From NCBI GenBank assembly GCA_016180945.1, contig JACPAG010000003.1, positions 39,312-103,311 on the forward strand: a DNA stretch of 64,000 nt. The letters are read 5' to 3'. Below the pieces are notes generated by a model, which saw nothing but the letters and a program-made list of their open reading frames with translations, had not been told where the DNA came from and did not search any database. This document shows, piece after piece, positions 1 through 64,000 of the stretch; position 1 is the stretch's first letter; each line of letters begins with the position of its first letter. The DNA comes from Candidatus Aenigmatarchaeota archaeon (GTDB taxonomy: Archaea > Aenigmatarchaeota > Aenigmatarchaeia > GW2011-AR5). A program made the translations under genes and the position numbers.

Positions 1-102
1 CCGGATGATATAAAAGAAATGACAAGCATCGGCACAAAACAGGTAAAATCTGATTTCATTTATATCGCCGATTTGGCAAAGGGCCTTGGCTGGAAGCAAT
101 AA
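1..102 (+). CDS. 3' end of an upstream gene (partial); possibly rpl13 by synteny with the rps9-rpoN cluster
   Basis: Frame 1 is open from base 1 to TAA at 100-102 and encodes ...DLAKGLGWKQ. The rps9 gene follows immediately downstream. Confidence 0.3.
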   Translation, partial: PDDIKEMTSIGTKQVKSDFIYIADLAKGLGWKQ

Positions 103-144
103 ATATTTATAATATGGGATACGAGACACGCATAAATAAATAAT

Positions 145-182
145 ATGGCAATCGACTTTTTGCCGGAGCAAAGGGGATAAAT
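145..182 (+). promoter_or_regulatory. Conserved leader motif: ATGGCAATCGAC, hairpin CTTTGC-CGGA-GCAAAG, then GGGGATAA, ending 2 nt before the rps9 ATG
   Basis: Exact motif is present. An A/T box (aataat) lies directly 5'. A degenerate second copy (ATGGGATACGAGAC) sits at about 113-126. Confidence 0.6.
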
Positions 183-617
183 ATGGCAGAAGAGCAGCAG
201 AAACAGAAAAAGAAAAAAATCATAATAGCCCTTGGAACCAGAAAGAAATCAATAGCCAGGGCTGTTTTGAGGGAAGGCTCCGGAAAGGTCAGGATAAACT
301 CCGTTCTTATTGACTTGGTCGAACCGCGTTATAAGCAGATGAGAATCAAGGAGGCCCTGCTTCTGGCCGGCGACGTTGCAAAAACTGTGGACATAAATGT
401 CAGCGTGTCCGGCGGCGGCGTGTGGGGCCAGGCTGACGCATCCAGGAATGCGATAGCCAATGCACTGGTATCGTGGAGAAAAGACGACAGCCTGAAGCGC
501 GCTTATCTGGAGTACGACCGTTCGCTGCTTATACCGGACGCGCGCCGCACCGAACCGCACAAGCCGTCCCGTTCAAGCGCAGGTCCTAGGCGAACGAAAC
601 AGCAAAGCAAGCGTTAA
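183..617 (+). CDS. rps9: 30S ribosomal protein S9 (uS9)
   Basis: Protein shows the S9 signature GGGVWGQADASRNAIANALV and a basic C-terminus. Confidence 0.9.
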   Translation: MAEEQQKQKKKKIIIALGTRKKSIARAVLREGSGKVRINSVLIDLVEPRYKQMRIKEALLLAGDVAKTVDINVSVSGGGVWGQADASRNAIANALVSWRKDDSLKRAYLEYDRSLLIPDARRTEPHKPSRSSAGPRRTKQQSKR

Positions 618-639
618 ATAATATTTTTACATAGGAAAT

Positions 640-852
640 ATGGAAAAGGTGATTAATACGATTATCCCAGTCAGGTGTTTATCGTGCGGCAAGCCCGTAG
701 GCGGCTTGTGGGAAAAGTATAAGGAGCGCGTCAGCAAGGGCCAGCAGCCGGGCAAAGCCCTGGACGACCTGGGATTGAAAAGGTACTGCTGCCGTGCCTT
801 GTTCATGACACACGTCGACGTTTTAAAGAACGTCGCCAGATACAGGATATGA
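640..852 (+). CDS. rpoN: DNA-directed RNA polymerase subunit N (Rpo10/RpoN)
   Basis: Contains IPVRCLSCGK...LGLKRYCCRALFMTHVDVL, the Rpb10 zinc-bundle motif. Confidence 0.85.
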   Translation: MEKVINTIIPVRCLSCGKPVGGLWEKYKERVSKGQQPGKALDDLGLKRYCCRALFMTHVDVLKNVARYRI

Positions 853-855
853 GAC

Positions 856-1557
856 ATGAACATAGAAAAATTCCTTCTTGACAATAACATAAGGATTACA
901 AAACGCCTTGACCAGCACCTTCTTCTTAAGAGCGAAATGCTTGAAAAAGAAGTGGCGTTAGCCGAGCTGAAGAAAAGCGACGTCGTGATTGAAATTGGCC
1001 CCGGCATCGGCAACCTGACAAAGCTTCTTGCAGAAAAATGCAGGGTTGTTGCAATAGAAAAAGACAGGCAATTTGCCGCCCTGCTGGAAAACTATAACGT
1101 CATTTACGGTAACGCATTGGACTTGATAAAAACCGTTAAGTTCAACAAGATTGTATCAAACATACCATACTCGATATCCCAGCCGCTCCTGCTAGAGCTG
1201 CTCAGACATAACTGGCAGAAAGCCGTTTTGATTGTCCAGAAAGAATTTGCAGAAAAACTCGTTAGCGGCAAGTTGGCCATTCTGCTAAAAGACTGCGGAG
1301 ACGTCACGATAGAGGCGTTTGTGCCGGGCGATAATTTTTATCCGCCAGCGGCGGATTCTGCGATAGTTGTCATTGACAAGACCGGGCCGTTCGACGAAAA
1401 TCTGTGGGCCTTCTTAAAAGTCGTATACAGGCGGAAAAACAGGAACGTGAGGAATGTTGTTAAAAAATATCCGGCAGAACTCGGAAAAAAGAAAATTCAT
1501 CAGCTCAGTAACGAAGAGATAAAAGCTTTGTATGAAATGAATAAAGTAATCCAGTGA
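856..1557 (+). CDS. rsmA: 16S rRNA (adenine1518/1519-N6) dimethyltransferase KsgA/Dim1
   Basis: Carries the SAM-binding motif VIEIGPGIGNLT and a C-terminal KsgA domain. Confidence 0.85.
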   Translation: MNIEKFLLDNNIRITKRLDQHLLLKSEMLEKEVALAELKKSDVVIEIGPGIGNLTKLLAEKCRVVAIEKDRQFAALLENYNVIYGNALDLIKTVKFNKIVSNIPYSISQPLLLELLRHNWQKAVLIVQKEFAEKLVSGKLAILLKDCGDVTIEAFVPGDNFYPPAADSAIVVIDKTGPFDENLWAFLKVVYRRKNRNVRNVVKKYPAELGKKKIHQLSNEEIKALYEMNKVIQ

Positions 1558-1561
1558 TACT

Positions 1562-2266
1562 ATGGCTACCCAAACCCATGAAAGGGCTGCAACCACCGAG
1601 GAAGCGAGAAGATACTTAGAATACGCATTAGATCCTTCGTTCACCAGGGAGATGGCGGCCATTTTTGGCAACGCCGAACCGGCTCCGGCAGAAATAGCAT
1701 TCTACGACGCAAAGCTTAGTGGTACTGGCGAGCTTGCAAATTATCTTAGGCCTGAAGAGGTCGCCGAACTATACAACGGGGACAGAGAATTTGTAATGTC
1801 TAGGATAAGGGAGGAGCGTGGCACAACAAAAACCCAGATGGCTCTCAGCCCTGACTTATTAAAAATGCCAGAGGCTCTTGTATATGCTGTTATAGACCAT
1901 GAAAAGTCTCATGGAGCCCAGCCAAAAGGCAAACTGGCGATGAAAGGCATTCATGCCTACACGCCTTTTGGCGTCTTGCCGCTGGGCGAAATGCTTGTAG
2001 AAGGCTGGGCAGAATATGGGCTTGAAAGAAAAGGAAGAAAACCACCTTCCCGTTATTTCGACGAAATATACGGCCACGGAAAAACAGCATACAGCCGGTT
2101 CAGGGATCTCGTCTACGAAGTCGAGGAGCAGTCGCCTGGCATAACAAGGCAGATAATGAGGGCAGCAAGGAGAGGCGGCCCAAACGCGGCAATAAGGCTT
2201 ATAGAAGGCATACCAAACATAGAGAATATAGTAACTAAATATGCCTGCAGCATGAGAAAGAACTAG
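1562..2266 (+). CDS. Hypothetical protein with an HEXXH motif (putative zinc-metallopeptidase-like)
   Basis: 234-aa ORF containing VIDHEKSHG. No other recognisable family. It sits between ksgA and a zinc-finger gene. Confidence 0.45.
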   Translation: MATQTHERAATTEEARRYLEYALDPSFTREMAAIFGNAEPAPAEIAFYDAKLSGTGELANYLRPEEVAELYNGDREFVMSRIREERGTTKTQMALSPDLLKMPEALVYAVIDHEKSHGAQPKGKLAMKGIHAYTPFGVLPLGEMLVEGWAEYGLERKGRKPPSRYFDEIYGHGKTAYSRFRDLVYEVEEQSPGITRQIMRAARRGGPNAAIRLIEGIPNIENIVTKYACSMRKN

Positions 2267-2469
2267 CTTATTATTATCTTGTTCTTGCCCTTGAATTCTG
2301 CGCCTATCTTGGTTACATCCGGAATTTTGCCTTCTTTTAGCTGCTGGATTTCGTAGGCGCCGCCTTTTTTCAGATGCACCGCGCTGTGCCGCTGCAGGCC
2401 ACGCCAGCTATTGTATTCCTTTTTGCAGCGCATGCACCGGTATTTTACAGCCGCCTTCTTTTTTGCCAT
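2263..2469 (-). CDS. Small C2H2 zinc-finger protein
   Basis: YRCMRCKKEYNSWRGLQRHSAVH fits C-X2-C-X12-H-X3-H. It is paralogous to the C-terminal finger of the primase fusion at 20228-21595. Confidence 0.6.
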   Translation of the reverse strand: MAKKKAAVKYRCMRCKKEYNSWRGLQRHSAVHLKKGGAYEIQQLKEGKIPDVTKIGAEFKGKNKIIIS

Positions 2470-2564
2470 AATTTTATAGTGCTTGGAAATTATTTAAAAC
2501 AAGGCACTCTCTCATACTGAGGACTGGCTTCCTCTTATAAAAGTTTTCATAATGAATAGATATT

Positions 2565-3650
2565 ATGCTTCCCGACAAATACAGGCCGAAAATGCTTTCG
2601 GACATGATAGGCAACCGGGAACAGGTAGCTGAAATAAGAGACTGGATAGCGGCGTGGAAAAAGGGCAAGGCACTCTTGCTGTACGGCCCGACTGGCGGCG
2701 GAAAATCCTTGGCCATCGAACTGATAGCAAAAGAAATGCATTGCGAGCTCGTCGAAAGCCACGCAAGCGACAACAGAAGCTACAGGCAGCTGAAAGAAAG
2801 TATAATGAAAGCGTCCGGGCAGAGGAGCCTGATGCTGAGGAAAAAGCTCATTCTTGTAGATGAAATCGAAACGCTCGAGTCCGTAAAGGGCGTTATAGAG
2901 CTGATAGAGAGCAGCGACTTCCCGGTAATATTAATAGGAACAAACCCCTACGAGAAGAGACTGTTTTCATTGCGGCAGCATTGCAGGCTTGTGAAACTTG
3001 GAAAAGTCCGTCACGACGTTCTGTCACGATTCCTGATGCAGGTGAATGTGAAAGAGAAATTGAACGTTCCGGACTCGTCAATTTATGGCATTTCAAAGGC
3101 ATGCAATGGCGATGTGAGGAGCGCCCTCATAGACCTCTTGTACAGCTGTCCTGCTGTCAGGGAATATGACGAAGACGTGTTCAACACGCTGAAAATAATT
3201 TTCAGGTCGCCGAAAATAGGCGATATCCGCGAAGCCGTAAGCAATTCGGACAGCGAAGGTATCGTGCAGTGGCTGGAAAACAACATACCTGCAGAATACA
3301 CGGACCCGCAGGAAATTGCATCCGCTTACGACTTTCTCTCAAAGGCGGATTTGTTCATGGCCAGAATCATCAAGCGTCAGTCATGGAGCCTGCAAAAATA
3401 CTTTATCGACATGGGTATTTTAGGCGTGTCAGCAAGCAAAAAACAGGTCAGGAACGTTTTTGTTTCTTATGCCAGGCCAGTTTACAGGCATAATAGCATG
3501 GACGGCGCGTTAGGAAAAATAAGCAAAAAACTTCATGTCTCAAAAAAGGATGCGAGAGTTTACGTCACGCTTGTAGGGAAACTTTCCCAAAAAACAGACA
3601 TCGCAACCAAACTGGGCCTCAGCGAGGAAGATATGGAATTAATAAAGTAA
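2565..3650 (+). CDS. rfcL: Replication factor C, large subunit-like (AAA+ clamp loader)
   Basis: KYRPK box; Walker A LLYGPTGGGKS preceded by WIAAWKKGK; Walker B LILVDEIE. Confidence 0.65.
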   Translation: MLPDKYRPKMLSDMIGNREQVAEIRDWIAAWKKGKALLLYGPTGGGKSLAIELIAKEMHCELVESHASDNRSYRQLKESIMKASGQRSLMLRKKLILVDEIETLESVKGVIELIESSDFPVILIGTNPYEKRLFSLRQHCRLVKLGKVRHDVLSRFLMQVNVKEKLNVPDSSIYGISKACNGDVRSALIDLLYSCPAVREYDEDVFNTLKIIFRSPKIGDIREAVSNSDSEGIVQWLENNIPAEYTDPQEIASAYDFLSKADLFMARIIKRQSWSLQKYFIDMGILGVSASKKQVRNVFVSYARPVYRHNSMDGALGKISKKLHVSKKDARVYVTLVGKLSQKTDIATKLGLSEEDMELIK

Positions 3651-3667
3651 GAATGCTTTCAGCTTAC

Positions 3668-4363
3668 CTATAGAACAAAAAACTTTGCGCGCCCCAGAAT
3701 AAGGCTGTTTATCAGCCTTATTTCCTGGCCCGGCTTGACATCAGCATCAAACTTGACTTTTTTTTGGTCGTCGCCCTTTTTAATCTCTATTTTTTTTGAT
3801 TCTATTTCCTTTGGCTTGGTCAGGTCAAAAAGTGACACGTTGACTAAAATATCGTAATCCAAGGCGTCCTTTAATTTGATTGTAGCTTCGTCTTTGGATG
3901 TATCTGCATCAACGCCTTTTATTTCCGGTCTTGCGCCATACCACACCTGGGTGCGCGGCGACTGCAGAAGAACAAGATGAAAATTTTCCATCCCCTTTGC
4001 GCAATCGAGATTGTTTTTTTTCGTTACGTTCAGCATATAGCCTATTTGTGCCGTTCTCTCCGTAGCGAATTGCACGAATTCTTTCAGGTTTTCCCCGGTA
4101 CAGCCGGGATCGGATTTTATCGCCGCCAGAAGACCGTCTTTTACGCTGGAAAAATAAAAATCTTCGTCAGACAAAACAGGCGAGGATTCCACGGCAAAAT
4201 AATCCTTGAATATGACGGATATGGAAAGGAAAATCCCCGAAGCTATGACGGCCGAGATAAAAAACCACTGTCCCTTATTGAAAATATTATCCCTTCGGCT
4301 GTTGTTCCCTGCTTGCCTGCAGCGATTTTCCAGCTTCTTACTTAAAGGCGATAATCTGGGCAT
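3668..4363 (-). CDS. Hypothetical membrane-anchored protein (N-terminal basic segment, one TM helix, extracytoplasmic domain)
   Basis: 231-aa ORF. The hydrophobic segment is WFFISAVIASGIFLSISVIF. Confidence 0.45.
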   Translation of the reverse strand: MPRLSPLSKKLENRCRQAGNNSRRDNIFNKGQWFFISAVIASGIFLSISVIFKDYFAVESSPVLSDEDFYFSSVKDGLLAAIKSDPGCTGENLKEFVQFATERTAQIGYMLNVTKKNNLDCAKGMENFHLVLLQSPRTQVWYGARPEIKGVDADTSKDEATIKLKDALDYDILVNVSLFDLTKPKEIESKKIEIKKGDDQKKVKFDADVKPGQEIRLINSLILGRAKFFVL

Positions 4364-4637
4364 GGGGCACCCCGCTTATTTCTATTGCACTCTTCCTTTC
4401 AATAATGTCTTCCCGGATGAGCAGGGAAATTATATCGTTCCCTACGGCGTTCACTATAGTTGCAGTTTTGAGTAATTTTATTACCTCTTTTTCATCGCCG
4501 CTTTTGGAGCCGTAGAATTCTTTCGAAACATCCAGTTGCAAGTCTTTTTCCGCGAATGTTTTTCCTACTATGTCAATGTCAGAAACAGCAAGAAGAATCT
4601 CTTCGCCCTGCTTGAAAACCGAATAGGAAAATTGCAT
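4338..4637 (-). CDS. Small conserved hypothetical protein
   Basis: 99-aa ORF with plausible coding composition. It overlaps the start of the downstream gene. Confidence 0.4.
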   Translation of the reverse strand: MQFSYSVFKQGEEILLAVSDIDIVGKTFAEKDLQLDVSKEFYGSKSGDEKEVIKLLKTATIVNAVGNDIISLLIREDIIERKSAIEISGVPHAQIIAFK

Positions 4638-4686
4638 AATAGTATGTGCTTCGGATATTATAAAAAGCGCTGAGGAGAAATTACCC

Positions 4687-5091
4687 TTATATCGTTTCCA
4701 TCGACCTTCTGGCGCCGCATGCCTCGCATTTTATGAATATTATGTTTTTGCCTTCCTGGACTGTTGTATCGGGTTTTCCGCACTCGTTGCACATGACGAA
4801 CCGCTTTGCATATTCCTGCACCCGCTGGTTTATGAGAACAGGATAGACTTTCCCCTGAAAAAGCAGCGCACCCTCCTTAAGAGACCCGGGTACAGCAAGT
4901 TCTTTGAAAAGGAATTTTGCCAGGTGTTTCGGCTCCCTTCTGAGGGCCTTTGCTATCTCAGCGAAGTTCTTGACAACCGTCTGCTTGCCTGTCTGGACGT
5001 CGGCGACGGGAATCTCGAATCTTTTTTCCTCTCTCGAAAGCTGCGGAAGCTTTTGCCTTGCCCTTTCAAGCAGTGTTTCATAATTGTCCAT
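4687..5091 (-). CDS. eif2b: Translation initiation factor 2 subunit beta (aIF2-beta)
   Basis: C-terminal zinc ribbon CNECGKPDT...CEACGA and an eIF2-beta core. Confidence 0.85.
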   Translation of the reverse strand: MDNYETLLERARQKLPQLSREEKRFEIPVADVQTGKQTVVKNFAEIAKALRREPKHLAKFLFKELAVPGSLKEGALLFQGKVYPVLINQRVQEYAKRFVMCNECGKPDTTVQEGKNIIFIKCEACGARRSMETI

Positions 5092-5129
5092 TCAATTCAC
5101 CCGAATATTTTATCAGTTACAAATAAGCA

Positions 5130-5227
5130 GGCTTTGTTTAAAAAGAAACCCATTGGCCGTCTTTTGACGCCAATGGGTTACCCATCAGTGTGCATCATTC
5201 TGATGCACACTACTTTTTAAACAAAGC
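5130..5227. repeat. Nested palindromic element: 15-bp terminal inverted repeats (GCTTTGTTTAAAAAG / CTTTTTAAACAAAGC) enclosing two perfect hairpins
   Basis: Inner hairpins are CCCATTGGC...GCCAATGGG and AGTGTGCATC...GATGCACACT. The element lies between the 3' end of pop5 and the 5' end of aIF2-beta. Confidence 0.5.
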
Positions 5228-5247
5228 TAAATAAGCAACCTAATTAT

Positions 5248-5628
5248 TTAAGCAAACTTCTGCAGACCCGTGAGCAGATATTTGTTTTTTGCGGATTTTA
5301 TGGTCCCCGTAACGCCGAGTATTTTTATCAGCGCCTTTGATTCGCCTATTATCTGTATCAGCGAGAGGACCGCGCGTATATGCTCGACGTAATCATGCTT
5401 GCACTTGATGACGCCGCGCTGCTTTTCAGCGTCGTAGAGGTTCTGGACAAGCCACATCTTGGCTTCTGCGCTTTCCAGTTCGCCGAGAAAATTCATCATC
5501 TGGCTCCATATGGTGTCTACGAGGTCCTCGTATTTGACAGCCTGCTCTGATATGATTTCGAAAACTATATACCTCCTGCGGCTTCTTAAGCTGGGCGGCA
5601 GCATTTTAGGCTCTGGCATAGGTATCAC
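5248..5628 (-). CDS. rnp2: RNase P protein component 2 (Pop5)
   Basis: N-terminal PPSLRSRRRYIVFEI is the Pop5 signature (RYIxFE). Confidence 0.7.
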   Translation of the reverse strand: MIPMPEPKMLPPSLRSRRRYIVFEIISEQAVKYEDLVDTIWSQMMNFLGELESAEAKMWLVQNLYDAEKQRGVIKCKHDYVEHIRAVLSLIQIIGESKALIKILGVTGTIKSAKNKYLLTGLQKFA

Positions 5629-5782
5629 ACTAAGTAATGCAAAGATGATGCTTGATTCAGCAAGCAGGCGAATTGCCTAATGGATATCAAGGGGAATTTT
5701 GTTTTGTTTACTTGATTACATATCCAGTTAACAACCATACTTCCATATCGCATAAAGCAGCACATCTTCGGCTTAGTTCTAA

Positions 5783-6319
5783 TTATTTCCATTTGATTGA
5801 GCATCCCATCGACGGCTCAAAACCCTTTATTCGTTCCCCTCTCAAAACTTTGTTTATGTTGTTCTCCATCGTCTGTTCCGTAGCTTTTGCGTCGAGCTCA
5901 AGTGCGTTGTCAATCCTGCCGTGGAATACGAGTTTTCGGTTTTTGTCGAAAAGAAACGGGTCCGGCGTGCAGACGGCGCCGTAAGCTTTGGCCACGCTCT
6001 GCGTTTCGTCAATCAGATACGGAAAATTGATGCCTTGTTCCCGTGCGAACTTCTTCATGTTCTCAAATCCCTCGCCCGGATATGCAGGGTTGTTGCTGTT
6101 TATCCCGGCTATCGTGGCCTTTCCGGCAAATTTTTCCTGCAATCTGGTTATCGAACCTATTTTAGCAAGCACGTACGGACAATGGTTGCACATGAAAATT
6201 ACCAGTAGTAGGCCGGCAAATTCGTCTGCCGAATGTATCTTTCCATCCACGCCTTTTAGCCTGAAATCCGGGGCGCTGCTCCCTGTTTGAAGTTTCGCCT
6301 GAGATGTCGTCAAAACCAT
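5783..6319 (-). CDS. Thioredoxin-fold thiol-disulfide oxidoreductase (TlpA/redoxin-like)
   Basis: CNHC (CxxC) motif in a redoxin-like context. Confidence 0.6.
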   Translation of the reverse strand: MVLTTSQAKLQTGSSAPDFRLKGVDGKIHSADEFAGLLLVIFMCNHCPYVLAKIGSITRLQEKFAGKATIAGINSNNPAYPGEGFENMKKFAREQGINFPYLIDETQSVAKAYGAVCTPDPFLFDKNRKLVFHGRIDNALELDAKATEQTMENNINKVLRGERIKGFEPSMGCSIKWK

Positions 6320-6323
6320 ATAA

Positions 6324-7016
6324 TCACTCTACTACACTTACCCCTTCAAATCTGTTGCCGGCAAGCTTTTCCCTGTTTATCCTTACGATTTCTTCCGGAA
6401 CCGTGGACGTCGTCGCTATGGATTCTCCAAGTTCCAGTCCTAACAGATAAGCGAACGCCGCCAGCTCTCTTCCCGACCGCATGCCCCATTTGCTTACCGC
6501 GCCCGATGTCGTTATTATTCTGGTCTCGTATTTTTTTGCAAGCTTGATGTTCTTTTTCATCGCCGACAATATGTATATCCGCCTGCGCTTGTAAGATTCC
6601 AGTATTTCCCGGAAGTTTATTTCTATCGCAACTTTATTTTCGCCGGCCGCTTTCATGCAGACATGGTCCAGTCCGCTGTCTTTCCGTCCAAGCTCAGGAT
6701 GGCAGAGGATATCAACCATGGGATTTTCACAGGCAGCACGGTTTACGTCATAATCGCCGCCGTGGACCATGATAATTTCCGCTTTGTTCCTGACGTTGCG
6801 GATTGCTTTGTCCAGCTCTGCCGCATTGCCGGATTTTATTATCACGCAAGAAACAAGGTCGATGCCTTCTATCTTCGGGAGCTGCTCAATCTTTCCATTA
6901 TAGTATCTTGCAATCCCAATGCTCCCCAGGCCAATCCGCTTTGCCGTTTCAGCCATTTCTTCTACGGTGTTCTCCCCTATCGAAAGGCTTGTATGCACAT
7001 GCAGGTCGTGAAACAT
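6324..7016 (-). CDS. rnp3: RNase P protein component 3 (Rpp30, PHP domain)
   Basis: FHDLHVHTS start and the PHP-domain histidines typical of Rpp30. Confidence 0.75.
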   Translation of the reverse strand: MFHDLHVHTSLSIGENTVEEMAETAKRIGLGSIGIARYYNGKIEQLPKIEGIDLVSCVIIKSGNAAELDKAIRNVRNKAEIIMVHGGDYDVNRAACENPMVDILCHPELGRKDSGLDHVCMKAAGENKVAIEINFREILESYKRRRIYILSAMKKNIKLAKKYETRIITTSGAVSKWGMRSGRELAAFAYLLGLELGESIATTSTVPEEIVRINREKLAGNRFEGVSVVE

Positions 7017-7170
7017 CCAATCACCAAGGACTTCATTAGTCCATCAAGCCGCTTGCGGCTTGATAGTTCTGCCCTTGAAAAGTACTTGCACAGCAAAGTT
7101 TTAATAAGTAGGTTATAATCGCACGAAAAATAACCTACCGCAGTAGTGTATAAAGAGAAAAGAGGATACA

Positions 7171-7656
7171 CTACTCCCTCAATATCCCGAGCGCGCTCTG
7201 CATCCTCGCCTTCATCGTGTGTATATTGTCTTTCGCCATCTCTATGTACCGTCTCCTCTGCTTGTAATAAAACGTGTAGTTGAAAAGCCACCAGAAGCTC
7301 TTCTGGATGAAATTCGCGTATTCGTATTCCGTCATGATGTTCCCCTTGAACTGCAGCCTTACCCAGCCGGTCTTGTCCTTGCTCGACTGGACGCCCTGGG
7401 CGATGAATCTCACCATTGTTTTGGTCCATCTGTCTTCGGTTCGCCTGCCCTCGTAAAGCGCATAGAAAGGCCTCGGGTCGGATGTTATGTCCCATCTCGT
7501 GTCTATTTCCCTTATATGCTGCCCTGTTATTTTCATTACGTCCCTCAGGAGCTGCGGTATGATGAGCACAGGCGTGTAGGGATTTTTTCCCTCGTAATTT
7601 ATCTTTACCGTCTCCGCCGGCGCGAGTATGTCGTCAATTATCCTGATTGTTGGCAT
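7171..7656 (-). CDS. Hypothetical protein, paralogue A of a tandem pair
   Basis: 161 aa. Shares KINYEGKNPY and a C-terminal ...RRRYIEM...LRE with the adjacent gene. Confidence 0.5.
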   Translation of the reverse strand: MPTIRIIDDILAPAETVKINYEGKNPYTPVLIIPQLLRDVMKITGQHIREIDTRWDITSDPRPFYALYEGRRTEDRWTKTMVRFIAQGVQSSKDKTGWVRLQFKGNIMTEYEYANFIQKSFWWLFNYTFYYKQRRRYIEMAKDNIHTMKARMQSALGILRE

Positions 7657-7657
7657 G

Positions 7658-8266
7658 TCATTCCCTCAGCTGCTCGGCAGCCCGTTTCAGAGCATTCTCG
7701 AAATTTATGAGAAGCTCTTTGCCCGTATTAAGGTATTCTATTCTTCTCTGGTGGTAGAAAACCCTGTGCCACGTCCTGCGCAGCATTTCATATACGATGC
7801 TCTGCTGCCATATGGTGTCCTGCGGGTATTCTGTTATCAGCCTTGGCCTTATGGTTATCACCGCCTTTCCTTCCCCGTTTGCCGAAGAGCCGCGAAAATC
7901 TATCTCTATATACAAGTAACTAAAGAGGTCGAAGAGCTTGTTCACGTCCCAGCCGACCTCAAACCTTTCCGTATCCTTGAGCTTTTCCCACGAATAATCT
8001 CTTTCCTGAATGTACGCATCCGGGACATTTATGACAGTCCTTATCAGCTCGTTGATTTTCTTGTACAGCTTTCCCGGGTCCTTTCCCGCGTACGTTATTT
8101 TAATCTGCTTAACCGGTTCAAACAAATAGTCCCATATCATTAATTTGGTTCTTGCCCAGACCATCAGAATCGCCTTATGATATATTATCGTGGCTGTATA
8201 AAAATAAAAATTACCAAGGTATTCCAGAGGGCAAGGCAGAAATAAAGCCGCCTCCCCTAGCTTCAT
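7658..8266 (-). CDS. Hypothetical protein, paralogue B of a tandem pair
   Basis: 202 aa with KITYAGKDPG ... RRIEYLN...LRE. The stop-to-start gap with the paralogue is 1 nt. Confidence 0.5.
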   Translation of the reverse strand: MKLGEAALFLPCPLEYLGNFYFYTATIIYHKAILMVWARTKLMIWDYLFEPVKQIKITYAGKDPGKLYKKINELIRTVINVPDAYIQERDYSWEKLKDTERFEVGWDVNKLFDLFSYLYIEIDFRGSSANGEGKAVITIRPRLITEYPQDTIWQQSIVYEMLRRTWHRVFYHQRRIEYLNTGKELLINFENALKRAAEQLRE

Positions 8267-8314
8267 TCCTGGAAACTAAGAGATAAACTTCTCTTTCCTT
8301 CTTTCTTTAACTCT

Positions 8315-8689
8315 ATGATTAGCTTTATACACAGCCAATCTCAATATTTATTCATGGTCTTCGAAATCATAGTCGCAGCAATCCTCATAGCCTTCGGGCT
8401 GCTTTCGATATACTTCTCCATAGAGGAAAACGTCGGCGACAACAAGCTGATGCTGATACTGGTTATAGGCATCTTGTCCGTCGTGGCCGGCTTATGGATA
8501 ATCGTGGTCAAGATAACGCTGGCGGTCATACTGAAGAAGATAGCCGGACTCGTCCTCACGGGCTTCGGGCTTTTCATGGTGATAAGCTTTCCTGATATAA
8601 CCGACTATCAGTACCAGACCTTCAGCTTTTCAGGCGTCTTTATAGGCCTCATAGTTCTTGTCATAGGAGTTTATCTGCTGCTGTTTTAA
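8315..8689 (+). CDS. Small integral membrane protein (4 predicted TM helices)
   Basis: Strongly hydrophobic 124-aa ORF. Confidence 0.45.
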   Translation: MISFIHSQSQYLFMVFEIIVAAILIAFGLLSIYFSIEENVGDNKLMLILVIGILSVVAGLWIIVVKITLAVILKKIAGLVLTGFGLFMVISFPDITDYQYQTFSFSGVFIGLIVLVIGVYLLLF

Positions 8690-8811
8690 GTAAGTCAAGA
8701 ATGTTTGCTTCGGCTAGTTTCCAGAAGGAGGTATCATTCCCAACAATTCAATTAGAATCCTAATTCATAAAGTAATGGTGATAGAAAAAGAACATTTTTT
8801 GTAGTACACTA

Positions 8812-9033
8812 TCAGCGCCAAAACTTTGACTTCTCTCCTCTCAATATTTTTCTCCTTATTCTTCTTTTTCCTGTTTTCAAATCAGTATCTATAAACTCAT
8901 TTTTATCTGGGTTTCTTGGAGCCATTATTAACTTTGACTTTTCTTTTCTAACTAATTTTCTCCTTATTGTTATTTTTCCTGTTTTTATATCAATCCATTC
9001 AAACTCGCCCTTTCTTAGTTTTCTTGGAGCCAT
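8812..9033 (-). CDS. Small basic protein made of two tandem ~35-aa repeats
   Basis: MAPRKLRKGEFEWIDIKTGKITIRRKLVRKEKSKL is repeated as MAPRNPDKNEFIDTDLKTGKRRIRRKILRGEKSKF. The DNA shows a ~108-nt tandem duplication. Confidence 0.4.
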   Translation of the reverse strand: MAPRKLRKGEFEWIDIKTGKITIRRKLVRKEKSKLIMAPRNPDKNEFIDTDLKTGKRRIRRKILRGEKSKFWR

Positions 9034-9085
9034 TACAAAACCTCCAGAGTATTCAACTCCCCAAAGAAGTAATTTCCTTACTTTA

Positions 9086-9334
9086 TTATTTCTTCTTCTC
9101 TTTCTTCTCCCACTTGAGGTCTTCGTATTCTATCCACGCGACTATCAGGCCGATGAAAATCAGGAATATGCCGAAAAGCCCCACGAACATGTCCATGAAA
9201 GCCCTCGTAGGGCGGATGCCCAGTATGTCGTTGAACTGGCCTAGCAAAGGACCGGCGTACCAGTACACGCCCGCTGTGAAAACCAACAACCCAATAACAA
9301 GTTTAACCGCCGGATGCATTATATCACAACACAA
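9086..9334 (-). CDS. Small membrane protein (2 TM helices, KKEKKK tail)
   Basis: 82-aa hydrophobic ORF. Confidence 0.35.
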   Translation of the reverse strand: MCCDIMHPAVKLVIGLLVFTAGVYWYAGPLLGQFNDILGIRPTRAFMDMFVGLFGIFLIFIGLIVAWIEYEDLKWEKKEKKK

Positions 9335-9429
9335 AACAAATTTTTAATAGATTTTAATAGTTTATACCAGAGAGGCTTTAAAAACTTAACTTTGTGAAAA
9401 ACCACTGCAATTAATTATTAAAAACAAAA

Positions 9430-9921
9430 TTACAGTCCCCTGCTCTTCTTGCCAGCGCTCGTCAGTCCGCGGAAAACGCGTTTTCTCTGGCCGCCTACCC
9501 AGTTGATTTTTGGGTCAGCCCTTATCGCCGGATGGTTCGGGTCCGCTAAAATGACTTCATAGTACCTGTGCGTGCCGCTCTCGCCTACATAATAGCTGTT
9601 CAGAACTTCCATGTTGGGAAATTTTCTCGCAACCCGTTTTTCAGCTATCGCCTGCAGCGATTGCTCTGTCGTAAAGAATATGCCGGATTTGCTGGGTTTT
9701 CGCCCCTTGCGTATAGTTGGCCTTTTCCGCCCGCCCTTCCCTATCCGTGTTCGTGCTATAACATAACCTTGTTTTGCCCTGTAGCCTAATGACCTGGCGC
9801 GCTTGAGGCGCGACGGCCTTTCAACCCTGTTGACCACCGGTTCTCTGGACCATTTTCTGACCTTTTCCTTGTAGGCAGGTTTGTTCCAGTCGGTTGAAGT
9901 ATAAAGGGCCATTGATATCAC
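9430..9921 (-). CDS. rpl15e: 50S ribosomal protein L15e
   Basis: Very basic; PAYKEKVRKW...GYVIARTRIGKGGRKRP is characteristic of eL15. Confidence 0.9.
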   Translation of the reverse strand: MISMALYTSTDWNKPAYKEKVRKWSREPVVNRVERPSRLKRARSLGYRAKQGYVIARTRIGKGGRKRPTIRKGRKPSKSGIFFTTEQSLQAIAEKRVARKFPNMEVLNSYYVGESGTHRYYEVILADPNHPAIRADPKINWVGGQRKRVFRGLTSAGKKSRGL

Positions 9922-10256
9922 TGCTTGTATTTCTTCACGATTTCAACAATCTGCTTGATTTCCTCTTTTTTCAGGTTAGTTCTTTCCTTGGAGAATAAAG
10001 CCTCGACCTCTTCCTCTGTGTCCGGCAGCGTATTGATTATAAGAGCGGCGTATCTCGGCTTGATGATGGAGATTTTTCCGAGCTCTTCGATAATAGACTC
10101 AATCTTGGAAGGGGTCAGCTTGATGGTCTTTTCCAGGTATTCAAGGCATATCTTCTGCTCGTAAACCAGGTCCCTTTCCTTTTTCCTCTCTTCCATTATC
10201 TTTTTTGCGTTAACTGCGCTTACATCCTCTTCCGAAACTATCTCCACATATATCAC
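9918..10256 (-). CDS. rpoF: DNA-directed RNA polymerase subunit F (Rpo4)
   Basis: Size, acidic helical pattern and position next to L21e match archaeal RpoF. Confidence 0.6.
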   Translation of the reverse strand: MIYVEIVSEEDVSAVNAKKIMEERKKERDLVYEQKICLEYLEKTIKLTPSKIESIIEELGKISIIKPRYAALIINTLPDTEEEVEALFSKERTNLKKEEIKQIVEIVKKYKQ

Positions 10257-10259
10257 CCT

Positions 10260-10559
10260 CTAATCAATATCGTAATGAACCAGCTTTCCTTCTGCTGTCC
10301 TCATTATTTCCCTGCTCAAACCTGCGACGCCTCTTAATCTTAGACTAAAATTATAGCCTCTTAATTGTCCCAATAATTGTCTTGTTTCATCAATATTCCC
10401 TCTCTCAGCAGAGCCAACTGCATCTTGAACAGTCCTTACAAATTCTGGAGTTAATGAAGGCACAGCAGTTATTAAATCATAGCCATGCCTCGCGCCAGCA
10501 GTTACCGTTGCAGTTCCATAAATACATATCGGTTCTGCCCGCACCGTAGTATTAACCAT
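10260..10559 (-). CDS. Hypothetical protein between rpl21e and rpoF
   Basis: 99-aa ORF in an operonic position. Confidence 0.4.
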   Translation of the reverse strand: MVNTTVRAEPICIYGTATVTAGARHGYDLITAVPSLTPEFVRTVQDAVGSAERGNIDETRQLLGQLRGYNFSLRLRGVAGLSREIMRTAEGKLVHYDID

Positions 10560-10574
10560 TTTTATTCAACTTTT

Positions 10575-10919
10575 TCATTTCGTACTTGCCTTCCTCAGGT
10601 TTTCAGACTTCAGGCATATAGTCTTGGTTTTGTTGCCGTCCTTGATCTGGATGACATAACCGCCGCCCCTTGTTTCCAGCACCCTGCCTGTTAAGCCCTG
10701 GAATTTCGGATGGGGCATTCTCTGCGTCGAGAAATCAACATGGACAAGCTCGCCAGCTTCAAACGTATCCAGGAAACGGGTTACGCTGGCCTTTTTGCCG
10801 GCCATCTTTTGGCGCGTGCCGCGCATTTTGCCGTATGATTTGCGAACCACCAGAACACCTATGCTAAATGGTATGTTCCGATATAACCTGTGACTAAAGT
10901 CACAGGTTCCTATGAACAT
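10575..10919 (-). CDS. rpl21e: 50S ribosomal protein L21e (start may be an internal Met)
   Basis: GKMRG...FEAGELVHVD...RMPHPKFQGLTGRV is the L21e core. Confidence 0.8.
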   Translation of the reverse strand: MFIGTCDFSHRLYRNIPFSIGVLVVRKSYGKMRGTRQKMAGKKASVTRFLDTFEAGELVHVDFSTQRMPHPKFQGLTGRVLETRGGGYVIQIKDGNKTKTICLKSENLRKASTK

Positions 10920-10989
10920 AGCATCTCAGATACATTTTCAATGTATCTGTAGATAATCAATAAAGCTTAAAAAGTGTATATCTAAGGTT

Positions 10990-11208
10990 TTGTTTATGTT
11001 ATTAGTTTGGGGGAACGGAATAAATTTAGACGGTCTCGAATACAAAGCAGCGGTTGTTTTTAGGGGCAAAGTTTCTTATCGAGGAATATTGCAGTACAAC
11101 CCTGATGGCGTTCCCTGTTTATTCGGTTGTGCTATAACTGGAAGTAATATTGAAGAACCAATGTTATATCCTCTGCAAGAAGGGGATGCTTTAGCTTTGC
11201 CGGAGTGA
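10990..11208 (+). CDS. Hypothetical small protein upstream of cutA
   Basis: 72-aa ORF ending 4 nt before cutA. No recognisable family. Confidence 0.3.
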   Translation: MFMLLVWGNGINLDGLEYKAAVVFRGKVSYRGILQYNPDGVPCLFGCAITGSNIEEPMLYPLQEGDALALPE

Positions 11209-11212
11209 GTTT

Positions 11213-11527
11213 ATGCCATTCGTTTCTGTATACATAACGTGCAAGAACGTCAAAGAAGCCAAGCGATTAGCAGAAGTTCTGGTTAAAGAGCGTCTGGTCG
11301 CCTGCGCAAACATAATTCCAAAGATGGAATCGCTTTACCGGTGGAAAGGTAAGATTCAAAACGAGTCCGAAGCAGCCCTGATTGGAAAAACGATATCAGA
11401 AAACGCAAAGAAGATAATCAAACGTGTTAAGGAACTTCACAGCTACGATACCCCGTGCGTCGTGTTCTGGCCCATCATAGACGGCAACAAGGATTATCTG
11501 GAATGGATAAGAAAAGAAACGAAATAA
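11213..11527 (+). CDS. cutA: Divalent-cation tolerance protein CutA
   Basis: CutA1 fold signature ...VACANIIP...SLYRWKGKI... Confidence 0.8.
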   Translation: MPFVSVYITCKNVKEAKRLAEVLVKERLVACANIIPKMESLYRWKGKIQNESEAALIGKTISENAKKIIKRVKELHSYDTPCVVFWPIIDGNKDYLEWIRKETK

Positions 11528-11575
11528 GTCTATCGTCCGTTATAAGCATTCAGGATTCTTCTCAGGTCGCCTTCA

Positions 11576-11669
11576 TACAAGCGATACCACCAGTCTCGGA
11601 CTGGTGGTTCGTGGTGTAAAAAACTTTGTCGGTAATATACAATGATGCCACCGGTCTATTGACCGGTGG
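11576..11669 (+). repeat. R1 dispersed repeat, copy 1
   Basis: Shared 56-nt core (hairpin CCACCAGTCTCGGACTGGTGG) followed by its own 3' hairpin CCACCGGTC-TATT-GACCGGTGG. Starts 49 nt after the cutA stop. Confidence 0.7.
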
Positions 11670-11995
11670 AGACAACCAAAAATTAAAAGCGCCATTTCTA
11701 CCTCGGCATAATTATGCCGCCTTGCCAATTCGCCGAGCGTTGTTCTTTTTTCCGCTGTATGGTTTACAAAAAGTCGTTTCTGAACTTCAGTAACAGCTAT
11801 TAGCGGTTCGTCACGAAGTTGTCTGTAAGCACCCAAAGCAGGACCGAGAACTAGCCCTGCAGCAGCTTCCGTGACCTGCTGGTAAACATCTGGGCGCCTT
11901 TGAAAAGGTCTTGACCCGGTTACCCTTATCCTTTGAGGCACTCTCGCGTGCCTTGCAGGTTTCGGCATTTAAAAGATAATGCCGAAGAGATTTTA
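11650..11995 (-). ncRNA. Candidate structured ncRNA, possibly SRP 7S RNA
   Basis: About 350 nt with no credible ORF, elevated GC and many perfect hairpins (CGGCATAATTATGCCG, TTCGGCATT...AATGCCGAA). The minus strand carries CCAGCAGGUCACGGAAGCUGCUGCAGG, which resembles the SRP helix-8 apical sequence (GGAA tetraloop). Confidence 0.3.
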
Positions 11996-12044
11996 AGCTC
12001 GATTCCTGCAAAAGATTCTTAAGCACCGCAAATAGAGGAATGTT

Positions 12045-12638
12045 ATGGCCGGCAAATTAATCGCATTCGAAGGATTAGACGGAAGCGGCATCACCACTCA
12101 GGCCACGCTGCTAAGAAATTATTTTCTGACCCAGGGAAAAGACGTCATCCTCACCAAGGAGCCTACTGACGGCCTGATAGGCGGCATAATAAAGGCCTGC
12201 CTGCGCAAAGAGTGGAAAACAAATCCGCTTGCGCTGCAGCTTCTCATGGTCGCCGACCGCTCGCATCATTTGGCGACGGAGATAGAGCCGGCATTGAAAA
12301 AAAACATGACCGTCATATCCGACCGGTATATTTTGTCAACGCTTGCCTACGGCAGTCCGGACGTAGATATGAAGACGCTGCAGCAGCTCAATAACGGATT
12401 CAGAAAACCCAATCTCACGATTATGATAGACACGCATCCCCGTGTATGTCTGGAGCGGATAAAAAAGTCACGGCATCACATAGAGCTGTTTGAAGATGAA
12501 CAAAAGTTCAACCAGACAAGGAACAATTACCTTTCGCTGAAGAACCATTTCCCGAACACGCACGTCATAGACGGCAACCGCACGCCGGAAGAGGTCCTGA
12601 GGGACGTGAAAAGGATTGTGGAAAAGGCAGAGATGTGA
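12045..12638 (+). CDS. tmk: Thymidylate kinase
   Basis: IAFEGLDGSGITTQ P-loop and a DR(Y/H) motif. Confidence 0.85.
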   Translation: MAGKLIAFEGLDGSGITTQATLLRNYFLTQGKDVILTKEPTDGLIGGIIKACLRKEWKTNPLALQLLMVADRSHHLATEIEPALKKNMTVISDRYILSTLAYGSPDVDMKTLQQLNNGFRKPNLTIMIDTHPRVCLERIKKSRHHIELFEDEQKFNQTRNNYLSLKNHFPNTHVIDGNRTPEEVLRDVKRIVEKAEM

Positions 12639-12834
12639 TTTACCTTTTCCGTCTAAAAAACGAATTCTCAAGTTGTTCTAATTCTTTTATAGGTTTGTAA
12701 TCGAAGAAAGAAACAAAAATATCCTTAGTTTTCTCATTTTCTAAAATTATCTGAAATCTTTTATTTTTGTTATATACACAGGAAAGGGTCAGAAAATGGT
12801 GGTGCCATGGCTCTCTTCTTCTGGAGTAACCCTC

Positions 12835-12960
12835 GGCAAGTTCTATAATCTTTTCTATGCTTACATTCGGATAGAACGGCCAGACTTTAGAAGTCTGGGA
12901 TGATATAGCGTTCTATCCGATGTCACGCCAGCCTCTTTAGAGGCTGGCCGTTGACTTCCT
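12835..12960. repeat. Structured intergenic element with nested hairpins between convergent tmk and scpB
   Basis: 14-bp stem CATTCGGATAGAACG/CGTTCTATCCGATG enclosing CCAGACTT-TAGA-AGTCTGG, followed by CCAGCCTCT-TTAG-AGGCTGG. Confidence 0.4.
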
Positions 12961-12966
12961 TCATGT

Positions 12967-13467
12967 CTACCCCTTCTCTTCTTCTTTTACCAGCTCTTTT
13001 ATCTTCTCTTTACCAGCTCCAAAATACTCTTCAAAATGCGGCGTTGTTCTGAGCAGCTTTGTACGGGATTTCTTCTCGCTTTTTACAAGCCCGCGCGTCT
13101 CCAGTTCTTTTACGTATTCATACGTTCTGTTGCCGATAACCTTGACTATGTCCGCCTGGCTTATAGGCTCGTGATATGCGATTATAGACAGCACCCTTAA
13201 CAATCCCCTTGAAAGGTCGGCGTGCGGCGTGAGGTGCGAAACCTTTTCAACATGCTCCGGTTTTACGATAAGCTTGTAGCCGCCCCCTTCTGAAAGCTTT
13301 ATCCCGGAATCGTCGCCGGAATATTTATTCCTTAGTTGGGAAAGCAGTTTTTCTATCTCTTCCGTCCTTGTTTTCATGATTTTCTGCAGCTCTTCCATTG
13401 TCAACGGCCCGCTTGTCGTGAACAGAACAGCTTCGAGAAGCGCTAACTTGCTCGGCATAGTGACCAA
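12967..13467 (-). CDS. scpB: Segregation and condensation protein B (ScpB)
   Basis: LLEAVLFTTSGPLT start and a winged-helix pattern. Confidence 0.8.
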   Translation of the reverse strand: MVTMPSKLALLEAVLFTTSGPLTMEELQKIMKTRTEEIEKLLSQLRNKYSGDDSGIKLSEGGGYKLIVKPEHVEKVSHLTPHADLSRGLLRVLSIIAYHEPISQADIVKVIGNRTYEYVKELETRGLVKSEKKSRTKLLRTTPHFEEYFGAGKEKIKELVKEEEKG

Positions 13468-13590
13468 TACTATTGTGACATGACAGTATATATAAATTGT
13501 AGAGAAAAAGAACAGGAAACAGGCTAATGTTTAGCCTTTACCTACCTCATAATTACATATTCAATTAGAACCAAATCCATCAGCATTTAC

Positions 13591-14259
13591 TTATACCACC
13601 CTCACCGTAATGTCCTTGAAAAATTCCTCCTGCTCGCATACAACCTTTCCGCGGTTTGAGAGGTGCAGCAGCGGCAGGAATATTTCCACTATTTCCTTCC
13701 TTTTCCAGACCGGAACTATATCCGAAAATTTCATGAAAGTGCCGTGCCTTAGTATCTGGTCAAAGACATTTTTTATCCTTATCTCTATATCCTCCTCCGG
13801 TTCTATCAGCCCTTCCACCCTTCTTCTCATGCGCAGCTTCTTCGTTTCTTTTCTTTCCTTGAATTCGAATGCCTTGTTCAGCGCGGATACAAGTTCTGTC
13901 AGTGTCACCTTCCTTGTCGGCTTTCTTTCCAGCGGAGGCGATAGTGACGGAATATCCTCTATGTTTATCGGCGGTGGCGATTCCCCTTTTATTTCTTCCT
14001 TCGGTTCTTCTTCCTCCAGCAGCAGCTCGCATTTCATCCTCAGCAGTATGGCGGCTATCAGTACGAACCTGGCCGGCACCCGGAAATCAAACGTCTTCAG
14101 CCGTTTCAGGTAAAACATGAAAGAATCCGTCAGCTTTATGATATCCACGACAGCCGGGTCCATTCCCTCTTCTACAACTATGTTGGTCAGCACCTCCTGC
14201 CAGTCGCTTCCCGCGACAATCGTCTGTATCAGCTTGTTTTCATCTATCATAGCCATCAC
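13591..14259 (-). CDS. scpA: Segregation and condensation protein A (ScpA kleisin)
   Basis: Typical ScpA N-terminus ...LTDSFMFYLKRLK... Confidence 0.8.
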   Translation of the reverse strand: MMAMIDENKLIQTIVAGSDWQEVLTNIVVEEGMDPAVVDIIKLTDSFMFYLKRLKTFDFRVPARFVLIAAILLRMKCELLLEEEEPKEEIKGESPPPINIEDIPSLSPPLERKPTRKVTLTELVSALNKAFEFKERKETKKLRMRRRVEGLIEPEEDIEIRIKNVFDQILRHGTFMKFSDIVPVWKRKEIVEIFLPLLHLSNRGKVVCEQEEFFKDITVRVV

Positions 14260-14456
14260 TAGTTTCTCGAAAATCCGAAGGTATAAACAGGCGTAAATAA
14301 ATCCTGCAATCTGGATTTATTCTCGAATACACACCTTACAAATTCTACAAATGTATCCCGATAAGTTTCAGCAGACGAGAAAACCTCTCCTAATTCTGGA
14401 GATGTCATCCAGAAATATCTTCCATCATGTCTTACCTCTATCTTTAATTTATTCAT
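14259..14456 (-). CDS. Small protein between smc and scpA; HicB-like/UPF0150-like fold suspected
   Basis: 65 aa, MNKLKIEVRHDGRYFWMTSPELGEV.... The stop overlaps the scpA start. Confidence 0.35.
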   Translation of the reverse strand: MNKLKIEVRHDGRYFWMTSPELGEVFSSAETYRDTFVEFVRCVFENKSRLQDLFTPVYTFGFSRN

Positions 14457-14458
14457 AG

Positions 14459-16876
14459 CTATTCCTTCGGCAACTCTATGCCAAATACCTTTGACACGCC
14501 GTCTTCCATCGAAACGCCGAACACCTTGTCAGCTTCCTGGATTGTGAAGTCGTTATGTGTTATCACAATAAACTGGCTGGTTTTCGAATATTTTTTCACC
14601 ACGTCCACGATTTTTCTGGTATTCGGCTTGTCCAGGGCCGCGTCCACTTCGTCCAGTATGTAAAAAGGCGAATAGTAGAGCTGCATTATGGCGAACAGGA
14701 ACGCCAGTGACGTCAGCGTCTTTTCTCCGCCGGACATCGAATCCAGGTTGACTATGTTTTTGCCTGCAGGCGACGCCTCTACTATCAGGCCCGAATCTAT
14801 GTTGTTTTCTATTTCCAGTCTCAGCCTTCCAGTCCCGTTCATCAGGTCTTTGTATATGTTCGAGAAGTTCTCGGAAATCTTGTCCAGCGTTTCCATGAAT
14901 TTGTCGTAACGCCTTTTTTCCACTTCTTGGACGATTTTTATGACAGCCGCCTTTTCTTCCAGCAGTTTGTCCAGCTTCTTTTTCATTTCCTCGAACTCGA
15001 CATTAATCGTCTTGAACTCTTCGATGGCTCGCATATTTACCGGGCCTAAACCGTTTATTTCGATTATGTATTTTCTTATATTCTCCTGCAGTTCTTGCAG
15101 ACCCAGTTTAACAAACTCTTTTACGTCAGAGAATTCTTCAGCCTCCACCCTGAGGTTATCCAATGTCGCTTCTATCCTGGCCTTTTCTATCTTCAGCTTG
15201 CTTATTTCGTTCTGCATAACCAGGCGCTCTTCGAAGAGGCGCTTGCGCATCCCTCTTAGTTTTTCTATTTCCTGCTCTTCTTTTTCTTTTTCCGTAACCA
15301 GTTTTGTGACCTCTTCAGATTCCGTCTCCTGCAGGGATTTCAGCTTTTCCAGTTGCACCTCCAGTTTTTTTATCTCTTCCTTTATAGAGGCATTTTCCGC
15401 TTCAACCCGTTGTATATCCGCCGTTGCCGTAAGCAACTTCTTGTAATAGCCGCCTATCATGGCGCCTGAAGTTTCTATCAAATCGCCGTCCAGCGTGACT
15501 ATCCTGAACCCGTTTATTTTTCTGGCAGTGTCTATATTGTCAACCACTATCGTGCTTCCAAGAACGTACTCCATCGCCTGCGAATATTTGCCGTCAAATT
15601 CTATTAGGTCTATGGCATAGCCGATTATTTTTTTGCCGCACTCCTTTCTCCTTCTGGTCCTTATCCTGTTCAGCGGTATGAAGCGCGCCCTTCCTACCTT
15701 TTTCTCCTTGAGGAATTTTATGCATCTCGCAGCTATTTCATCCGTTTCGACGACGATGTCATTTACATGCCTTCCGATGGCAACTTCCAGCGCTATCGAA
15801 TATTTGGCGGGTATTTTAACCAGCGAAGCCACCGTGCCGTATACGCCGTCCAGCCCCAGATTCATGACCTCTTTTACAAGATGGCTTGCTACAGGCGCCA
15901 TGCTTTTGAGCCTTGCAACCTCTCTCTCGTTAACGTCAATCCTGTCGTGCTTCCGCAGAATCTCCGTTTGAACTTTGTCTATATTTCTCAGTATGTCGTA
16001 ATTCTTGGATTTCTGTATTATTTCATCGCCCTTTTTCTGCACGCTTTTTTCTGTTTTTTCCAAGCTGTTTTCTGCCTCGAAGAAAGTCTTTTCAAGTGTG
16101 GCGAATTTTTCCGTCTTTTCGTCTGCACCTTTATTTATCACGGCCGCTTTTTCTTCTTCGTCCGAAATTTTTTTCTTCAGCAGCGACGCCCTGAATTTTC
16201 TTAATTTGTCATTCAGTTCCTGGTATTTCTCGGCCGTTTCTTTTTCCGACTTTAATCTGGATACAAGCCGCTGCTTCTCTGCAACCACTATCATGCTCTC
16301 CCTGACTAGATTTTCCACTCTTTCCAGTTCCCTCGTTGCTTTTTCCTTCTTTTCGTCGAACTCTGCTATCCCTGATATTTCATCTACGACGCCGCGCCTT
16401 TCTAGAGGGCCCATTTCTATTATCCTCGTAACGTCGCCCTGCATGATGATATTGTAGCCTTCCGGCGAAAGCTTCGCGTTCGCCAGCAGGTCGAGCAGTT
16501 TCGACCTCGTAACCGTCTTCCCGTCCAGTTTGTAAACGGTTATGCCGCTTCTGCTTATCTTCCTGGTTATTTTCACTTCCTCCTCTCCGGGCAGCTGCTT
16601 GTCTTTGTTGTCCAGATATAGGGTCACCTCGCAGTAATCAGCCGGCTTCCTGTTTTTGCCGCCGTTGAAAAGCAGGTTCTGCAGTTTCTCCGCCCTGATA
16701 GAGCGCGCGGAAGACGTGCCGAGAACAAACGTTATAGCGTCGCAGATGTTGCTTTTTCCGCTCCCGTTTGGACCGCACACGCAGTTGAATCCCGTCGGAA
16801 ACGGTATCGTAACCCTGTTGGCAAAGCTCTTGAAGCCCTGCATCGTTATCCTGTCTAGTCTGACCATAAGCATCAC
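14459..16876 (-). CDS. smc: Chromosome segregation ATPase SMC (short form, 805 aa)
   Basis: Walker A GPNGSGKSN, a long coiled coil, a hinge, and C-terminal LSGGEKTLTSLAF plus a Walker B. Confidence 0.9.
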   Translation of the reverse strand: MMLMVRLDRITMQGFKSFANRVTIPFPTGFNCVCGPNGSGKSNICDAITFVLGTSSARSIRAEKLQNLLFNGGKNRKPADYCEVTLYLDNKDKQLPGEEEVKITRKISRSGITVYKLDGKTVTRSKLLDLLANAKLSPEGYNIIMQGDVTRIIEMGPLERRGVVDEISGIAEFDEKKEKATRELERVENLVRESMIVVAEKQRLVSRLKSEKETAEKYQELNDKLRKFRASLLKKKISDEEEKAAVINKGADEKTEKFATLEKTFFEAENSLEKTEKSVQKKGDEIIQKSKNYDILRNIDKVQTEILRKHDRIDVNEREVARLKSMAPVASHLVKEVMNLGLDGVYGTVASLVKIPAKYSIALEVAIGRHVNDIVVETDEIAARCIKFLKEKKVGRARFIPLNRIRTRRRKECGKKIIGYAIDLIEFDGKYSQAMEYVLGSTIVVDNIDTARKINGFRIVTLDGDLIETSGAMIGGYYKKLLTATADIQRVEAENASIKEEIKKLEVQLEKLKSLQETESEEVTKLVTEKEKEEQEIEKLRGMRKRLFEERLVMQNEISKLKIEKARIEATLDNLRVEAEEFSDVKEFVKLGLQELQENIRKYIIEINGLGPVNMRAIEEFKTINVEFEEMKKKLDKLLEEKAAVIKIVQEVEKRRYDKFMETLDKISENFSNIYKDLMNGTGRLRLEIENNIDSGLIVEASPAGKNIVNLDSMSGGEKTLTSLAFLFAIMQLYYSPFYILDEVDAALDKPNTRKIVDVVKKYSKTSQFIVITHNDFTIQEADKVFGVSMEDGVSKVFGIELPKE

Positions 16877-17022
16877 CGCCTTTTCTTTCCCTTTTCCAGT
16901 TTCTCGTAAATAACGTTGTTTATGAAAGAAGCTATAGAAGGGTACTGGTATTTGTTGTCGTTATTGTCCAAGAACTCCTTTATCTTCTTTAGCAACCTGT
17001 CGTCTATTCTAACTACAGCCAT
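16873..17022 (-). CDS. Ribbon-helix-helix (CopG/Arc/MetJ-like) DNA-binding protein, 49 aa; not in the ORF track
   Basis: Translation is MAVVRIDDRLLKKIKEFLDNNDNKYQYPSIASFINNVIYEKLEKGKKRR. GGGGATTAT precedes the ATG. The TGA stop overlaps the smc start (TGATG). Confidence 0.55.
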   Translation of the reverse strand: MAVVRIDDRLLKKIKEFLDNNDNKYQYPSIASFINNVIYEKLEKGKKRR

Positions 17023-17103
17023 ATAATCCCCTAGTTACTATTGATTACTATATGTAACATTATGTAATTAGTATATAAAGATGTGAGAAACAGATGAAAT
17101 TTA

Positions 17104-18351
17104 TCATGGCGCTTCCGCCAGCATCTTCTCGACTTCTTTCTTTTCAGCGAGATTGGTCAAAAATTCTTCGGAGCCAATCTCTTTCCGTCCGCCTGTGTAA
17201 GGAAGCAGTTTTTCCACCTTTTTGCGGAATGATTCGTCCTTTGACGCTTTGACCATGAGTCGGTCTATCATGAAAGGGAATTTCTTTCCTATGACCTGGA
17301 GCCTGTAGTTCGCTTTGATTTCCGGCCCTATCGCCTCCCAGAGAAGCGTATCGTATTTTTTCAGGAAGCCCTCGCTGAAGTCTCCGCGCTGCAGTGCTTC
17401 TGTAGCTATTTGCGCCGCAATTCTGGCTGAAATCATTGCATTGCCGAGACCCTCGCCGCTTAGCGGGTCGATAAGCGAAGCCGCGTCGCCCAGAATCAGC
17501 AGCCCGTTTCCAAAAGATTTTCTGCGGTAGCTCGCAACAGGCAAATTCCACCCTTTCACGTCTTCTAGGGGCGTAGCGTCTTTGAACCTCTCTTTGAAAA
17601 GTGGATTTTCCTTTATCTCTCTTAACGTCGCCTCTTTCAGGTTAACCTTCCTGTCGTGCATGTCTTTTACGATCATGCCCAGCCCTACGTTCGCTTCGCC
17701 GTTAGGCAGCGGGAATATCCAGAAATAGCCTGGTATAAGGCTCTTTATCAGGTGTAATTCTATCCTGTCCGTCATGCCTTTTACGCCCTTGTAATACTGG
17801 CGCGTGGCAACTATGAAATGTTCAGGCGGATTCTTGTTCAGCCCGAGCTTTTGCGCAACCAAACTATTTGCCCCGTCAGCAGCCAGCACTATTTTTGCCC
17901 TTATCTCTTCCCGCTGGCCGTTTTCATTCCCAATAACCCCTTTTACGATATTGTTTTCAATGATCAGGTCTGTCACGTTAAAGATTCTGAATGCCGCCGC
18001 CTTCTTTGCGTTCTCCGCCAAGAAATTATCGAGAACCATTCTCCTGTGCACATATCCCGGTGCCGGTTCGCTTCGCGAAGCCACATCTAAGTGAATTTGC
18101 GTCCCGTTCGGGGAGCTTAGTGTGATGCCGTAAATCTTCTGGCCCGGCAGTTTTGTATATTCCTCGTAAATGCCCAGCTCTTTCATTATAGCAGCCGCTT
18201 TCCTGCCCTGCGCGTCGCCGCATATCTTGTCCCTCGGAAATGCAGCCTTGTCAACGACCAGCACCTTCTCTTTTCCCAGTGCCTTGGCCAGATACATAGC
18301 CGCTACAGAACCGGCAGGCCCGCAGCCTATGACAATGGCGTCGTAATCCAT
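17104..18351 (-). CDS. Geranylgeranyl reductase family (digeranylgeranylglycerophospholipid reductase)
   Basis: FAD-binding GCGPAGSVAA and GGR family length and motifs. Confidence 0.8.
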   Translation of the reverse strand: MDYDAIVIGCGPAGSVAAMYLAKALGKEKVLVVDKAAFPRDKICGDAQGRKAAAIMKELGIYEEYTKLPGQKIYGITLSSPNGTQIHLDVASRSEPAPGYVHRRMVLDNFLAENAKKAAAFRIFNVTDLIIENNIVKGVIGNENGQREEIRAKIVLAADGANSLVAQKLGLNKNPPEHFIVATRQYYKGVKGMTDRIELHLIKSLIPGYFWIFPLPNGEANVGLGMIVKDMHDRKVNLKEATLREIKENPLFKERFKDATPLEDVKGWNLPVASYRRKSFGNGLLILGDAASLIDPLSGEGLGNAMISARIAAQIATEALQRGDFSEGFLKKYDTLLWEAIGPEIKANYRLQVIGKKFPFMIDRLMVKASKDESFRKKVEKLLPYTGGRKEIGSEEFLTNLAEKKEVEKMLAEAP

Positions 18352-18507
18352 GCCAGTTTCTTTGAATCCAAGATTTTAATAGGTTTCGCAAGAGTTAACC
18401 TTATGCCGATCATAAATAAAATGGCTACAAGCAGGATTCTAAAGAATCCTGCTGTACAGAAGGTTCGTTTCAACGAACCTTCTTGTATCGACTCGCCGAG
18501 CGAGGGG

Positions 18508-19101
18508 ATGATTATTGCAAGAGGCGCCGAAGCTGTAATCAATCTTGAGAATAACCAAATAATCAAGGAACGCATTAGAAAAGGCTACAGGCTAACGCAA
18601 TTAGATGAAACATTGCGAAAAAAGAGAAACCGCAATGAAGCCTCACTGCTTAGAGAAGCCAGGCGCGCTGGAGTAGACGTTCCGCAGATTTTAGACGAGT
18701 CAGAATTCTCGATAAAAATGGAATTTATTGGCGGCGTAAAAGTCAAGGATGCCATGAACGAAAACAACGCCGAAGAACTGGCAGAAAAAATAGCCGCCTC
18801 CGTTGCAAAGCTCCATAACAAAGGCATAGTGCACGGCGACCTGACAACATCCAATATGATAATTAAGGGCAACAATATTTTCTTCATAGATTTCGGTCTC
18901 GGCTTTTTCTCGCAAAAGGCAGAGGATATGGCAACAGATTTATACCTGCTTCACGAAGCGCTGGAATCAACCCACTTCTCAGTAATGGAAAAAGCGTGGA
19001 AAACAATATTAAATGCCTACAAGGAAGGCTTCAGCGGCGCCGACAAAGTTATTAAAACATTAGCCGAGATAGAAAAGCGGGGAAGGTACAGGGAGAGATA
19101 G
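18508..19101 (+). CDS. bud32: KEOPS complex kinase Bud32
   Basis: MIIARGAEAVI start and catalytic HGDLTTSNMI. Start moved to Met36 of the ORF-track ORF, which is preceded by GAGGGG. Confidence 0.8.
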   Translation: MIIARGAEAVINLENNQIIKERIRKGYRLTQLDETLRKKRNRNEASLLREARRAGVDVPQILDESEFSIKMEFIGGVKVKDAMNENNAEELAEKIAASVAKLHNKGIVHGDLTTSNMIIKGNNIFFIDFGLGFFSQKAEDMATDLYLLHEALESTHFSVMEKAWKTILNAYKEGFSGADKVIKTLAEIEKRGRYRER

Positions 19102-19103
19102 TG

Positions 19104-19367
19104 ATGCAGCAACGGATGTTTAGAGTGGCATTGCATGGTTTCGGCTACCCAGGACAAATACCCCCCGATCATGTGATAGGAGAAATAAATGGCGGCGATT
19201 GTCTTCCGCATCAGTGGCCTTCAGTAAGAGAAGGTATACTTCATCAAATGAGAGCAAAAGGTTATCGAACTGAAATAGCAGAAACCCGGGATCCCAATGA
19301 TGGAAGAGTACACTTTATAGCCTACGGCTTTAGGCTGGAACCTATTACGCTGCAATCTGTAGGATGA
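19104..19367 (+). CDS. Hypothetical small protein coupled to bud32
   Basis: 87-aa ORF whose ATG overlaps the bud32 stop (TAGTGATG). No recognisable family. Confidence 0.3.
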   Translation: MQQRMFRVALHGFGYPGQIPPDHVIGEINGGDCLPHQWPSVREGILHQMRAKGYRTEIAETRDPNDGRVHFIAYGFRLEPITLQSVG

Positions 19368-19379
19368 TATTAATGGCTC

Positions 19380-19566
19380 GAATGTCTTGAGAAAGCAGCA
19401 GCTTTCTGAGACATCGGGCATCAAATGGTGATGAAGTATAGCCCGAATGCATTCAAAAAGCGGAGCTTTTTGGGGCATCGAGCTATGGAAGAGGTGTTAA
19501 ATATAGCCCGAATGCATTCAAAAAGCGGAGCTTTTTGTAGCACTCTAGCCATAGGAAGGGATATCA
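19380..19566 (+). promoter_or_regulatory. rps15 leader: tandem degenerate copies of the leader motif / gene 5' end
   Basis: TATAGCCCGAATGCATTCAAAAAGCGGAGCTTTTTG occurs twice. It resembles both the gene start ATGGCTAGAATGCATTCC and the consensus motif (hairpin AAAAAGC-GGA-GCTTTTT). Confidence 0.5.
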
Positions 19567-20016
19567 ATGGCTAGAATGCATTCCCGCAAGCACGGACAGC
19601 ACGGCTCGAAAAAGCCTATCAAAAAGATAAAGGTAGACTGGCTTATCTACGATAAGGATGAAGTTGAGAAACTGATTCTTAAGCTGGCCAAGGAAGGGAA
19701 AAGTTCAGCGGAAATAGGGCTCCTGCTTCGCGACCAGTACGGCATCCCCGACGTCCGCTATTTCAAGATGCGAGTCCTTAAGGTTATTGAAAAGGACCAC
19801 AAGAAAGAAGTCCCGGAAGACCTGTACAATCTCATAAAGAAAGCCGTGAATGTCCACAAGCATATGGACTCCAACAGAAAGGACTCAAAAGGCAAGCACG
19901 GCTTGGAGCTTCTGGAATCAAAAATCCGCCGCTTAGGCAAGTACTACGCCAGGACTGGCAAGCTTCCAAAAGGCTGGAAATACAGCATAGACGAAGCAAA
20001 GCTGCTGGTGAAGTAA
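19567..20016 (+). CDS. rps15: 30S ribosomal protein S15 (uS15)
   Basis: MARMHSRKHG start and S15/S13e domain organisation. Confidence 0.9.
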   Translation: MARMHSRKHGQHGSKKPIKKIKVDWLIYDKDEVEKLILKLAKEGKSSAEIGLLLRDQYGIPDVRYFKMRVLKVIEKDHKKEVPEDLYNLIKKAVNVHKHMDSNRKDSKGKHGLELLESKIRRLGKYYARTGKLPKGWKYSIDEAKLLVK

Positions 20017-20107
20017 AGTATAATCAATAAGAAATAAGATGACACTCTGTTTCTTCTCAGACCAGACAAACACTTAAAAAGAATCCCGCCAAGTCTTAGA
20101 CATTATA

Positions 20108-20227
20108 GCATGGCAATCGGCTCATAACTTGAAGGAGCGTAGCGACCAAACATTTATATGGTCGACTAACGACTGGAAGGAGCTAAAATTATTATATGGC
20201 AATCGACTTGCCGGAGGCAAGGGGATA
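20108..20227 (+). promoter_or_regulatory. Three tandem copies of the leader motif upstream of the primase gene
   Basis: ATGGCAATCGGCTCATAACTTG..., TTTATATGGTCGACTAACGACTGGAAGGAGC, and a perfect final copy ATGGCAATCGAC-TTGCC-GGA-GGCAA-GGGGATA immediately before the ATG. Confidence 0.6.
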
Positions 20228-21595
20228 ATGAACCGCCAGCAGATTTTCGACTATTATTCGCACGACAAAATTTCTTCCATTCTTGTAAACAATTCGAAAG
20301 AGCGCGAAGTGGCAGGCGCTTTCTTCGACGGCACCTATGATTCCCGCCCTAACGCACTCCAGTTTGACAGCGACGTAACCCAGATGGTTAAAAAGGGCGT
20401 CGTCTCGTTCCACTATTCCGTCGAGCACTGGAAAAATCCGATGGCCATTCAGGAGAAAAATTACAATAAGCTTCGTGCCGGCTGGGACCTCTTGATAGAC
20501 ATAGACTCGAAACTGGGGCTGGAAGAATCGAAAGCTGCCGTGATGATTATACGGAATTTTTTGGAAAAGTATGGCATAAAAAATTTCGGCCTTAAGTTTT
20601 CCGGCCGCCGCGGCTTTCACGTATGCCTGCCGTGGATAATGTTTCCGAAAGAGATAAATTACAGCAAAGCCGAGGTTATGTATCCGGAAGTCCCGCGGAT
20701 TCTCTCCTCCTTTTTGAGGGACAAAATTTCCGGCGAACTCATGAAAGAGCTGCTGAAGAAAAAGAGCGCGAAAGAGCTGATAGCCACCTTGGAAGAGCCG
20801 CCCTCGTCCCTTTCACCTTATTTCTTCGTTGAAGTCGAAAAAAACTGGGGCAACCGGCATATGTTCCGCGCGCCGTTCAGCCTGAACGAGAAAACGTGGC
20901 TCGTTTCGCTGCCGATGAAATATTCAGACATCGTTGCTTTTTCCGCTGAAAAAGCCACGCCGCAGAACGCTTTGAATTCCGGCTTTGAAGATTTTTTTGT
21001 AGGCGAGGAAAACGAGGCCGAGGCATTTTTGATAGACGCCATGGACTGGCATTCTATGCAGCAGAAAGAAAAACCCAAAATAACAAAAAAAATTTATTAT
21101 GAAAACAAGATGCCCGCTGAGGCTTTTCCGCCATGCATCAAGACCGTTCTTGCTGGCCTGGCCGACGGCCGGAAAAGAAGCCTTTTTACGCTGATAAATT
21201 TCCTGCGCATGATGAACTGGCCCTGGCAGGAAGTGGAGCAAACGGTTTTTGAATGGAACGAAAAAAACAGGCCGCCGCTGCCGAGGAACATTATAATTTC
21301 CCAGTTAAGATGGTGCCAGATAAACCAACGTACGCCGGCAAACTGCCCGCCTGACGGCGAGATGTACTACGTCTCGACAGGTATTTGCAAACCGGACGAG
21401 ATATGCAAGGCAGGAACAGAAAAAATAGTCATAAAAAATCCCATCGTTTATCCGTTCAAGAAGATGAAAAAATTAAAAAAGGTCAAGCCTGTTTATCGCG
21501 GTTATTCCTGCATGCGATGCAAGAAAGAGTTCAAATCCATGGCGAGCCTTAATATGCACAAATCGAGAATGCACGGGATTTCAGATGCAGCGTAA
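20228..21595 (+). CDS. priS: DNA primase small subunit PriS fused to a PriL C-terminal-domain-like module and a C2H2 zinc finger
   Basis: PriS catalytic region (GWDLLIDIDS, FSGRRGFHV). Then FPPCIKTVLAGLADGRKRSLFTLINFLRMMNW, the PPC(M/I)...R...FL signature of the PriL CTD, with 5 Cys. Then CMRCKKEFKSMASLNMHKSRMH. Start set at Met34 of the ORF-track ORF, directly after the motif. Confidence 0.75.
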   Translation: MNRQQIFDYYSHDKISSILVNNSKEREVAGAFFDGTYDSRPNALQFDSDVTQMVKKGVVSFHYSVEHWKNPMAIQEKNYNKLRAGWDLLIDIDSKLGLEESKAAVMIIRNFLEKYGIKNFGLKFSGRRGFHVCLPWIMFPKEINYSKAEVMYPEVPRILSSFLRDKISGELMKELLKKKSAKELIATLEEPPSSLSPYFFVEVEKNWGNRHMFRAPFSLNEKTWLVSLPMKYSDIVAFSAEKATPQNALNSGFEDFFVGEENEAEAFLIDAMDWHSMQQKEKPKITKKIYYENKMPAEAFPPCIKTVLAGLADGRKRSLFTLINFLRMMNWPWQEVEQTVFEWNEKNRPPLPRNIIISQLRWCQINQRTPANCPPDGEMYYVSTGICKPDEICKAGTEKIVIKNPIVYPFKKMKKLKKVKPVYRGYSCMRCKKEFKSMASLNMHKSRMHGISDAA

Positions 21596-22438
21596 CTATT
21601 GTGACTTTATTGCCAGATAACCGCCTAGAATTATAAGCGCTCCTCCCACAAACGTGAATGCTGTCGGCACTTCGGACAGCAGAAAGAATGCGTAGGTTGT
21701 ACCCGCAACAGGTTCCAGATAACCAAGAATTCCAGCATGCTGGGCTTTTACGTGCTTAATTCCGAATGCGTGTATCAAGCTGCTGGCAACTGTGAAAATC
21801 ATAGCTGTAATGAAAAGCAGCACCAAAATTGACGCATTTATTGCAGGAGCTTCTAGCATAACAAAAGGAAACAGTATCAATGCGCTTATCACATACCGGT
21901 ACAGCATCATATGAAGGACGCTAAGTCCTTTTAGGATGTGTTTGTAAACAATTATCACAAGGGCATAGAATAATCCTGAAACGATGCCAAACATTATGCC
22001 CAACGAGCTGGTTGCTAATGACAGTCCTGAATACACAATGATAAATAAGCCGGAAAACGAAAGCACCAGAGCTATCAGCGTGGACTTTTCCAGTTTCTCT
22101 TTTATCAGAAAAGGTGCCAATAATGCAACAAAAACAGGGGCGGTGTAATGAGTAAGTATCGCATTTGATATAGTCGTTAGGCGGAAGGCGTTGAAATAAA
22201 ACAAATCGTTTGCAACTGCCACTATTGCCAAGATGACAAGAAATTTTAACGCGGTCTTTATTTTAATATTTTCTTTTACCGATTTCAACAGAAAGAACAG
22301 AGTTATAGAAGCGAAAACCTGCATGAAGAACAATAAGGTTATTGTACTTGTAGGCACGAATCTTACGAACAGCCCCATCGACCCGAAAATAAACATCGCA
22401 AGAATTATCAGAATACTGCCCTTCACTTCGTCTTTCAT
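21596..22438 (-). CDS. EamA/DMT-family transporter
   Basis: 280 aa, 10 TM helices, duplicated EamA pattern. Confidence 0.7.
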   Translation of the reverse strand: MKDEVKGSILIILAMFIFGSMGLFVRFVPTSTITLLFFMQVFASITLFFLLKSVKENIKIKTALKFLVILAIVAVANDLFYFNAFRLTTISNAILTHYTAPVFVALLAPFLIKEKLEKSTLIALVLSFSGLFIIVYSGLSLATSSLGIMFGIVSGLFYALVIIVYKHILKGLSVLHMMLYRYVISALILFPFVMLEAPAINASILVLLFITAMIFTVASSLIHAFGIKHVKAQHAGILGYLEPVAGTTYAFFLLSEVPTAFTFVGGALIILGGYLAIKSQ

Positions 22439-22504
22439 GTGCTAAACCTGAAATCATAAATTTTAATACTTTCCATCCAAAGCTAGTTTAAGGTTTGAAC
22501 TATT

Positions 22505-23035
22505 ATGTTAACGTTTGAAAAAATCCGTGACTTGGAACGAGCAGAGCGCGAATCAAAAGGGCTGCAGAAGCTTCCGGACAATTTGATGGAAGAGATAAGA
22601 AGCTACATACACAAAAAAGAAAAACTGGCAGACAGCTCGGCCATAATCGAGATGGAAAACGTCAAGAATATTATAAAGAGGTTTTTTGAGCTGCGGGAAA
22701 CAAAGCTCGTATCCCTGGCATTGTACAGCGTCAAAACAAACCTGCCGGTAGAAAATCTGACAAAGGAAGAAGAAACCCTTTTTTCTGCCCTGGCAGAAAA
22801 AATAAAGAATTTCCGCCAATCCTTCTTTTCAGAGCTCCAGAATCCGGTTCCGGAACAAGCGAAAGAAGTGAAGAACGAAGTCTACAGGGTGAAGAAATCC
22901 ACTCCCGAATTCGTGGGGCCTGATTTGAAATTGTACAGGTTTAATGAGAACGAGCTGATAGACGTTTCTGTTTTGCCAAAGCCTTTAAATGATTTGTTGC
23001 TCAAGGAAGGGGTTATTGAGAAGGTTGTGGAATAA
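22505..23035 (+). CDS. gins51: GINS subunit Gins51 (Gins15)
   Basis: Helical A domain plus a C-terminal B domain YRVKKSTPEFVGPDLKLYRF...VSVLPKPLNDLLLKEGV. Lies near priS. Confidence 0.5.
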   Translation: MLTFEKIRDLERAERESKGLQKLPDNLMEEIRSYIHKKEKLADSSAIIEMENVKNIIKRFFELRETKLVSLALYSVKTNLPVENLTKEEETLFSALAEKIKNFRQSFFSELQNPVPEQAKEVKNEVYRVKKSTPEFVGPDLKLYRFNENELIDVSVLPKPLNDLLLKEGVIEKVVE

Positions 23036-23108
23036 GGAAATATAAATACAAAATGGTTTTGACTTAAAAAGTAAAGGGAGAAGGAACGGAGCGACCTACT
23101 ATTGTAAA

Positions 23109-23138
23109 ATGGCTATCGACTTGCGGAGCAAGGGGATA
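23109..23138 (+). promoter_or_regulatory. Leader motif copy (ATGGCTATCGAC-CTTGC-GGA-GCAAG-GGGATA) in frame with rpl44e
   Basis: Motif is present. Its upstream ATG is in frame with the gene ATG, so the ORF track shows a false 10-aa extension. Confidence 0.6.
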
Positions 23139-23420
23139 ATGATTATACCAAAAATCCAGATGCGTTATTGCAAGTTCTGCAAAAAACACACAGAGCACAC
23201 GGTCGAAGAAGCGAAGAGACGGCCAAGAAAACAGAACAGCAAAAGCCAGCGCCGGTTTCTCCGCAAGTTAAAAGGTTACGGCTCGTTCCCTAAGGAAAAC
23301 CCGAAAGGAAGGGAAAAGCCGACCAGGAAGACGGATTTCCGCTATGTCTGCAAGGAGTGCGGAAAAAAGCATACATTAGGCACTGGCTTCAGGATAAAAA
23401 AGATAGAGTTCAAGAAGTGA
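23139..23420 (+). CDS. rpl44e: 50S ribosomal protein L44e (eL42)
   Basis: Two CxxC pairs (RYCKFCKKHTEH...CKECGKKH) and a basic tail. Confidence 0.85.
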   Translation: MIIPKIQMRYCKFCKKHTEHTVEEAKRRPRKQNSKSQRRFLRKLKGYGSFPKENPKGREKPTRKTDFRYVCKECGKKHTLGTGFRIKKIEFKK

Positions 23421-23446
23421 ACGACTGAAGGGATGATAAAAATAAT

Positions 23447-23490
23447 ATGGCATACGACTATGTCGCTCATAGCGACAGAGGGGTATTATT
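23447..23490 (+). promoter_or_regulatory. Leader motif copy (ATGGCATACGAC-TGTCGCT-CAT-AGCGACA-GAGGGGTATT)
   Basis: Nearly identical to the copy at 44826-44893. Confidence 0.6.
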
Positions 23491-24099
23491 ATGAATTCCG
23501 CTCTTTTTGTGCTGCTGTTTTCTGTTCTCGTCTTATTCGTCATGAACATCCCTTATAAGTTCCTCATAAACCAGAACGAGGCCAGGGCAATAAAAGCCCG
23601 TGTCAAAGAGCTGCAGGAAAAGAGCAAATACGTGAGAAGGCAGGGAAACCAGAAAATGGCGTCGCAGATTATGGGCGACTCCTTCCGCGAAAGCAGCAAG
23701 CTGACAAAGATGTCCCTGAAGCCCATGCTGCTCTCCCTTGTTATCGTTTTTATTGCGCTGCCTTTGTTAAGCAACGCGTATAGCGACCATGTAGTGGAGC
23801 TGAAAGACAACAAATCCAATATAACAATCAATGGCAATACCTACGACATCAGCGTAGCCGATAAAGTCATAACCATCGGAAATGTAACATGCGAATCGCC
23901 ATGCATGAAGAAAAACATCGGCGGCGGTTTATGGAACGTGAATGTCAACAGCAACAAAGTAGAATTTGCACGCATCGTCGCCCTGCTGCCTGTTTCCCTG
24001 CCGGTATTCGCCGACGATGCCGGCTGGCTGGGATGGTACCTTATAATCTCCATTCCCGTCATGATTCTCCAGAGGAAGCTGATGAAAATACACGTTTGA
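23491..24099 (+). CDS. DUF106-family membrane protein (archaeal Oxa1/YidC-like insertase candidate)
   Basis: Three TM helices with a coiled-coil segment between TM1 and TM2, typical of DUF106. Confidence 0.45.
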   Translation: MNSALFVLLFSVLVLFVMNIPYKFLINQNEARAIKARVKELQEKSKYVRRQGNQKMASQIMGDSFRESSKLTKMSLKPMLLSLVIVFIALPLLSNAYSDHVVELKDNKSNITINGNTYDISVADKVITIGNVTCESPCMKKNIGGGLWNVNVNSNKVEFARIVALLPVSLPVFADDAGWLGWYLIISIPVMILQRKLMKIHV

Positions 24100-24243
24100 A
24101 GTAATACCAAATAAAAGTAGTCCAATTATTGACTTCTTAATGGGCTGATGTACCGGAAGTATGCTAGAACTATTTTTTGCAATGAACACTTCCATCTTTC
24201 CAGCATACTTATCTATTAATCTCTTGTATCCAAACAAATAATT

Positions 24244-25185
24244 ATGTCAGATTTTCTTGTCAAATCAGCAGATATCCCAAACCTTGAATACGGCAAATAC
24301 CCCGGCTCAAGAAGCGTGGAAGAGCTGATAAGGAACGGAATAATTATTCTGGACAAATGGTGCGGCCCGACAAGCCATGACGTGGCAGCAACCGTAAAGA
24401 AGCTTTTCGGATTAAAAAAAACAGGAAACTCAGGAACACTGGACCCTGCCGTTTCCGGCATACTTCCAATCACTCTGGAAAACGCCTGTAAAGTCATTCC
24501 GGCGTTGCAGCACCTGGACAAGGAATACGTTGGCGTCATGCATCTGCACAAGGATGTGACCGACGAAAAACTGAACCAGGCAATAAAGAAATTCGTCGGC
24601 CAGATAATCCAGCTGCCGCCTGTAAGAAGCGCCGTCGCCAGGCGTGAAAGAAAAAGAAACATATACTCATTTAAAATGCTCGACAGAAAAGGCAAGGATG
24701 CCGTCTTTCAGGTTAGCTGCGAAGCTGGGACGTACATAAGAAAGCTCATCTCTGATTTAGGCAGGGATATAGGCGGCGCCCATATGGCAGAACTGCGGCG
24801 CATAAGGGTCGGAAGATTTGCCGAACCTGTTAGAATACAGGACGTTGTCGATGCATATCATCTCTGGAAAGAGGGTGGCGACGAATCCATCCGTGATTTT
24901 GTTTTGCCGGTAGAAGCTGCCGTAGAGCATCTGGGCAAAATCATCATCAAGGATTCGGCCGTTTCAGCCGTAGCCAACGGCTCGCCGCTGTACACAGGTG
25001 GCATAAGCAGGATACAAAAAAACATACAGAAAGACGATTTGGTAGCCATACTCACGCTGAAGGGCGAACTCGTGGCATTGGCAAAAGCGGTTGCCACAAG
25101 CGAAGAAATGCTGAAAAAGGGGTTAGCTGCTAAAATAGACCGCGTGATAATGGAAAAGGGAATTTACCAAGCCAAGTCCGAATAA
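24244..25185 (+). CDS. cbf5: H/ACA RNP pseudouridine synthase Cbf5 (TruB family plus PUA)
   Basis: GTLDP catalytic motif and a C-terminal PUA domain. Confidence 0.85.
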   Translation: MSDFLVKSADIPNLEYGKYPGSRSVEELIRNGIIILDKWCGPTSHDVAATVKKLFGLKKTGNSGTLDPAVSGILPITLENACKVIPALQHLDKEYVGVMHLHKDVTDEKLNQAIKKFVGQIIQLPPVRSAVARRERKRNIYSFKMLDRKGKDAVFQVSCEAGTYIRKLISDLGRDIGGAHMAELRRIRVGRFAEPVRIQDVVDAYHLWKEGGDESIRDFVLPVEAAVEHLGKIIIKDSAVSAVANGSPLYTGGISRIQKNIQKDDLVAILTLKGELVALAKAVATSEEMLKKGLAAKIDRVIMEKGIYQAKSE

Positions 25186-25215
25186 CTTTATAAAATTACT
25201 GCGTGTATTGTTCTC

Positions 25216-26919
25216 ATGTATTTCGGCCGTGTTCTGGGATTAGGCTTGACGCCGTCAGGCAAGCCCGCTGCAGTTTACGCCGTCTCCGGTCGTTCCGCAC
25301 TTAGCAAGGCAAGAAAGGCAGTTATCCATAAAGATGCCGTCACAATAGAGCCAACAGTTTCGCTGGAAGGCCAGCAGGATGTTAAGGATCTGCTATTTTA
25401 CAACGCAATAAGAATTCACAACAGCAGATTAGTCTTAGGTAATGGCGTCCATGTTGATAGCATTTTGGACAGTTCTATAAAAAGCGTCCTGGATAAGTTC
25501 GGTCCTGAAAATGATGTATACAAAACGCCGAGAATAGCAGGCGTCATAGACGGCAATAAATTTTCTGTTGGGATGATAAAAGAAGATAACAGCGCATTTG
25601 AAACGGACATAAATCCTTCATCCGGTTTTTATGCAATCTCCACTTATTCTGGCGAAGCCGAACCAAAAGTTCACGATTTCAAAAATTTATCAGATATAGC
25701 AATACATCTTAATTTTTCCGGCGAGACAGCGCAGGAATTGGCAGACAGCGCATTCAAATGGCTTGACGCAAATCTGGCCGTATGTACAGCAGCAGCCGTA
25801 TTTGACGGAAGTTGGAAGATAGCCGTGCATAACAAGACCACCCATAATAAGGGAGCTTATAGTGAGCAAAAAATAGGAAATCATCCGGAGAAAATAGTTA
25901 TTACAGAGCATTTTGGCGATGGCGCAAAAACACGCGTATTCGAAAAGGTCTCGGACCTGAGATACGCAACCAATCCCGGCCAGGCAGCAGCTTTTTACGG
26001 GCACGATTCGCTTCTGGGCAGAATAGCAATAATCAAATCCGGTAAAGGTGGTTTGTCCCAGACGAACATAGAAGACGTATTCTACGCCTTGGACACGCTG
26101 AAATATTTTTCCGTCACCTCTTGCATCGTGATGAAGCACGAAAATCCCAGCGGTTTTGCGAAAACCGCTTCCGGTCCTCTAGTAGATGTTTACAAAAAAG
26201 CCCGCGATTGCGACTATCAGGCAGCCTTCGGCGGCGTTGTTGCATTTAACTCATCGGTCGATAAAGAAACGGCAGAGGAGATAGCAAAAACTTTTGTGGA
26301 GGTCGTAGTCGCTCCTGATTATGATTCTGATGCCATTGAAATTTTGAACAAAAGCAAAAACATCCGGGTCCTCAAATTTGACGACGCTCATCTTAAATCA
26401 CTGCCAAAATTTACAGGCGATAAATTTTCTGCGGAGTTCAGGATTCTGGGAAATGCGCTTCTCAGGTACGACCCGTATTTGACGTCTATCAAATCTGCAG
26501 AAAATCTCACGAAATATGTCGTTTCCGGAAATCCTTCTGCGAAAGAACTGGACGACCTGCTGACCGCATGGTACGTGTGCATAGGCGTCCGTTCCAATGC
26601 TATCGTCCTCGTCAAAAACAGCCATACAATCGGCATCGGGACAGGCCAGCAGGACAGGATAACGGCTATGAAACTTGCCATATGGAAAAACAAGGAACTG
26701 CATAATGACGATGAATTTTCTGCGGAAGGCGCATCGCTCGCCAGTGACGGCTTTTTCCCTTTCACAGACTCGATAGAATTTGCAGCAAAGAGCGGCGTAA
26801 AATATATCGTTCTGCCAGTGGGTGGTCAGAAATGGGATGAAGTGGTTAGAAAAGCCCAGGACTTGGGTATAGTCCTTGTCGGCTTACCCCCGGAAGAAAG
26901 GTGTTTTTCTCACCATTAA
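25216..26919 (+). CDS. purO-purH: Fusion of archaeal-type IMP cyclohydrolase PurO (N-terminal) and an AICAR transformylase domain (PurH C-terminal)
   Basis: N-terminus MYFGRVLGLG...VSGRS matches the PurO start pattern (MYLGRI.AVG...VSSRSF). C-terminus SDGFFPFTDSIEFAAKSGVKYIVLPVGG matches the PurH AICARFT tail (SDAFFPF.D...QPGGS). Confidence 0.65.
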   Translation: MYFGRVLGLGLTPSGKPAAVYAVSGRSALSKARKAVIHKDAVTIEPTVSLEGQQDVKDLLFYNAIRIHNSRLVLGNGVHVDSILDSSIKSVLDKFGPENDVYKTPRIAGVIDGNKFSVGMIKEDNSAFETDINPSSGFYAISTYSGEAEPKVHDFKNLSDIAIHLNFSGETAQELADSAFKWLDANLAVCTAAAVFDGSWKIAVHNKTTHNKGAYSEQKIGNHPEKIVITEHFGDGAKTRVFEKVSDLRYATNPGQAAAFYGHDSLLGRIAIIKSGKGGLSQTNIEDVFYALDTLKYFSVTSCIVMKHENPSGFAKTASGPLVDVYKKARDCDYQAAFGGVVAFNSSVDKETAEEIAKTFVEVVVAPDYDSDAIEILNKSKNIRVLKFDDAHLKSLPKFTGDKFSAEFRILGNALLRYDPYLTSIKSAENLTKYVVSGNPSAKELDDLLTAWYVCIGVRSNAIVLVKNSHTIGIGTGQQDRITAMKLAIWKNKELHNDDEFSAEGASLASDGFFPFTDSIEFAAKSGVKYIVLPVGGQKWDEVVRKAQDLGIVLVGLPPEERCFSHH

Positions 26920-26956
26920 ACCCTTTGTTTAAAAGCTTTTTTGTTTTACTATTCCA

Positions 26957-27040
26957 TACAAGCGAACCACCAGTTTCGGACTGGTGGTTCGTGGTGTAAA
27001 AAACTTTGTCGATGCAAAGGTTTTTCACAAAGGAAAACAG
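26957..27040 (+). repeat. R1 dispersed repeat, copy 2
   Basis: Core with 2 substitutions. Lies between the purO-purH stop and the purE 5' end. Confidence 0.7.
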
Positions 27041-27044
27041 GTGA

Positions 27045-27443
27045 TTTGTCATTACTGACGTTTTAATCATTGCAGCTTCTAAATCAGATGAAGAGATAGT
27101 CAGGAAAGTAACTGGAATTCTGGACAGCTACAGGGTTGTCTACAAAGTCGAATACGCCTCTGCGCACCGGGAGCCCGAAAGGGTAACGACGATAGTGAAG
27201 AATTCTGATGCAAAAGTCTTCGTAGCCATAGCCGGCTTGGCAGCCGCCCTGCCGGGCTTTGTCGCCTCAATGACAAACAAGCCTGTCATAGGCGTTCCTG
27301 TTTCTGCAAAACTCGGCGGTCTTGACGCATTGCTTTCGGTTGTCCAGATGCCAAAAGGAATTCCTGTCGCAGCAGTCGGCATAGATAACGGCGAAAACGC
27401 CGGCCATCTGGCAAAAAGGATTCTGGATGCAGGCAGGGCATAG
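27045..27443 (+). CDS. purE: N5-carboxyaminoimidazole ribonucleotide mutase PurE; no canonical in-frame start codon
   Basis: ...[11 protein letters not shown]...[10 protein letters not shown]...[15 protein letters not shown]...VIGVPV...[12 protein letters not shown]... is unambiguous PurE. Upstream in-frame stop at 27042-27044. No ATG/GTG/TTG occurs before the conserved N-terminus. Confidence 0.65.
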
Positions 27444-27518
27444 CAGGTCACAAAATAAATAATACAATCGAAGAACTTTGTTCTTCGATGCACCGAAGAA
27501 CCTCTGGTTCTTCTTGTG

Positions 27519-27583
27519 TGGCAATCGACTTGCGGAGAAAAGTACCAGTATAAAATGGCACTCGACACGCGGAGCGTGGGGAG
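27519..27583 (+). promoter_or_regulatory. Two tandem leader motif copies upstream of purC
   Basis: TGGCAATCGACTTGCGGAGAAAAG..., then ATGGCACTCGAC-CACGC-GGA-GCGTG-GGGAG, then ATG. Confidence 0.55.
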
Positions 27584-28534
27584 ATGGATGTTATGTTACG
27601 AAATCAGTTAAACAATACCCTTGCCGAGACAAGCTTTTCTTTCGGGAAATTGTACCGCGGCAAAGTAAGGGACAATTATACAATAAACGGCAGGAGAATA
27701 ATCATTTGCACCGACAGGCTGTCCGCTTTCGACAAGATTATATGTACCATCCCTTTCAAGGGGCAGGTTCTAAACCAGCTGGCTGCCTTCTGGTTCAACG
27801 AGACAAGGCGCATAGCCAAAAATCATCTCATAGAAATGCCAGATGCCAACGCTATCATTGCTAAAGAATGCAAGCCGATTCCAATAGAAATGATAGTCCG
27901 CAGATACATCACAGGCGTCACCAAAACGTCATTGTGGTTCAACTATTCCAAAGGCGAGAGAAAATTTTTCAGCGCAGTGCTTCCGAACAATCTGAAAAAA
28001 GACCAGAAACTGGGCGAGCCTATTATTACGCCGACGACAAAAATGGAAAAGCACGACAGGAATTTGTCAAGGAACGAGATAGAAAAATTCGTCCCGGTGG
28101 ACATATTCCGCCAGATGGAAGAAACATCCTTCAGGCTGTTTGAGTTCGGCTCAGGGCTCGCAGAAAGCCGCGGCCTGATACTCGTCGATACAAAATACGA
28201 GTTCGGCCTGTGCGACGGCGAATTAACGCTGATAGACGAGATGCATACGCCTGACTCGTCCCGTTTCTGGTTTGCGAACACTTATGAAAAATTATTTTCG
28301 CAGGGCCAGCCGCAGCGGGAACTGGACAAAGAATACGTGAGAAGATGGCTCGCTTCAAAGGGCTTTTTGGGCGAAGGTCCTGTTCCTGCAGTTCCGGAAG
28401 ACGTCAGGATAGAAGCGGCAAAAAGATACATAGAGGCTTTTGAAATCCTCACGGACAAAAAATTCGAGCCGGACACCAGAGATGCATCAAAACGGATTGA
28501 AAAAAATCTGATGAAAAAGGGTTATATAGAATAA
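27584..28534 (+). CDS. purC: SAICAR synthetase PurC
   Basis: LYRGKVRDNY, LILVDTKYEFG and HTPDSSRFW motifs. Confidence 0.85.
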   Translation: MDVMLRNQLNNTLAETSFSFGKLYRGKVRDNYTINGRRIIICTDRLSAFDKIICTIPFKGQVLNQLAAFWFNETRRIAKNHLIEMPDANAIIAKECKPIPIEMIVRRYITGVTKTSLWFNYSKGERKFFSAVLPNNLKKDQKLGEPIITPTTKMEKHDRNLSRNEIEKFVPVDIFRQMEETSFRLFEFGSGLAESRGLILVDTKYEFGLCDGELTLIDEMHTPDSSRFWFANTYEKLFSQGQPQRELDKEYVRRWLASKGFLGEGPVPAVPEDVRIEAAKRYIEAFEILTDKKFEPDTRDASKRIEKNLMKKGYIE

Positions 28535-28538
28535 TAAT

Positions 28539-28655
28539 CTGGCTATCGACTAGGAACAAACCGACGCAGAACAGACCGACGCAAGACAAATAGACGCACA
28601 GCAGTGCGTCAGTCTGGTTTGCGTCAAGTTGTCTTGTGTCTAGGTGTGTGGGATA
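28539..28655 (+). promoter_or_regulatory. Leader motif with a ~94-nt palindromic insert between the 5' box (CTGGCTATCGAC) and the 3' box (GTGGGATA)
   Basis: The insert contains the hairpin GACGCAC-AGCA-GTGCGTC and outer CAAACCGACG...CGTCAAGTTGTC arms, which are shared with the element at 61172-61220. Confidence 0.55.
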
Positions 28656-30023
28656 ATGACCGTTGATATTTTCGACTCCATCTCTCCATTGGACTACAGG
28701 TACAGCAGGACAGAAATAGTCAGAAAGCTTTCAAAATACCTTTCCGAGAATGCAAAAGTAAAATATCAGGCAATGGTCGAATGCGCTGCAGCAAAAGTTC
28801 TGGAGAAGGAAAGCCTCTGCCCGAAGGCAGCAGCCGAAGAGATATGCGCAGCGTGCCAGAAAATATCCGCATCGGAAGTTTACGAGGAAGAGGAAAAAAC
28901 AAAGCATGACATACGTGCATTGGCAAATTGCATAAGAAACCGCGTCAGCGAAGCCGCAAAGCCTTTCGTCCACTTCGGCCTCACGTCCTACGATGTCGTT
29001 AACACAGCAGACGCTCTGCGTTACAAGGAATGCGCAGAAGCCGTTATAATCCCGGCTTTGCTGGAGCTTGAAAAAACACTGATATCAATAGCCAGAAATG
29101 AGAAAAATACGCTGCAGATAGGCAGGACTCACGGCCAGCATGCGGAGCCGATAACGTTCGGCTTCGCGTTAGCCGAATATGTAGACCGTATCGGAAACCG
29201 GATAATCGAACTGAAAAAATCTGCAGACGGCCTGAGGGGCAAAATATCCGGCGCGGTAGGCGCTTATAATTCGCTGTCGTTGTTTTTCGGCGACCCCGAA
29301 GAATTTGAAAAAGAAGTTTTGAACGAGCTCGGCTTAAAGCCGGCGCTGCATTCAAAGCAGATTGTCGAACCCGAATTCGTTCTGGATTTTCTGCATCACA
29401 TAGTTTCCTGCTTCGGAATTCTGGCCAACCTGTCAGACGATATGCGTCATCTGCAGCGGTCCGAAATAGCCGAGGTAAGCGAAGCCTTTGGAGAAGCCCA
29501 GGTCGGTTCGTCAACAATGCCGCACAAAAGAAATCCCGTAAGCTTTGAAAATGTCAAAAGCCTGTGGAAGTCCACGATGCCGAGGCTGATGACAGTTTAC
29601 ATGGACCAGATTTCCGAGCACCAGCGCGACCTTACAAATTCAGCTTCTTCGCGTTTTATCCCGGAAATTCTGGCAGCGTTTGCAATAACCATCGAGAGGA
29701 TGAACAAGACGATGGCGAAGCTGGCTGTTGACAAGGCAGGCATGGCAAGAAATTTCGATAAGAGCAAGGATGCAATTATCGCAGAGCCGCTATATCTATT
29801 GCTCGCTTTTTACAGCCATCCGGACGCCCACGAAGCCGTGAGAAAGCTTTCTTCCGAGTCCAACCTTCTGGAACTTGCCGAGAAAAATTTCCCCGCCTAC
29901 TTCAAAAAATTCACGCCGAAACAGGTTGATATACTGAAAAACCCTCAAAAATATACGGGCCTGTCGGAAAAGAAAACCGAGGATGTCTGCAGTTCCTGGG
30001 AAAAGAAACTGGGCATAAAGTGA
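28656..30023 (+). CDS. purB: Adenylosuccinate lyase PurB
   Basis: SPLDYRYS N-terminus and the fumarate-lyase signature GSSTMPHKRNP. Start set at Met5 of the ORF-track ORF, directly after GGGATA. Confidence 0.85.
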   Translation: MTVDIFDSISPLDYRYSRTEIVRKLSKYLSENAKVKYQAMVECAAAKVLEKESLCPKAAAEEICAACQKISASEVYEEEEKTKHDIRALANCIRNRVSEAAKPFVHFGLTSYDVVNTADALRYKECAEAVIIPALLELEKTLISIARNEKNTLQIGRTHGQHAEPITFGFALAEYVDRIGNRIIELKKSADGLRGKISGAVGAYNSLSLFFGDPEEFEKEVLNELGLKPALHSKQIVEPEFVLDFLHHIVSCFGILANLSDDMRHLQRSEIAEVSEAFGEAQVGSSTMPHKRNPVSFENVKSLWKSTMPRLMTVYMDQISEHQRDLTNSASSRFIPEILAAFAITIERMNKTMAKLAVDKAGMARNFDKSKDAIIAEPLYLLLAFYSHPDAHEAVRKLSSESNLLELAEKNFPAYFKKFTPKQVDILKNPQKYTGLSEKKTEDVCSSWEKKLGIK

Positions 30024-30700
30024 AGACAAAGATTCCTATAGCTTCAGCCACAAAGCGAATGATAATTGAAACAATGACTGATGTCTCTGCTTTACCTGAG
30101 ATGATTATGGTGGCACATTCAACAAAATCTTCTATAAGAATCAAAATCCTAGCACTACGTAACCCCCTGTCGATAGAAGAAATAAAGGAAAAAAGTGCAT
30201 CCATAAAAGAAAAACTGTTTTCTATGGAAGTATTCAGGAATTCAAAAGTAGTTTTTTTCTATGTATCCGTTGGGAGTGAGGTACAGACACATGATATGAT
30301 AAAAGAAATATTGGATAAAAAAAAGGTTGCTGTTCCGATGCCGGAAAAAGCAAACAAAACCCTGTCGGCTTCGGAGTTACTTAATTTTAACGAATTAGAA
30401 CCGGGTTCTTTCTCCATACTAGAACCAAAAAAAGAATTTGTAAGAATAGTTAACCCAAAAGATTTGGATTTGGTCGTTGTTCCCGGGATAGCATTTGACA
30501 AAAAAGGGAACAGAATCGGTCACGGCCGCGGTTATTTTGACAGGTTTCTGGAAAATATATCAGTGCCAAAAATTGCCCTTGCATATGAAATGCAGATTGT
30601 AGATAACATACCGGCAGACAAAAATGATGTCGGTGTGGATTTCATTGTAACGGAAAAAAGAATTATCAGATGCGAAAAAGAAGATAAAAGAGGAAATTGA
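30020..30700 (+). CDS. 5-formyltetrahydrofolate cyclo-ligase (MTHFS)
   Basis: VPGIAFDKKGNRIGHGRGYFDRFL is the family signature. Confidence 0.7.
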   Translation: MKTKIPIASATKRMIIETMTDVSALPEMIMVAHSTKSSIRIKILALRNPLSIEEIKEKSASIKEKLFSMEVFRNSKVVFFYVSVGSEVQTHDMIKEILDKKKVAVPMPEKANKTLSASELLNFNELEPGSFSILEPKKEFVRIVNPKDLDLVVVPGIAFDKKGNRIGHGRGYFDRFLENISVPKIALAYEMQIVDNIPADKNDVGVDFIVTEKRIIRCEKEDKRGN

Positions 30701-30794
30701 TACAAGCGATACCACCAGTCTCGGACTGGTGGTTCGTGGTGTAAAAAACTTTGTCGTTAATATCAAATGATGCAAGAAGGACTTGCGAGTCCTT
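30701..30794 (+). repeat. R1 dispersed repeat, copy 3 (94 nt identical to copy 4)
   Basis: Begins the base after the MTHFS TGA. Contains a second hairpin AAGGAC-TTGCGA-GTCCTT. Confidence 0.75.
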
Positions 30795-31003
30795 CCGATG
30801 GAGACAAAGATTTTTCACATGAATCAAAAATTATCTAAGAAAGATAAACAATTTCTACTAAATATAACAATTTCCAGTAGACAATTTTTGATAACAATTT
30901 AGCAGATATCAAAAATCTTAATGGGCAATGCCAAAAATATCTTTTTGAATTATACCCAACCTTAAAAAATGAAAAATTTTACCATTAATGCAACCTAATC
31001 TAC

Positions 31004-31612
31004 TCAGCGAGATATACTTACTCTCTTTCCTTCAACCCTTATTTTCCCTTCAGAAAATAACCTCACAGCCCGTACCAGAACCTCCTGCTCCGCCTTCTGG
31101 ACCTTTTCTTTCAGCGAATCCGTTGTTTCATTTTCGTCTATCTCAACAGTCTTCTGCAGTATTATCGGTCCTGCATCCACGTCCTCGGTGACGAAATGCA
31201 GCGTACATCCGCTTACTTTGCAGCCGCTTTCCAAAACGGTTTTGTGCACGTCCTTGTCCATGCCGCCGCCGAATGCAGGCAGCAGGGACGGATGGATGTT
31301 CATGATCCTGTCCCTGTATTTGCCGACAAAATAAGGAGAAACTATTTTCATATACCCAATGAGAAGAACTAAATCAACGTTTCTTTTTTCCAGCTCTCTG
31401 ACAATTTCCTCATCGTATTCCTCCCTTGTTTTATTTTTCGGGTCTATGAATCTGGCTTCTATGTTATGGTTCCTGGCCCTTTCAAGTGCGTACGCATCCT
31501 GCTTGTTGCTGATGACGCACGCAATTTTTGCATCCAGGCCGTTTTTAATTTCATCTATTATCGCCTGCATGTCCGTTGCCTTAGTAGACGCTAAAACTGC
31601 TATGTTAATCAT
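31004..31612 (-). CDS. purN: Phosphoribosylglycinamide formyltransferase PurN
   Basis: MINIAVLASTKATDMQAII...NIHPSLLPAFGG motifs. Start at Met19 of the ORF-track ORF. Confidence 0.8.
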   Translation of the reverse strand: MINIAVLASTKATDMQAIIDEIKNGLDAKIACVISNKQDAYALERARNHNIEARFIDPKNKTREEYDEEIVRELEKRNVDLVLLIGYMKIVSPYFVGKYRDRIMNIHPSLLPAFGGGMDKDVHKTVLESGCKVSGCTLHFVTEDVDAGPIILQKTVEIDENETTDSLKEKVQKAEQEVLVRAVRLFSEGKIRVEGKRVSISR

Positions 31613-32462
31613 GTGTTCCACCAAATTTTTCAGCCAGCATGACTGTATTTTCCAAGACCATCGCAACAGTCATCGGCCCTACGCCGCCCGGCACCGGCGT
31701 GATGAAGGATGCCTTATCCATGACATCAAAATCCGCGTCGCCGCAAATCTTGCCGCCAACTTTGTTGATGCCGACGTCTATCACCACAGAGCCGCTTTTT
31801 ATCATATCTTTTTTAAGGAATCCGGGTTTCCCGACAGCCACTACGACGATGTCGGCTTCTTTCGTATGTTTTGGTATGTCAGCCGTCTTGCTGTGGCAGA
31901 TAGTCACAGTGGCATGGCGGTTAAGCATCAGAAACGACAGCGGTCTTCCGACAATCCTGCTCCTGTTTATAATAACAACGTTTTTCCCCTTGATGTCAAC
32001 TTTCATGTAGTCCAGCATCTTCATTATCCCTTTCGGCGTGCACGGCGCGATAGCATCAATGCCCAGCGCAAGCTTCCCGGCGTTTACGGGATTTAGGCAA
32101 TCCACGTCCTTTTTTGGGTTAATGGAGCTGAGTACGGTATCCTCGTCTATGTTGGGAGGAAACGGCAGCTGGGTTATTATGCCGTGGACAGAAGGGTCTT
32201 CATTCACCTTCTTCAGAAAAGCCAGAATTTCGTCCGTAGTGGCAGAAGAGAATTTAACCAGTTCAGCATGTATTCCGGCATTGTTGCACGCATTAATTTT
32301 GTTTTTAACGTATACTTGGGAAGCCGCATTATCGCCTATCAGGACTATTACCAGTCTTGGTTGTACGCCCTTTTCCTTGAGGCTTTCAACACGCTTTCGC
32401 ATAGCTTCCTTTATTTCAGCAGCAATCCTTTTTCCGTCTATGATAATGCCCATATCTAACAC
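31605..32462 (-). CDS. folD: Methylene-THF dehydrogenase / methenyl-THF cyclohydrolase FolD
   Basis: ILVQLPLP-like motif ITQLPFPPNI and the NAD(P) site GKPGF. Confidence 0.85.
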   Translation of the reverse strand: MLDMGIIIDGKRIAAEIKEAMRKRVESLKEKGVQPRLVIVLIGDNAASQVYVKNKINACNNAGIHAELVKFSSATTDEILAFLKKVNEDPSVHGIITQLPFPPNIDEDTVLSSINPKKDVDCLNPVNAGKLALGIDAIAPCTPKGIMKMLDYMKVDIKGKNVVIINRSRIVGRPLSFLMLNRHATVTICHSKTADIPKHTKEADIVVVAVGKPGFLKKDMIKSGSVVIDVGINKVGGKICGDADFDVMDKASFITPVPGGVGPMTVAMVLENTVMLAEKFGGTHD

Positions 32463-33814
32463 ATCCTTCTCAGTCTTTTCATGTTTTCAATGCTTTTTTT
32501 TATGTGCCCCGCCGAGGCTATGTCCGTCCTGTTCCACAAATCCCCTTTAACAGCATTTATGCCGTCTAGAGAAATTTCTCTGGCCGCTTGTATGCTGTCC
32601 GCTATTCCGACAGCGCATACCGTTCTTGAATTCATCGCCCTCGTTTTTCCGTTAGTAACCTCCATCGAACACGGGTAGATTCTTATATCGTCGCCATATT
32701 TGCTTTTCAGTTCTAAAGCCTTAGTCAAATCAACAGCCCTGTTTTCAAAAACCCTTTCCTTCCCGCCGTATGTGGGCGGCACCTTGTATGTTGCAACCGT
32801 CGCCTTCTTGTCGAAATGCATGTTTTTGACATTGCCATTAATCATGTCAAAGCATACCTCTACAAAATCGTCCTTAAGAACAGGCATGATGCATTGCGCT
32901 TCAGGCATTCCAAGCCGCGAGTTTATCTCAAAAACCTTCAGCCCGTCTTCAGCACAGGTGAACGCCAGATACATTATTCCTCTCAATCCGTCGCTAGGAC
33001 CAAGTTTCTTGAATATTCTTTTGCCTGTTGCTGTTGCGTCGTCCAAGTCTTTGTTCGTCATGAATGGCAGTATATTACCGGCGTCTTTGTAAGAGCCCAT
33101 GCCGCCGGTATTCGGGCCGGCGTCATTGTCGAAAGCCCGCTTGTAATCGCGCACAGCCGGCGCTGGCACGAGGTTAAACCCGTCTGTGAAGAACTGTAGG
33201 CTGAATTCTTCACCATCAATTTTTTCTTCAACTATAACCGGGCTTGGATATATGGAAAAAAAGTGTTCTATTATTTGTTCGCGCGTATTGAAATGGTCCC
33301 CCCAGACGCCGACCCCTTTTCCCAAGGCGGGCTTGTCTGGCTTGACAGCTACTTTGTTGTCCAGTTCTTCCAGCCATAAAACCAGTTCTTTTTTTGCCTC
33401 TTCAGTGCTGGCATAGTCCTTTGAATCAAAAATCTTGAATCTGGGATTCGCCTCAGGGCAGCATTCTTCTAGCAAAAGCCGTTGCCTCGCCTTGCTGCCT
33501 TCCAGTGCGAATTCTCTTGTCGGGCATATCATCGGCACGCCTAATTTTTCCACTTCGTCTCGCACGCCGTTTATGATAGGATTTTCCGGCCCCACTATGC
33601 CAAAATCTATCTGGTCTTTGTGCTTTTTTGCAAACTCAACAATGCCGCCGACATCTAAATTAGGTATGACAGCATGTTCTTTTGCGATAGCAACGTTGAA
33701 CGGGTTTTTCTGCCTGTCGGCTATGTACAAATCCGGTTTCTGCGGACTCCTAGAAAACGCATCGGCGATAGAGCATTCGCGCGCCCCGTAGCCGATGAGA
33801 AGTACCCCGACCAT
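32456..33814 (-). CDS. purD: Phosphoribosylamine-glycine ligase PurD
   Basis: ATP-grasp GAR synthetase organisation (VLLIGYGAREC..., EEFS, GGMGSY). Confidence 0.85.
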   Translation of the reverse strand: MVGVLLIGYGARECSIADAFSRSPQKPDLYIADRQKNPFNVAIAKEHAVIPNLDVGGIVEFAKKHKDQIDFGIVGPENPIINGVRDEVEKLGVPMICPTREFALEGSKARQRLLLEECCPEANPRFKIFDSKDYASTEEAKKELVLWLEELDNKVAVKPDKPALGKGVGVWGDHFNTREQIIEHFFSIYPSPVIVEEKIDGEEFSLQFFTDGFNLVPAPAVRDYKRAFDNDAGPNTGGMGSYKDAGNILPFMTNKDLDDATATGKRIFKKLGPSDGLRGIMYLAFTCAEDGLKVFEINSRLGMPEAQCIMPVLKDDFVEVCFDMINGNVKNMHFDKKATVATYKVPPTYGGKERVFENRAVDLTKALELKSKYGDDIRIYPCSMEVTNGKTRAMNSRTVCAVGIADSIQAAREISLDGINAVKGDLWNRTDIASAGHIKKSIENMKRLRRMC

Positions 33815-33875
33815 AGCTCTTTGATGGATACAAATTTTATAAAGGTTAAGTAAAAGGCAAATGACAGGGCATTAG

Positions 33876-33952
33876 AATTTTTCTTTTCCCAAGGCTTTTC
33901 TTTCTTTAAACCCAAGGGCGTTTCTTTCTTTTCGAAAAAGAAAGAAAAGGGC
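33876..33952 (-). terminator. Terminator-like hairpin with T tracts after purF
   Basis: After the stop, the minus strand reads GCCCTTTTCTTT...AAAAAGAAAGAAAAGG...TTTTCTTTT. Same architecture as 50587-50647 and 48085-48135. Confidence 0.5.
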
Positions 33953-35368
33953 TTACTTGTGCCTGTTAACAATCTGCTGGTAATGTCTTGCATCGTCACT
34001 TACAATATTGCTTTCGGCCAGTTTGACAAGCTCTTGGCCGAATGGCGTCGGGTATTCCCCGGTCAGGCATGCTGTGCACAGTCCCTTGAGTTGCAGCGCA
34101 TCCCGCAGCCCTTCCATAGTCTGGTATGTGAGTGAGTCAGCATTTATCGACTTGCGTATATCGTCAATCGTTTTCTCATTGGCAATCAGCTCCCCCCTTG
34201 TCGCAAAGTCGATGCCGTAGTAGCATGGCGATATCAGCGGCGGACACGTCGAGGCGAAGTGAACTTCTTTTGCCCCGTGTTTTCTTAGTATGTCGACAAT
34301 GCGCTGCGCCGTTATGCCGCGCACGATGCTGTCATCAACTATGAGGACGCTTTTGCCTTTTATCATATGCTCGTTAGCCGTATATTTTATGTAAGTGTAT
34401 GTGTGCCTGGTTTTCTGGTCCTTCATTATGAAGGTCCTGCTGTCTGCGTACCTGTTTCTGATAAGCGCTTCTATATACGGCACCCCCAGAACTTCGGCCA
34501 TTTTTATTGCAGCCGGTCTCGATGTTTCAGGCACGGCAGCAACAAAATCCGGCACGATGCCCTTTTTTATTATTTCTTTTGCCAGATTCCCGCCAAGCTT
34601 CATTCTGGCTTCGTAGACGTTTTTCCCGGCAAATGTTGATGATGGGTGGGCAAAATATACAAATTCAAACATGCAGTGTGCATGCTTTTTTTCTACCAGT
34701 ATGTCGGCTTCTACCCCGTCCTTGCTTATTATGACAAGCTCGCCCGGCTCAACCTCCCTTACAAATTCCATGTCAGGCAGATGCATTGAGATAGGTTCAG
34801 ACGACGCCATAAAATGGCTTTGGGAACCGCCGAGAAACAGCGGCCTTAAACCGTTCGGGTCCCGGAAAACGAGCAGCTTGTCGTTGAGAATGCACGTTAT
34901 AGAATAAGAGCCGTCAACGGTATTCATGAACTGCCTAATCGTGCTTTGAATATCGCCGTTATTGTCATCGAGCATCCTTGCAATAAGATACGTGATGAAT
35001 TCCGTGTCCGTAACAAAATCCTTCTTGTTTACCATGTCGGTGATTTTGTAAACGTTTGTGATGTTGCCATTGTGAGTCAGACATATTTGCCCGTAGCGTG
35101 ACTGCGCAACAAAAGGCTGCGAAACCTTTTCCATGTCGTCGTCAGCGCTTCCGGATGTCGGGTAGCGCGTAGAACCTATGCAGACATCCGTATACTGGTT
35201 TTCTATCTGCATGTTGCCAATACTGCCGGTGCATTTCTGTACCTTTATGCCGTCATTGGAAAGCCATGCAATGCCCGTCGCATCCTGTCCTCTGTGCGTC
35301 AAAAGTTGCAGGGGAAGCTGTATCTGCCTCAGGTCGACATGACCAAAAATGCCCACCACGCCGCACAT
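33953..35368 (-). CDS. purF: Amidophosphoribosyltransferase PurF
   Basis: MCGVVGI N-terminal nucleophile and a PRTase domain. Confidence 0.85.
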   Translation of the reverse strand: MCGVVGIFGHVDLRQIQLPLQLLTHRGQDATGIAWLSNDGIKVQKCTGSIGNMQIENQYTDVCIGSTRYPTSGSADDDMEKVSQPFVAQSRYGQICLTHNGNITNVYKITDMVNKKDFVTDTEFITYLIARMLDDNNGDIQSTIRQFMNTVDGSYSITCILNDKLLVFRDPNGLRPLFLGGSQSHFMASSEPISMHLPDMEFVREVEPGELVIISKDGVEADILVEKKHAHCMFEFVYFAHPSSTFAGKNVYEARMKLGGNLAKEIIKKGIVPDFVAAVPETSRPAAIKMAEVLGVPYIEALIRNRYADSRTFIMKDQKTRHTYTYIKYTANEHMIKGKSVLIVDDSIVRGITAQRIVDILRKHGAKEVHFASTCPPLISPCYYGIDFATRGELIANEKTIDDIRKSINADSLTYQTMEGLRDALQLKGLCTACLTGEYPTPFGQELVKLAESNIVSDDARHYQQIVNRHK

Positions 35369-35448
35369 GTGAAAAACCTTTGTATCGACAATGTTGCTCG
35401 TATTGAATACTTACCGATTCAATTTAAAAAGGTTTCTTTAAATAAAGC

Positions 35449-36219
35449 TTAAAAATTTTCCTTAATCCACTGGACGGCGTTAATAAAAATTTTTCTTCCG
35501 CCCGGCTTTACGCACTCCCGTGTCCATCTGGGATGGTTTGCCGCATAAAGAAATTTTTCCGGATGGGGCATCATCCCGAACACGTTCCCGGTTTCATTGC
35601 ATATTGCAGCTATGCCGCCCGCCGAACCATTGGGGTTCCACGGAAATCCGGCAGCCCTTCCAGTTTCATCGACGTATCTGAATATTACCTGGCCGTTTTT
35701 TTCCAGCCGGTGAATAACGCCCTCTTTTGCCATGAATTTTCCTTCTCCGTGATTGACAGGCAGGTATAGGGATTTTATGCCGCGCGTAAAAATGCATTTG
35801 TCGCTGTCGGCTTTGAGATATACCCACCTGTCCTGGAATCTGCCGATATCATTGTACGAAAGTGTAACGTTCTGCTCGGCAAACCCCCTTGCCGTTCCGG
35901 GCAGCAGCCCGCATTTGACCAGAGACTGGAATCCGTTGCATATCCCTATTATCAGTTTTCCGGAAGAAACGAAGTCTTTTATGCCGCCGTAAAGTTTGTA
36001 TCTTAATTTGTTTGCGAATATCTTTCCTGATGCGATGTAGTCGCCGTACGCAAAGCCCCCGCTTATTGCAATGATGTGGTAATCTTCCAGCATGGGGTTT
36101 GTCAGTGCATTAATGTGTATTCTCTCGGCGGTCGCGCCGGCTATTGAAAAAGCGTGAGCCGTCTCAATGTCGCAGTTAGTCCCAGGCGCGCGCACAATTG
36201 CTACTTTTACAGTCTTCAT
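35449..36219 (-). CDS. purQ: FGAM synthase glutaminase subunit PurQ
   Basis: GICNGFQ catalytic Cys and the HPE motif MMPHPEK. Start at Met11 of the ORF-track ORF. Confidence 0.8.
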   Translation of the reverse strand: MKTVKVAIVRAPGTNCDIETAHAFSIAGATAERIHINALTNPMLEDYHIIAISGGFAYGDYIASGKIFANKLRYKLYGGIKDFVSSGKLIIGICNGFQSLVKCGLLPGTARGFAEQNVTLSYNDIGRFQDRWVYLKADSDKCIFTRGIKSLYLPVNHGEGKFMAKEGVIHRLEKNGQVIFRYVDETGRAAGFPWNPNGSAGGIAAICNETGNVFGMMPHPEKFLYAANHPRWTRECVKPGGRKIFINAVQWIKENF

Positions 36220-36224
36220 AATCT

Positions 36225-38549
36225 TTACCAGTCCAGAGGCCTTTTCCACGCCTCCCTTAATTCCTCTATATCCGCATCAATAATTTTTTTGCCGTTTGAC
36301 CGGACAACAAATTTTTTCTCGTCTGTTGTATAACCTATCTCTGTTCCATTGCCGTTCATAGCAGCCTCGAATTCTTCTTTCATCTCCGGGTCGACTTCCA
36401 CAATGAACCTGCTGTTGGATTCGGAAAACAGAATGCTGTCATTCCTCGTCCCTATTTTTTTCAGGTCTATTTCCGCGCCAAGATCGCCGGCAAAAGCCAT
36501 CTCGGCCGCAGCAACGGCCAGCCCGCCTTCCGAGCAGTCATGGCAGGATTTTACCATGCCCATGGATGTTGCATTGCCGAGGCTGTCGAATATCAGCTTT
36601 GCTTTTTTTGCATCCACCTTTGGAACGTTGTTTCCGGTATAGCCGCGCAAATAATAGTATTGCGAGCCGCCCAGTTCGTCCAGCGTCTCGCCTATGATGT
36701 ACACAAGATTGTCTGCTTTTTTGAAATCCATTGATACCGCCTTTTTGATGTCGGGCATGACAGAAATTGCAGATATCAGCAGCGTTATCGGAACAGACAC
36801 TGTCCTGTTCCCGGTTTTTATTTCGTTGTGCAGGCTGTCCTTGCCGGATATAAACGGCACGCCAAAGCCGGTGGAAAAATCATAACACCCTTTGGCAGCG
36901 CGGACAAGGTCGCCTAATTTTTCTTCATTCGGCCTGCCAAGGCAGAAATTATCCAGGATAGCCGTTTGTTTGAGCGAGCCGCCCACTGCTATGATATTCC
37001 GCAGCGCTTCATCTATTCCGCTGGCTGCCATCCAATACGGGTCTATTAATCCGTACAGCGGATTGGTTCCGTTGGAAACTATTATACCCCTGTCAGAATC
37101 AAAGAACGGCCGTACAATAGACGCGTCGCCCGGTCCGTCATTGTAAACGCCCTGCAGCGGCTTCAGTACACTAGTCCCCTGTACCTCGTGGTCGTATTGC
37201 CGGACAACGAATTCCTTGCTGCATACCGTCCACGAAGAAAGAATTCTTTTTAGACATCCTGTCAGGTCCTTTTCTCCGTCCGGTTCAGGAAAGTTTTTTT
37301 TCCTCCATACAGCCCTTTTGGTGGTCACCGGATTTCCGTTGTGCAGAAAATTGCAGTCAAGCACACAGACAATTTTCCCCTTGAAGCGCAGCGTTATTTT
37401 TTTGTCGCTGGTGAACTTTCCGATAACCGCTGCTTCGACGTCCTCGCCTTTGCAGACGTCCAAAAATTCCCTTAGGTTCGGCGGTTTCACGGCAACTATC
37501 ATCCTTTCCTGGGATTCCGAGACCCATATTTCCCATGGTTCCAGTCCGGCGTATTTCAGCGGGGCTTTTTCCAAATCCACCAGACAACCCGTATCCCTGG
37601 CCATTTCCCCGACAGCAGATGAAAAACCTCCTGCGCCGCAATCGGTTATGCAGCTATAAAGGCCGCTGTCCCTTGCCTGAAGAATCGCATCAAGAACCTT
37701 TTTCTCTTCTATCGGGCTTCCTATCTGCACGGCGCTCGTAGGGCTTGTTTCTTCCAGTTCTGTAGAAGAGAACGTCGCGCCGTGTACGCCATCCCTGCCG
37801 GTGCGGCCGCCTACGGCAACAATCAAATCGCCGGGCATCGCCTTTTTCTTGTGCATGTTCTTTGGCATTATGCCCGCTGTGCCGCAGAAAACCAGCGGTG
37901 CAAGGAACGATTCATGAAAATGTATCGAGCCGTTTATGGTAGGAATGCCCATAGGATTGCCGTAATCCCTGACGCCCGCAACGACGCCTAAAAATATCCT
38001 CTTTGGGTGAAGCACGCCTTCCGGCGGCTTCATGTCAGGAGGTGCAAAGCAGAAAACATCCGTGTTGAAAATGGGCTTTGCGCCAAGTCCTGCTCCGAGT
38101 ACGTCCCGAATAACGCCGCCTACGCCGGTCCCCGCCCCTCCGTACGGGTCCAAAGCAGAAGGATGATTATGTGTCTCGACCTTGAAAGCGATATCGTGGT
38201 CCCCGTCAAAAGAAATTATGCCGGCATTGTCGGAAAAAACAGAGACAAGAAAATCGTTTTTTAACTTTTCAGTCGCCCCCCTGATGTACGTTCTGAAAAG
38301 GCTGTTTATAATCTCCTTTTTCCCGGTCTCTTCGTATTCTATAACCCCGTTGAAGATTTTGTGCTTGCAATGCTCGCTCCACGTCTGGGCTATAGTTTCT
38401 AGCTCGACATCCGTCGGATTCCTTTTAAGTTTTTTATAGTAGCTTTGTATGGCTTTCATCTCTTCCAGACTGAGGGATAAAAGCATGCGTTTGCTGATTT
38501 CTTCGAGTTCAGCATCATCCTTGTTCAAAATGCTTATTTCATTGTTCAT
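36225..38549 (-). CDS. purL: FGAM synthase subunit PurL
   Basis: AIR-synthase-related duplicated domains and SEHCKHK-like motifs. Start at Met23 of the ORF-track ORF. Confidence 0.85.
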   Translation of the reverse strand: MNNEISILNKDDAELEEISKRMLLSLSLEEMKAIQSYYKKLKRNPTDVELETIAQTWSEHCKHKIFNGVIEYEETGKKEIINSLFRTYIRGATEKLKNDFLVSVFSDNAGIISFDGDHDIAFKVETHNHPSALDPYGGAGTGVGGVIRDVLGAGLGAKPIFNTDVFCFAPPDMKPPEGVLHPKRIFLGVVAGVRDYGNPMGIPTINGSIHFHESFLAPLVFCGTAGIMPKNMHKKKAMPGDLIVAVGGRTGRDGVHGATFSSTELEETSPTSAVQIGSPIEEKKVLDAILQARDSGLYSCITDCGAGGFSSAVGEMARDTGCLVDLEKAPLKYAGLEPWEIWVSESQERMIVAVKPPNLREFLDVCKGEDVEAAVIGKFTSDKKITLRFKGKIVCVLDCNFLHNGNPVTTKRAVWRKKNFPEPDGEKDLTGCLKRILSSWTVCSKEFVVRQYDHEVQGTSVLKPLQGVYNDGPGDASIVRPFFDSDRGIIVSNGTNPLYGLIDPYWMAASGIDEALRNIIAVGGSLKQTAILDNFCLGRPNEEKLGDLVRAAKGCYDFSTGFGVPFISGKDSLHNEIKTGNRTVSVPITLLISAISVMPDIKKAVSMDFKKADNLVYIIGETLDELGGSQYYYLRGYTGNNVPKVDAKKAKLIFDSLGNATSMGMVKSCHDCSEGGLAVAAAEMAFAGDLGAEIDLKKIGTRNDSILFSESNSRFIVEVDPEMKEEFEAAMNGNGTEIGYTTDEKKFVVRSNGKKIIDADIEELREAWKRPLDW

Positions 38550-38607
38550 TTCCAAAACACCTAATATGATGGAATTCGCCTTACGGCAGTAATGGAAATC
38601 AGAGGCC

Positions 38608-39060
38608 CTACGCACCCTTGACCTTACTTTGTCTTTTGATTGTATAGTACTGTATTAACGTATTTGCAAGCAGTTTTTCGCAGATTATTTTTACCTGCGC
38701 TTCCGGCAGTTTTCCTTTTATTGCATAAGCCTTTGCCGTTTTTACATGCGGCTTTTTGCCGAGTATATCGGCAATCCCTTCCGCCGTTGCCTGGGCAGCG
38801 TTGTCTGTAACGCCTTCTAAAAAGCCGACTTCTACGAGCCAGTCATAATCAGAAAAAAAAGCATCCGAATACGACTGGGTTATTTTGTCCGTTAACAATT
38901 CCCTTGCCACGCGTCCCGCTTCCTTCGCCGTCAGGTCAATCACATAAACATCAGCCGTTCTTACAGACTGGACGGCTATATTTAGGTCGTTCCGTATCGC
39001 CGCCTTAATATGCTCGCCAAATCCGTCCTTTCGGGTGAATCCTACTTCTATCCGTGCCAT
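38608..39060 (-). CDS. purS: PurS-like protein, apparently two tandem PurS domains
   Basis: C-terminal ...KIICEKLLANTLIQYYTIK matches the PurS ending (LLANPVIEDY). The N-terminal half repeats the fold pattern. Confidence 0.5.
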   Translation of the reverse strand: MARIEVGFTRKDGFGEHIKAAIRNDLNIAVQSVRTADVYVIDLTAKEAGRVARELLTDKITQSYSDAFFSDYDWLVEVGFLEGVTDNAAQATAEGIADILGKKPHVKTAKAYAIKGKLPEAQVKIICEKLLANTLIQYYTIKRQSKVKGA

Positions 39061-39072
39061 AAAAATCCTCGT

Positions 39073-39630
39073 TTACTTTTCCCTGATGTAAAACAGCATC
39101 AAAGTTGAAATGAAAATTATTGATGCAGTCACGTAAAATATTATTTTGAAGCCCATCTGCCCAACTACGAAGCCGCCGCCCATCATCGAGAGTGCCGCCA
39201 TAATTCCGACTATTGCATGGTATCTGCCTATATCCGCGCCCCTTTTTGCCTTCTTTGTGATATCGCCTAAAAATGTGGCTTCCATCGTAGCCTGCATGGA
39301 GCTTGTAACCCCGTTTATAATCTGCAGAATATACAACTGCACTAACGATGTTATTAAAGTATATGCGAATACAACGCCCGTTAAAATAAATCCCCCTACA
39401 ATCAGAAACACTTTTCTGCCAACCTTGTCAGAATACCTGCCTACGTAATAGGAAGTTATTGATTGTGCAAGCATCATAAGCCCTATGGCGAACCCGAATT
39501 GTTCTATGCTCCCGCCGAAATCCTGCAAAAATATAATCCAGAACGGCACGAACAAACCTGACGCAAATGCCAATATGGAATTTGAAAACAGGAAAAGCCT
39601 GTAATTTCCTAATCTGCTTAGCATAATCAT
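39073..39630 (-). CDS. Half-size MFS-like membrane protein (6 TM) inside the pur operon
   Basis: MFS motif A GRYSDKVGRK. Only 185 aa. Confidence 0.45.
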   Translation of the reverse strand: MIMLSRLGNYRLFLFSNSILAFASGLFVPFWIIFLQDFGGSIEQFGFAIGLMMLAQSITSYYVGRYSDKVGRKVFLIVGGFILTGVVFAYTLITSLVQLYILQIINGVTSSMQATMEATFLGDITKKAKRGADIGRYHAIVGIMAALSMMGGGFVVGQMGFKIIFYVTASIIFISTLMLFYIREK

Positions 39631-40631
39631 CCCAGAACAATTCTTTTGCCTTTGTACAGCGCTACAATGCCTTTGCTTGTCACCGTTCCTATGACTTCGC
39701 TCTGGACATGTTTGTTGAGAATACCCAGTGCATTATCAGCATTCCACTTGTTTACGACAACGGCAAATCCCCATCCCATGTTGAACGTCCTCAGCATCTC
39801 CTTGTCATTTATGCGGCCTGTTTTTTGTATCAGGTCAAAGAGAGGCTGCGGCCTGAAATTATAAAACTCAAAGCCGGCGCTGATTTTGCCGAACTTCAGG
39901 TAGGCGTCGCCTGTTATGTTAACCGCAGCGAGAACATTGACGTTCTTGCACAAATCCAGAACAGGCTTTACATATATGGCCGTCGGCTCCAGGCATTCAA
40001 GCACAAGCTCTTTGTCAAATCCGTCTATTGTTTTGAACCTGTCAAAAGCCCCGCCCCATTTTTTGAACAGGACTTTTCTGGCCAGGGAAAATCCGTTTGA
40101 ATGAAGGCCGGAACTCCTGAGTCCTATAACTATATCCCCTACTTTGACGCTTCCCCTTATGATTTTATCCTTTTCAACCTCGCCAACGCAGTCGCAGTTT
40201 ATGTGGTAGTCTGCGTTCAGCAGCTCAGGCACATCAGCCGTTTCGCCGCCGACTAACGAACATCCAGCCTCTTCCGCGCCGGCCTTTAACCCTTTATACA
40301 ATTCTCTTATCGTGCGCGGCAATGATTTTTTTATGTCTATTATGTCCGTAACAGCCAGCGGCTCCGCCCCGCATCTTATGCAGTCATTGGCGACATTTGC
40401 CACGGCGTCTATGCCTATGGTATCGTGCTTGTTTGCCAGCTGCGCCAGCAGGACTTTTGTGCCGACGCCGTCCGCCGTCTTGACAAAATATCTGCCATCC
40501 ATAGGATACAATAGATTGAAGGGCGTCTTGACAAGTTTTCCGTATTTCGAAGCCGGATTAAAATCCATGTATTTTTTTGCCGCGCTTCTTACTTTCCTGT
40601 CAACACCGGCGGCAGAATACGTTTTAGCCAT
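39627..40631 (-). CDS. purM: AIR synthetase PurM
   Basis: AGVDRKV..., DGVGTKVLLA, and AIRS N- and C-terminal domains. Confidence 0.85.
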   Translation of the reverse strand: MAKTYSAAGVDRKVRSAAKKYMDFNPASKYGKLVKTPFNLLYPMDGRYFVKTADGVGTKVLLAQLANKHDTIGIDAVANVANDCIRCGAEPLAVTDIIDIKKSLPRTIRELYKGLKAGAEEAGCSLVGGETADVPELLNADYHINCDCVGEVEKDKIIRGSVKVGDIVIGLRSSGLHSNGFSLARKVLFKKWGGAFDRFKTIDGFDKELVLECLEPTAIYVKPVLDLCKNVNVLAAVNITGDAYLKFGKISAGFEFYNFRPQPLFDLIQKTGRINDKEMLRTFNMGWGFAVVVNKWNADNALGILNKHVQSEVIGTVTSKGIVALYKGKRIVLG

Positions 40632-40689
40632 GCTTTAACAATTCCGTGAAAGAATTTATAGTTAACCAAGGAAACAAATAGGGTATTAC

Positions 40690-40865
40690 TTCCTTGGTTT
40701 ACTACACGCAGAAAACAAAGTTTTCTGGTGCACCAACTCGAGGAAAGCAAAGCTTTCCTGAGTCTCCAGAAACCTCTGTTTCTGAGAGAAAAGCTTTGCT
40801 TTTTGAGTGTATGTAAAACCAGAAATATTATATGCTTATTCTTTTCTGGTTTCACTATAAAAACG
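40690..40865 (-). repeat. R2 composite palindromic repeat, inverted copy
   Basis: Its reverse complement is near-identical to 52297-52540 across three blocks: TTTATAGTGAAACCAGAAAAGAAT...TTTCTGGTTTTACATACAC, then GGAGACTCAGGAAAGCTTTGC, then TTTCCTCGAGTTGGTGCACCAGAAAACTTTGTTTTCTGCGTGTAG. Confidence 0.7.
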
Positions 40866-40868
40866 AAT

Positions 40869-41807
40869 TTAATCTGGATTTGGATTAAATACCACATTTT
40901 CGGTATTATTTCTAAATGCATTCTCCATTAACACCTGTTCCCCAAGCTTGTCATAGCTTGTTTTTTCAAAGAAGGAAACAGCATCGTCAAATCCTTCTAT
41001 TGTATTGTTTTTTATTGTAGGGAAGCCGCTGCCGACAATTATCCCTCCCCACCCTGCTTTGTAACCCCCCGGATTCTTGAATCTTGGGCTGGGGCCAAAC
41101 CGGTTATTGATTATAGTCGGTGAGCTTCTTAGTATGTCTACGACTTCATGCCCGGAGTCATGAACCCAATTATTCTCGATTAAAATATCTGTGCTGTCGT
41201 GGATGCATATGGGGCACTCCCCGACATTGTGGAGTTCACTGTTCGTCAGGTTAGCCCCTGTCTTCAGGTCCATGGCCCTGTAATCCCTTATTTCCGCATA
41301 GGAGACGACCCCGCTTTCTATATGAAACGTGTTCCAGTCGTATCTTGTCGGCTCTGGGCTGCCTGACTTTATTAGGATTTTATTATCCCGAGTTCCGGTC
41401 GCATTCAGGAAACCTTCAATCCATATTGTAACATGGTTTTCTTCATCCCTGTAGGGCTCTCCTTGGTGAATATACTGGTCCCTTTCCTTGGCAATGCCCT
41501 TCTTCAGCCAGAAAGGAATTGTCATCAAATTGCCGGCGTCTTTATTGGCAGCAACCAGAACTTTTGTCCCCGGCTTTATTATCAGCTTGACACCCTTGGG
41601 CACTATGATGTCTCCGGCAACGCGAATCTCGCCTGACCAGACCTCATCCGAAGTTATGTAGCCGAGCCTTTCCGTATCAGCCATCTCATTTACGCTGTCC
41701 GAAGCTTTGGGGTATACCGCATCAAATGCAACCTTTCCGACGGCCGCTGCAACAGCAATAAAAACAACAGCAAAAACGGCACGGAAAATCTTTTTCCCGA
41801 CTTTCAT
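40869..41807 (-). CDS. Secreted or membrane-anchored protein with right-handed beta-helix (pectate-lyase-like) repeats
   Basis: N-terminal signal anchor and repeated GxNxxI/NN motifs. Confidence 0.45.
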   Translation of the reverse strand: MKVGKKIFRAVFAVVFIAVAAAVGKVAFDAVYPKASDSVNEMADTERLGYITSDEVWSGEIRVAGDIIVPKGVKLIIKPGTKVLVAANKDAGNLMTIPFWLKKGIAKERDQYIHQGEPYRDEENHVTIWIEGFLNATGTRDNKILIKSGSPEPTRYDWNTFHIESGVVSYAEIRDYRAMDLKTGANLTNSELHNVGECPICIHDSTDILIENNWVHDSGHEVVDILRSSPTIINNRFGPSPRFKNPGGYKAGWGGIIVGSGFPTIKNNTIEGFDDAVSFFEKTSYDKLGEQVLMENAFRNNTENVVFNPNPD

Positions 41808-41880
41808 ATTTTTAACATAGTGCCCGTCCTTATTTGAAGCTTTATAAACATCATTTTAAAAATATGCCACTGCAAATAAC

Positions 41881-42048
41881 CTTATGCTTAAAAAAGAGCT
41901 TTTGGACATCCTCGCCTGCCCCAAATGCAAGGGAGACATAGAATACGACAAAAAGAAGAACAAGCTCCTGTGCCGCAAATGCCGCCTTAAATACAGCGTT
42001 CTTGAAGGCGACATCCCGGACATGCTGATAGAAGACGCGGAGAAGTTT
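41881..42048 (+). CDS. Trm112-like small zinc-ribbon protein, 55 aa; not in the ORF track; coordinates +/-3
   Basis: Translation is MLKKELLDILACPKCKGDIEYDKKKNKLLCRKCRLKYSVLEGDIPDML. The stop overlaps the next ATG (TGATG). Confidence 0.5.
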
Positions 42049-42389
42049 TGATGCCTTTTATTCCTGGCTTCTTAAGAGGACGTCGAGGAAATTATTCCAC
42101 TCCTCAGGAGCCTAAGACAATAGGTGTAGAAATGGGTATAGTACTAGTTACTGCCGATGGTCTCGAATCACCTCCTTATTTCTTCTGGGCCAATTGGAAT
42201 TATTCGGCAAGTGGCAAAGTAGTCGTGAGAGGCAAAGAATATCCATTACAAAGAAATGTCGGAATTCCTGTTGATTTAGACCCCCGTGCCCCTGAAGTTA
42301 CTCTTGTATTGACAGACGGAAATGGAGGAGTATTTCGTAAAACTAGGTTATACGATCCGGACTCCCCTGACCACTTAAAAGACGCCTAA
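42048..42389 (+). CDS. Hypothetical protein (orphan-like, AT-rich codon usage)
   Basis: 113-aa ORF coupled to the Trm112-like gene. Confidence 0.35.
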   Translation: MMPFIPGFLRGRRGNYSTPQEPKTIGVEMGIVLVTADGLESPPYFFWANWNYSASGKVVVRGKEYPLQRNVGIPVDLDPRAPEVTLVLTDGNGGVFRKTRLYDPDSPDHLKDA

Positions 42390-42604
42390 TTTATTCCTTG
42401 CGCCAGTTTTAATATTTCTGATTATAAGTAATTTTTCAGTAAGGGAAATCTACAAAGAGCGAAGCTCTTTGAGATGCCAAAGGATTTCTTAATCCTTTGA
42501 GCATGAGTATGAGATAGAGAGAAACCAATTCATAATGGAAGTAGGGTTGATAAGGAATAAAAGGGAATTGGGATGATAAGGGAAAACCGTAGGTTTGCCC
42601 TTAT

Positions 42605-42731
42605 GCTGAGATGGCGGAGCTTGGTCCAACGCGCAAGCCTGGAACGGCCCTTTTCTGCGGAAAAGCGCCGGCGGAAAAACGGCAAGCTTGTATGCCTCGT
42701 GCATGCGGGAGTTCAAATCTCCCTCTCAGCG
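42605..42731 (+). tRNA. tRNA-Ser(GGA) with a ~40-nt intron at the canonical 37/38 position (about 42645-42684)
   Basis: Acceptor stem GCTGAGA/TCTCAGC is perfect. U8, a 3-bp D stem, anticodon stem CAAGC/GCTTG, loop CU-GGA-A, a 16-nt variable arm (ATGC-CTCGT-GCAT), T arm GGGAG-TTCAAAT-CTCCC and discriminator G. Confidence 0.6.
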
Positions 42732-42843
42732 CTGACATGGATTGTAATTTTCTGTATAGAGTGTTGATTAGAATTAAGGCTTACTTGCAGAAAGTCAAAG
42801 CTGAAAAGGATATATATTTAATCACCCATCAATAAAGTTACCT

Positions 42844-44235
42844 ATGCGTCCTGTGCTTGCGAATCTGGGGTTTGTTCTGCAGATTGGCGGGTTCTTCATA
42901 ACATTGCCTGTCGCAGTTGCTTTTTTCTACAACGAAACCCAGCCGCTGATTGCGTTTTTTATAACAGGTTTCGCGCTTTTTATACTGGGTTTTTTATTGA
43001 ACGCGTTCTCCGAAAGGAAGGAAATGGACATAAAGTCATCTTCTATTCTAATCACGGCGACATTCTTCCTTTTAGGGCTTTTCGGTTCTATCCCGTATTT
43101 CTATATTAACATGTTTAATGACGCGGATATTTTCGCGCGATTTACAAATAACTATTTTGAGAGCATATCCGGCTACACGACAACCGGCTTCAGCCTGTTA
43201 ACGAATATAGATTCCCTTCCCAAATCAATAGTATTTTACCGCGGTCTGACGCAGTTCATAGGAGGTTTGGGGATAGTTTTTATACTGCTGGCCTTTTTCT
43301 ACAAAGGCGACACCATAGACTATCTTAGGCGGGTAATGGGGTTGTTAAAGGTCACGGATAGCATAAAAAAATCATTTTTATACGTGCTGGCTATTTACAG
43401 CTTCTATATAGCCGTATTCACAGCCGCTCTGTATTTCCTCGGCTTTACAGACCTTGTAAATACGGTATCCGTGGTTTTCGGTTCCCTCATGACAGGGGGA
43501 CTGTCGCCCGTAAGCGACTTTTCCAGATTTTTGGTATTTCCGGCAAATATAATAATAATTCTTAGCATGTTCTTGGGAGCGACAACATTCGCAATACACT
43601 TCAGGCTTCTTACAGGAAAATTCAGAAAGGCAATGACAAGCGAGCTTATCGCTTTTATTTTGATAATCTTAGGGTTTACAGCACTCCTGACATTCTACTA
43701 TAACATCGAAGCCTCCTTATCCCTTTTCACTGTTGTAAGCGCGTCTTCTACCACCGGCTATAGTACAGTGAACATTTCGGCGTTTAGTGAAACGCTTAAG
43801 ATAATCTTTGTATTTCTGATGATAATAGGAGGTACCAGCGTTTCGACAGCGGGCGGCATGAAAATCTTGAGGCTGTTGGTATACCTGAAAGCTGTGCCGT
43901 GGGCTGTAAGATGGGCTGTATACGGAAAAGAGCAAAAATTTGTGTTTGACGAAAGGGAATTTACGCCGTCAGAAATAATACTCAGCTTGTTGGTAACGCT
44001 GATGGCATTGACCACTATAGTAGTTTCTGCAGTTATCTTTACGGCCGCCGGCTTTCCTTTCATAAACTCCTTGTTTGAATCCGCCTCTGCGTTCGCAACT
44101 GCCGGCTTGTCAACAGGAATAGTGTCTCTGTCTCTGGCCCCCGCCTTGAAATGGCTGCTGGCTCTTGTAATGATATTGGGCAGAATAGAGATAATACCTT
44201 TCCTGATTATATTCACAAGAAAGAAGGCGACTTAA
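42844..44235 (+). CDS. trkH: TrkH/KtrB-family potassium transporter
   Basis: Repeated pore-loop motifs GYTTTGFS, TTGYST, GGMK, AGLSTG. Confidence 0.75.
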   Translation: MRPVLANLGFVLQIGGFFITLPVAVAFFYNETQPLIAFFITGFALFILGFLLNAFSERKEMDIKSSSILITATFFLLGLFGSIPYFYINMFNDADIFARFTNNYFESISGYTTTGFSLLTNIDSLPKSIVFYRGLTQFIGGLGIVFILLAFFYKGDTIDYLRRVMGLLKVTDSIKKSFLYVLAIYSFYIAVFTAALYFLGFTDLVNTVSVVFGSLMTGGLSPVSDFSRFLVFPANIIIILSMFLGATTFAIHFRLLTGKFRKAMTSELIAFILIILGFTALLTFYYNIEASLSLFTVVSASSTTGYSTVNISAFSETLKIIFVFLMIIGGTSVSTAGGMKILRLLVYLKAVPWAVRWAVYGKEQKFVFDEREFTPSEIILSLLVTLMALTTIVVSAVIFTAAGFPFINSLFESASAFATAGLSTGIVSLSLAPALKWLLALVMILGRIEIIPFLIIFTRKKAT

Positions 44236-44327
44236 ATCTGGCGTATGTAAATATCTAAGTTATCTTTATTTGTGGTAATGTGTATAGTAATGCAGGAATC
44301 CAAAAACAGTGGTTATCAAGAAATAAT

Positions 44328-44359
44328 ATGGCAATCGACTTTTGCCGGAGCAAAAGGGG
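44328..44359 (+). promoter_or_regulatory. Leader motif copy (ATGGCAATCGAC-TTTTGC-CGGA-GCAAAA-GGGG) ending at the CBS gene ATG
   Basis: Exact motif. Confidence 0.6.
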
Positions 44360-44797
44360 ATGTTTGGCGGGATAATAAAAAATTACAAGCTGGCAGAAAT
44401 TGCGGAGAAATGCGACTCCATAAGCGCGAAAGCTACCGTTCTGGACTTCGTAAATCTCGCGCGGCAGAAAAACGCAGAGGTCATGCCTGTTGTTGATGAG
44501 GATGAAAGAGTAATCGGGATAGTAACGGAAAAAGACCTTCTCAAGCTGGTTAAGATAGAAGGACCGGCATCCAACTATCCTATTATAGAGAAAAGCCTGC
44601 CTAAAGAAGTGGTTAACAGGCCCATAACATCTATAATGACACAAAATCCTGTTCTGCTGAAAGAAACGTCATCTCTTGAAGACGCCATGAACCTGATCCT
44701 GAACCATGACTTCAGGCGAGTTATCGTAGTCGATTCGCAGAACCGCCTTGTCGGCAAGCTGAGGATTGCCGACATTATACATCAGCTTTCTAAGTGA
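44360..44797 (+). CDS. CBS-domain pair protein
   Basis: Two CBS motifs. Start set at the ATG following GGGG. Confidence 0.7.
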   Translation: MFGGIIKNYKLAEIAEKCDSISAKATVLDFVNLARQKNAEVMPVVDEDERVIGIVTEKDLLKLVKIEGPASNYPIIEKSLPKEVVNRPITSIMTQNPVLLKETSSLEDAMNLILNHDFRRVIVVDSQNRLVGKLRIADIIHQLSK

Positions 44798-44825
44798 GTA
44801 CAAAATGCAAATAAAAATAGATAAT

Positions 44826-44893
44826 ATGGCATACGACTATGGCGCTTATAGCGACAGAGGGGTATTTGGCGCTTATAGCGACAGAGGGGTATT
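44826..44893 (+). promoter_or_regulatory. Leader motif copy with an internally duplicated tail
   Basis: ATGGCATACGAC-TATGGCGCTTATAGCGACAGAGGGGTATT, then GGCGCTTATAGCGACAGAGGGGTATT repeated, then ATG. Confidence 0.6.
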
Positions 44894-46045
44894 ATGACAG
44901 ACCTGTTTCTTGGAATAGCAATCCTTTTGTTTTCTGCCAAATTATTAGGCGAACTTTTCGAGCGGCTTAACCTTTCTTCGCTGGTAGGGGAAATTTTTGC
45001 AGGCATAATAGTCGGCCCTGTTCTCGGGCTTGTAATGCCGTCAGAAGACTTGCGCCTGGTCACGAATTTCGGTATTCTGCTGCTGCTGTTTTTGATAGGG
45101 CTTTCTACAAAGTTTGACGAGGTGAAGAGCAACGTTTATGTCGGAAGCGCCCTTGCAATAGGCGGCTGCACCCTTGCGTTTCTGGGAGGCTTTTTAGTCG
45201 GCTATCTGGTTTTCAACAGCGTTCAGGTAGGCATAATACTCGGCGTTGCAGTCATATCAACAAGCACCGCCATAACGTTGCGTTCGCTCACTGACATAGG
45301 CGCCTTCCAGTCGAAGCCTTACAAGCTGGCACTGGCGATAGACATAGCAGACGAGGTCATAGCTATAATGGCGCTGGCTTTGCTGACAAGCTATTTCTCT
45401 TTTGGGGCTGTTGAGATATGGAAGGTTGTGACATTGTTCCTAGCAGTATTGGGCTTCTTCTTTTTCATCCTCACCGCCGGCTCAAAGATTTTAGGAAAGT
45501 TCCTGTCATTGTTCCAGACAATGCGCGACGAGCAGATCGTGCTTTCCATACCGCTTGTCATCCTTTTCTTTATAGCATTTGTCAGCGAGCATGTCGGTGT
45601 CGCCGCCGTAACAGGCGCGTTTCTTGCAGGAGTCGCAATAAACAAATCCCCCCTCGTCGAGCCTGTAATTGTGCCCAAAGTCAAGGCAATGTCTTACGGA
45701 TTTTTCGTCCCGATGTTTTTCGCCTATTCGGCCGTTCTTTTGGACGTGAAATCAGTCATAACGTTCTTCCCGGCCATACTAGCACTAATAGCAACCGTTT
45801 CTTTAGGAAAAGTTCTTGGGTGCGGATTTCTGGCCAAATATTTCGGTTATAACGGTTTTGACCAGAAACTCATAGGCATAGGCATGATACCGCACGGCGA
45901 ATATAGCATCATCATCGCCCAGCTGGCCCTGCTCGGCGGCTTCATAAAGCCGGAGCTGTACACAATCGTAATAGCGTTTGTTATCATAAGCATCGTCATT
46001 ACGCCCCTGCTGCTGAAACTGGTAAACGGCAGGAATAGGTTTTAA
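44894..46045 (+). CDS. Cation:proton antiporter (CPA/Kef/NapA-type)
   Basis: 383 aa with ~12 TM helices and the CPA motif GEIFAGIIVGP. Confidence 0.7.
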   Translation: MTDLFLGIAILLFSAKLLGELFERLNLSSLVGEIFAGIIVGPVLGLVMPSEDLRLVTNFGILLLLFLIGLSTKFDEVKSNVYVGSALAIGGCTLAFLGGFLVGYLVFNSVQVGIILGVAVISTSTAITLRSLTDIGAFQSKPYKLALAIDIADEVIAIMALALLTSYFSFGAVEIWKVVTLFLAVLGFFFFILTAGSKILGKFLSLFQTMRDEQIVLSIPLVILFFIAFVSEHVGVAAVTGAFLAGVAINKSPLVEPVIVPKVKAMSYGFFVPMFFAYSAVLLDVKSVITFFPAILALIATVSLGKVLGCGFLAKYFGYNGFDQKLIGIGMIPHGEYSIIIAQLALLGGFIKPELYTIVIAFVIISIVITPLLLKLVNGRNRF

Positions 46046-46054
46046 ATATATTGA

Positions 46055-46148
46055 TACAAGCGATACCACCAGTCTCGGACTGGTGGTTCGTGGTGTAAAA
46101 AACTTTGTCGTTAATATCAAATGATGCAAGAAGGACTTGCGAGTCCTT
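46055..46148 (+). repeat. R1 dispersed repeat, copy 4 (identical to copy 3 over ~94 nt)
   Basis: Starts 10 nt after the antiporter stop. Confidence 0.75.
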
Positions 46149-46231
46149 TATCAAAAAGGATTTGAAGATTTCGAGGAAGGAATTTAAAAAATGCCTTTAA
46201 AAACTGTTGGAAATAAATTTAGGCGATACCT

Positions 46232-46747
46232 ATGGGATTAAGACCCGGAAGATGCTATACAAAGCTGCAGCGCCCGTATACGCGCCAGTCTATCCACGTC
46301 CCGAGAAAAGGCTACGTCAAGGGGGTGCCGAAGGCGAAGATAACCGAATTCCAGCTCGGCAAGGATAAGACATATGAAAACAGGCTTTATCTCGTCTCGA
46401 CGCGCGACGTCCAGATACGGCATAATTCTCTGGAGTCAGCCCGTGTCTCGGCCATCCAGATATTGGAAAAGCATCTGGGAAAGCTGTCCGACTTCTTTTT
46501 CAAAGTCCGCGTGTATCCGCACCAGGTCCTGAGGGAAAATTCCATGGCAACAGGCGCCGGCGCAGACCGTTTCCAGCAGGGCATGAGGCAGTCTTTTGGA
46601 AAGCCTGTTGGAACAGCAGCCCGCGTCAAAAAAGGCCAGGCGATTTTAGAAATACGCGTCAATAAAGTCGGCATAGCCGTCGTCAAAAAAGCCATGAAAC
46701 AGGCGCAGTACAAACTGCCGGTGCCATGCAGGATTGTAGTGGAGTAA
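46232..46747 (+). CDS. rpl10e: 50S ribosomal protein L10e (uL16)
   Basis: RPGRCYT...GMRQSFGKP signature. Confidence 0.9.
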   Translation: MGLRPGRCYTKLQRPYTRQSIHVPRKGYVKGVPKAKITEFQLGKDKTYENRLYLVSTRDVQIRHNSLESARVSAIQILEKHLGKLSDFFFKVRVYPHQVLRENSMATGAGADRFQQGMRQSFGKPVGTAARVKKGQAILEIRVNKVGIAVVKKAMKQAQYKLPVPCRIVVE

Positions 46748-46779
46748 AGAAATTTTAATCTTATTCTTCAATTAGAAGC

Positions 46780-46872
46780 ATGTCTAAGAAGGTATTTCTT
46801 GTGCATGGATGGGAAGGAGGCCCGGAGAAAGACTGGATTCCCTGGGTGAAGAGAGAACTGGAGAAATCTTGA
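46780..46872 (+). pseudogene. 30-codon remnant of an alpha/beta-hydrolase (YdeN/RBBP9-like) gene
   Basis: MSKKVFLVHGWEGGPEKDWIPWVKRELEKS then a stop. This matches the N-terminus of serine hydrolases of that family. Confidence 0.3.
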
Positions 46873-46920
46873 ATCGTTGAAAGAAAACCAGAAGATGGAT
46901 GCAATTCTTAGAATTCAGAT

Positions 46921-47553
46921 TTAAGCCTCTTTTTCTTCCCTTTGAACGATTTCTTTATCCGGCTCGTAGCCGAAATCTTCCGGCTTTAGAGTGAATTCTT
47001 CGTTCCGTTTTTTCTTTATGAGCTGCGCAAGAAGCCATAAAATAAGTGCCAAAGACTTCTTGCCTTTGTTGTTGCACGGCAGCACAAAATCCAGGTACGC
47101 CGTCTCGTTGAAGGTATCGCAAAGCCCTATGATGGGTATTCTCATCTGTATGGCCTCTTTCAGGGCCTGCTTGTCCGCCAAAGGGTCTGTAACTATCATG
47201 ATTTCCGGCTCAAAAAATTCCTTGTAGGTCGGGTTTGTCAGCGAGCCCGGCATGAACCTTCCAACTACGGCTTTTCCGCCAACCGCTTCTGCAAACTTTT
47301 CCGCCGGCTCAAATCCGACCTCCTTTCTGGCTACAATAAGTATTCTCCTCCTCTGCGCCAGAAGGTTGGAAATAATATCGATCTTTTTGTCCAGCAGGCC
47401 TACGTTTAGCACAGCCAGTCCCGTAGGCCTTATTTTATAGATAAATCTTTTCATGTCGGCCGTCTTTGACGTCATTCCGATGTGCACGCCAGCCGACAGG
47501 TATTTTTCCTTCGGTATGAGGAGTTTTTCTTTTGCTTTAGTCACAAGTATCAC
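46921..47553 (-). CDS. rps2: 30S ribosomal protein S2 (uS2)
   Basis: YLSAGVHIG...DM..FIY signature. Confidence 0.85.
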   Translation of the reverse strand: MILVTKAKEKLLIPKEKYLSAGVHIGMTSKTADMKRFIYKIRPTGLAVLNVGLLDKKIDIISNLLAQRRRILIVARKEVGFEPAEKFAEAVGGKAVVGRFMPGSLTNPTYKEFFEPEIMIVTDPLADKQALKEAIQMRIPIIGLCDTFNETAYLDFVLPCNNKGKKSLALILWLLAQLIKKKRNEEFTLKPEDFGYEPDKEIVQREEKEA

Positions 47554-47562
47554 AAAAACAGT

Positions 47563-47757
47563 TTATTCCTGAGCTGCAGGCATTCTCCTCTTCACGGTTA
47601 TAGGCAGTATGCCTTTTTCAAATTCCTGCTTTGCTATTTCTTTTGGGTCGTGCAGCTCCGTCTTTATCAGAACGGGCGCGCCCATGGAAATCTGCAGAGA
47701 CCTGGCGGAGATTATGCGCGTTTTTTCGAATCTCGTCAATCCTTCGTAATTGAACAT
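47563..47757 (-). CDS. rpoK: DNA-directed RNA polymerase subunit K (Rpo6)
   Basis: GLTRFEKTRIISARSLQISMGAPVLI. Start at Met21 of the ORF-track ORF. Confidence 0.8.
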   Translation of the reverse strand: MFNYEGLTRFEKTRIISARSLQISMGAPVLIKTELHDPKEIAKQEFEKGILPITVKRRMPAAQE

Positions 47758-47857
47758 GAAAGCACCCAAAAACAGTCCGGAATGTTGAATCATACAGCAA
47801 ACACAAGTATTAAGCAAAAACCTTTAATATGTTACTTTTATTGAAAATAATCATTTT

Positions 47858-48135
47858 ACATATTTTCTTTTCTGCAGAAGACGTTTGTCTTCTGAGAAAT
47901 CCAAGAAAGCTTTTGCTTTCTTAGGATTTGACTGCAAGCAGAAACCACAAGGTTTCTGATGTCTCGAAAAGCTCTGCTTTTCGCAGACAAGCTACTTTCT
48001 CCCCTTTGCTTCGCAACTCGAAGAAAGCAGAGCTTTCTTGAGTCGCCAAAATGCTTCGCATTTTGCGCGAAGTCGAGAGCCATTTTATTCTTTTCCGCAA
48101 GCGCTTTTCTTTCTAAGAAAAGGGCTTAAAGGAGC
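47858..48135. repeat. Hairpin-rich intergenic element ending in a terminator-like hairpin with T tracts
   Basis: Contains CAGAAGAC-GTTT-GTCTTCTG, GAAGAAAGC-AGA-GCTTTCTT and (AAGAAAAGGGCTT). Confidence 0.5.
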
Positions 48136-48903
48136 TTAACCTATGTATCTTATATCTTCTTTCGGCTTTGGCATTTCCTGGAGTATTTTCTTGTGGATTT
48201 TATCCGTCTTCTTTATCCTTTCTTCCATCTCTTTTATGGTCTTTTCAAGCCTTGAAAGGTCAACCTTGATTCCGAGTATCTTTGCCAGAACCTGAAGAAC
48301 CTTATCCGCGGCTTTGGGGTCGGTTACAAGCGGCAGCCCTATGGTCTCGCCCATCAGGCACACGCCGTCTATGTTGTACAGCTTTCCGAGACCTAACAGC
48401 AGGCCGGATGCCCCTACTATAGTCCCGATGGAATGCTCCTTTCCGAAATCTATGCCGTATTTTTCGTAAATCTTCAGCAGCTTTTTGTCGTTTACAGAAC
48501 CTATGACCCGCGGCTCTTCAACAACCCGGCCTTCGGCAAAACCGCCAAGTGTTATTATGTCGCTTACGCCCAGCTTTTGTGCAAAAGCCAGTATTTTTTC
48601 GCAGATTTCGTAGTGCCCTTCCGGCGATATGCTTTGCGTGTCGCCCGTCAGGATTATTATGTCCCTGTTCTTGGATTTGCAGTAATAGAATTCGTTTTTC
48701 AGCACGTGCGAAACAGAGTCATCGTGTATAATAACCAGAGGCAGAAAATGCGGCGAGTACAGTTCTGCAAATTTCTTCATCTTCATCTCGCTTACAAGAT
48801 AGCCGGCTGCCACCCTTCCAACGTTTCCTATTCCCGGCAGTCCCTCTACAAGAATGGGCTTTCTGAGCTTGACCTTCTCGAGCTGCTTTATAATCGTCTC
48901 CAT
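48136..48903 (-). CDS. PAC2-family proteasome assembly chaperone
   Basis: VEGLPGIGNVGRVAAGYL N-terminal signature. Confidence 0.65.
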   Translation of the reverse strand: METIIKQLEKVKLRKPILVEGLPGIGNVGRVAAGYLVSEMKMKKFAELYSPHFLPLVIIHDDSVSHVLKNEFYYCKSKNRDIIILTGDTQSISPEGHYEICEKILAFAQKLGVSDIITLGGFAEGRVVEEPRVIGSVNDKKLLKIYEKYGIDFGKEHSIGTIVGASGLLLGLGKLYNIDGVCLMGETIGLPLVTDPKAADKVLQVLAKILGIKVDLSRLEKTIKEMEERIKKTDKIHKKILQEMPKPKEDIRYIG

Positions 48904-48935
48904 AATCCCCTAACCTTCGGTTAGTCGATAGCCAT
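48904..48935 (-). promoter_or_regulatory. Leader motif copy (ATGGCTATCGAC-CTAACC-GAA-GGTTAG-GGGATT) directly 5' of the PAC2 ATG
   Basis: Exact motif on the minus strand. Confidence 0.6.
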
Positions 48936-49010
48936 CTTATAGATGTTTGCTCCTTTCAGTCGTAAGTCTATCCCATATTATTTTAATTTATGAATTATCT
49001 ATATGTTCCG

Positions 49011-49160
49011 CTATTTATACGTTGCCTTTGCCATTCTCCTGTATTTGCCGAAGCGGTCTTCCGAAGAAAACTTGGGCGGGTGAGGCGTTCTGGTTTTCTC
49101 GCCGCAATGCCCGTCAGCGAGCAGGTAGCTGCCGCATTTCACGCATTTTTTAAGCATCAT
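49011..49160 (-). CDS. nop10: H/ACA RNP protein Nop10, 49 aa; not in the ORF track
   Basis: Translation is MMLKKCVKCGSYLLADGHCGEKTRTPHPPKFSSEDRFGKYRRMAKATYK. Lies in the conserved aIF2-alpha, Nop10, PAC2 synteny. Confidence 0.75.
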   Translation of the reverse strand: MMLKKCVKCGSYLLADGHCGEKTRTPHPPKFSSEDRFGKYRRMAKATYK

Positions 49161-49204
49161 TTCCAAAACATCTCACCTTATAGTGAATGACATAATATTT
49201 AAGA

Positions 49205-49300
49205 CATTTTATATGTCATTTACATACACGCAAAAAGCAAAGCTTTTTGGTGCACCAGAAAACTCTATTTTCTGTGTGTAGCACGGACATCCTAATATGT
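49205..49300. repeat. Short version of the R2 repeat
   Basis: TTACATACACGCAAAAAGCAAAGCTTTTTGGTGCACCAGAAAACTCTATTTTCTGTGTGTAG. Confidence 0.6.
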
Positions 49301-49320
49301 CTGAATACTTATGTCCGATG

Positions 49321-50076
49321 CTATAGTACCTTGACTTCCGCTTCTGCGTCCGGCTTGGCCAGCGACACGATTGTGTCCATCTTTTCCAGAAACTCCTTTT
49401 CCCCTTTTTTCGCGTTTTTGGTCTTGTATTTTACCAGATATTCAGGCGCGCTTATGTACTTTACTTCCAGATTCATTTTTTCCGCCTTTGCCAGAATGTC
49501 CTTTATAATGTTTACGCCGTTTTCCTTGTAAGACCTGAGAAACAGCTTTGACGCGAATACAAACTCTTTCTGCTCGATATTCTTTTCCGCAACCTCTTTT
49601 AGCAGCGCAATCCATTTTTCGTCAATCTCTTTTTTCTTCAGCGCCTCCGTGTCGCTTAGTGCCCTTTTGAACCCTTCGTACAGCGAACCAAAACTCTCCT
49701 GAAGAAGAAATCCGATTTCGCTATAAACCTCGTCCAGTCTTTTGCCCGCCTTCTGGGCAACAATCTCCAGCATCTTCTCCGCCTTCTGGTTCAGGTTGTA
49801 TTCCTTCATCTTGTCTTTTTTTTGCTTCTCGTCAACGCGTTTCAGCGATAAACTCAGTCCTCTGTCGTCAACCCTCACGACCTTTGCTATTACGCTCTGC
49901 CCCTCCTTGATGTGGTTTCTTATGTCCCTTACCCAGCCGCTGCTTACCTCAGAGATGTGTATCATGCCTTCGGCGTCGTATTCTTCCAGCACGGCAAAAG
50001 CCGAATTCGGATTAAGCCTGCTTATTTTGCAGATTACAACCTCGCCCAGAGAAGGAAGACCGCGCTTTTTTACCAT
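49321..50076 (-). CDS. eif2a: Translation initiation factor 2 subunit alpha (aIF2-alpha)
   Basis: S1 domain LPSLGEVVICKI... and a helical/C-terminal domain. Confidence 0.85.
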   Translation of the reverse strand: MVKKRGLPSLGEVVICKISRLNPNSAFAVLEEYDAEGMIHISEVSSGWVRDIRNHIKEGQSVIAKVVRVDDRGLSLSLKRVDEKQKKDKMKEYNLNQKAEKMLEIVAQKAGKRLDEVYSEIGFLLQESFGSLYEGFKRALSDTEALKKKEIDEKWIALLKEVAEKNIEQKEFVFASKLFLRSYKENGVNIIKDILAKAEKMNLEVKYISAPEYLVKYKTKNAKKGEKEFLEKMDTIVSLAKPDAEAEVKVL

Positions 50077-50085
50077 TTTTTCGCC

Positions 50086-50418
50086 TCAATACAATTTTCC
50101 GCCTGCTGGAACATTCCGTTCAGGCTGGATTAATATGCAGTCATGATTTTCATCAGGAACGCCCAGCGTCAATACCTCGGAAATTTCAGGACCAATATGT
50201 TTCGGCGGAAAATTCACTACGCATAGAACCAATTTATTTTTCAACTCCGCCTTACTGTAATTTTTCACAAGCTGGGCACATGATTTTTTAATGCCGATTT
50301 CTTTCCCAAAATCAATCTTCAATTTATACGTTGGTTTCTTTGCTTCAGGAAAATCCTCTACTTCGGCGATTTTCCCAACCCTGATATCCAATTTCTGAAA
50401 ATCGTCAAATGTAGCCAT
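50086..50418 (-). CDS. tRNA-binding domain protein (Trbp111/CsaA-like)
   Basis: FQKLDIRVGKIAEVEDFPEAKKPTYKLKIDFG. Confidence 0.7.
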   Translation of the reverse strand: MATFDDFQKLDIRVGKIAEVEDFPEAKKPTYKLKIDFGKEIGIKKSCAQLVKNYSKAELKNKLVLCVVNFPPKHIGPEISEVLTLGVPDENHDCILIQPERNVPAGGKLY

Positions 50419-50585
50419 AACTTATCCCTATTATGGATAATTTTCTTTCTTTTCTCAGAAGACATTCGTCTTCTGGAAACTCCAGAAAGCTTTGCAAGCG
50501 GAGAATCAGAGATTCTCCGATGCATCAATGAGCTTTGCTGGCGTTTCTTTATCCCCTAACTTCGTTAGTCGATAGCCATATTACT
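50419..50585 (-). promoter_or_regulatory. Leader motif with a ~110-nt hairpin-rich insert between the boxes
   Basis: From the distal end toward the ATG (minus strand): ATGGCTATCGAC-CTAAC-GAAG-TTAG-GGGATAAAG, then hairpins (CAGAAGAC...GTCTTCTG, GGAGAATC...GATTCTCC, GAAAGCTTTGC...), then GGGATAAGTT-ATG. Confidence 0.55.
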
Positions 50586-50586
50586 T

Positions 50587-50647
50587 ATATATTTTCTTTT
50601 CCCAAGGCTTTTCTTTTTAAAAAGAAAAGGCTTAAAGAAAAGGGCTT
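50587..50647 (-). terminator. Terminator-like hairpin with T tracts after rps27e
   Basis: After the stop, the minus strand reads AAGCCCTTTTCTTTAAGCCTTTTCTTTTTAAAAAGAAAAGCC. Confidence 0.5.
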
Positions 50648-50824
50648 TTACTTGTCCAGAACCTGCATAGCCTTCGTCTTTATGTCGGCCATCCCGCCGC
50701 GCGGTTCTGCTAATACTTTGCCGCATACAAGGCATTTGACGACTGTCGCGGCATGGCTGAACAGTATCTGCTCATTGCGGCATTTCACGCACTTGACCTT
50801 CAAAAACTTGCTTTCCGGCTCCAT
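50648..50824 (-). CDS. rps27e: 30S ribosomal protein S27e, 58 aa; not in the ORF track
   Basis: Translation is MEPESKFLKVKCVKCRNEQILFSHAATVVKCLVCGKVLAEPRGGMADIKTKAMQVLDK, a C4 zinc finger. Confidence 0.8.
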   Translation of the reverse strand: MEPESKFLKVKCVKCRNEQILFSHAATVVKCLVCGKVLAEPRGGMADIKTKAMQVLDK

Positions 50825-50864
50825 TATCCCCTTTGCTCCGCAAAGTCGATTGCCATATTAATAA
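50825..50864 (-). promoter_or_regulatory. Leader motif copy (TTAATATGGCAATCGAC-TTTGC-GGA-GCAAA-GGGGATA) 5' of rps27e
   Basis: Exact motif. The flanking GAGCGTAGCGACCAAACATT is also found upstream of priS at ~20135. Confidence 0.6.
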
Positions 50865-50991
50865 TGTTTGGTCGCTACGCTCCAATCGGAATAATTGGAT
50901 AGAAGGTTTAAATAAGTAAATAAATATCTTCCTGTCGTACTTCAAGACCCCTTAAATAATTTGCGCCTAATAGAATTCTCGTTGAGGTGGA

Positions 50992-51309
50992 TTGTTCATG
51001 AAACCGGATGATATATTGGAAATCATAGAAATTTCCAGGGATACGGGAAAAATAAGAAAGGGCGTTAACGAAGCGACTAAGGCGGTGGAGCGCGGTGTTG
51101 CACAGGCGATTGTTGTCGCAGACGATGTGGACCCGCCAGAGATCGTGATGCACCTCCAGCCGTTGTGCGACGAAAAAAAGATCTTGTTGTTCAGGGTGCC
51201 AAGCAAAAACGAGCTTGGCCGTGCGGCCGGCATCAACGTTTCTACGGCGGCCGTGGCTATCATGGACGCAGGAGAAGCCAAGAAAAAACTAGGCGAAGCG
51301 GCGAAATAA
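50992..51309 (+). CDS. rpl7ae: 50S ribosomal protein L7Ae (K-turn binding)
   Basis: [19 protein letters not shown]... Confidence 0.85.
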
Positions 51310-51316
51310 GCAAAAT

Positions 51317-51571
51317 TTGTCAATGTATAAAATGATAGCTATGTCAGAACCAGGAATTGGGTTTCATGTCAGGCGTATTTTAATTAGGCCTGACGGAAGC
51401 AGAGAAGATGAGGGACTAATTTTCCCACAGGGATACGACCAAATGAAAACCGGTTCTCTCCTTCCTTATCCGACGATGGATGAAGCAAGATTAGCAAAGC
51501 AGCAAATTTTAGCAGAAGGTTTACCATCGGGTAGGACATTAGTAATTTACAGCGTAAATGAAGTAGAATAA
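51317..51571 (+). CDS. Hypothetical orphan protein inserted between rpl7ae and rps28e
   Basis: 84-aa ORF, AT-richer with different codon usage. It splits the conserved L7Ae-S28e-L24e cluster. Confidence 0.35.
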   Translation: MSMYKMIAMSEPGIGFHVRRILIRPDGSREDEGLIFPQGYDQMKTGSLLPYPTMDEARLAKQQILAEGLPSGRTLVIYSVNEVE

Positions 51572-51572
51572 A

Positions 51573-51791
51573 GTGATGTTGATGCCAACCGATGCAATGC
51601 CTGCCGAAATAATAACGATATTAGGCAGGTCAGGAAACAAGGGAATATTCAGCGTTAAATGCAAGGTGCTGGACGGCCGGGACAAGGGAAAAGTGCTTAC
51701 AAGAAACGTTATCGGCCCCGTGCGGCTGGGCGATGTTCTGATGCTGCGCGACACAGAGATGGAAGCGTCCGAATCTTACGGCAGGCGATAA
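51573..51791 (+). CDS. rps28e: 30S ribosomal protein S28e
   Basis: AEIITILGRSGNKG...VLTRNVIGPVRLGDVLMLRDTE. Confidence 0.85.
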   Translation: MMLMPTDAMPAEIITILGRSGNKGIFSVKCKVLDGRDKGKVLTRNVIGPVRLGDVLMLRDTEMEASESYGRR

Positions 51792-51794
51792 GCT

Positions 51795-51945
51795 CCTTTT
51801 TCTTTAGAAAAGAAAAAGTAGCTTGTCTGTGGAAAGCAAGAGCTTTCCAAGATCTCAGAAACCAGAAGGTTTCTGCAGACAGTCAAAAAGAAAATAATAA
51901 TTTATATAATATGGCTATCGACTCTGCGAAGCAGAGGGGATGTAT
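51795..51945 (+). promoter_or_regulatory. Hairpin-rich element followed by a leader motif copy (ATGGCTATCGAC-CTCTGC-GAA-GCAGAG-GGGATGTAT) before rpl24e
   Basis: Nested hairpins GTCTG-TGGAAAGC-AAGA-GCTTTCCA...CAGAAACC-AGAA-GGTTTCTG-CAGAC, then TTTATATAAT plus the motif. Confidence 0.55.
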
Positions 51946-52104
51946 ATGGCTAAGTGTTCATTTTGCAGTTCATCGATAGAAGCAGGCACTGGAAAAACGA
52001 TTATCCAGAAAACCGGCAAGATAAGCTACTTCTGCTCCAAAAAATGCGAAAAAAACCTGTTCAAGCTGGGCCGTGACCCGAGAAAATTCAAATGGGCTCA
52101 ATAA
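51946..52104 (+). CDS. rpl24e: 50S ribosomal protein L24e, 52 aa; not in the ORF track
   Basis: Translation is MAKCSFCSSSIEAGTGKTIIQKTGKISYFCSKKCEKNLFKLGRDPRKFKWAQ. Confidence 0.8.
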   Translation: MAKCSFCSSSIEAGTGKTIIQKTGKISYFCSKKCEKNLFKLGRDPRKFKWAQ

Positions 52105-52295
52105 TGTCCGAATTTATAAGAGATATTAGAAGGAATTTTTCTCACGACTTTAGTGAAAGGCCCGTTTCGGCAATTGGCGAAGCTTGCCTTGTATTTTCTC
52201 TTCCTCTGTACCTCATGACAGGCAACACCTATGCCGGTGGTGCGGCAGCCATATCCAGTATAATAACAGCTACAGGTTATGTACTTGGCCGCTAG
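52105..52295 (+). CDS. Possible small membrane protein
   Basis: ORF track 52092-52295. An internal Met follows the rpl24e stop. One hydrophobic segment. Confidence 0.25.
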
Positions 52296-52296
52296 T

Positions 52297-52540
52297 TAGA
52301 TAACTCCTTTTATAGTGAAACCAGAAAAGAATCGGTATATTAATTTCTGGTTTTACATACACACAAAGAAGCATAGCTTCTTCTCCAAGAGGCCAAAGGT
52401 CTCTGGAGACTCAGGAAAGCTTTGCAAGCGGAGAATCTGGGATTCTCCGATGCACCAATGAGCTTTGCTCATTGCTTGCTTTCCTCGAGTTGGTGCGCCA
52501 GAAAACTTTGTTTTCTGCGTGTAGTCAGCAAGGATGTAAT
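52297..52540 (+). repeat. R2 composite palindromic repeat, direct copy with an extra ~50-nt module
   Basis: Near-identical to the reverse complement of 40690-40865. The extra module GAAAGCTTTGCAAGCGGAGAATCTGGGATTCTCCGATGCACCAATGAGCTTTGCT also occurs at 50470-50530. Confidence 0.7.
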
Positions 52541-52594
52541 ATGCTGTTTGTTTCCTTGCATGACTATAAATTTCCAGACGATTATATATTTAAC

Positions 52595-53056
52595 ATGAAA
52601 GTCAGGGACGTGATGACCAGAGATTTGATAACCATCAGGAATGACAATAAAGTTAAGCACGCCCTTGAGGCGCTTGCAAAGAATAAAATATCCTGCTGCC
52701 CTGTTCTGGACAGGAAAAACAATTTTCTTGGAATAATAACCCAGACGGATATAATAAAAATAATAGACGTCCATTCTAAAATTCACAAGGCAAAAGAGAT
52801 GTTTCCGCTGATCGCCGCCGCCGCCAGGTCGAAAAATTATGACAAGCTCAGGAGGGAGATAAAATCAGTCATGGACATGGAAGTAAGCAATTTCATGAAC
52901 AGGGAGCCTGTGACCATCGCTGCCCACGAAGACCTTTATACGGCAGCCAAGGTTATGAACAAGCACGGCATAAACCACCTTCCCGTTGTCAATAAGAACA
53001 AGCTCGTGGGAATTCTCAGCAAAAGCGACCTGATAAAGACATTGGAAAAATTATAG
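52595..53056 (+). CDS. CBS-domain pair protein
   Basis: Two CBS motifs. Start at Met42 of the ORF-track ORF. Confidence 0.7.
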   Translation: MKVRDVMTRDLITIRNDNKVKHALEALAKNKISCCPVLDRKNNFLGIITQTDIIKIIDVHSKIHKAKEMFPLIAAAARSKNYDKLRREIKSVMDMEVSNFMNREPVTIAAHEDLYTAAKVMNKHGINHLPVVNKNKLVGILSKSDLIKTLEKL

Positions 53057-53287
53057 ATGATGTCAATGCCTATTCCACCGCCCCATCCGCCAAATCACAA
53101 GCCGCCACATTTAAGAGAAAGAACATCTTTAGTAAAGAGTTTAATTATCTCAACAGTAATAGCAATTATTTTTTATTTTATTATGGACTATCTTAATGTT
53201 CCGTTGGGAGGGTCTGTCCCGGCTTCTGTTGCACTATGGACAGGATTGGTGGCTATTTTAGCCAAACTATTGGGGAAACATCCTTAG
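53057..53287 (+). CDS. Small membrane protein (Pro/His-rich N-terminus, 2 TM helices)
   Basis: 76-aa ORF coupled to the CBS gene. Confidence 0.35.
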   Translation: MMSMPIPPPHPPNHKPPHLRERTSLVKSLIISTVIAIIFYFIMDYLNVPLGGSVPASVALWTGLVAILAKLLGKHP

Positions 53288-53295
53288 TTATCTTT

Positions 53296-54000
53296 TCAGC
53301 TTCCGAACCTTCTTTTCCTGCTTTCAAACTCTTCTATAGCTTCCTGGAAGTCCTTTTTTGTCAGTTCCGGCCATTTTCTGTCGGTGAATATCAATTCTGC
53401 ATACGCCGACTGGAAAGGCAGAAAATTCGATAGCCTTTTTTCGCCGCCTGTCCGGAATATCATGTCCGGCTCCGGCTGCCCGTTAGTGTAAAGGTGCTCT
53501 TTCAGTATTTTTTCGTTAAGCTGGGCAGGGCTTATTACGCCTTTCAGTCCTTTTTCCAGTATTTTTTTTGTCGCGTCTACAAGCTCTTGCTGCCCGCCAT
53601 AAGCGACGGCTATGTTAAGCGCGTATTTTTTGTATTTTTTCGTCCGCTCCTCAACGAGCTTCATCTTTTTCTGCAGATGTTCCGGCAAAACTGACGTCCT
53701 TCCGATGAACCGGACGCGCACACGGAATTTGTGAACGACGTGGTTTGCGTTTTTCAGTATACTCTCGGTTTCCATGCCAAGATATTTCAGGATAAAGCTC
53801 AGCTCTTTTTTAGGCCTGGTTGAGATATTTTCAAGCGACAGCACGTATGCCGTTATATATTTTATGCCCGCTTCGCAGGCCCACTGCAAAACTTGCCGCG
53901 ACTTTATGAGGCCGACCTTATGGCCTTCCCAGGGACGTTTCATAATCTGCCGGGCAAATCTCCTGTTGCCGTCAAGAATAACGCCTATATGCCTTATCAT
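53296..54000 (-). CDS. uppS: Undecaprenyl-diphosphate synthase family (cis-prenyltransferase UppS)
   Basis: HIGVILDGNRRFA... Confidence 0.8.
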   Translation of the reverse strand: MIRHIGVILDGNRRFARQIMKRPWEGHKVGLIKSRQVLQWACEAGIKYITAYVLSLENISTRPKKELSFILKYLGMETESILKNANHVVHKFRVRVRFIGRTSVLPEHLQKKMKLVEERTKKYKKYALNIAVAYGGQQELVDATKKILEKGLKGVISPAQLNEKILKEHLYTNGQPEPDMIFRTGGEKRLSNFLPFQSAYAELIFTDRKWPELTKKDFQEAIEEFESRKRRFGS

Positions 54001-54095
54001 CGCAATACCACTATTGTTATTAAACGTATAGATTTTAAATCTAACGATAAACCTATATGTTATCGGTATAAAAATAGATTTAGGACAATGTTAGA

Positions 54096-54272
54096 AATGA
54101 TGTGGCAATCGCCTCATCAAAAATTACAAACGAATGCCTATGGCATTCGTTGCATCGAAGACCAAAGGTCTTCAGTGCATCAAAAGACTTTGCGAAGTCT
54201 TCGAAGATGCTCTTGCATCTTCGAGATTCCGAAGGAACTTTGTTCCTTCGAGAACAGAGGGGAGAGGGGATT
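54096..54272 (+). promoter_or_regulatory. Leader motif (variant 5' box ATGGCAATCGCC) with a ~150-nt insert of four hairpins before GAGGGGAGAGGGGATT-ATG
   Basis: Hairpins CGAAGACC-AAA-GGTCTTC, AAAGACTT-TGCG-AAGTCTT, CGAAGATGC-TCT-TGCATCTTCG and CGAAGG-AACTTT-GTTCCTTCG. The upstream ATG is in frame, so the ORF track shows a false 57-aa extension. Confidence 0.55.
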
Positions 54273-55055
54273 ATGATTGAAATGATTTTTCTGGCGGTGC
54301 TTCTGTCTTCCATAGCGGCCTTCTGGGATTTGCTTACGACAGAAGTGCCTGATGAAATACCCGCCTTGATGATATCGTCCGGCGTTTTCTTCTGGTACAT
54401 CCGCTGGTTGAACGGCGATGCAGCCGCTTTCGTGTATTCGTTGCTGATAGGCACGGCCATTCTTGCCGCCGGTCTTGCGCTGTACAAAAGCGGCAAGTGG
54501 GGCGGCGCGGACGCGTGGATTTTGGCTGCCATTTTCTACATGGTGCCGATTGCAAATAGCAGGATTTTTCTGGTAGATTACATGTACAATCTCCTTATCG
54601 TCAGCTCTGCTTACACGATCGTATACGCCATAATTTTAGGACTCCTGAACCGGAATGTATTCCACCATTTCTTGAACGACCTCAAAGCCAATGCAAGGAT
54701 GATTTCTGTCCTGCTTATGTGTCTCGCTGCCGGCTTTGCATTAATCTACTTGTACAGACTTCCTCCTCCTTTCATCAGCATAATTATCATGTTTACATTT
54801 CTCCTGTTTTTCTGGCGGTATGCGCAAGTCATCGAGAAAACGGTCTTTACAAAAAGAATCCCCACCAGAAATCTCAAAGTTGGTGATGTTCTCCAGTCCA
54901 TGATATGGCGCGGCCTTACTTATGAGGAAGTCCGGAAAATCAGGAAACAGAAAAAGACTGTTGTCATAAAGGAAGGCATGCGTTTCGTGCCTGTGTTTCC
55001 CATAACTCTTGTAGTAACGATTGTCTACGGGAACCTGTTGTTTCTGATTTTGTGA
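54273..55055 (+). CDS. A24-family prepilin/preflagellin peptidase (PibD/FlaK-like)
   Basis: AFWDLLTTEVPDE (first catalytic Asp) and GGADAWIL (second Asp, GxGD-like). Confidence 0.55.
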   Translation: MIEMIFLAVLLSSIAAFWDLLTTEVPDEIPALMISSGVFFWYIRWLNGDAAAFVYSLLIGTAILAAGLALYKSGKWGGADAWILAAIFYMVPIANSRIFLVDYMYNLLIVSSAYTIVYAIILGLLNRNVFHHFLNDLKANARMISVLLMCLAAGFALIYLYRLPPPFISIIIMFTFLLFFWRYAQVIEKTVFTKRIPTRNLKVGDVLQSMIWRGLTYEEVRKIRKQKKTVVIKEGMRFVPVFPITLVVTIVYGNLLFLIL

Positions 55056-55079
55056 GATGGAAGAAATGATAACATTATA

Positions 55080-55230
55080 GCTGACCAACTTAGTATTTAG
55101 TATACCACAAAAGTTGGTCACATACATGGTAAAGCAGAGCTTTACCTGTACAGGAGAATCTTTGATTCTCCATGTATAGTAAACCAAGTTATAATATCGA
55201 GATTCTTTACTTGGTTAACTATAAAGCTGC
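55080..55230. repeat. Cluster of four hairpins between convergent genes
   Basis: TGACCAACTT...AAGTTGGTCA, GGTAAAGC-AGA-GCTTTACC, GGAGAATC-TTT-GATTCTCC and AACCAAGT...ACTTGGTT. Confidence 0.45.
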
Positions 55231-55412
55231 CTAAAAAAGACATCGATTCTTTTCTTAGAGTAGTTAATGATATAAAATTCATTAAAGAAGCAAAAAAAGG
55301 GGACGAAGAAATATCCAAAGGCAAATTCAAGACACTCGAACACGTAATAAAAAAATACGGAGTTCAGCGGTAGAATTCTTTGTATTTCTCCGATTTTCTT
55401 TTACCTCTTTCT

Positions 55413-56438
55413 TTATATGATTCCTACACTTTCCAGAACGTTTCTTGCTGATTTTTCCGTAAGATTTTTTTTGTTCAGCACCGTGTACCTGTCTCTTATA
55501 GACGATGCCGTGGCCAGCGCTTTGACAACCCTTTCTTCCGTTTCACCCATGCCTTTTGCCGTCACGGGCAGCTTTAATTTCTTCAGCATCTTTATTATGG
55601 CTTTCCAATCCTGGCCTTGCAGATAGGTTGTTGCAATCGTGCCCAAAGCCACCTGCTCGCCGTGCAGTGCGGATGAGCCAAGCTTTTCCAGTGCATGGGA
55701 AAAGTTATGCTCGCTTCCCGAGCCGGGACGGGAAGAGCCGTAGATGTTCATCGCAAACCCCGACGAAATAAGCGCCCAGAGCAGGACCTCCAGCCCGTGA
55801 TAATTCTTTTTCCTTATGTCGTCAGCGTTTGACATGACTGCCCTTGCCGATAGCAGCGAAAGCTCGGCCATTACAGTATGGTACGGCTCCTTGCCAGCTT
55901 TTGCCGCCAGCCTCCAGTCTTCGACTGCTGATATCTTTGATATCAGATCCCCCGCTCCGGCTGCAATCCATCTGTACGGGGCATTCCTTATTTTTTCAAG
56001 GCCCGCGATTATCGCTATAGGCTCTGCTGCGTTGATGGATATTTTTGCTCCGTTTGATTCGATGCTTGCGCGGGAAGAAACAACGCCGTCATGGCTGAGA
56101 ATGGTCGGAAACGCTATCCACGGTATTTTTGCAAGGAACGAGGAATATTTGGCGGCGTCAATGCTTCTGCCGCCGCCAAGGCCTATGCAAAAATCGTAGC
56201 CGCTTATTTTCTTGGACAGGTTTTCAAGATATGTTTTTTCCAGGGAAGGGCTTATGATGTCTGCAGAAAAATGCCTTTTTATTGTATTAATCGTGTCATC
56301 GCACAGTTCCATTACATTTTTATCGCAGATAATGGCGCATTTTTTGCCTAATTTCAGGCTTAGCAGGAATTCTCTGACGTTCTCGTCGAGTCGTTTTTCT
56401 ACCATAATTTTGTAAGGCAGGTTGACGATCATTTTCAA
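55413..56438 (-). CDS. egsA: sn-glycerol-1-phosphate dehydrogenase (G1PDH, EgsA)
   Basis: GLGGGRSIDAAKY and Zn-site histidines; iron-containing alcohol dehydrogenase fold. Confidence 0.85.
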   Translation of the reverse strand: MKMIVNLPYKIMVEKRLDENVREFLLSLKLGKKCAIICDKNVMELCDDTINTIKRHFSADIISPSLEKTYLENLSKKISGYDFCIGLGGGRSIDAAKYSSFLAKIPWIAFPTILSHDGVVSSRASIESNGAKISINAAEPIAIIAGLEKIRNAPYRWIAAGAGDLISKISAVEDWRLAAKAGKEPYHTVMAELSLLSARAVMSNADDIRKKNYHGLEVLLWALISSGFAMNIYGSSRPGSGSEHNFSHALEKLGSSALHGEQVALGTIATTYLQGQDWKAIIKMLKKLKLPVTAKGMGETEERVVKALATASSIRDRYTVLNKKNLTEKSARNVLESVGII

Positions 56439-56536
56439 TCACCGATACTAAGGCATTTATGTCGTAGAGGGATAGAGGTGTTGGAAAGAAATGCTCAAAG
56501 ATACTGCGGTCTTTAGACCGCAGAACATGGGGCATT

Positions 56537-57280
56537 TCATCTTCTGCACCCCCTTACCGCGCGGATTATGTCGCCTACGGCTTTAAAATTTTCTTCCGTT
56601 ATCGTACCTGTGTCTATGATATCCGCGCCTGCTTTTGCTCTCTCCAATGCGTCTGCCGCTGTTCTTATACCGCCGCCTACTATTATTGGTATTTCTATGT
56701 TATTTCTTACAGCCTTTACCATTTCAACCGGCACAGGTTCTTTTGCACCAGACCCGGCTTCCAGGTACACCAGATCCATGCCAAGATATTCTGCGGCCAG
56801 CGAATAGCCGACGGCTTTTTTTATGTCCCCCCTTTTTATGATTTCGGCCTCTCCTACCTGGCCGGCCTTCATCCCCGGTTCGACAATGATGTAAGCAGCC
56901 GGTATGATTTCGATGCCGGCTTCTTTTACCAGCATTGCGCCAGCCGACTGCGCGCCCGTTATCCAGTAGGGATTCCTGCTGTTAAGCAGCGACATGAATA
57001 AAATGGCGTCTGCGTAAGGTGAGATGCCATTAAGCCCGCCTGGGAAGAGGATGACCGGCAATGAAGAATTATTCTTTATCCGTTTTACGCATTTGTCAAG
57101 AAATTGCCGGTTGACGTTTGTCGAGCCGCCGACAAGTATGGCGTCCGTCCCGAATCTTTCCAGTTCCCTTATCTTCTTATCGAGATTTTTCATTTTTTGC
57201 GGGTCCGGGTCGAGCAGCGTTACGTGCATCGCCCTTTTCCTGACGGTCCTGTGAATAAAATTTTTAATGCGGTTTTTCAT
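56537..57280 (-). CDS. Geranylgeranylglyceryl phosphate synthase (GGGPS, PcrB family)
   Basis: TIM-barrel GGGPS motifs (ILVGGS..., GGGIR). Start at Met14 of the ORF-track ORF. Confidence 0.8.
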   Translation of the reverse strand: MKNRIKNFIHRTVRKRAMHVTLLDPDPQKMKNLDKKIRELERFGTDAILVGGSTNVNRQFLDKCVKRIKNNSSLPVILFPGGLNGISPYADAILFMSLLNSRNPYWITGAQSAGAMLVKEAGIEIIPAAYIIVEPGMKAGQVGEAEIIKRGDIKKAVGYSLAAEYLGMDLVYLEAGSGAKEPVPVEMVKAVRNNIEIPIIVGGGIRTAADALERAKAGADIIDTGTITEENFKAVGDIIRAVRGCRR

Positions 57281-57386
57281 GAAACACTTTGGGAGAAAAA
57301 GGATAAAAAGTAAAACCAAATGGAATTTCTAGTAGAAAGCATGGATAAAACGAAAGAGAATTACCGGCTTTCTCCATTCTTTGTAC

Positions 57387-59063
57387 TTACTCAACAACAA
57401 CAGGCATCCTGCTGGACATGCTCTTCATCATGTTATAGATATCCGTGAGCCTTCGCTCCAGAAACATGACCCTTTCTGCCAATGGACTTAGATCCGGCGA
57501 TTCGATGGACTTCAGCTTCTGGGAAATCTCCGCCACGTCCCTTGCGTAGTCTTTTTTCTGTACAAAGTCTGGGAATTTCCTGTCCAGTGATGCGGCAAAC
57601 TGCTCCAGATTTTCAGTAAAGAATCTTGTTGCAGCCAGTTCCAGCTTCCCTTCCAGGTCATTTAGTTTCATTTGCTGTTCCGCTGTTTCGTCTCTCATCT
57701 TCCTGATTTCTTCTATGTTCAACGAGCCGGATATTCCGCGTATCTTGGCGGAGAACTCGTTCGCTTTCTCTTCAATAATTTTATCCATATCGGTTTTCAC
57801 TTCGCCGACTACCTTCTCGCTTATGGTTGCCAGGTAAGTTTCCATGTCGGCCATTCTCTTGCCGGTTTCGATGATTTTTCTCTCCAGTGCGGCGACCTGC
57901 GAGGACGTGTCCTCCACATCGCTGTGGACGGCGTCTATTGCAGCCAGTTTGGAATTTACATCGCCTATCCACCTGTCCATGGAATACCCCATGTCCTGCA
58001 TCCGCTTTTCCAGAGAGACAGTCTTTGCGTAGTTCTCTTCCAGCGTCTTTCTGATATTGTACATGGCAGTGACTTTGCCTGCCAGATCCTGCACGTGCTT
58101 TTCCAGCGCAGCCCGCTGGACAGCCTCTTCTTCGATGGCGGTTACTAGTTTGTTTAATCCCATTATCTGCGGCTTTATAACATCAAGCTCTGCTGCTTTC
58201 GCGTTCATCGCGCCTATTTTAGTTTCAAGAGATTGCTGAACAGCATCCAGTTTTTCCATCCGCGCCTTGAACTTCTCCTCTGTCGCAAAAATCCTGTTCT
58301 CAACATCTTTTCTTGCTGATTCTGTCTTTTCGGACGAGCCGCTTATTTTTGTGTCTATTCCTTCCTTGAGCGCTTCTACCTTTTCGATGTCCGCATTGAT
58401 TTTTTCTTCAATCGTTTTTATTTTTGTAAACGCCGTAGACGCCCTTTCGATGTCGACTTCCACATTCTGGATTTTCTGCAATACTCCGCCTCTTTCCGTA
58501 GAAAAGTTTTCTACCGTATCCTTCAGCACCTTAAGCCTGTTCAGAGCGTTTTCAATTTCTATCCTGGTTTTGTTCATTCGTTCTATGTAAACATCCGCAT
58601 CCTTGCTCGTTACAGTAATCGGGCCTTGCGGCCTTGAAGCTATTTTTTCTTCTATCTTTGGCAAGTCGACTTTTAAGGAAGAAATGCCTTTTTCAATCTC
58701 AGCAATGCGCGTTTCGAGATTTTGCGGTACTCCTTGTCCCAGCTTCTCTTCAATCTTCGTTATTCTCTGCTCCAGAAGCGGGGCAGATTCTATAACGTCC
58801 TGCGTGCCTATCTTTTCTTTTATTTTGGTGCTTTCAATCTGCAGAAGAAGCACCAAATCCTCTATTTCCTGCAGCCTTTCTTCGCCTATACTTTCACCGC
58901 CAGGTTTCTGCTCCGTCTCGGCGAGTCTCTTCTCGACCTCGAAGAAATTGGTTTTTATCCGGTTTTCTAAGGCGGATAACCTCTGGTTAAGTCCCTGTAA
59001 ATCATCCATAAAAATACTTTGTTCGCGGGGGTATATATAATTTTTAAGGTGCTGAAACGTCAT
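57387..59063 (-). CDS. 558-aa all-alpha coiled-coil protein (cytoskeletal/SMC-like rod)
   Basis: Heptad-rich throughout with no TM segment or catalytic motifs. Confidence 0.5.
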   Translation of the reverse strand: MTFQHLKNYIYPREQSIFMDDLQGLNQRLSALENRIKTNFFEVEKRLAETEQKPGGESIGEERLQEIEDLVLLLQIESTKIKEKIGTQDVIESAPLLEQRITKIEEKLGQGVPQNLETRIAEIEKGISSLKVDLPKIEEKIASRPQGPITVTSKDADVYIERMNKTRIEIENALNRLKVLKDTVENFSTERGGVLQKIQNVEVDIERASTAFTKIKTIEEKINADIEKVEALKEGIDTKISGSSEKTESARKDVENRIFATEEKFKARMEKLDAVQQSLETKIGAMNAKAAELDVIKPQIMGLNKLVTAIEEEAVQRAALEKHVQDLAGKVTAMYNIRKTLEENYAKTVSLEKRMQDMGYSMDRWIGDVNSKLAAIDAVHSDVEDTSSQVAALERKIIETGKRMADMETYLATISEKVVGEVKTDMDKIIEEKANEFSAKIRGISGSLNIEEIRKMRDETAEQQMKLNDLEGKLELAATRFFTENLEQFAASLDRKFPDFVQKKDYARDVAEISQKLKSIESPDLSPLAERVMFLERRLTDIYNMMKSMSSRMPVVVE

Positions 59064-59119
59064 ACCTATTTAAAATTTCTAATTTATTATTAACGACAAC
59101 AGCATAATACTTACTGAAG

Positions 59120-59521
59120 GTGTGGCATCTGGAAAAAAGACAATCGGAAATAAAAGACCTTAAGCCGGGGAGCTTTGTTCTGATAGACGAAATCCCGTGT
59201 AAAGTCGATTCCGTCCAGATATCAAGGCCGGGAAAGCACGGCTCTTCGAAAGCACGGCTGGCCGCATCTGGTATATTCGACAACCAGAAGCGCATCATTG
59301 TCAAGCCCGCCGGTGCAAAGATAGACGTGCCCATAATAGAGAAAAAATCCATGCAGGTCATAGCAATAATAGGCAGCAACGTCCAGCTCATGGACCTGGT
59401 GGACTTCACAACCACAGAAGTCCCTATACCCGAAGAGCTTCTCGGCCAGTTAACCGAGGGCGAGGAAGTTCTTGTGTGGAAGTTCGGCAGTTACATCATG
59501 CTGAAGGGAAAAAAGGGTTAG
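59120..59521 (+). CDS. eif5a: Translation initiation factor 5A (aIF5A)
   Basis: Hypusine loop RPGKHGSSKAR and an OB domain. Confidence 0.8.
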   Translation: MWHLEKRQSEIKDLKPGSFVLIDEIPCKVDSVQISRPGKHGSSKARLAASGIFDNQKRIIVKPAGAKIDVPIIEKKSMQVIAIIGSNVQLMDLVDFTTTEVPIPEELLGQLTEGEEVLVWKFGSYIMLKGKKG

Positions 59522-60583
59522 GTGGGAGGGTTATTTACGAAACTGATTGTCGGCGTCGACCCCGGAATGATAACAGCCGTGGCGGCTGTCGATATAAACT
59601 CTGATTTCTACTGCACCTTCAGCAAACGTGGCTTTTCTTTCAGTGAAATCTGCGACCATCTTGTGAATGTCGGCGAGCCGGTTGTCGTGGCCACGGACAC
59701 GATGCATCTGCCGGATGCTGTCAAAAAGATTTCTGCCGCCTTTAATTCCAGGCTTTTCCTGCCGAAAAGAAACCTTCTCGTTGGCGAGAAGAAAAGGCTC
59801 ATAGAGGAAAAGCATGCCGGCAACGACCATGAACGGGACGCATTGGCTTCGGCAGTATATGCAAAAGAATTCTTTTTGCCGCTGTTCAAAAAAATAGACG
59901 CCGCCCTTGAAAAGAAAGGCCTCTCTCATTTGTCAGCCGACATCAAGGAACTTCTGATAAAGAACGAGGCCGGCAACATTGAACAGGCGATAAGATTGCT
60001 CACCTCCGTAGAGCAAAAACAGCTGAAAATAGTCCCGCGCATCATCGAAACGAAGGAGATAATAAAATTGCGCCAGCGCGCCGGGAAACTGGAACAGGAA
60101 AAAATCAGGCTGGAAAAAGTTATCGGTGAAATGGCCGCGGAAAACAAACGCCTGGCGAAAGAGGCGGAAATGCTGTCAAAGAAGGACGAGAGCAGACTGG
60201 TGAATAATCTCAGGAAAAGCATAGCCGCCGTGCTTGAAGAAAAAAACAAGCTGGAAAACGAATATAAGGAATTCAGGGAGCTCTCGTCAAAATATGAAAT
60301 AATTGCCGATATCGGCGAAGCCGCGGCAGGCAGGGTGATTATGGCAAAGGGCAATATTGACGTGAAAAGAATGGAAGAAATGCAGCCGAAAGCGGTAATT
60401 TCAGATGATTTTATCGACACGTATATACCTGTGATACATCCCGAAAGGATAGAGTTGAAGAGCATAGGAAAATTTCTGGTAATCGACAAAAAACAGCTCG
60501 GGGACGTCTTGCAAAGCGGCGAAACCTTTTTAGACTGGCTTGGAAAATATAAGTCTAGATATCAGCATGAAACCAAGGCATAA
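59522..60583 (+). CDS. DUF460-family protein (RNase H-fold, RuvC/YqgF-like, with a coiled-coil segment)
   Basis: LIVGVDPGMITAVAAVD N-terminus followed by a coiled coil. Confidence 0.45.
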   Translation: MGGLFTKLIVGVDPGMITAVAAVDINSDFYCTFSKRGFSFSEICDHLVNVGEPVVVATDTMHLPDAVKKISAAFNSRLFLPKRNLLVGEKKRLIEEKHAGNDHERDALASAVYAKEFFLPLFKKIDAALEKKGLSHLSADIKELLIKNEAGNIEQAIRLLTSVEQKQLKIVPRIIETKEIIKLRQRAGKLEQEKIRLEKVIGEMAAENKRLAKEAEMLSKKDESRLVNNLRKSIAAVLEEKNKLENEYKEFRELSSKYEIIADIGEAAAGRVIMAKGNIDVKRMEEMQPKAVISDDFIDTYIPVIHPERIELKSIGKFLVIDKKQLGDVLQSGETFLDWLGKYKSRYQHETKA

Positions 60584-61133
60584 GAAACAAAAGACAAGAA
60601 GGAAACGACCTAAGAACGCCGTTTTTTCCGCTGGCGATTTTTTGCGCCAGCAAAAAAGGGCCATTAGAAAAACCCTTGTATTTCTCGTGAAATTCAATCT
60701 GCTTTCCATCCCGCTTTATGCCATAATCCTGACAGGCTTCCAGTCGGGATTTCTGATGGATGCCACAAGCAACATGGTGGTTGCATTCTTGAGAGCCACG
60801 GGCATGGAAACAGCAATGCACGGCAATATCATAACAGTGCCCGTAAAAGACGGCAGCTTTGGCGCTTTCGTGAGCTGGGACTCGACGGGCTGGAAATCCA
60901 TGCTGGCAATGTTCGCGCTGGTCTTCGCTACCGAGTTTCCGCTGAGAAAGAAGATGTTCGGTCTTGTCCTCATACCCCTTGTTTACGCCGTCAATATATT
61001 GCGCATCTGGTTCATGTTCTTTATTTCAACGGTGGACACAAACTATTTTGCGCTGGCCCATTTAACCGTCTGGAGCTGGGGGCTGATATTTGCAGTGCTA
61101 GGGTTATGGATTATCTGGATGAAGAAATTCTAA
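60540..61133 (+). CDS. Polytopic membrane protein; weak exosortase/archaeosortase-like features
   Basis: Basic N-terminus, 5 TM helices, VSWDSTGWKSML and NILRIW segments. Overlaps the DUF460 gene's 3' end, so the true start is probably later. Confidence 0.3.
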   Translation: MENISLDISMKPRHKKQKTRRKRPKNAVFSAGDFLRQQKRAIRKTLVFLVKFNLLSIPLYAIILTGFQSGFLMDATSNMVVAFLRATGMETAMHGNIITVPVKDGSFGAFVSWDSTGWKSMLAMFALVFATEFPLRKKMFGLVLIPLVYAVNILRIWFMFFISTVDTNYFALAHLTVWSWGLIFAVLGLWIIWMKKF

Positions 61134-61327
61134 TATTTCTATAAGGGAAAAGAGAGTAACCTAGAGAGAAGGACAAACCGACGTACCGTAGGTACGTCAA
61201 GTTGTTCAGGTTTGTCATCTTGGATGGATGAAGAAGTTATAATTATTTCTATATCCAAGTGGGTAAGAAAGTTTACTTAACCCACAAGGTTTAAATACTG
61301 CCCAATGCATATATTGTTGGTGAGATC

Positions 61328-61615
61328 ATGCAGGAAACAGCCGTTTGCGATGAACGTGGAAGACTAACTTTAGGAAGAGATGTAACTGAAAGGTTCGGTA
61401 AGAAGTTCCACGTTGTAATGATGCCGAGAGAGGTAGTGCTAATACCAATATCCAAGGATCCGTTGAAATCTCTCAAAGAAGAAGGAAAAAAGATTCCTCA
61501 GGGGCTTTCCTTGGAAGACACAAGGACACTTGCTGACCAACTAGGTATCAGGGAAGCCAAAGAGAATTACGAACGATTGCAGAGACTTGTAAAGAAGACC
61601 AAGAGAAGGCGATAG
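61328..61615 (+). CDS. vapB: AbrB/SpoVT/VapB-type antitoxin-like DNA-binding protein
   Basis: ERGRLTLGRDVTERFG swapped-hairpin motif. Confidence 0.55.
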   Translation: MQETAVCDERGRLTLGRDVTERFGKKFHVVMMPREVVLIPISKDPLKSLKEEGKKIPQGLSLEDTRTLADQLGIREAKENYERLQRLVKKTKRRR

Positions 61616-61983
61616 ATATTCCATATGCAGACAGTGACTTCCTCCTAGCATTGTTGAAGCCTGACGACTGGCTGAAGGGTGGAGCCGAGAGAATATTGCG
61701 AACTCATAGAGGGAAGATATGGACTTCGATACTTGCTTTGGCGGAGGTCTTGATGGTCGGGCGTGCATTCGGGTTGAATCCTGAGCGTGTTGTCTCAGGA
61801 ATTTTGGATGTAGTTGAAGTAAGTGAAAGCGATAGGGGTATAGCATTGAGAGCTGCTGTGCTTCTATCCCGTTATGGACTTTCCACTTTTGATGCATTTC
61901 ATGCAGCTTTTGCTGAAGATGAAGAAATTATTAGCTCAGATGGAGTGTACGATAAAGTAGGTCTGCGCAGGATTCGTTTGTGA
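61612..61983 (+). CDS. vapC: PIN-domain VapC-like toxin; no canonical start codon
   Basis: ...IDIPYADSDFLLALL...STFDAFHAAFAE...ISSDGVYD... The frame is open from 61537. No ATG or GTG precedes the conserved N-terminal Asp region, only TTG at 61651. Confidence 0.45.
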   Translation: MDIPYADSDFLLALLKPDDWLKGGAERILRTHRGKIWTSILALAEVLMVGRAFGLNPERVVSGILDVVEVSESDRGIALRAAVLLSRYGLSTFDAFHAAFAEDEEIISSDGVYDKVGLRRIRL

Positions 61984-62040
61984 GTCACTCAAATAGTAGT
62001 TACTGAAGATAAAAAATATATTAGAAATCACAAAAATCCC

Positions 62041-62436
62041 TTAGCACGTTACTGTTTCTGGTGCATTACCGCCCGGTGCGCTGGCCTTGACGACCTTTCC
62101 AGTGCAGGCAGTTCCGAGGGTGCATGTTGCCGTTCCTCCTGCTGCAAGCGTTGGAGAACTCCAGGTACAGGTCTGCGGAACGTTGTCTGCAAAGACCTTG
62201 ACAGATGAGAGGTCCATCGTTTTAGACCCTGTGCTTCTTACAACAACGCTTGTTCCTGCTGCGCTGTCAATCTTGATGGTCTGGCCAAGCTGCGTCGTCG
62301 AGGCATTGAGCTGCTCGTCAACTCCTGTGCCTGCCTGCGTGAAGATTCTCTGGAAGAATCCGGACGCAAGACCGACTATAGCGATTGCAACCAGTAACAA
62401 TAGGATTACAGAAATTACTGGCGTTATTCCCTTCAA
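62041..62436 (-). CDS. Archaeal type IV pilin-like protein (class III signal peptide)
   Basis: MKGITPVISVILLLLVAIAIVGLASGFF is the KG/ITPVI class III signal peptide. Confidence 0.6.
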   Translation of the reverse strand: MKGITPVISVILLLLVAIAIVGLASGFFQRIFTQAGTGVDEQLNASTTQLGQTIKIDSAAGTSVVVRSTGSKTMDLSSVKVFADNVPQTCTWSSPTLAAGGTATCTLGTACTGKVVKASAPGGNAPETVTC

Positions 62437-62503
62437 TCAACCCACCTTATTTTATTATGTCAATGCCCATATTTATACTCGAAGAACCCTGATTTCTGGA
62501 TTC

Positions 62504-63148
62504 TCATTTCATTAGTCTCCTTAAAAACGCCAGAATTATCGGCACAAGGAGCACGGCGATTAGCGATAAAATTATAATCTTCAGCGACCTGCCGAGTCCT
62601 TGCCGCCTGAACCCGAAAATCAGGCCGACGAAAAACCCGCCGAAATGGCCTGCGTAAGAAATGTTGCTGCCCGCGTCGAAGAGAAAGCCGTAGACGTTGT
62701 AAAGGGCATACGAGATGCCTACAAATGCCAGAGGCAGCGGGACTATAAACGGGTAGAAAGAAAGATCAAACGGCTTGACCAGTATGCCCGCTCCGATGAG
62801 CGCGAATATGCCGGCTGACGCGCCCACCGCTACCGCATCGAAAGGATAAGCAACCAGCGACAGCAAATCGCCTGCAGCAGCTCCCAGAAAGAAAATTGCG
62901 AGCATTTTCCGCCATCCAAGCTCTTTCTCGACGGCCATGCCGAAAAACAGCATCACCAGAATATTTGAAAGCAGGTGCGTCAGGCCGCCGTGTACAAATA
63001 TGGAAGTCAGTATTGTATACGGCCTGTCAATCATGTTTTTGCCTGAAAATCCGTACGTATTGAAAAAGGCAGCAATGTCAGGGACGTAAATTATCTGGTA
63101 GCCAAAAACCGCTATCATTATTGCAGTCAGGAAAATAGTGAACTTCAT
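62504..63148 (-). CDS. Rhomboid-family intramembrane serine protease
   Basis: GASAGIF (GxSG) and AGHFGGF motifs; 6 TM helices. Confidence 0.75.
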   Translation of the reverse strand: MKFTIFLTAIMIAVFGYQIIYVPDIAAFFNTYGFSGKNMIDRPYTILTSIFVHGGLTHLLSNILVMLFFGMAVEKELGWRKMLAIFFLGAAAGDLLSLVAYPFDAVAVGASAGIFALIGAGILVKPFDLSFYPFIVPLPLAFVGISYALYNVYGFLFDAGSNISYAGHFGGFFVGLIFGFRRQGLGRSLKIIILSLIAVLLVPIILAFLRRLMK

Positions 63149-63198
63149 ACGAACACCTAATTTGCCACTTTTATAAAGATTTTCCTCTTAGGTTAGTC

Positions 63199-64000
63199 AT
63201 GGCTGTTTTATCCAGTGAAGCCATAAATAGTGGCGAGGTTGCAAAATTAACTGAATACGGCGCCATTTTTCTAACCCCTCCAGAGCATGAGGGATGGTAC
63301 TTGACTGTTATCATAGCCAGTGAACTCACTGGCTATGCTACAAGTACGCTGCGCAAATTAGCTAGAAGAGGGACTCTAAGGGCAGCAAGCGTAAATGGAA
63401 GACGCTATTTTCTTGCAAAAGATGTGGATAAACTGAAAGTACCAGAGGGCTATTTGCCTGTAGGAGCAGCTGCTGCACGTGCAGGCTATTCTGAAGATTA
63501 TGTGAGACGCTTGGCAGGACGAGAAACGATTAGAAGAACGTATTTTAAACGCGGGCTGTATGTTTCTGTAGCTGATTTATCAAGATATGAAGAGGTTCCG
63601 AAAGGTTTTATAGCCAGAAAAAATGCCGCTGCAAAGTACGGGTTTACCGTCAGGCATCTGAAGAAATTGGCGTCGTCTGGCAAGATAAGAGTCATCAGAA
63701 CGAGAACAGGTCGTTATTTATCCGAAGATGACCTGAGAAGGCGGACAGAAGTTCCAGAAGGCTTTATAAGTTACGAAGATGGCGCTCGTAAATACGGCTA
63801 TAACAAAGGGTATCTGGGGCTCTTAGCAAAACAAAGAGGATTTGAAAGAAAAAGAGTCGGCAAAAGGGGTTTTGTGAAAGAAACCGATATCGAAAGATAC
63901 GTCGCTAGTTTAGGAAGGCAAGCCCCCGCTATGGATGGGACGGCTCCAGTTGCAGAAGAGCCTGATGCAAGCGCACCATTGTTGCTTACAGAATTATTCA
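63199..64000 (+). CDS. Protein with four tandem excisionase/MerR-type HTH (HTH_17-like) repeats; partial, runs off the window
   Basis: Frame open from the ATG at 63199 to the window end. A ~48-aa unit ...A(A/K)(Y/A)GY....(L/V)R(K/R)LA..G.IR.......R(Y/F)......L.......VPEG(Y/F) repeats four times. Confidence 0.5.
   Translation, partial: MAVLSSEAINSGEVAKLTEYGAIFLTPPEHEGWYLTVIIASELTGYATSTLRKLARRGTLRAASVNGRRYFLAKDVDKLKVPEGYLPVGAAAARAGYSEDYVRRLAGRETIRRTYFKRGLYVSVADLSRYEEVPKGFIARKNAAAKYGFTVRHLKKLASSGKIRVIRTRTGRYLSEDDLRRRTEVPEGFISYEDGARKYGYNKGYLGLLAKQRGFERKRVGKRGFVKETDIERYVASLGRQAPAMDGTAPVAEEPDASAPLLLTELF

Follow-up and report, generated by a model that had tools for sequence, protein, structure and literature searches.

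The window, the whole 64,000-nucleotide stretch of archaeal DNA analysed here, carries a cassette of ~45 bases before about 16 unrelated genes. This 'gene-start cassette' belongs to a single lineage, an uncultivated Aenigmarchaeota (DPANN) clade in which it has been duplicated repeatedly, and it has an older sister form (family 2). Its parts follow in the order A/T box, 12-mer (ATGGCWATCGAC), stem-loop, GGGGAT and ATG. No match to it was found in Rfam or in the literature, and a cassette of this type has no earlier description. Our best reading, given a probability of about 0.4, is that it may be a transcribed leader or intercistronic cassette through which translation is coupled by termination-reinitiation.

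Architecture and abundance

The 12-mer is present in the window as eight exact copies and five with one mismatch, where ~0.015 exact copies are expected by sequence length alone. At up to two mismatches there are 20 matches, compared with 8.1 +/- 3.0 in shuffles, and the pattern TCGAC-N8-24-GGGGW gives 13 matches vs 2.0. A search of the 64 kb with covariance model R1 returned 10 strong copies at a cut-off of E<1e-4 (145, 18486, 20196, 23109, 27555, 44328 and 51911, and on the minus strand 48924, 50568 and 50845), together with six degenerate or variant copies (48072 on the minus strand, 27518, 20110, 23447, 44826 and 28539). All 16 sites are oriented toward the downstream gene. The repeated leader module proposed in a preliminary description of the sequence is thus real; the layout and all eight stems listed there can be read directly in the DNA, and the gene names are confirmed by Pfam.

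Directly 5' of the 12-mer, the A/T box reads A-T-A-A-W by consensus, and 26 of 27 copies have T at -4. The 12-mer itself provides an AUG upstream of the gene's, with four codons that do not vary, and is followed by a perfect palindrome of 4-7 bp capped by a C-GRA-G loop. The distance from A/T box to GGGG is 23-28 nt, and that from the end of GGGGAT to the gene start codon is 0-4 nt in most copies. The 17-mer (ATAAT+ATGGCWATCGAC) and GGGGAT are unchanged across lineages with 12-25% protein sequence difference, which indicates sequence-specific selection.

Of the window's seven ribosomal-protein transcription units, five have a cassette or hairpin leader. Such leaders are also found at genes for RIO kinase, PriS, purine enzymes (pur) and an ATPase subunit, and in relatives for eIF2-alpha and PAC2; genes for membrane transporters, for a CBS protein and for a peptidase also belong to the set. 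The sites in the window are as follows.

114-125, plus: degenerate upstream unit of rps9 (ATGGGATACGAG), a family-2-like 12-mer with its own A/T box, 31 nt 5' of the main 12-mer
139-185, plus: canonical cassette of rps9 (Pfam S9); AATAAT, ATGGCAATCGAC, TTTTTGCC-GGA-GCAAA, GGGGAT, AAAT, ATG at 183
18403-18511, plus: RIO/Bud32 kinase leader; old leaderless start ATGCCGATCATA, AATAAA-ATGGCTA, two 10-11 bp hairpins, then ATCGAC-TCGC-CGA-GCGA-GGGG and a new ATG at 18508
19368-19566, plus: rps15 leader, in which the gene's own start recurs three more times in sense orientation, as AT[GA]GC[CT]CGAATGCAT
20101-20230, plus: priS leader of three tandem units, ATGGCAATCGGC at 20110, ATGGTCGAC at 20158 and a canonical unit at 20196 (TTGCC-GGA-GGCAA-GGGGATA-ATG, ATG at 20228); ancestral TATA CTTAAAAAG 29 nt 5' of unit 1
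23103-23141, plus: canonical cassette of rpl44e; TTGC-GGA-GCAA, gene ATG at 23139
23441-23493, plus: variant cassette of the EMC3/DUF106 gene, beginning 26 nt 3' of the rpl44e stop; ATGGCATACGAC, TGTCGCT-CAT-AGCGACA, GGGGTAT, ATG at 23491
27512-27586, plus: purC leader; decayed unit GTGGCAATCGAC (27518), then ATGGCACTCGAC-ACGC-GGA-GCGT-GGGGAG-ATG (ATG at 27584), with overlapping GAAGAAC/GTTCTTC hairpins directly 5' (27467-27513)
28535-28646, plus: purB leader; CTGGCTATCGAC, 4 nt 3' of the purC stop
44322-44362, plus: canonical cassette of the CBS gene; TTTTGC-CGGA-GCAAAA, GGGG-ATG at 44360
44820-44896, plus: variant cassette of the Na+/H+ exchanger gene, with a 27-nt internal tandem duplication
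47818-48090, minus: orphan copy ATGGCTCTCGAC at 48083-48072, then ~250 nt with six to seven unrelated 8-13 bp hairpins and GGGGAG
48901-48985, minus: PAC2 leader, after the stop of an unannotated Nop10; degenerate ATGGGATAGAC, GGAGCAAACATCTATAAG, canonical ATGGCTATCGAC-TAACC-GAA-GGTTA-GGGGATT-ATG (ATG at 48903)
50545-50585, minus: canonical cassette of the tRNA-binding-domain gene, after a T-rich terminator-like hairpin 3' of rps27e; TAAC-GAA-GTTA
50822-50862, minus: canonical cassette of rps27e; TTTGC-GGA-GCAAA-GGGGATA-ATG
51905-51948, plus: canonical cassette of rpl24e; TCTGC-GAA-GCAGA-GGGGATGTAT-ATG, ATG at 51946
54096-54278, plus: prepilin-peptidase leader; degenerate GTGGCAATCGCC, five unrelated 7-10 bp hairpins, GGGGAGAGGGGATT, ATG at 54276

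Tandem degenerate copies are frequent, as had been noted, and the copies at 23447 and 44826 are indeed near-identical, differing at 3 of 46 bases (23441-23486 vs 44820-44865). The statement that the module immediately precedes 14 genes does not hold for four of them. The tRNA-binding gene starts ~130 nt after its cassette, and 170 nt and five hairpins separate GTGGCAATCGCC from the real peptidase ATG. The purB copy has CTG instead of ATG, a ~90-nt composite GACGCA/TGCGTC hairpin replacing the mini-hairpin, and no GGGGAT. The rps15 leader, taken for a degenerate copy, consists of repeats of the gene's own start, each leading into a hairpin core, whose loop is GGA in two of them, and an inverted start copy; it is a different construct from the 12-mer cassette, similar in style. 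Two sites had been overlooked: the RIO/Bud32 leader (18403-18511), and the orphan copy at 48072(-), whose region has no convincing ORF downstream and no Pfam match. The RIO/Bud32 cassette, with its 12-mer split by 70 nt of hairpins, is an insertion within the 5' end of the ancestral ORF.

Pairing of the stem

Fifteen distinct stems pair in 98.1% and 100% of cells, compared with 76-82% in shuffles and 17-70% for slid partners. Stem changes are two-sided (13 + 6) and never one-sided (0), and unconserved positions are complementary without exception. As first proposed, the stem is under constraint to pair; it is no protein half-site. The loop is C-GGA/GAA/CGA-G; it had been given as always GGA, GAA or CGGA, which fails for CGA in the RIO copy and for CAT/TAT in variant copies.

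The outer helix co-varies between families (ATC:GAT vs ATAC:GTAT). Family 2 keeps co-varying arms directly between GAC and GGGG (ACAT/ATGT, TTGTC/GACAA, TTACC/GGTAA), even around a loop of ~30 nt, and this spacing fits a single-stranded fold, not cruciform extrusion. The paired structure may be one of RNA or of DNA. G.U pairs are absent from the 84 stem cells, and with composition controlled, sense and antisense strands do not differ in G.U frequency or fold z-scores. The C-GRA-G triloop is a classic extra-stable DNA mini-hairpin and much weaker as RNA (PMC13037366).

Distribution and insertion at gene starts

The cassette is found only in the closest relatives (PAC2 at least 86-88% identical, a relative with 89% for priS, contigs of metagenome Ga0213870 and a single contig from Hainich). 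In relatives further away, the same genes begin at plain leaderless promoters or at tight operon junctions, which points to young, duplicative insertion and agrees with the recent spread suggested earlier. Most copies lie between co-directional genes that form tight operon junctions in relatives (L3-L4-L23, Nop10-PAC2, L44e-EMC3 and S28e-L24e).

Ancestral signals are retained around the insertions. At priS, relatives have the ATG 23-30 nt 3' of the corresponding TATA. At the RIO gene the old TATA and old ATG are both intact, with the cassette after codon 4. The ancestral rps27e TATA (TATTTAAA) lies 50 nt 5' of the cassette and is kept, with its spacer, in relatives L134, L135 and L137. Strong TATA matches lie 29-38 nt 5' of the 12-mer in seven of nine cases, and this clustering predicts transcription starts 7-16 nt 5' of the 12-mer.

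Leader ORF and proposed coupled translation

The ORF that begins at the cassette AUG (~10 codons) crosses the hairpin and stops within -4 to +2 nt of the gene start in 9 of 18 copies, compared with 3 of 36 for the other two frames, although these statistics overstate independence because the copies are related by descent. The nine copies use six different sequence solutions. In archaea, stop-start overlaps give termination-reinitiation coupling (PMC6728339), and the position of the stops suggests such coupling here. Three further copies fuse the ORF to the gene in frame, including rpl44e, as reported before. The geometry is absent from the remaining six, two of which stop directly after MAID, while four overlap the gene out of frame. 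The encoded peptide is not conserved, as the preliminary description recognized, but the place where the ORF stops is; the dismissal of the embedded ATG was premature.

The coupling model would work as follows. The cassette would be transcribed from the retained upstream promoters or inside polycistronic RNA, and the palindrome with its flanks (AUC..GAU around a GA/GG internal loop) would form one extended stem-loop reaching the gene's AUG. Ribosomes would initiate at the cassette AUG, in the unpaired 5' part, read across the hairpin and end translation at the gene's AUG or beside it (UAAUG, AUGA, or a stop codon 1-2 nt 5' of it). Besides the stop-start geometry, the model draws on the paired stem with its spacing suited to a single-stranded fold, on the position of cassettes 3' of retained strong promoters and between co-directional genes, and on the tolerated hairpin inserts described below. 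GGGGAT, earlier described as SD-like, is not the Shine-Dalgarno of this genome, which is GGTGAT followed by 3-4 nt. Counted against the model are the lack of a Shine-Dalgarno sequence before the cassette AUG, the six copies outside the geometry, the absent G.U pairs and strand asymmetry, the DNA-type loop, the TATA-like box that family 2 carries within its 'loop' and the separate SD in L021 and L072.

Alternative explanations

A core-promoter cassette with a DNA mini-hairpin is the strongest competitor, though we regard it as unlikely. The A/T box would be the TATA box and the 12-mer and palindrome the spacer to the transcription start, with transcription from the 3' arm or GGGG giving a 7-11 nt leader; the 12-mer would be recognized by a basal or specific factor, and a non-template-strand C-GRA-G hairpin in the melted region, or a cruciform, would aid or gate promoter opening. 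The fully Watson-Crick stems without strand asymmetry fit a palindrome acting as DNA, and loop and stem type equal those of phage N4 promoters, where the DNA mini-hairpin has a 5-7 bp stem, a GGA/GAA loop and a C:G closing pair (PMC4496689, PMC13037366); however, the stable loop is on the template strand in N4 and on the coding strand here. The 23-28 nt from A/T box to GGGG compare with 19-23 nt from TATA to leaderless ATG in normal promoters of this genome, and at rpl24e the A/T box falls on the ancestral TATA when aligned with the L098 orthologue, yet most A/T boxes score <6 with the genome's own TATA matrix, under its TATA range, and the L026 cassette has none. An ..ACCAAAC-type segment precedes the A/T boxes at 50845, 20196, 48924 and 23109, and likewise the family-2 TATA-like box. 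The latter lies 19-21 nt from the ATG, so that transcripts begun there would carry no hairpin. Speaking against a promoter, the hairpin is fixed relative to 12-mer, GGGG and ATG but not to the TATA-like box, which lies within the family-2 loop but upstream in family 1. Further support for a promoter comes from two copies that follow T-rich terminator-like hairpins with <=21 nt to spare, from L021 and L072, which have a normal SD and start 25-36 nt 3' of the cassette, as expected of a promoter, and from GGGGAT, which in no copy has drifted to GGTGAT. Strong ancestral promoters are nevertheless kept upstream. Inserts of 35-170 nt that fold on themselves, either at the hairpin apex or next to the mini-hairpin, are tolerated before essential genes; such inserts are present before priS, eIF2-alpha, PAC2, purB and the peptidase gene, where they would wreck promoter spacing.

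Less probable still is a selfish or structural DNA repeat without a dedicated expression role. Comparable to REP/MITE or integron attC, it could be a palindromic element that is non-autonomous, or else a recombination site made of folded DNA. It would land at gene starts and junctions and survive through the start and stop signals that make it harmless, and template-switch correction of quasi-palindromes would yield perfect pairing without selection. The cassette is attC-like in its conserved outer pair, unpaired spacer, variable stem and variable terminal loop. Turnover is high, with presence or absence varying among relatives at 80-88% PAC2 identity; identical hairpin subfamilies stand before unrelated genes across genomes (TCTGC-GAA-GCAGA in the window, L021 and L121), and there are tandem arrays and collapsed remnants. 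Around hairpins at the starts of RIO and rps15 and at the 3' end of L3, adjoining gene sequence has been duplicated, and gene order shifts at cassette sites: the CBS gene, cassette-flanked here, is elsewhere in L135 and L137, and the window and L134 are alone in having the tRNA-binding gene between rps27e and eIF2-alpha. Symmetric indels adjoining the loop, the lack of wobble pairs and the many unrelated perfect hairpins crowding the leaders are also in keeping with it. Against it stand the invariance of the 17-mer and GGGGAT, the strict orientation with the gene, the conserved GRA loop and C:G closing pair and the non-random stop-start geometry. In addition, the window proteins that were scanned with Pfam include no transposase or integrase, and the copies show neither copy-specific target-site duplications nor GTAG and RYYYAAC/GTTRRRY signatures.

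A further alternative is the operator of one regulon, where a sequence-specific transcription factor would recognize the 17-mer, alone or together with GGGGAT, and control growth-related genes jointly, while the palindrome would be incidental. This would account for the invariant, non-palindromic 17-mer and the enrichment of translation and growth genes, but is very improbable, since it leaves unexplained the complementarity of unconserved stem positions, the tracking of the start codon and the inclusion of membrane transporters, CBS protein and peptidase, and the 12-mer can be split, as in the RIO copy.

Consequences for gene starts

Insertion has placed the copies at the 5' ends of genes, ahead of the start codon and behind either the old transcription start or the preceding gene's stop. 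The leaderless or overlapping starts seen in relatives have thereby become leadered starts. On the termination-reinitiation reading, translation of the downstream gene may be coupled to a leader ORF of ~10 codons.

Cassette layout and the genes it precedes

The ~45-nt cassette is real and undescribed, and literature searches returned no described equivalent. In the 64 kb, its 12-mer (ATGGCWATCGAC) occurs in eight exact copies and five with one mismatch; 20 matches are found when up to two mismatches are allowed, compared with 8.1 ± 3.0 in shuffles, and the spaced pattern TCGAC-N8-24-GGGGW is found 13 times with 2.0 expected. Reading every match with its flanks bore out the layout proposed in the preliminary description, namely an A/T box, the 12-mer, a stem-loop, GGGGAT, 0-4 nt and the ATG of the gene. 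Across 27 copies, the consensus directly 5′ of the 12-mer is A-T-A-A-W (with T at -4 in 26 of them), which extends the invariant core to a 17-mer. The cassette's own ATG is present in 25/27 copies (at most one mismatch), the remainder having GTG or CTG.

A covariance model trained on nine distinct copies (R1) finds ten sites at E<1e-4 (145, 18486, 20196, 23109, 27555, 44328 and 51911, and, on the minus strand, 48924, 50568 and 50845) and six weaker or variant sites (20110, 23447, 27518, 28539 and 44826, and, on the minus strand, 48072), all of which, the weak ones included, face a downstream gene. The names first given to these genes are upheld by Pfam (S9, primase small subunit, L44e, EMC3/DUF106, SAICAR synthase, adenylosuccinate lyase, CBS, Na/H exchanger, tRNA_bind, S27e, L24e, PAC2, A24 peptidase and S15). 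The ribosomal-protein units L21e-L15e and L10e of the window lack a cassette.

Stem covariation and fold

In the nine distinct 13-nt hairpins 98.1% of cells are paired, compared with 76.5% in shuffles and 30-61% with slid partners, while the six distinct 11-nt hairpins are 100% paired (81.8% shuffled, 17-70% slid). Three positions vary per stem and the changes are two-sided throughout (13 + 6 cells), and the 15 distinct stems that were aligned show neither a one-sided change nor a G.U pair. Among twenty copies there are at least 11 different perfect stems, and the loops are GGA (6), GAA (8), CGA (2) and CGGA (1), with a C:G closing pair in all. Because stem positions vary only on both sides, the original proposal of a pairing element in place of a protein half-site holds. 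Template-switch correction could maintain perfect palindromes without selection.

An outer helix, WATC:GATW, extends the hairpin across a GA/GG internal loop in DNA and RNA folding alike. The variant copies at 23447 and 44826 have ATAC...GTAT where others have ATC...GAT, which represents one compensatory event in the outer helix. A K-turn/L7Ae site was ruled out on sequence grounds: the internal loop places GA opposite GG without a 3-nt bulge.

Distribution in related genomes

Homologues of the primase and PAC2 proteins carry the name Candidatus Aenigmarchaeota, and the window PAC2 protein has matches on short Logan contigs only. Among the relatives' contigs and genomes (designated by L numbers), R1 finds copies in L130 (priS 89% identical) and L134 (GCA_053537215.1, PAC2 88%), a single interrupted copy in L135 (86%), and none in L137 (80%) or in L131 and L132 (priS 60-65%). 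An exact-pattern scan of 185,579 GTDB species genomes, in which the source lineage is absent, returned 15 single chance matches, in bacteria only. A metagenome scan yielded ~11 true copies among 109 loci, the others lacking the hairpin and A/T box; the true copies are on eight Ga0213870 contigs, one Ga0114945 contig and one Hainich groundwater contig. The genes behind them encode L4, the protein of the gene after L4 (probably L23), an A-type ATPase subunit-like protein and membrane proteins, and one copy lies at the junction following a DHO-dehydrogenase-like gene. Since these copies precede yet other genes, the cassette system is general within the clade. L057 was rejected as a PAC2 orthologue with a compensatory change, because the gene downstream encodes 1015 aa and matches none of the window proteins by BLASTX.

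The cassette matches no Rfam family. Rfam at the gathering threshold finds one tRNA only in the whole window, and at E<=1 gives two chance-level matches, far under the gathering score, in regions 18300-28700 and 47500-54400. A tRNA gene with a ~56-nt intron lies at 42605-42731 (+), scoring 43 bits with Rfam and missed by ARAGORN.

The same genes in relatives

In L131 and L132, priS has a normal leaderless promoter, with the ATG 23-30 nt after TATA. The window priS retains that TATA (CTTAAAAAG), with the first 12-mer at about the old ATG position and two more units after it. The RIO/Bud32 gene begins ATGCCAATAATC-GCAAGAGGC (MPIIARGAEA) in L131, and in the window consists of ATGCCGATCATA, 93 nt of cassette and hairpins, and then ATGATTATT-GCAAGAGGC, so that the cassette here is an insertion within the 5′ end of the ORF that has duplicated the start. 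Leaderless in L098 and L137, rps27e retains the same TATA and spacer in the window, L134 and L135, where the cassette lies between the spacer and the ATG. Upstream of PAC2, the cassette is canonical in the window and L134 (with differing stems), broken by a long hairpin in L135, of the family-2 form in L137, and absent in L098. L44e and EMC3 overlap or nearly abut their upstream neighbours in L132, and are separated from them by cassettes in the window. This comparison of the same genes across relatives identifies the cassette as a young insertion with high turnover.

Gene order also differs around some copies. The CBS gene is flanked by cassettes and located between TrkH and the Na/H exchanger in the window (42844-46045); the CBS-exchanger pair is also present in L134, and the CBS gene adjoins a prenyltransferase gene in L135 and L137. 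These differing positions indicate that the CBS gene moved, with cassettes at both junctions. Only the window and L134 have the tRNA-binding gene between rps27e and eIF2-alpha. The A/T-box pairs were considered as target-site duplications and rejected, as the left and right flanks mismatch copy by copy.

A sister family of cassettes

A sister form, family 2, is carried by L135, L137 and L021. It consists of ATAAT-ATGGGATACGAC, an arm, ~30 nt (..AACCAAA-TTAWAWTATAACATAG), the complementary arm, GGGGTAT and ATG, with arms ACAT/ATGT, TTGTC/GACAA and TTACC/GGTAA. The architecture matches that of the canonical cassette, with a large loop replacing GRA; the loop contains a TATA-like box at the leaderless distance of 19-21 nt from the ATG. 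The degenerate upstream units in the window (114 and ~48970) and the segment ..GTAGCGACCAAAC-ATTATTAAT ahead of several canonical copies are family-2 remnants. Across both families, the position of the hairpin is fixed relative to the 12-mer, GGGG and ATG, and not to the TATA-like box; we take this to favour a function linked to the start codon, a point that runs across both the leader and the promoter readings discussed below.

Other hairpins and repeats near the cassettes

Cassette leaders also contain many other, unrelated perfect hairpins (7-13 bp), and duplications of flanking gene sequence around a hairpin are frequent. A second hairpin family (35-90 nt) has GAC(G/A)CA ... TG(C/T)GTC segments and AACAAAC...GTTGTT outer arms. 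As a distinct long GACGCA/TGCGTC hairpin, this family is repeatedly inserted at the apex of the mini-hairpin, namely in L130 priS, L098 eIF2-alpha, L134 rps27e, L135 PAC2, L072 and window purB. The presence of the second family in the more distant L132 indicates that it is older or more mobile than the cassette.

Locations of the second hairpin family
Window 28550-28640
Window 61165-61215
L130 944-980
L072 1040-1110
L134 360-430
L135 9950-9990
L098, upstream of eIF2-alpha
L098, near rpl24e
L132, upstream of 11493

A four-copy element of ~75-100 nt consists of GATACAAGCGATACCACCAGTCTCGGACTGGTGGTTCGTGGTGTAAAAAACTTTGTCG.TAATAT.AAATGATGC and a second hairpin. All copies are located just past gene 3′ ends, have no Rfam match at the gathering threshold, and may represent a small RNA, a terminator module or another repeat.

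Locations of the four-copy element
Window 11573-11680
Window 26955-27020
Window 30700-30800
Window 46055-46150

A ~55-nt repeat, CAG[AG]AAGCTTTGCAAGCGGAGAATC...GATTCTCCGATGCA.CAATGAGCT, is present at 50480-50534 and 52420-52471, both on the plus strand, with one copy within the leader of the tRNA-binding gene and antisense to that gene. Symmetric T-rich hairpins (AAGCC-TTTTCTTT..AAAGAAAAG-GCTT) follow genes at 33815-33952, 48084-48135 and 50600-50640 and are likely bidirectional terminators; two of them immediately precede a cassette. A stretch of about 230 nt downstream of an orphan cassette, 47818-48050 (-), contains perfect hairpins of 8-13 bp, six to seven of them and all different, but lacks a credible ORF (its 75-aa ORF has no Pfam match), and may be a hairpin-array RNA or a decaying leader.

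Several leaders have further peculiarities. That of rps15 (19368-19566) contains three extra sense copies of the first 15 nt of the gene, each facing an inverted copy on the other side of a hairpin core; the last inverted copy could pair with the real start. In the close relative L130, rps15 lacks these start copies and its first codon is ATA. Just 5′ of the purC cassette, alternating GAAGAAC/GTTCTTC arms (27467-27513) can form three mutually exclusive hairpins, an attenuator-like arrangement. In L028 (880-1010), a ~58-nt insert that contains a hairpin directly precedes the L4 cassette and is flanked on each side by a copy of the final ~22 nt of the upstream gene (probably L3), GGAGAGTAAACAAGG.GTGT.A. 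Nop10 is apparently encoded at 48990-49160 (-) in the window and is uncalled in the window ORF set and in the gene calls of L134 and L135, where its stop lies just 5′ of the PAC2 cassette.

Translation signals and the leader ORF

Operon-internal genes of this genome have an SD of the form (G)GTGAT followed by 3-4 nt, whereas the cassette carries GGGGAT (or GGGGAG or GGGGTAT), mostly 0-1 nt from the ATG, and GGTGAT in no copy. Given these differences in sequence and spacing, the GGGGAT that had been described as SD-like is not simply an SD. The cassette ATG opens an ORF beginning MAID, whose stop lies within -4 to +2 nt of the gene start in 9/18 copies with a defined start, compared with 3/36 abutting stops in two control frames, a statistic that is only suggestive because the copies are related and not independent. 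Six different sequence solutions bring the stop there, among them GGA-TAA-TG, two occurrences of ATGA whose contexts are unrelated, and TAA or TGA preceding the ATG by 1-2 nt. The other copies comprise three in-frame fusions, two with a stop directly after MAID, and four out-of-frame overlaps.

Stop-start overlaps mediate termination-reinitiation in archaea (PMC6728339). The reading that we consider most likely, with a probability of about 0.4, is that of a duplicative, transcribed gene-start cassette, whose short ORF would run through the hairpin and couple translation of the gene to that of the leader ORF. As in termination-reinitiation at overlapping stop and start codons in archaea and bacteria (Huber et al. 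2019, PMC6728339) and in hairpin leader ORFs, half of the copies have a short upstream ORF whose stop is part of UAAUG or AUGA or falls 1-2 nt short of the start, and a hairpin lies within the leader ORF and beside the main start. The known cases are real gene pairs or single regulatory leaders, whereas here one portable cassette would set up the arrangement for many unrelated genes, its leader AUG lacks an SD, and a third of the copies do not fit the pattern.

Transcribed leader or promoter

In the normal promoters of this genome, the TATA (YTTWWAAAW) ends 19-23 nt before a leaderless ATG. Scored with a TATA matrix built from 16 of these promoters, the cassette A/T box reaches less than 6 in most of 34 copies, and the L026 copy lacks an A/T box. 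Strong TATA matches lie 29-38 nt 5′ of the 12-mer in 7/9 cases, and the peptidase and RIO copies also fit; transcription is accordingly predicted to start 7-18 nt before the 12-mer. Most other copies sit between co-directional genes. The weak A/T box, the upstream TATA and the co-directional intercistronic placement favour the cassette being transcribed. A leaderless transcription start at the 12-mer ATG was ruled out as a general rule, as no consistent TATA is located 19-23 nt upstream.

It is possible, though somewhat unlikely, that the cassette is itself a promoter with a DNA mini-hairpin. In favour of this, the distance from the A/T box to GGGG (23-28 nt) equals the TATA-to-start spacer, the A/T box of rpl24e lines up with the TATA of its L098 orthologue, T-rich terminator-like hairpins lie directly before two copies, and in L021 and L072 an ordinary SD and start are found 25-36 nt past the cassette. 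However, the A/T box scores low in most copies, the strong TATA lying upstream of the 12-mer instead.

One close parallel is with putative mobile promoters (PMPs; Matus-Garcia, Nijveen and van Passel 2012, PMC3488235), in which one short non-coding sequence is likewise found directly 5′ of many non-homologous genes, with conservation beginning a few nt before the start codon, a lineage-restricted family, and apparent spread through duplication or non-autonomous mobility. The cassette places homologous sequence 5′ of non-homologous CDSs at 16 sites in one genome. PMPs are defined as 50-100 nt long with at least 80% identity (PMC3488235), whereas the cassette core is ~31-45 nt with a variable stem, and only the 23441/44820 pair and tandem flanks reach ~46-50 nt. 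Further differences from PMPs are an invariant part of 17 + 6 nt flanking a variable palindrome, a DPANN archaeal host and the intercistronic position of many copies, and it is doubtful that most copies act as promoters.

RNA or DNA

RNA-level and DNA-level action of the hairpin could not be separated. In predicted folds of 17 leaders, G.U pairs account for 6.4% in the sense and 5.7% in the antisense strand, and the mean fold z-scores differ by +0.5, slightly toward the antisense strand, the strands being otherwise equal; a strand-specific structured-RNA signal (G.U pairs, and a sense fold better than antisense) is not seen in these leaders. Sense-strand folding energy is better in 16/17 leaders by ~3 kcal/mol, which equals the compositional offset of shuffles, and was rejected as evidence for RNA. 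Counts of G.T versus A.C mismatches in extended stems (23 vs 15) were discarded as too noisy.

C-GNA-G triloops form an extra-stable DNA mini-hairpin (PMC13037366). The melting temperature of d(GCGNAGC) is 70-76 °C versus 39 °C for r(GCGAAAGC), which is the RNA counterpart of the related GCGAAAGC mini-hairpin and not of d(GCGNAGC) itself (PMC13037366). Just such hairpins (5-7 bp, GGA/GAA loop, stem positions free to vary) are found in phage N4 promoters, where they lie on the template strand (PMC4496689). The cassette shares with N4 hairpins and d(GCGNAGC) (PMC4496689, PMC13037366) the 5-7 bp stem, the GGA/GAA loop (a GRA triloop) and the obligatory C:G closing pair, and with N4 hairpins also a stem free to vary if paired, and conserved flanks beside the transcription or translation start; the heptamers GCGGAGC or GCGAAGC themselves are present in several copies. 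In contrast to N4, every cassette copy has its GRA loop on the coding strand, and the genes concerned are cellular. In N4, a single-subunit phage polymerase reads the hairpin together with SSB and gyrase of the host (PMC4496689, PMC13037366). No N4-like virion RNA polymerase was found among the window proteins scanned. We know of no N4-type polymerase in archaea.

We regard as unlikely a second alternative to the coupled leader, in which the palindrome would work as folded single-stranded DNA in a cellular archaeal chromosome, as an N4-like promoter hairpin or an attC-like site. In one version, a non-template-strand N4-like GRA mini-hairpin would pre-melt or gate the promoters of about a fifth of genes; in the other, an attC-like recombination site would move promoter-bearing gene cassettes (CBS, the tRNA-binding gene). 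Like attC, the cassette has conserved outer bases around a spacer left unpaired and a stem and terminal loop that both vary, but its flanks are ATCGAC / GGGGAT, not RYYYAAC / GTTRRRY, and no integrase was seen in the window. Either version, if true, would be the first for cellular transcription or gene shuffling in archaea.

A selfish or recombination element is likewise improbable. The cassettes resemble REP/BIME (REPIN) and attC in being multi-copy extragenic palindromes in which structure is kept over sequence, with rearranged gene order nearby, but they are strictly gene-oriented and abut 5′ rather than 3′ ends. They have no GTAG head and their stems vary, and neither a Y1 transposase/RAYT nor any other transposase or integrase is present among the 50 window proteins scanned. 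That the cassette is the operator of a regulon we consider very improbable. The leader, promoter, selfish and operator readings are not fully exclusive.

Significance

DPANN archaea are uncultivated and, to our knowledge, the control of their gene expression is almost wholly uncharted. Here, one portable cassette rewrote many housekeeping 5′ ends in one narrow clade, including those of genes for ribosomal proteins, primase, a kinase, purine enzymes and transporters, and leaderless starts and operon junctions gave way to a hairpin leader with its own AUG. If it acts as RNA, the cassette would be a mobile translation-coupling device, marking a candidate growth-related post-transcriptional regulon; if it acts as DNA, the N4-type mini-hairpin would enter cellular promoters. 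Among the close relatives the cassette is variously absent, of family 2, canonical or broken up by long hairpins, and this ready-made series makes the shift from leaderless to leadered initiation, and the upkeep of perfect palindromes, directly testable.

What the first reader, a model, noticed from the sequence alone, without database searches (positions are those of the whole stretch)
11576..46148. R1 family: four oriented copies of a 56-95-nt repeat, each starting 0-50 nt after a plus-strand stop codon
The core is TACAAGCGATACCACCAGTCTCGGACTGGTGGTTCGTGGTGTAAAAAACTTTGTCG, with the perfect hairpin CCACCAGTC-TCGGA-GACTGGTGG. It follows cutA, purO-purH, MTHFS and the antiporter, always in the same orientation. 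Each copy is followed by a second hairpin: CCACCGGTC..GACCGGTGG in copy 1, AAGGAC-TTGCGA-GTCCTT in copies 3 and 4. Copies 3 and 4 are identical over about 94 nt. Copy 2 differs by two bases. This points to recent mobility or gene conversion. There is no T tract on the sense strand, so this is not a classical archaeal terminator. Candidate roles are a 3'-UTR stability element, a small RNA gene or a MITE. Reading through the copies on the opposite strand creates the spurious ORFs beginning MHHLILTTKFFTPRTTSPRLVVSLV.
Basis: seen in the sequence. Interest (0 to 1): 0.65.

Follow-up and report, generated by a model that had tools for sequence, protein, structure and literature searches.

The report
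Miniature hairpin-ended transposon copies (PATE-like)
The four repeats are real. They are most likely copies of a roughly 110-117-base non-coding mobile element of the IS200/IS605 "peel-and-paste" type in a DPANN archaeon, which is an ordinary kind of selfish DNA and not a new RNA gene.

Summary
The R1 repeats exist as described: four plus-strand copies, none expected by chance. The window is from a Candidatus Aenigmarchaeota MAG (locus tags HYT72_...). A complete copy is 110-117 nt and runs from ACAAGCGATA to TTTTTCAC. It has no terminal inverted repeats and no target duplication. It carries two near-identical hairpins on the same strand, one near each end (GATA-CCACCAGTC..GACTGGTGG and GATG-CCACCGGTC..GACCGGTGG). 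Every copy sits 3' of TTGAT, TTCAT or TCCAT, and complete copies end in TTCAC. These match the target and end motifs published for ISDra2 and ISGst elements. The four bases before each hairpin pair with those motifs by the IS608 guide rule. Two copies lie inside the 3' ends of genes on the opposite strand; removing one in silico restores a complete winged-helix match. A related genome lacks R1 at the sites that could be compared and has two 32-nt right-end fragments elsewhere. No Rfam family matches. Best reading: a PATE-like non-autonomous IS200/IS605 element (confidence 0.55). No transposase gene and no true empty site were found. A secondary role as a terminator or 3'-UTR element is untested.

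The parts
11572..11576 (+). Copy 1 target-adjacent motif (TAM-like) TTCAT, immediately 5' of the element
   Evidence: It equals the ISGst5 TAM reported in PMC10055086.
11577..11675 (+). R1 copy 1 (99 nt). The left end is intact, with left hairpin 11587-11607 and right hairpin variant A 11648-11669. The right end is truncated after GGAGACAA, so the TTCAC end is lost.
11573..11968 (-). 131-aa ORF (HYT72_02975). Residues 1-98 belong to a real gene with 140-142-aa homologs. The last 33 residues and the stop codon are read from R1 copy 1.
11530..11577 (-). Displaced native C-terminus (YEGDLRRILNAYNGR*) of that same gene, now on the other side of R1 copy 1. This places copy 1 inside a coding region. 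About 26 codons plus the R1 right end were then deleted.
   Evidence: MAFFT places it on the C-termini of P0243 and P0244. It is too short for a BLASTP score, so this is suggestive only.
26953..26957 (+). Copy 2 TAM-like TCCAT
26958..27028 (+). R1 copy 2, the 71-nt short form. It has the left hairpin (26967-26987) and the right-end module ..CAAAGGTTTTTCAC, but no inner or right hairpin. It lies between purO-purH and purE.
30697..30701 (+). Copy 3 TAM-like TTGAT. It overlaps the TGA stop codon of the 5-FTHF cyclo-ligase gene.
   Evidence: TTGAT is the ISDra2 target (PMC8612924).
30702..30818 (+). R1 copy 3, 117 nt with complete ends. It has left hairpin 30712-30732, inner hairpin variant B 30776-30795, and end motif TTCAC at 30814-30818.
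46051..46055 (+). Copy 4 TAM-like TTGAT
46056..46148 (+). R1 copy 4 as it stands in this assembly: identical to copy 3, then truncated after the variant-B hairpin. Read-level contigs from other samples show a variant-A hairpin, a complete TTCAC end and 73 extra bases here.
35368..35395 (-). Right-end fragment (AACATTGTCGATACAAAGGTTTTTCAC) abutting the purF start codon
   Evidence: (I13). It has no stable fold.
9390..9403 (-). 14-nt right-end match GGTTTTTCACAAAG, 27 nt after the stop of the minus-strand gene 9430..9921. It may be a relic or a chance match.

Best explanation
R1 is a family of transposase-less miniature elements derived from an IS200/IS605-type insertion sequence, that is, a PATE (palindrome-associated transposable element).

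Anatomy. A complete copy is 110-117 nt. On one strand (the 'top' strand) it has:
- a left end ACAAGCGATA followed by hairpin CCACCAGTC-TCG-GACTGGTGG;
- a 38-nt spacer;
- a right-end hairpin preceded by GATG (CCACCGGTC-TATT-GACCGGTGG);
- a 17-nt tail ending in TTCAC.

Inferred mechanism. A Y1 HUH transposase (TnpA) encoded elsewhere in the genome would bind the two hairpins on single-stranded DNA. It would cut 3' of the flanking TT(G/C)AT and 3' of the terminal TTCAC, release a single-stranded circle, and paste it 3' of another TT(G/C)AT, without duplicating the target.

Why copies sit where they do. Copies survive only where they do little harm: just after stop codons, in operon spacers, or in the last about 14 codons of convergent genes. 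After insertion they decay by deletion (copy 1, copy 4, and the short copy 2) and exchange inner modules (hairpin variant A versus B).

What is shown: the anatomy, the flanking motifs, the gene disruptions, the non-orthologous distribution, and the polymorphism.
What is inferred: the involvement of TnpA and the transposition itself.

The stable hairpins and the T5/T6 tracts may incidentally terminate or stabilise neighbouring transcripts. That was not tested.
For: 1. No terminal inverted repeats: 3-4 of 20 matching positions between the ends. No target duplication at the three complete-ended copies, copies 2 and 3 and L005.

2. There are two near-terminal hairpins on the same strand. They differ by one compensated base pair (A-T versus G-C), and similarity extends into the 5' flank as CAANNGAT(A/G). 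This is the defining anatomy of PATEs and IS605-type ends (PMC3119063).

3. The left flanks are TTGAT (three copies), TTCAT and TCCAT. Every complete right end is TTCAC. Published motifs are: ISDra2 target TTGAT, ISGst5 TAM TTCAT, and ISGst2 TAM TTTAT with TEM TTCAC, where TAM and TEM differ at positions 3 and 5.

4. The IS608 guide rule fits. In IS608 the guide is the 4 nt 5' of the hairpin foot, with GL AAAG/CL TTAC and GR GAAT/CR TCAA, pairing G1:C2, G2:C1 and G4:C4. In R1 the right guide GATG pairs with TCAC at all three positions. The left guide GATA pairs with TCAT at all three positions; the other observed targets, CCAT and TGAT, have one mismatch each. The A/G difference between the two guides matches the T/C difference between target and end motif.

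5. Insertion into genes. Removing L005:1558-1667 in silico extends orf75 from 75 to 88 aa. The longer protein gains a full-length match to HTH_24 (residues 43-88 against profile 3-48 of 48, E 0.0034, below the gathering cut-off) that the truncated form lacks. At copy 1, the 140-aa-family gene is split. Residues 1-98 are on one side, the C-terminal YEGDLRRILNAYNGR* is on the other, and an R1-encoded tail replaces the middle.

6. Distribution. A genome with 73% identity in PurO-PurH (L066) has no R1 after purO-purH. It has two 32-nt right-end units, 94-97% identical to R1, after the primase and Cbf5 genes; the window has no R1 after those genes.

7. R1 is multi-copy and rare. All read-level contigs break inside R1. 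One further full copy lies on an unrelated metagenome contig (L005). Six-frame peptides of R1 hit only this MAG among 5.8 billion proteins.

8. All full copies share one strand orientation.
Against: - No tnpA or tnpB gene, and no full-length IS with these ends, was found in the 64-kb window or in any fetched locus. The rest of the genome could not be read.
- No true empty site was seen. All four sites are filled in every sample examined. The one contig ending ..CCATAAA fits either an excised allele or a single-base variant.
- Three of five targets (TTGAT) have a G:G mismatch to the predicted guide.
- The base after TTCAC is A in 8 of 8 cases, which the model does not predict.
- Guide position 3 is T, not the A that IS608 inserts into the protein.
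- The right-end fragments (L066 twice, upstream of purF, 9390) lack hairpins and do not fold. Yet they are 94-97% conserved between species and always follow a co-oriented gene. That hints at a sequence-level function, or at another mode of spread.
- The A6-CTTTGTC...GACAAAG-T5 pairing is kept even in the short form. The transposon model does not require it.
- Only about 7 copies are known, so the motif statistics are thin. My rough estimate for the guide match, after allowing for alternative frames, is about 0.02.
Confidence: 0.55

Rival explanations
1. R1 is a host-functional 3'-end module. It would act as a bidirectional terminator and/or an mRNA-stabilising hairpin cassette placed after genes. 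Copies would stay alike through gene conversion, not transposition.
For: - All five full copies follow a co-oriented gene, and three of them sit between convergent genes.
- The pairing A6-CTTTGTC...GACAAAG-(A/G)T5 gives a T5 run after a stem on the + strand and a T6 run after the same stem on the - strand. It is kept in the short form, copy 2.
- The folds are far more stable than shuffles, with z from -4.6 to -7.3.
- Other, non-repeated intergenic regions of this genome carry similar nested hairpins, for example 5092-5247.
- The right-end module is 94-97% conserved in a second species, again just after co-oriented genes.
- The inner hairpin exists in two unrelated sequences (variants A and B) at the same position.
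Against: - Copy 1 and the L005 copy interrupt coding sequence and truncate real genes. A dedicated terminator would not be expected there.
- Copy 2 sits inside the purH-purE operon. A right-end fragment with its T5 run abuts the purF start codon.
- Near-100% nucleotide identity over 56-99 nt is not required for a hairpin terminator.
- The TAM, TEM and guide grammar has no explanation in this model.
- The conserved right-end fragments do not fold.
- A consensus terminator scan does not flag any R1 copy.
- Orthologous sites in the relative lack R1.
Confidence: 0.2
2. R1 is a mobile or recombining small repeat of another, unknown type. Examples would be the enigmatic 'small mobile repeats' of haloarchaea, a REP/RAYT-type element, or a mosaic BIME-like element. 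It would not be mobilised by an IS200/IS605 TnpA.
For: - R1 is modular. The inner hairpin has variants A and B, a short form lacks it, and 32-nt right-end units occur alone.
- A variant-B-like hairpin occurs separately in the relative, at L066:5320-5345.
- The flank ATTG precedes both the full copies and the 32-nt units, in 5 of 7 cases.
- No transposase was found.
- This genome has other hairpin-mosaic intergenic families.
Against: - REP pairs (REPINs) are inverted, whereas the R1 hairpins are direct.
- Haloarchaeal small mobile repeats have terminal inverted repeats, and R1 has none.
- The exact agreement with published TAM and TEM pentanucleotides and with the IS608 guide rule would then be coincidence.
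Confidence: 0.15
3. R1 is a small non-coding RNA gene or cis-regulatory RNA, for example box C/D, H/ACA or another L7Ae-binding RNA, present in several copies.
For: The predicted structure is strong on both strands. A TAATAT box lies inside the element, about 10 nt before the inner hairpin. The inner hairpin is kept as a hairpin although its sequence differs between variants A and B.
Against: - No Rfam family reaches threshold. In E-value mode the best hits are 12-20 bits against cut-offs of 43-70.
- By inspection there is no box C/D or K-turn arrangement at either hairpin base.
- The copies are truncated in different ways, and two disrupt genes.
- The two single-base hairpin variants disagree about which strand would be the RNA (C>T in copy 2; T>C in L005).
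- The element is absent from orthologous sites in the relative.
Confidence: 0.07

Closest known systems
PATEs (palindrome-associated transposable elements) of Haloquadratum walsbyi and the PATE-like elements of Geobacillus stearothermophilus (PMC3119063; PMC10055086)
   Same: R1 is too short to encode a transposase. It has no terminal inverted repeats and no target duplication. It has near-terminal palindromes that resemble each other. Copies within a type are highly similar. Copies suffer core and terminal deletions, and very short terminal-only forms exist.
   Different: For R1 no parent IS605-type transposon is known. At 110-117 nt, R1 is small but not unprecedented: a 52-bp terminal-only PATE was reported in Haloquadratum walsbyi. 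The host is a DPANN archaeon (Aenigmarchaeota). One copy type has the right palindrome replaced by an unrelated hairpin.
ISDra2 (Deinococcus radiodurans) and ISGst2/ISGst5 (G. stearothermophilus), IS200/IS605 family
   Same: The target-adjacent pentanucleotide is TTGAT (ISDra2) or TTCAT (ISGst5), and the element-end motif is TTCAC (ISGst2). Target and end motifs differ at positions 3 and 5. Insertion is 3' of the target without duplication.
   Different: Those elements carry tnpA and/or tnpB or iscB and an omega/reRNA of about 150 nt. R1 carries no gene, and there is no evidence of a guide RNA. There is no detectable sequence similarity beyond the motifs.
IS608 (Helicobacter pylori), the mechanistic paradigm
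   Same: A four-base guide lies 5' of each hairpin foot. It pairs with the cleavage tetranucleotide in the pattern G1:C2, G2:C1, G4:C4, and position 3 of the cleavage site is A. The left cleavage site lies in the flank, and the right one lies inside the element, 3' of the hairpin.
   Different: The spacings differ: 10 nt versus 19 nt on the left, and 13 nt versus 10 nt on the right. Guide position 3 is T in R1 and A in IS608. The hairpin sequences are unrelated.
Bacterial REP/BIME elements with RAYT transposases
   Same: Both are extragenic hairpin repeats after genes, with a mosaic and modular make-up, probably mobilised by an HUH Y1 enzyme. Effects on termination and mRNA stability are known for REPs.
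   Different: REP doublets are inverted, whereas the R1 hairpins are direct. No RAYT gene has been seen. The copy number is unknown and probably low.

Membership tests
PATE / non-autonomous IS200-IS605 element | No terminal inverted repeats | tested here: met
   The first 20 nt against the reverse complement of the last 20 nt match at 3-4 of 20 positions in copies 2 and 3 and in L005.
PATE / non-autonomous IS200-IS605 element | No target-site duplication | tested here: met
   The flanks of the complete copies share no repeat..TCCAT|..|AAAGG..TTGAT|..|ATGAA..TTGAT|..|AAAAC.
PATE / non-autonomous IS200-IS605 element | Near-terminal palindromes at both ends, similar to each other, on the same strand | tested here: met
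   GATA-CCACCAGTC-TCG-GACTGGTGG is 10 nt from the left end. GATG-CCACCGGTC-TATT-GACCGGTGG is 17 nt from the right end. This holds for variant A (copy 1, L005, L019). Variant B (copies 3 and 4) and the short form (copy 2) lack the right palindrome.
PATE / non-autonomous IS200-IS605 element | Too short to encode a transposase | tested here: met
   Copies are 71-117 nt. The only ORFs through them are read-through artefacts.
PATE / non-autonomous IS200-IS605 element | Inserted 3' of a conserved 4-5-nt target, with the element ending in a related motif | tested here: met
   The left flanks are TTGAT (three copies), TTCAT and TCCAT. The right end is TTCAC in copies 2 and 3, L005, L019/L020, both L066 units and the purF fragment. 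Only five independent left flanks are available.
PATE / non-autonomous IS200-IS605 element | Guide tetranucleotide 5' of each hairpin complementary to its cleavage site (IS608 rule) | tested here: met
   GATG against TCAC pairs at 3 of 3 positions. GATA against TCAT pairs at 3 of 3, and against CCAT or TGAT at 2 of 3. Only one of the possible frames fits; my rough chance estimate is about 0.02.
PATE / non-autonomous IS200-IS605 element | A cognate autonomous element (tnpA, Y1 HUH) with matching ends in the same genome or lineage | tested here: inconclusive
   None was found in the 64-kb window or in about 60 kb of related loci. The remaining two thirds of the 183-kb contig and the rest of the MAG could not be fetched.
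PATE / non-autonomous IS200-IS605 element | Strain-specific insertions, or empty sites with precise junctions | tested here: inconclusive
   All four sites are filled in all samples. Indirect support comes from the in-silico excision that restores a winged-helix match in L005, from the split gene at copy 1, and from different sites in the relative.
PATE / non-autonomous IS200-IS605 element | Top strand on the lagging-strand template (orientation tied to replication) | not testable with these tools
   The origin is unknown. GC skew in the window follows gene strand. All five full copies share one orientation.
Classical MITE | Terminal inverted repeats and a target-site duplication | tested here: not met
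REP/REPIN-RAYT | Palindromes in inverted pairs, with a RAYT gene flanked by REPs | tested here: not met
   The two hairpins are in direct orientation. No Y1 transposase gene was seen. The RAYT part is limited by the sequence available.
Box C/D, H/ACA or other curated RNA family | Match to the family covariance model | tested here: not met
   The Rfam 15 gathering scan of the window finds only a tRNA. E-value scans of two full copies give 12-20 bits against cut-offs of 43-70.
Intrinsic or oligo-T transcription terminator | T run at the transcript 3' end (after a stem for the bacterial type) and mapped 3' ends | tested here: inconclusive
   The T5 (+) and T6 (-) runs flank the long stem, but the consensus scan flags no R1 copy. 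There are no transcript data.

The most novel reading that the evidence does not exclude
R1 may be a transposon-derived cassette that the host, or the element itself, has put to use. The 20-nt right-end module GGAGACAAAG(G/A)TTTTTCAC survives without any hairpin, and the 32-nt units that carry it are 94-97% identical in two species whose orthologous PurO-PurH proteins are only 73% identical. It always lies just after a co-oriented gene. Together with the A6/T5-flanked stem, it could act as a sequence-specific, bidirectional 3'-end or termination signal in DPANN archaea. Alternatively, it could be the minimal recognition site of an RNA-guided TnpB-type partner. On either reading, a natural 110-nt element would carry a fully readable target, guide and end code.
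Probability: 0.12. Interest if true: 0.55.

Novelty: new member of a known kind. Interest (0 to 1): 0.33.

Why it matters
The result mainly matters for annotation and assembly.
- R1 creates false ORFs and one chimeric gene product (HYT72_02975).
- It breaks short-read contigs.
- It probably caused either a mis-join or a real strain deletion upstream of the L10e gene in the deposited MAG.

Biologically, it documents single-strand "peel-and-paste" type elements in a small DPANN genome. It also shows that the target, guide and end code worked out for IS608, ISDra2 and ISGst can be read directly from a 110-nt archaeal element. If the cognate TnpA or TnpB is found, the family would be a compact natural substrate for studying these enzymes. 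It is not a new class of element.

Tried and rejected
- An exact-pattern scan of 185,579 GTDB species genomes for the left hairpin found 0 hits.
- A protein-based scan of the same collection with PurO-PurH found no relatives.
- The metagenome scan gave one true copy (L005). The other two hits were chance matches, one to 23S rRNA and one to an unrelated hairpin.
- The viral scan for the hairpin returned 36 bacterial-phage Rho-independent terminators with the same stem and no other similarity. The viral scan for the right end found 0 hits.
- blastn against plasmids and phages found nothing relevant.
- K-turn and box C/D arrangements were looked for by eye at both hairpin bases and not found.
- An origin-recognition-box idea was dropped because the copies are dispersed.
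- An attachment-site or genomic-island idea arose from the similar spacings of 15,380 and 15,354 nt. It was dropped because both intervals hold syntenic housekeeping genes.
- A purine-regulon operator idea arose from the fragment upstream of purF. It was dropped because other copies flank unrelated genes.
- A small protein encoded in R1 was rejected: there is no frame conserved between variants.
- Searches for empty sites through nine flanking-gene look-ups gave only contigs that break inside R1.
- L068-L070, relatives of the L005 neighbourhood, contain no R1.

Full report
**Observation**

The 56-nt core TACAAGCGATACCACCAGTCTCGGACTGGTGGTTCGTGGTGTAAAAAACTTTGTCG occurs exactly at 11576, 30701 and 46055. 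At 26957 it occurs with one deleted T and one C>T change. All copies are on the + strand, and shuffles gave no matches. Copies 3 and 4 are identical over 99 nt. The hairpin is CCACCAGTC-TCG-GACTGGTGG. The window is a housekeeping region holding ribosomal proteins, SMC-ScpAB, primase, GINS and a full purine pathway. It comes from an NCBI MAG named Candidatus Aenigmarchaeota archaeon, with locus tags HYT72_02975 and HYT72_03055 on a 182,911-bp contig.

**True extent and anatomy**

I aligned the four copies with a fifth full copy on an unrelated metagenome contig (L005) and with read-level contigs (L019/L020). The alignment shows that the element is longer than reported. Complete copies run from ACAAGCGATA... 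to ...GACAAAG(A/G)TTTTTCAC. Copy 3 is 30702-30818 (117 nt) and the L005 copy is 110 nt. A sense-strand T5 run therefore exists at the right end.

The parts, in order, are:
- left hairpin H1;
- TCGTGGTGTAAAAAACTTTGTCG;
- TTAATATCAAATGATG;
- an inner hairpin, either variant A (CCACCGGTC-TATT-GACCGGTGG, in copy 1, L005 and L019) or variant B (GAAGGACT-TGCG-AGTCCTTC, in copies 3 and 4);
- (G)GAGACAAAG(A/G)TTTTTCAC.

Copy 2 is a 71-nt short form without the inner module. Copy 1 is cut off after GGAGACAA, and copy 4 after the variant-B hairpin. A6-CTTTGTC pairs with GACAAAG-(A/G)T5 around the inner module. Both strands fold far better than shuffles, with z from -4.6 to -7.3. Two right-end fragments lie on the minus strand. 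One (35368-35395) abuts the purF start codon, and the other is a 14-nt match at 9390-9403.

**What it is not**

Rfam 15 finds only a tRNA in the window at gathering thresholds. Permissive scans of two full copies return only noise. I saw no K-turn or box C/D arrangement. There are no terminal inverted repeats (3-4 of 20 positions match) and no target duplication, so R1 is not a classical MITE. A consensus terminator scan flags none of the copies.

The same hairpin stem turns up in 36 gut-phage contigs as an ordinary bacterial terminator with A and T tracts. Nothing else is shared there, so this is convergence. Nothing similar exists in the plasmid or phage collections.

**The IS200/IS605 grammar**

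H1 and variant-A H3 are the same hairpin apart from one compensated base pair. Both are on the same strand, and both are preceded by CAANNGAT(A/G).

The sequence immediately left of the element is TTGAT in copy 3, copy 4 and L005, TTCAT in copy 1, and TCCAT in copy 2. Every complete right end is TTCAC. The literature held in the library gives these comparisons:
- ISDra2 inserts 3' of TTGAT without target duplication (PMC8612924).
- ISGst5 has TAM TTCAT.
- ISGst2 has TAM TTTAT and TEM TTCAC, with TAM and TEM differing at positions 3 and 5 (PMC10055086).

For IS608, the cleavage tetranucleotides (CL TTAC, CR TCAA) are read by the four bases 5' of each hairpin foot (GL AAAG, GR GAAT). Pairs include A+16:T-3 and A+17:T-4 (PMC3201880 and PMC5934647). 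That amounts to G1:C2, G2:C1 and G4:C4. I applied the same rule to R1:
- Right guide GATG against TCAC gives three Watson-Crick pairs.
- Left guide GATA against TCAT (copy 1) gives three pairs.
- The other observed targets, CCAT and TGAT, have one mismatch each.
- The only difference between the two guides (A versus G) matches the only constant difference between target and end motif (T versus C).

Allowing for the alternative frames I could have chosen, I put the chance of this at roughly 0.02. That is my own estimate, not a tool result.

R1 also fits the published definition of PATEs: no inverted terminal repeats, palindromes near the termini that resemble each other, no target duplication, too short to code, and prone to core or terminal deletions down to 52-bp forms (PMC3119063).

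**Evidence that copies are insertions**

1. L005. The minus-strand orf75 stops at a TGA supplied by the element's TTTTTCAC. Removing 1558-1667 in silico extends it in frame by SIVKELAQEGRVK*. The 88-aa product gains a full-length HTH_24 match that spans the junction (residues 43-88 against profile 3-48 of 48, E 0.0034), plus FeoC and DUF2250 hits. All of these are below the curated cut-offs, and the 75-aa form lacks them.

2. Copy 1. The 131-aa minus-strand ORF has 140-142-aa homologs that align only to residues 1-98. Its last 33 residues are read from R1. The 48 bases between the cutA stop and R1 encode YEGDLRRILNAYNGR*, which MAFFT places on the homologs' C-termini (..YRxDLxxIxxxYxxx*). These bases end 2 nt from the cutA stop. 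BLASTP cannot score so short a piece, so this point is only suggestive. On this reading, copy 1 sits inside a former coding region. A later deletion then removed the R1 right end and about 26 codons. The "0-50 nt after a plus-strand stop codon" pattern is therefore partly a by-product of very tight convergent gene pairs.

3. A related genome. GCA_053537215.1 (L066) has 73% identity in PurO-PurH and the same gene order from geranylgeranyl reductase to purO-purH. It has no R1 after purO-purH, although the downstream gene there differs, so the site is not strictly orthologous. It does carry two 32-nt units, TATTG(A/G)CCGGTGGAGACAAAGGTTTTTCACA, 94-97% identical to the R1 right end, after the primase and Cbf5 genes. 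The window has no R1 after those genes.

4. Polymorphism at copy 4. Upstream of the L10e gene, read-level contigs from two samples show a variant-A hairpin, a complete TTCAC end and 73 further bases that the MAG lacks. Window copy 4 is therefore either a strain variant or an assembly error.

**Abundance**

All Logan contigs that reach R1 break inside it, as expected for a multi-copy repeat. All four sites are filled in every sample seen. Six-frame peptides of R1 retrieve only HYT72_02975 among 5.8 billion proteins. The left hairpin is absent from the GTDB species genomes. Together these show that the family is lineage-restricted and probably of modest copy number.

**Weak points**

- I found no transposase gene and no full-length parent element, but I could read only about a third of one contig.
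- There is no true empty site. One contig ends ..CCATAAA where the excised allele would read ..CCAT|AAAGG, but a single-base variant explains that equally well.
- The base after TTCAC is always A.
- Three of five targets mismatch the guide at one position.
- Guide position 3 is T, not A.
- The hairpin-less right-end fragments are oddly well conserved across species, do not fold, and are always just downstream of a co-oriented gene. The transposon model does not explain this. It keeps alive the idea that the right-end module, or the A6/T5-flanked stem, has a function of its own such as termination or 3'-end formation.

**Verdict**

R1 is real, and most probably a PATE-like, non-autonomous IS200/IS605-family element (confidence 0.55). 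A host terminator or 3'-UTR role (0.2) may coexist with this as a side effect. Another type of small mobile repeat is less likely (0.15), and an sRNA gene less likely still (0.07). The element is a new member of a known kind. Its practical importance is for annotation and assembly of this MAG.

Noticed in passing
window + strand: 146, 20197, 23110, 23448, 27519, 28540, 44329, 44827, 51912; window - strand: 50855, 50578, 48934; L066:5978: A 12-nt motif TGGC(A/T)(A/T)(T/A)CGACT is usually preceded by AATAATA. It is followed by a short hairpin, GGGGAT and then a start codon. It sits just upstream of at least 12 genes in the window, always co-oriented, and upstream of the L44e gene in the related genome. 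It looks like a shared promoter or 5'-leader module.
   Followed up: partly
window 40632-40868 (-), 52296-52540 (+); partial copies at 49154-49320 and 50419-50534: A hairpin mosaic of about 230 nt, beginning at a TATA-like TTTTATAGTGAA, is shared upstream of purM and of a CBS-domain gene, at 84-98% identity in blocks. No Rfam family matches it. It could be a common structured leader or regulatory region.
   Followed up: partly
window 27039-27053: purE has no ATG, GTG or TTG between the upstream in-frame stop and its conserved N-terminus ([13 protein letters not shown]). A strong Shine-Dalgarno AGGTGAT lies 5 nt before ATT at 27051, which suggests an ATT start codon.
   Followed up: no
window 42605-42731 (+): A 127-nt tRNA, presumably carrying an intron, is found by Rfam at 43.3 bits but missed by ARAGORN.
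   Followed up: no
window 46130-46160 compared with L019:1-110 and L020:1-110: The deposited MAG lacks the R1 right end and 73 nt that read-level assemblies from two samples show upstream of the L10e gene. The MAG also carries the variant-B hairpin where they carry variant A. This is either a mis-assembly through the repeat or a strain deletion or conversion.
   Followed up: partly
L030-L065 (IMG/VR contigs): Thirty-six viral contigs, mostly gut-phage-like, use the stem CCACC(A/G)GTC..GAC(C/T)GGTGG flanked by A and T tracts as a bidirectional bacterial-type terminator. The stem is the same as in R1, but the context is unrelated.
   Followed up: yes
window 8822-9035: A 106-108-nt unit is tandemly duplicated at 76% identity, spanning the 8690-8966 spacer and the start of ORF 8967-9347 (D4).
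   Followed up: no
window 5092-5247: A non-repeated intergenic region forms a long A/T-rich stem (GCTTTGTTTAAAAAG...CTTTTTAAACAAAGC) that encloses two GC-rich hairpins. This is the same nested architecture as R1, which suggests that such structures are common after genes in this genome.
   Followed up: no
P0242 (742 aa): A tandem-repeat ORF from elsewhere matches the R1-encoded peptide in 11 stretches at 34% identity. This is probably a chance similarity amplified by the repeats.
   Followed up: no
window 25216-26919: PurO (archaeal IMP cyclohydrolase) and the AICAR formyltransferase domain of PurH are fused in one 567-aa protein. Only two other proteins among the listed hits looked closely related, at 73% and 79% identity, and only the 73% one is full-length. 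A complete purine pathway is encoded in this DPANN genome.
   Followed up: no
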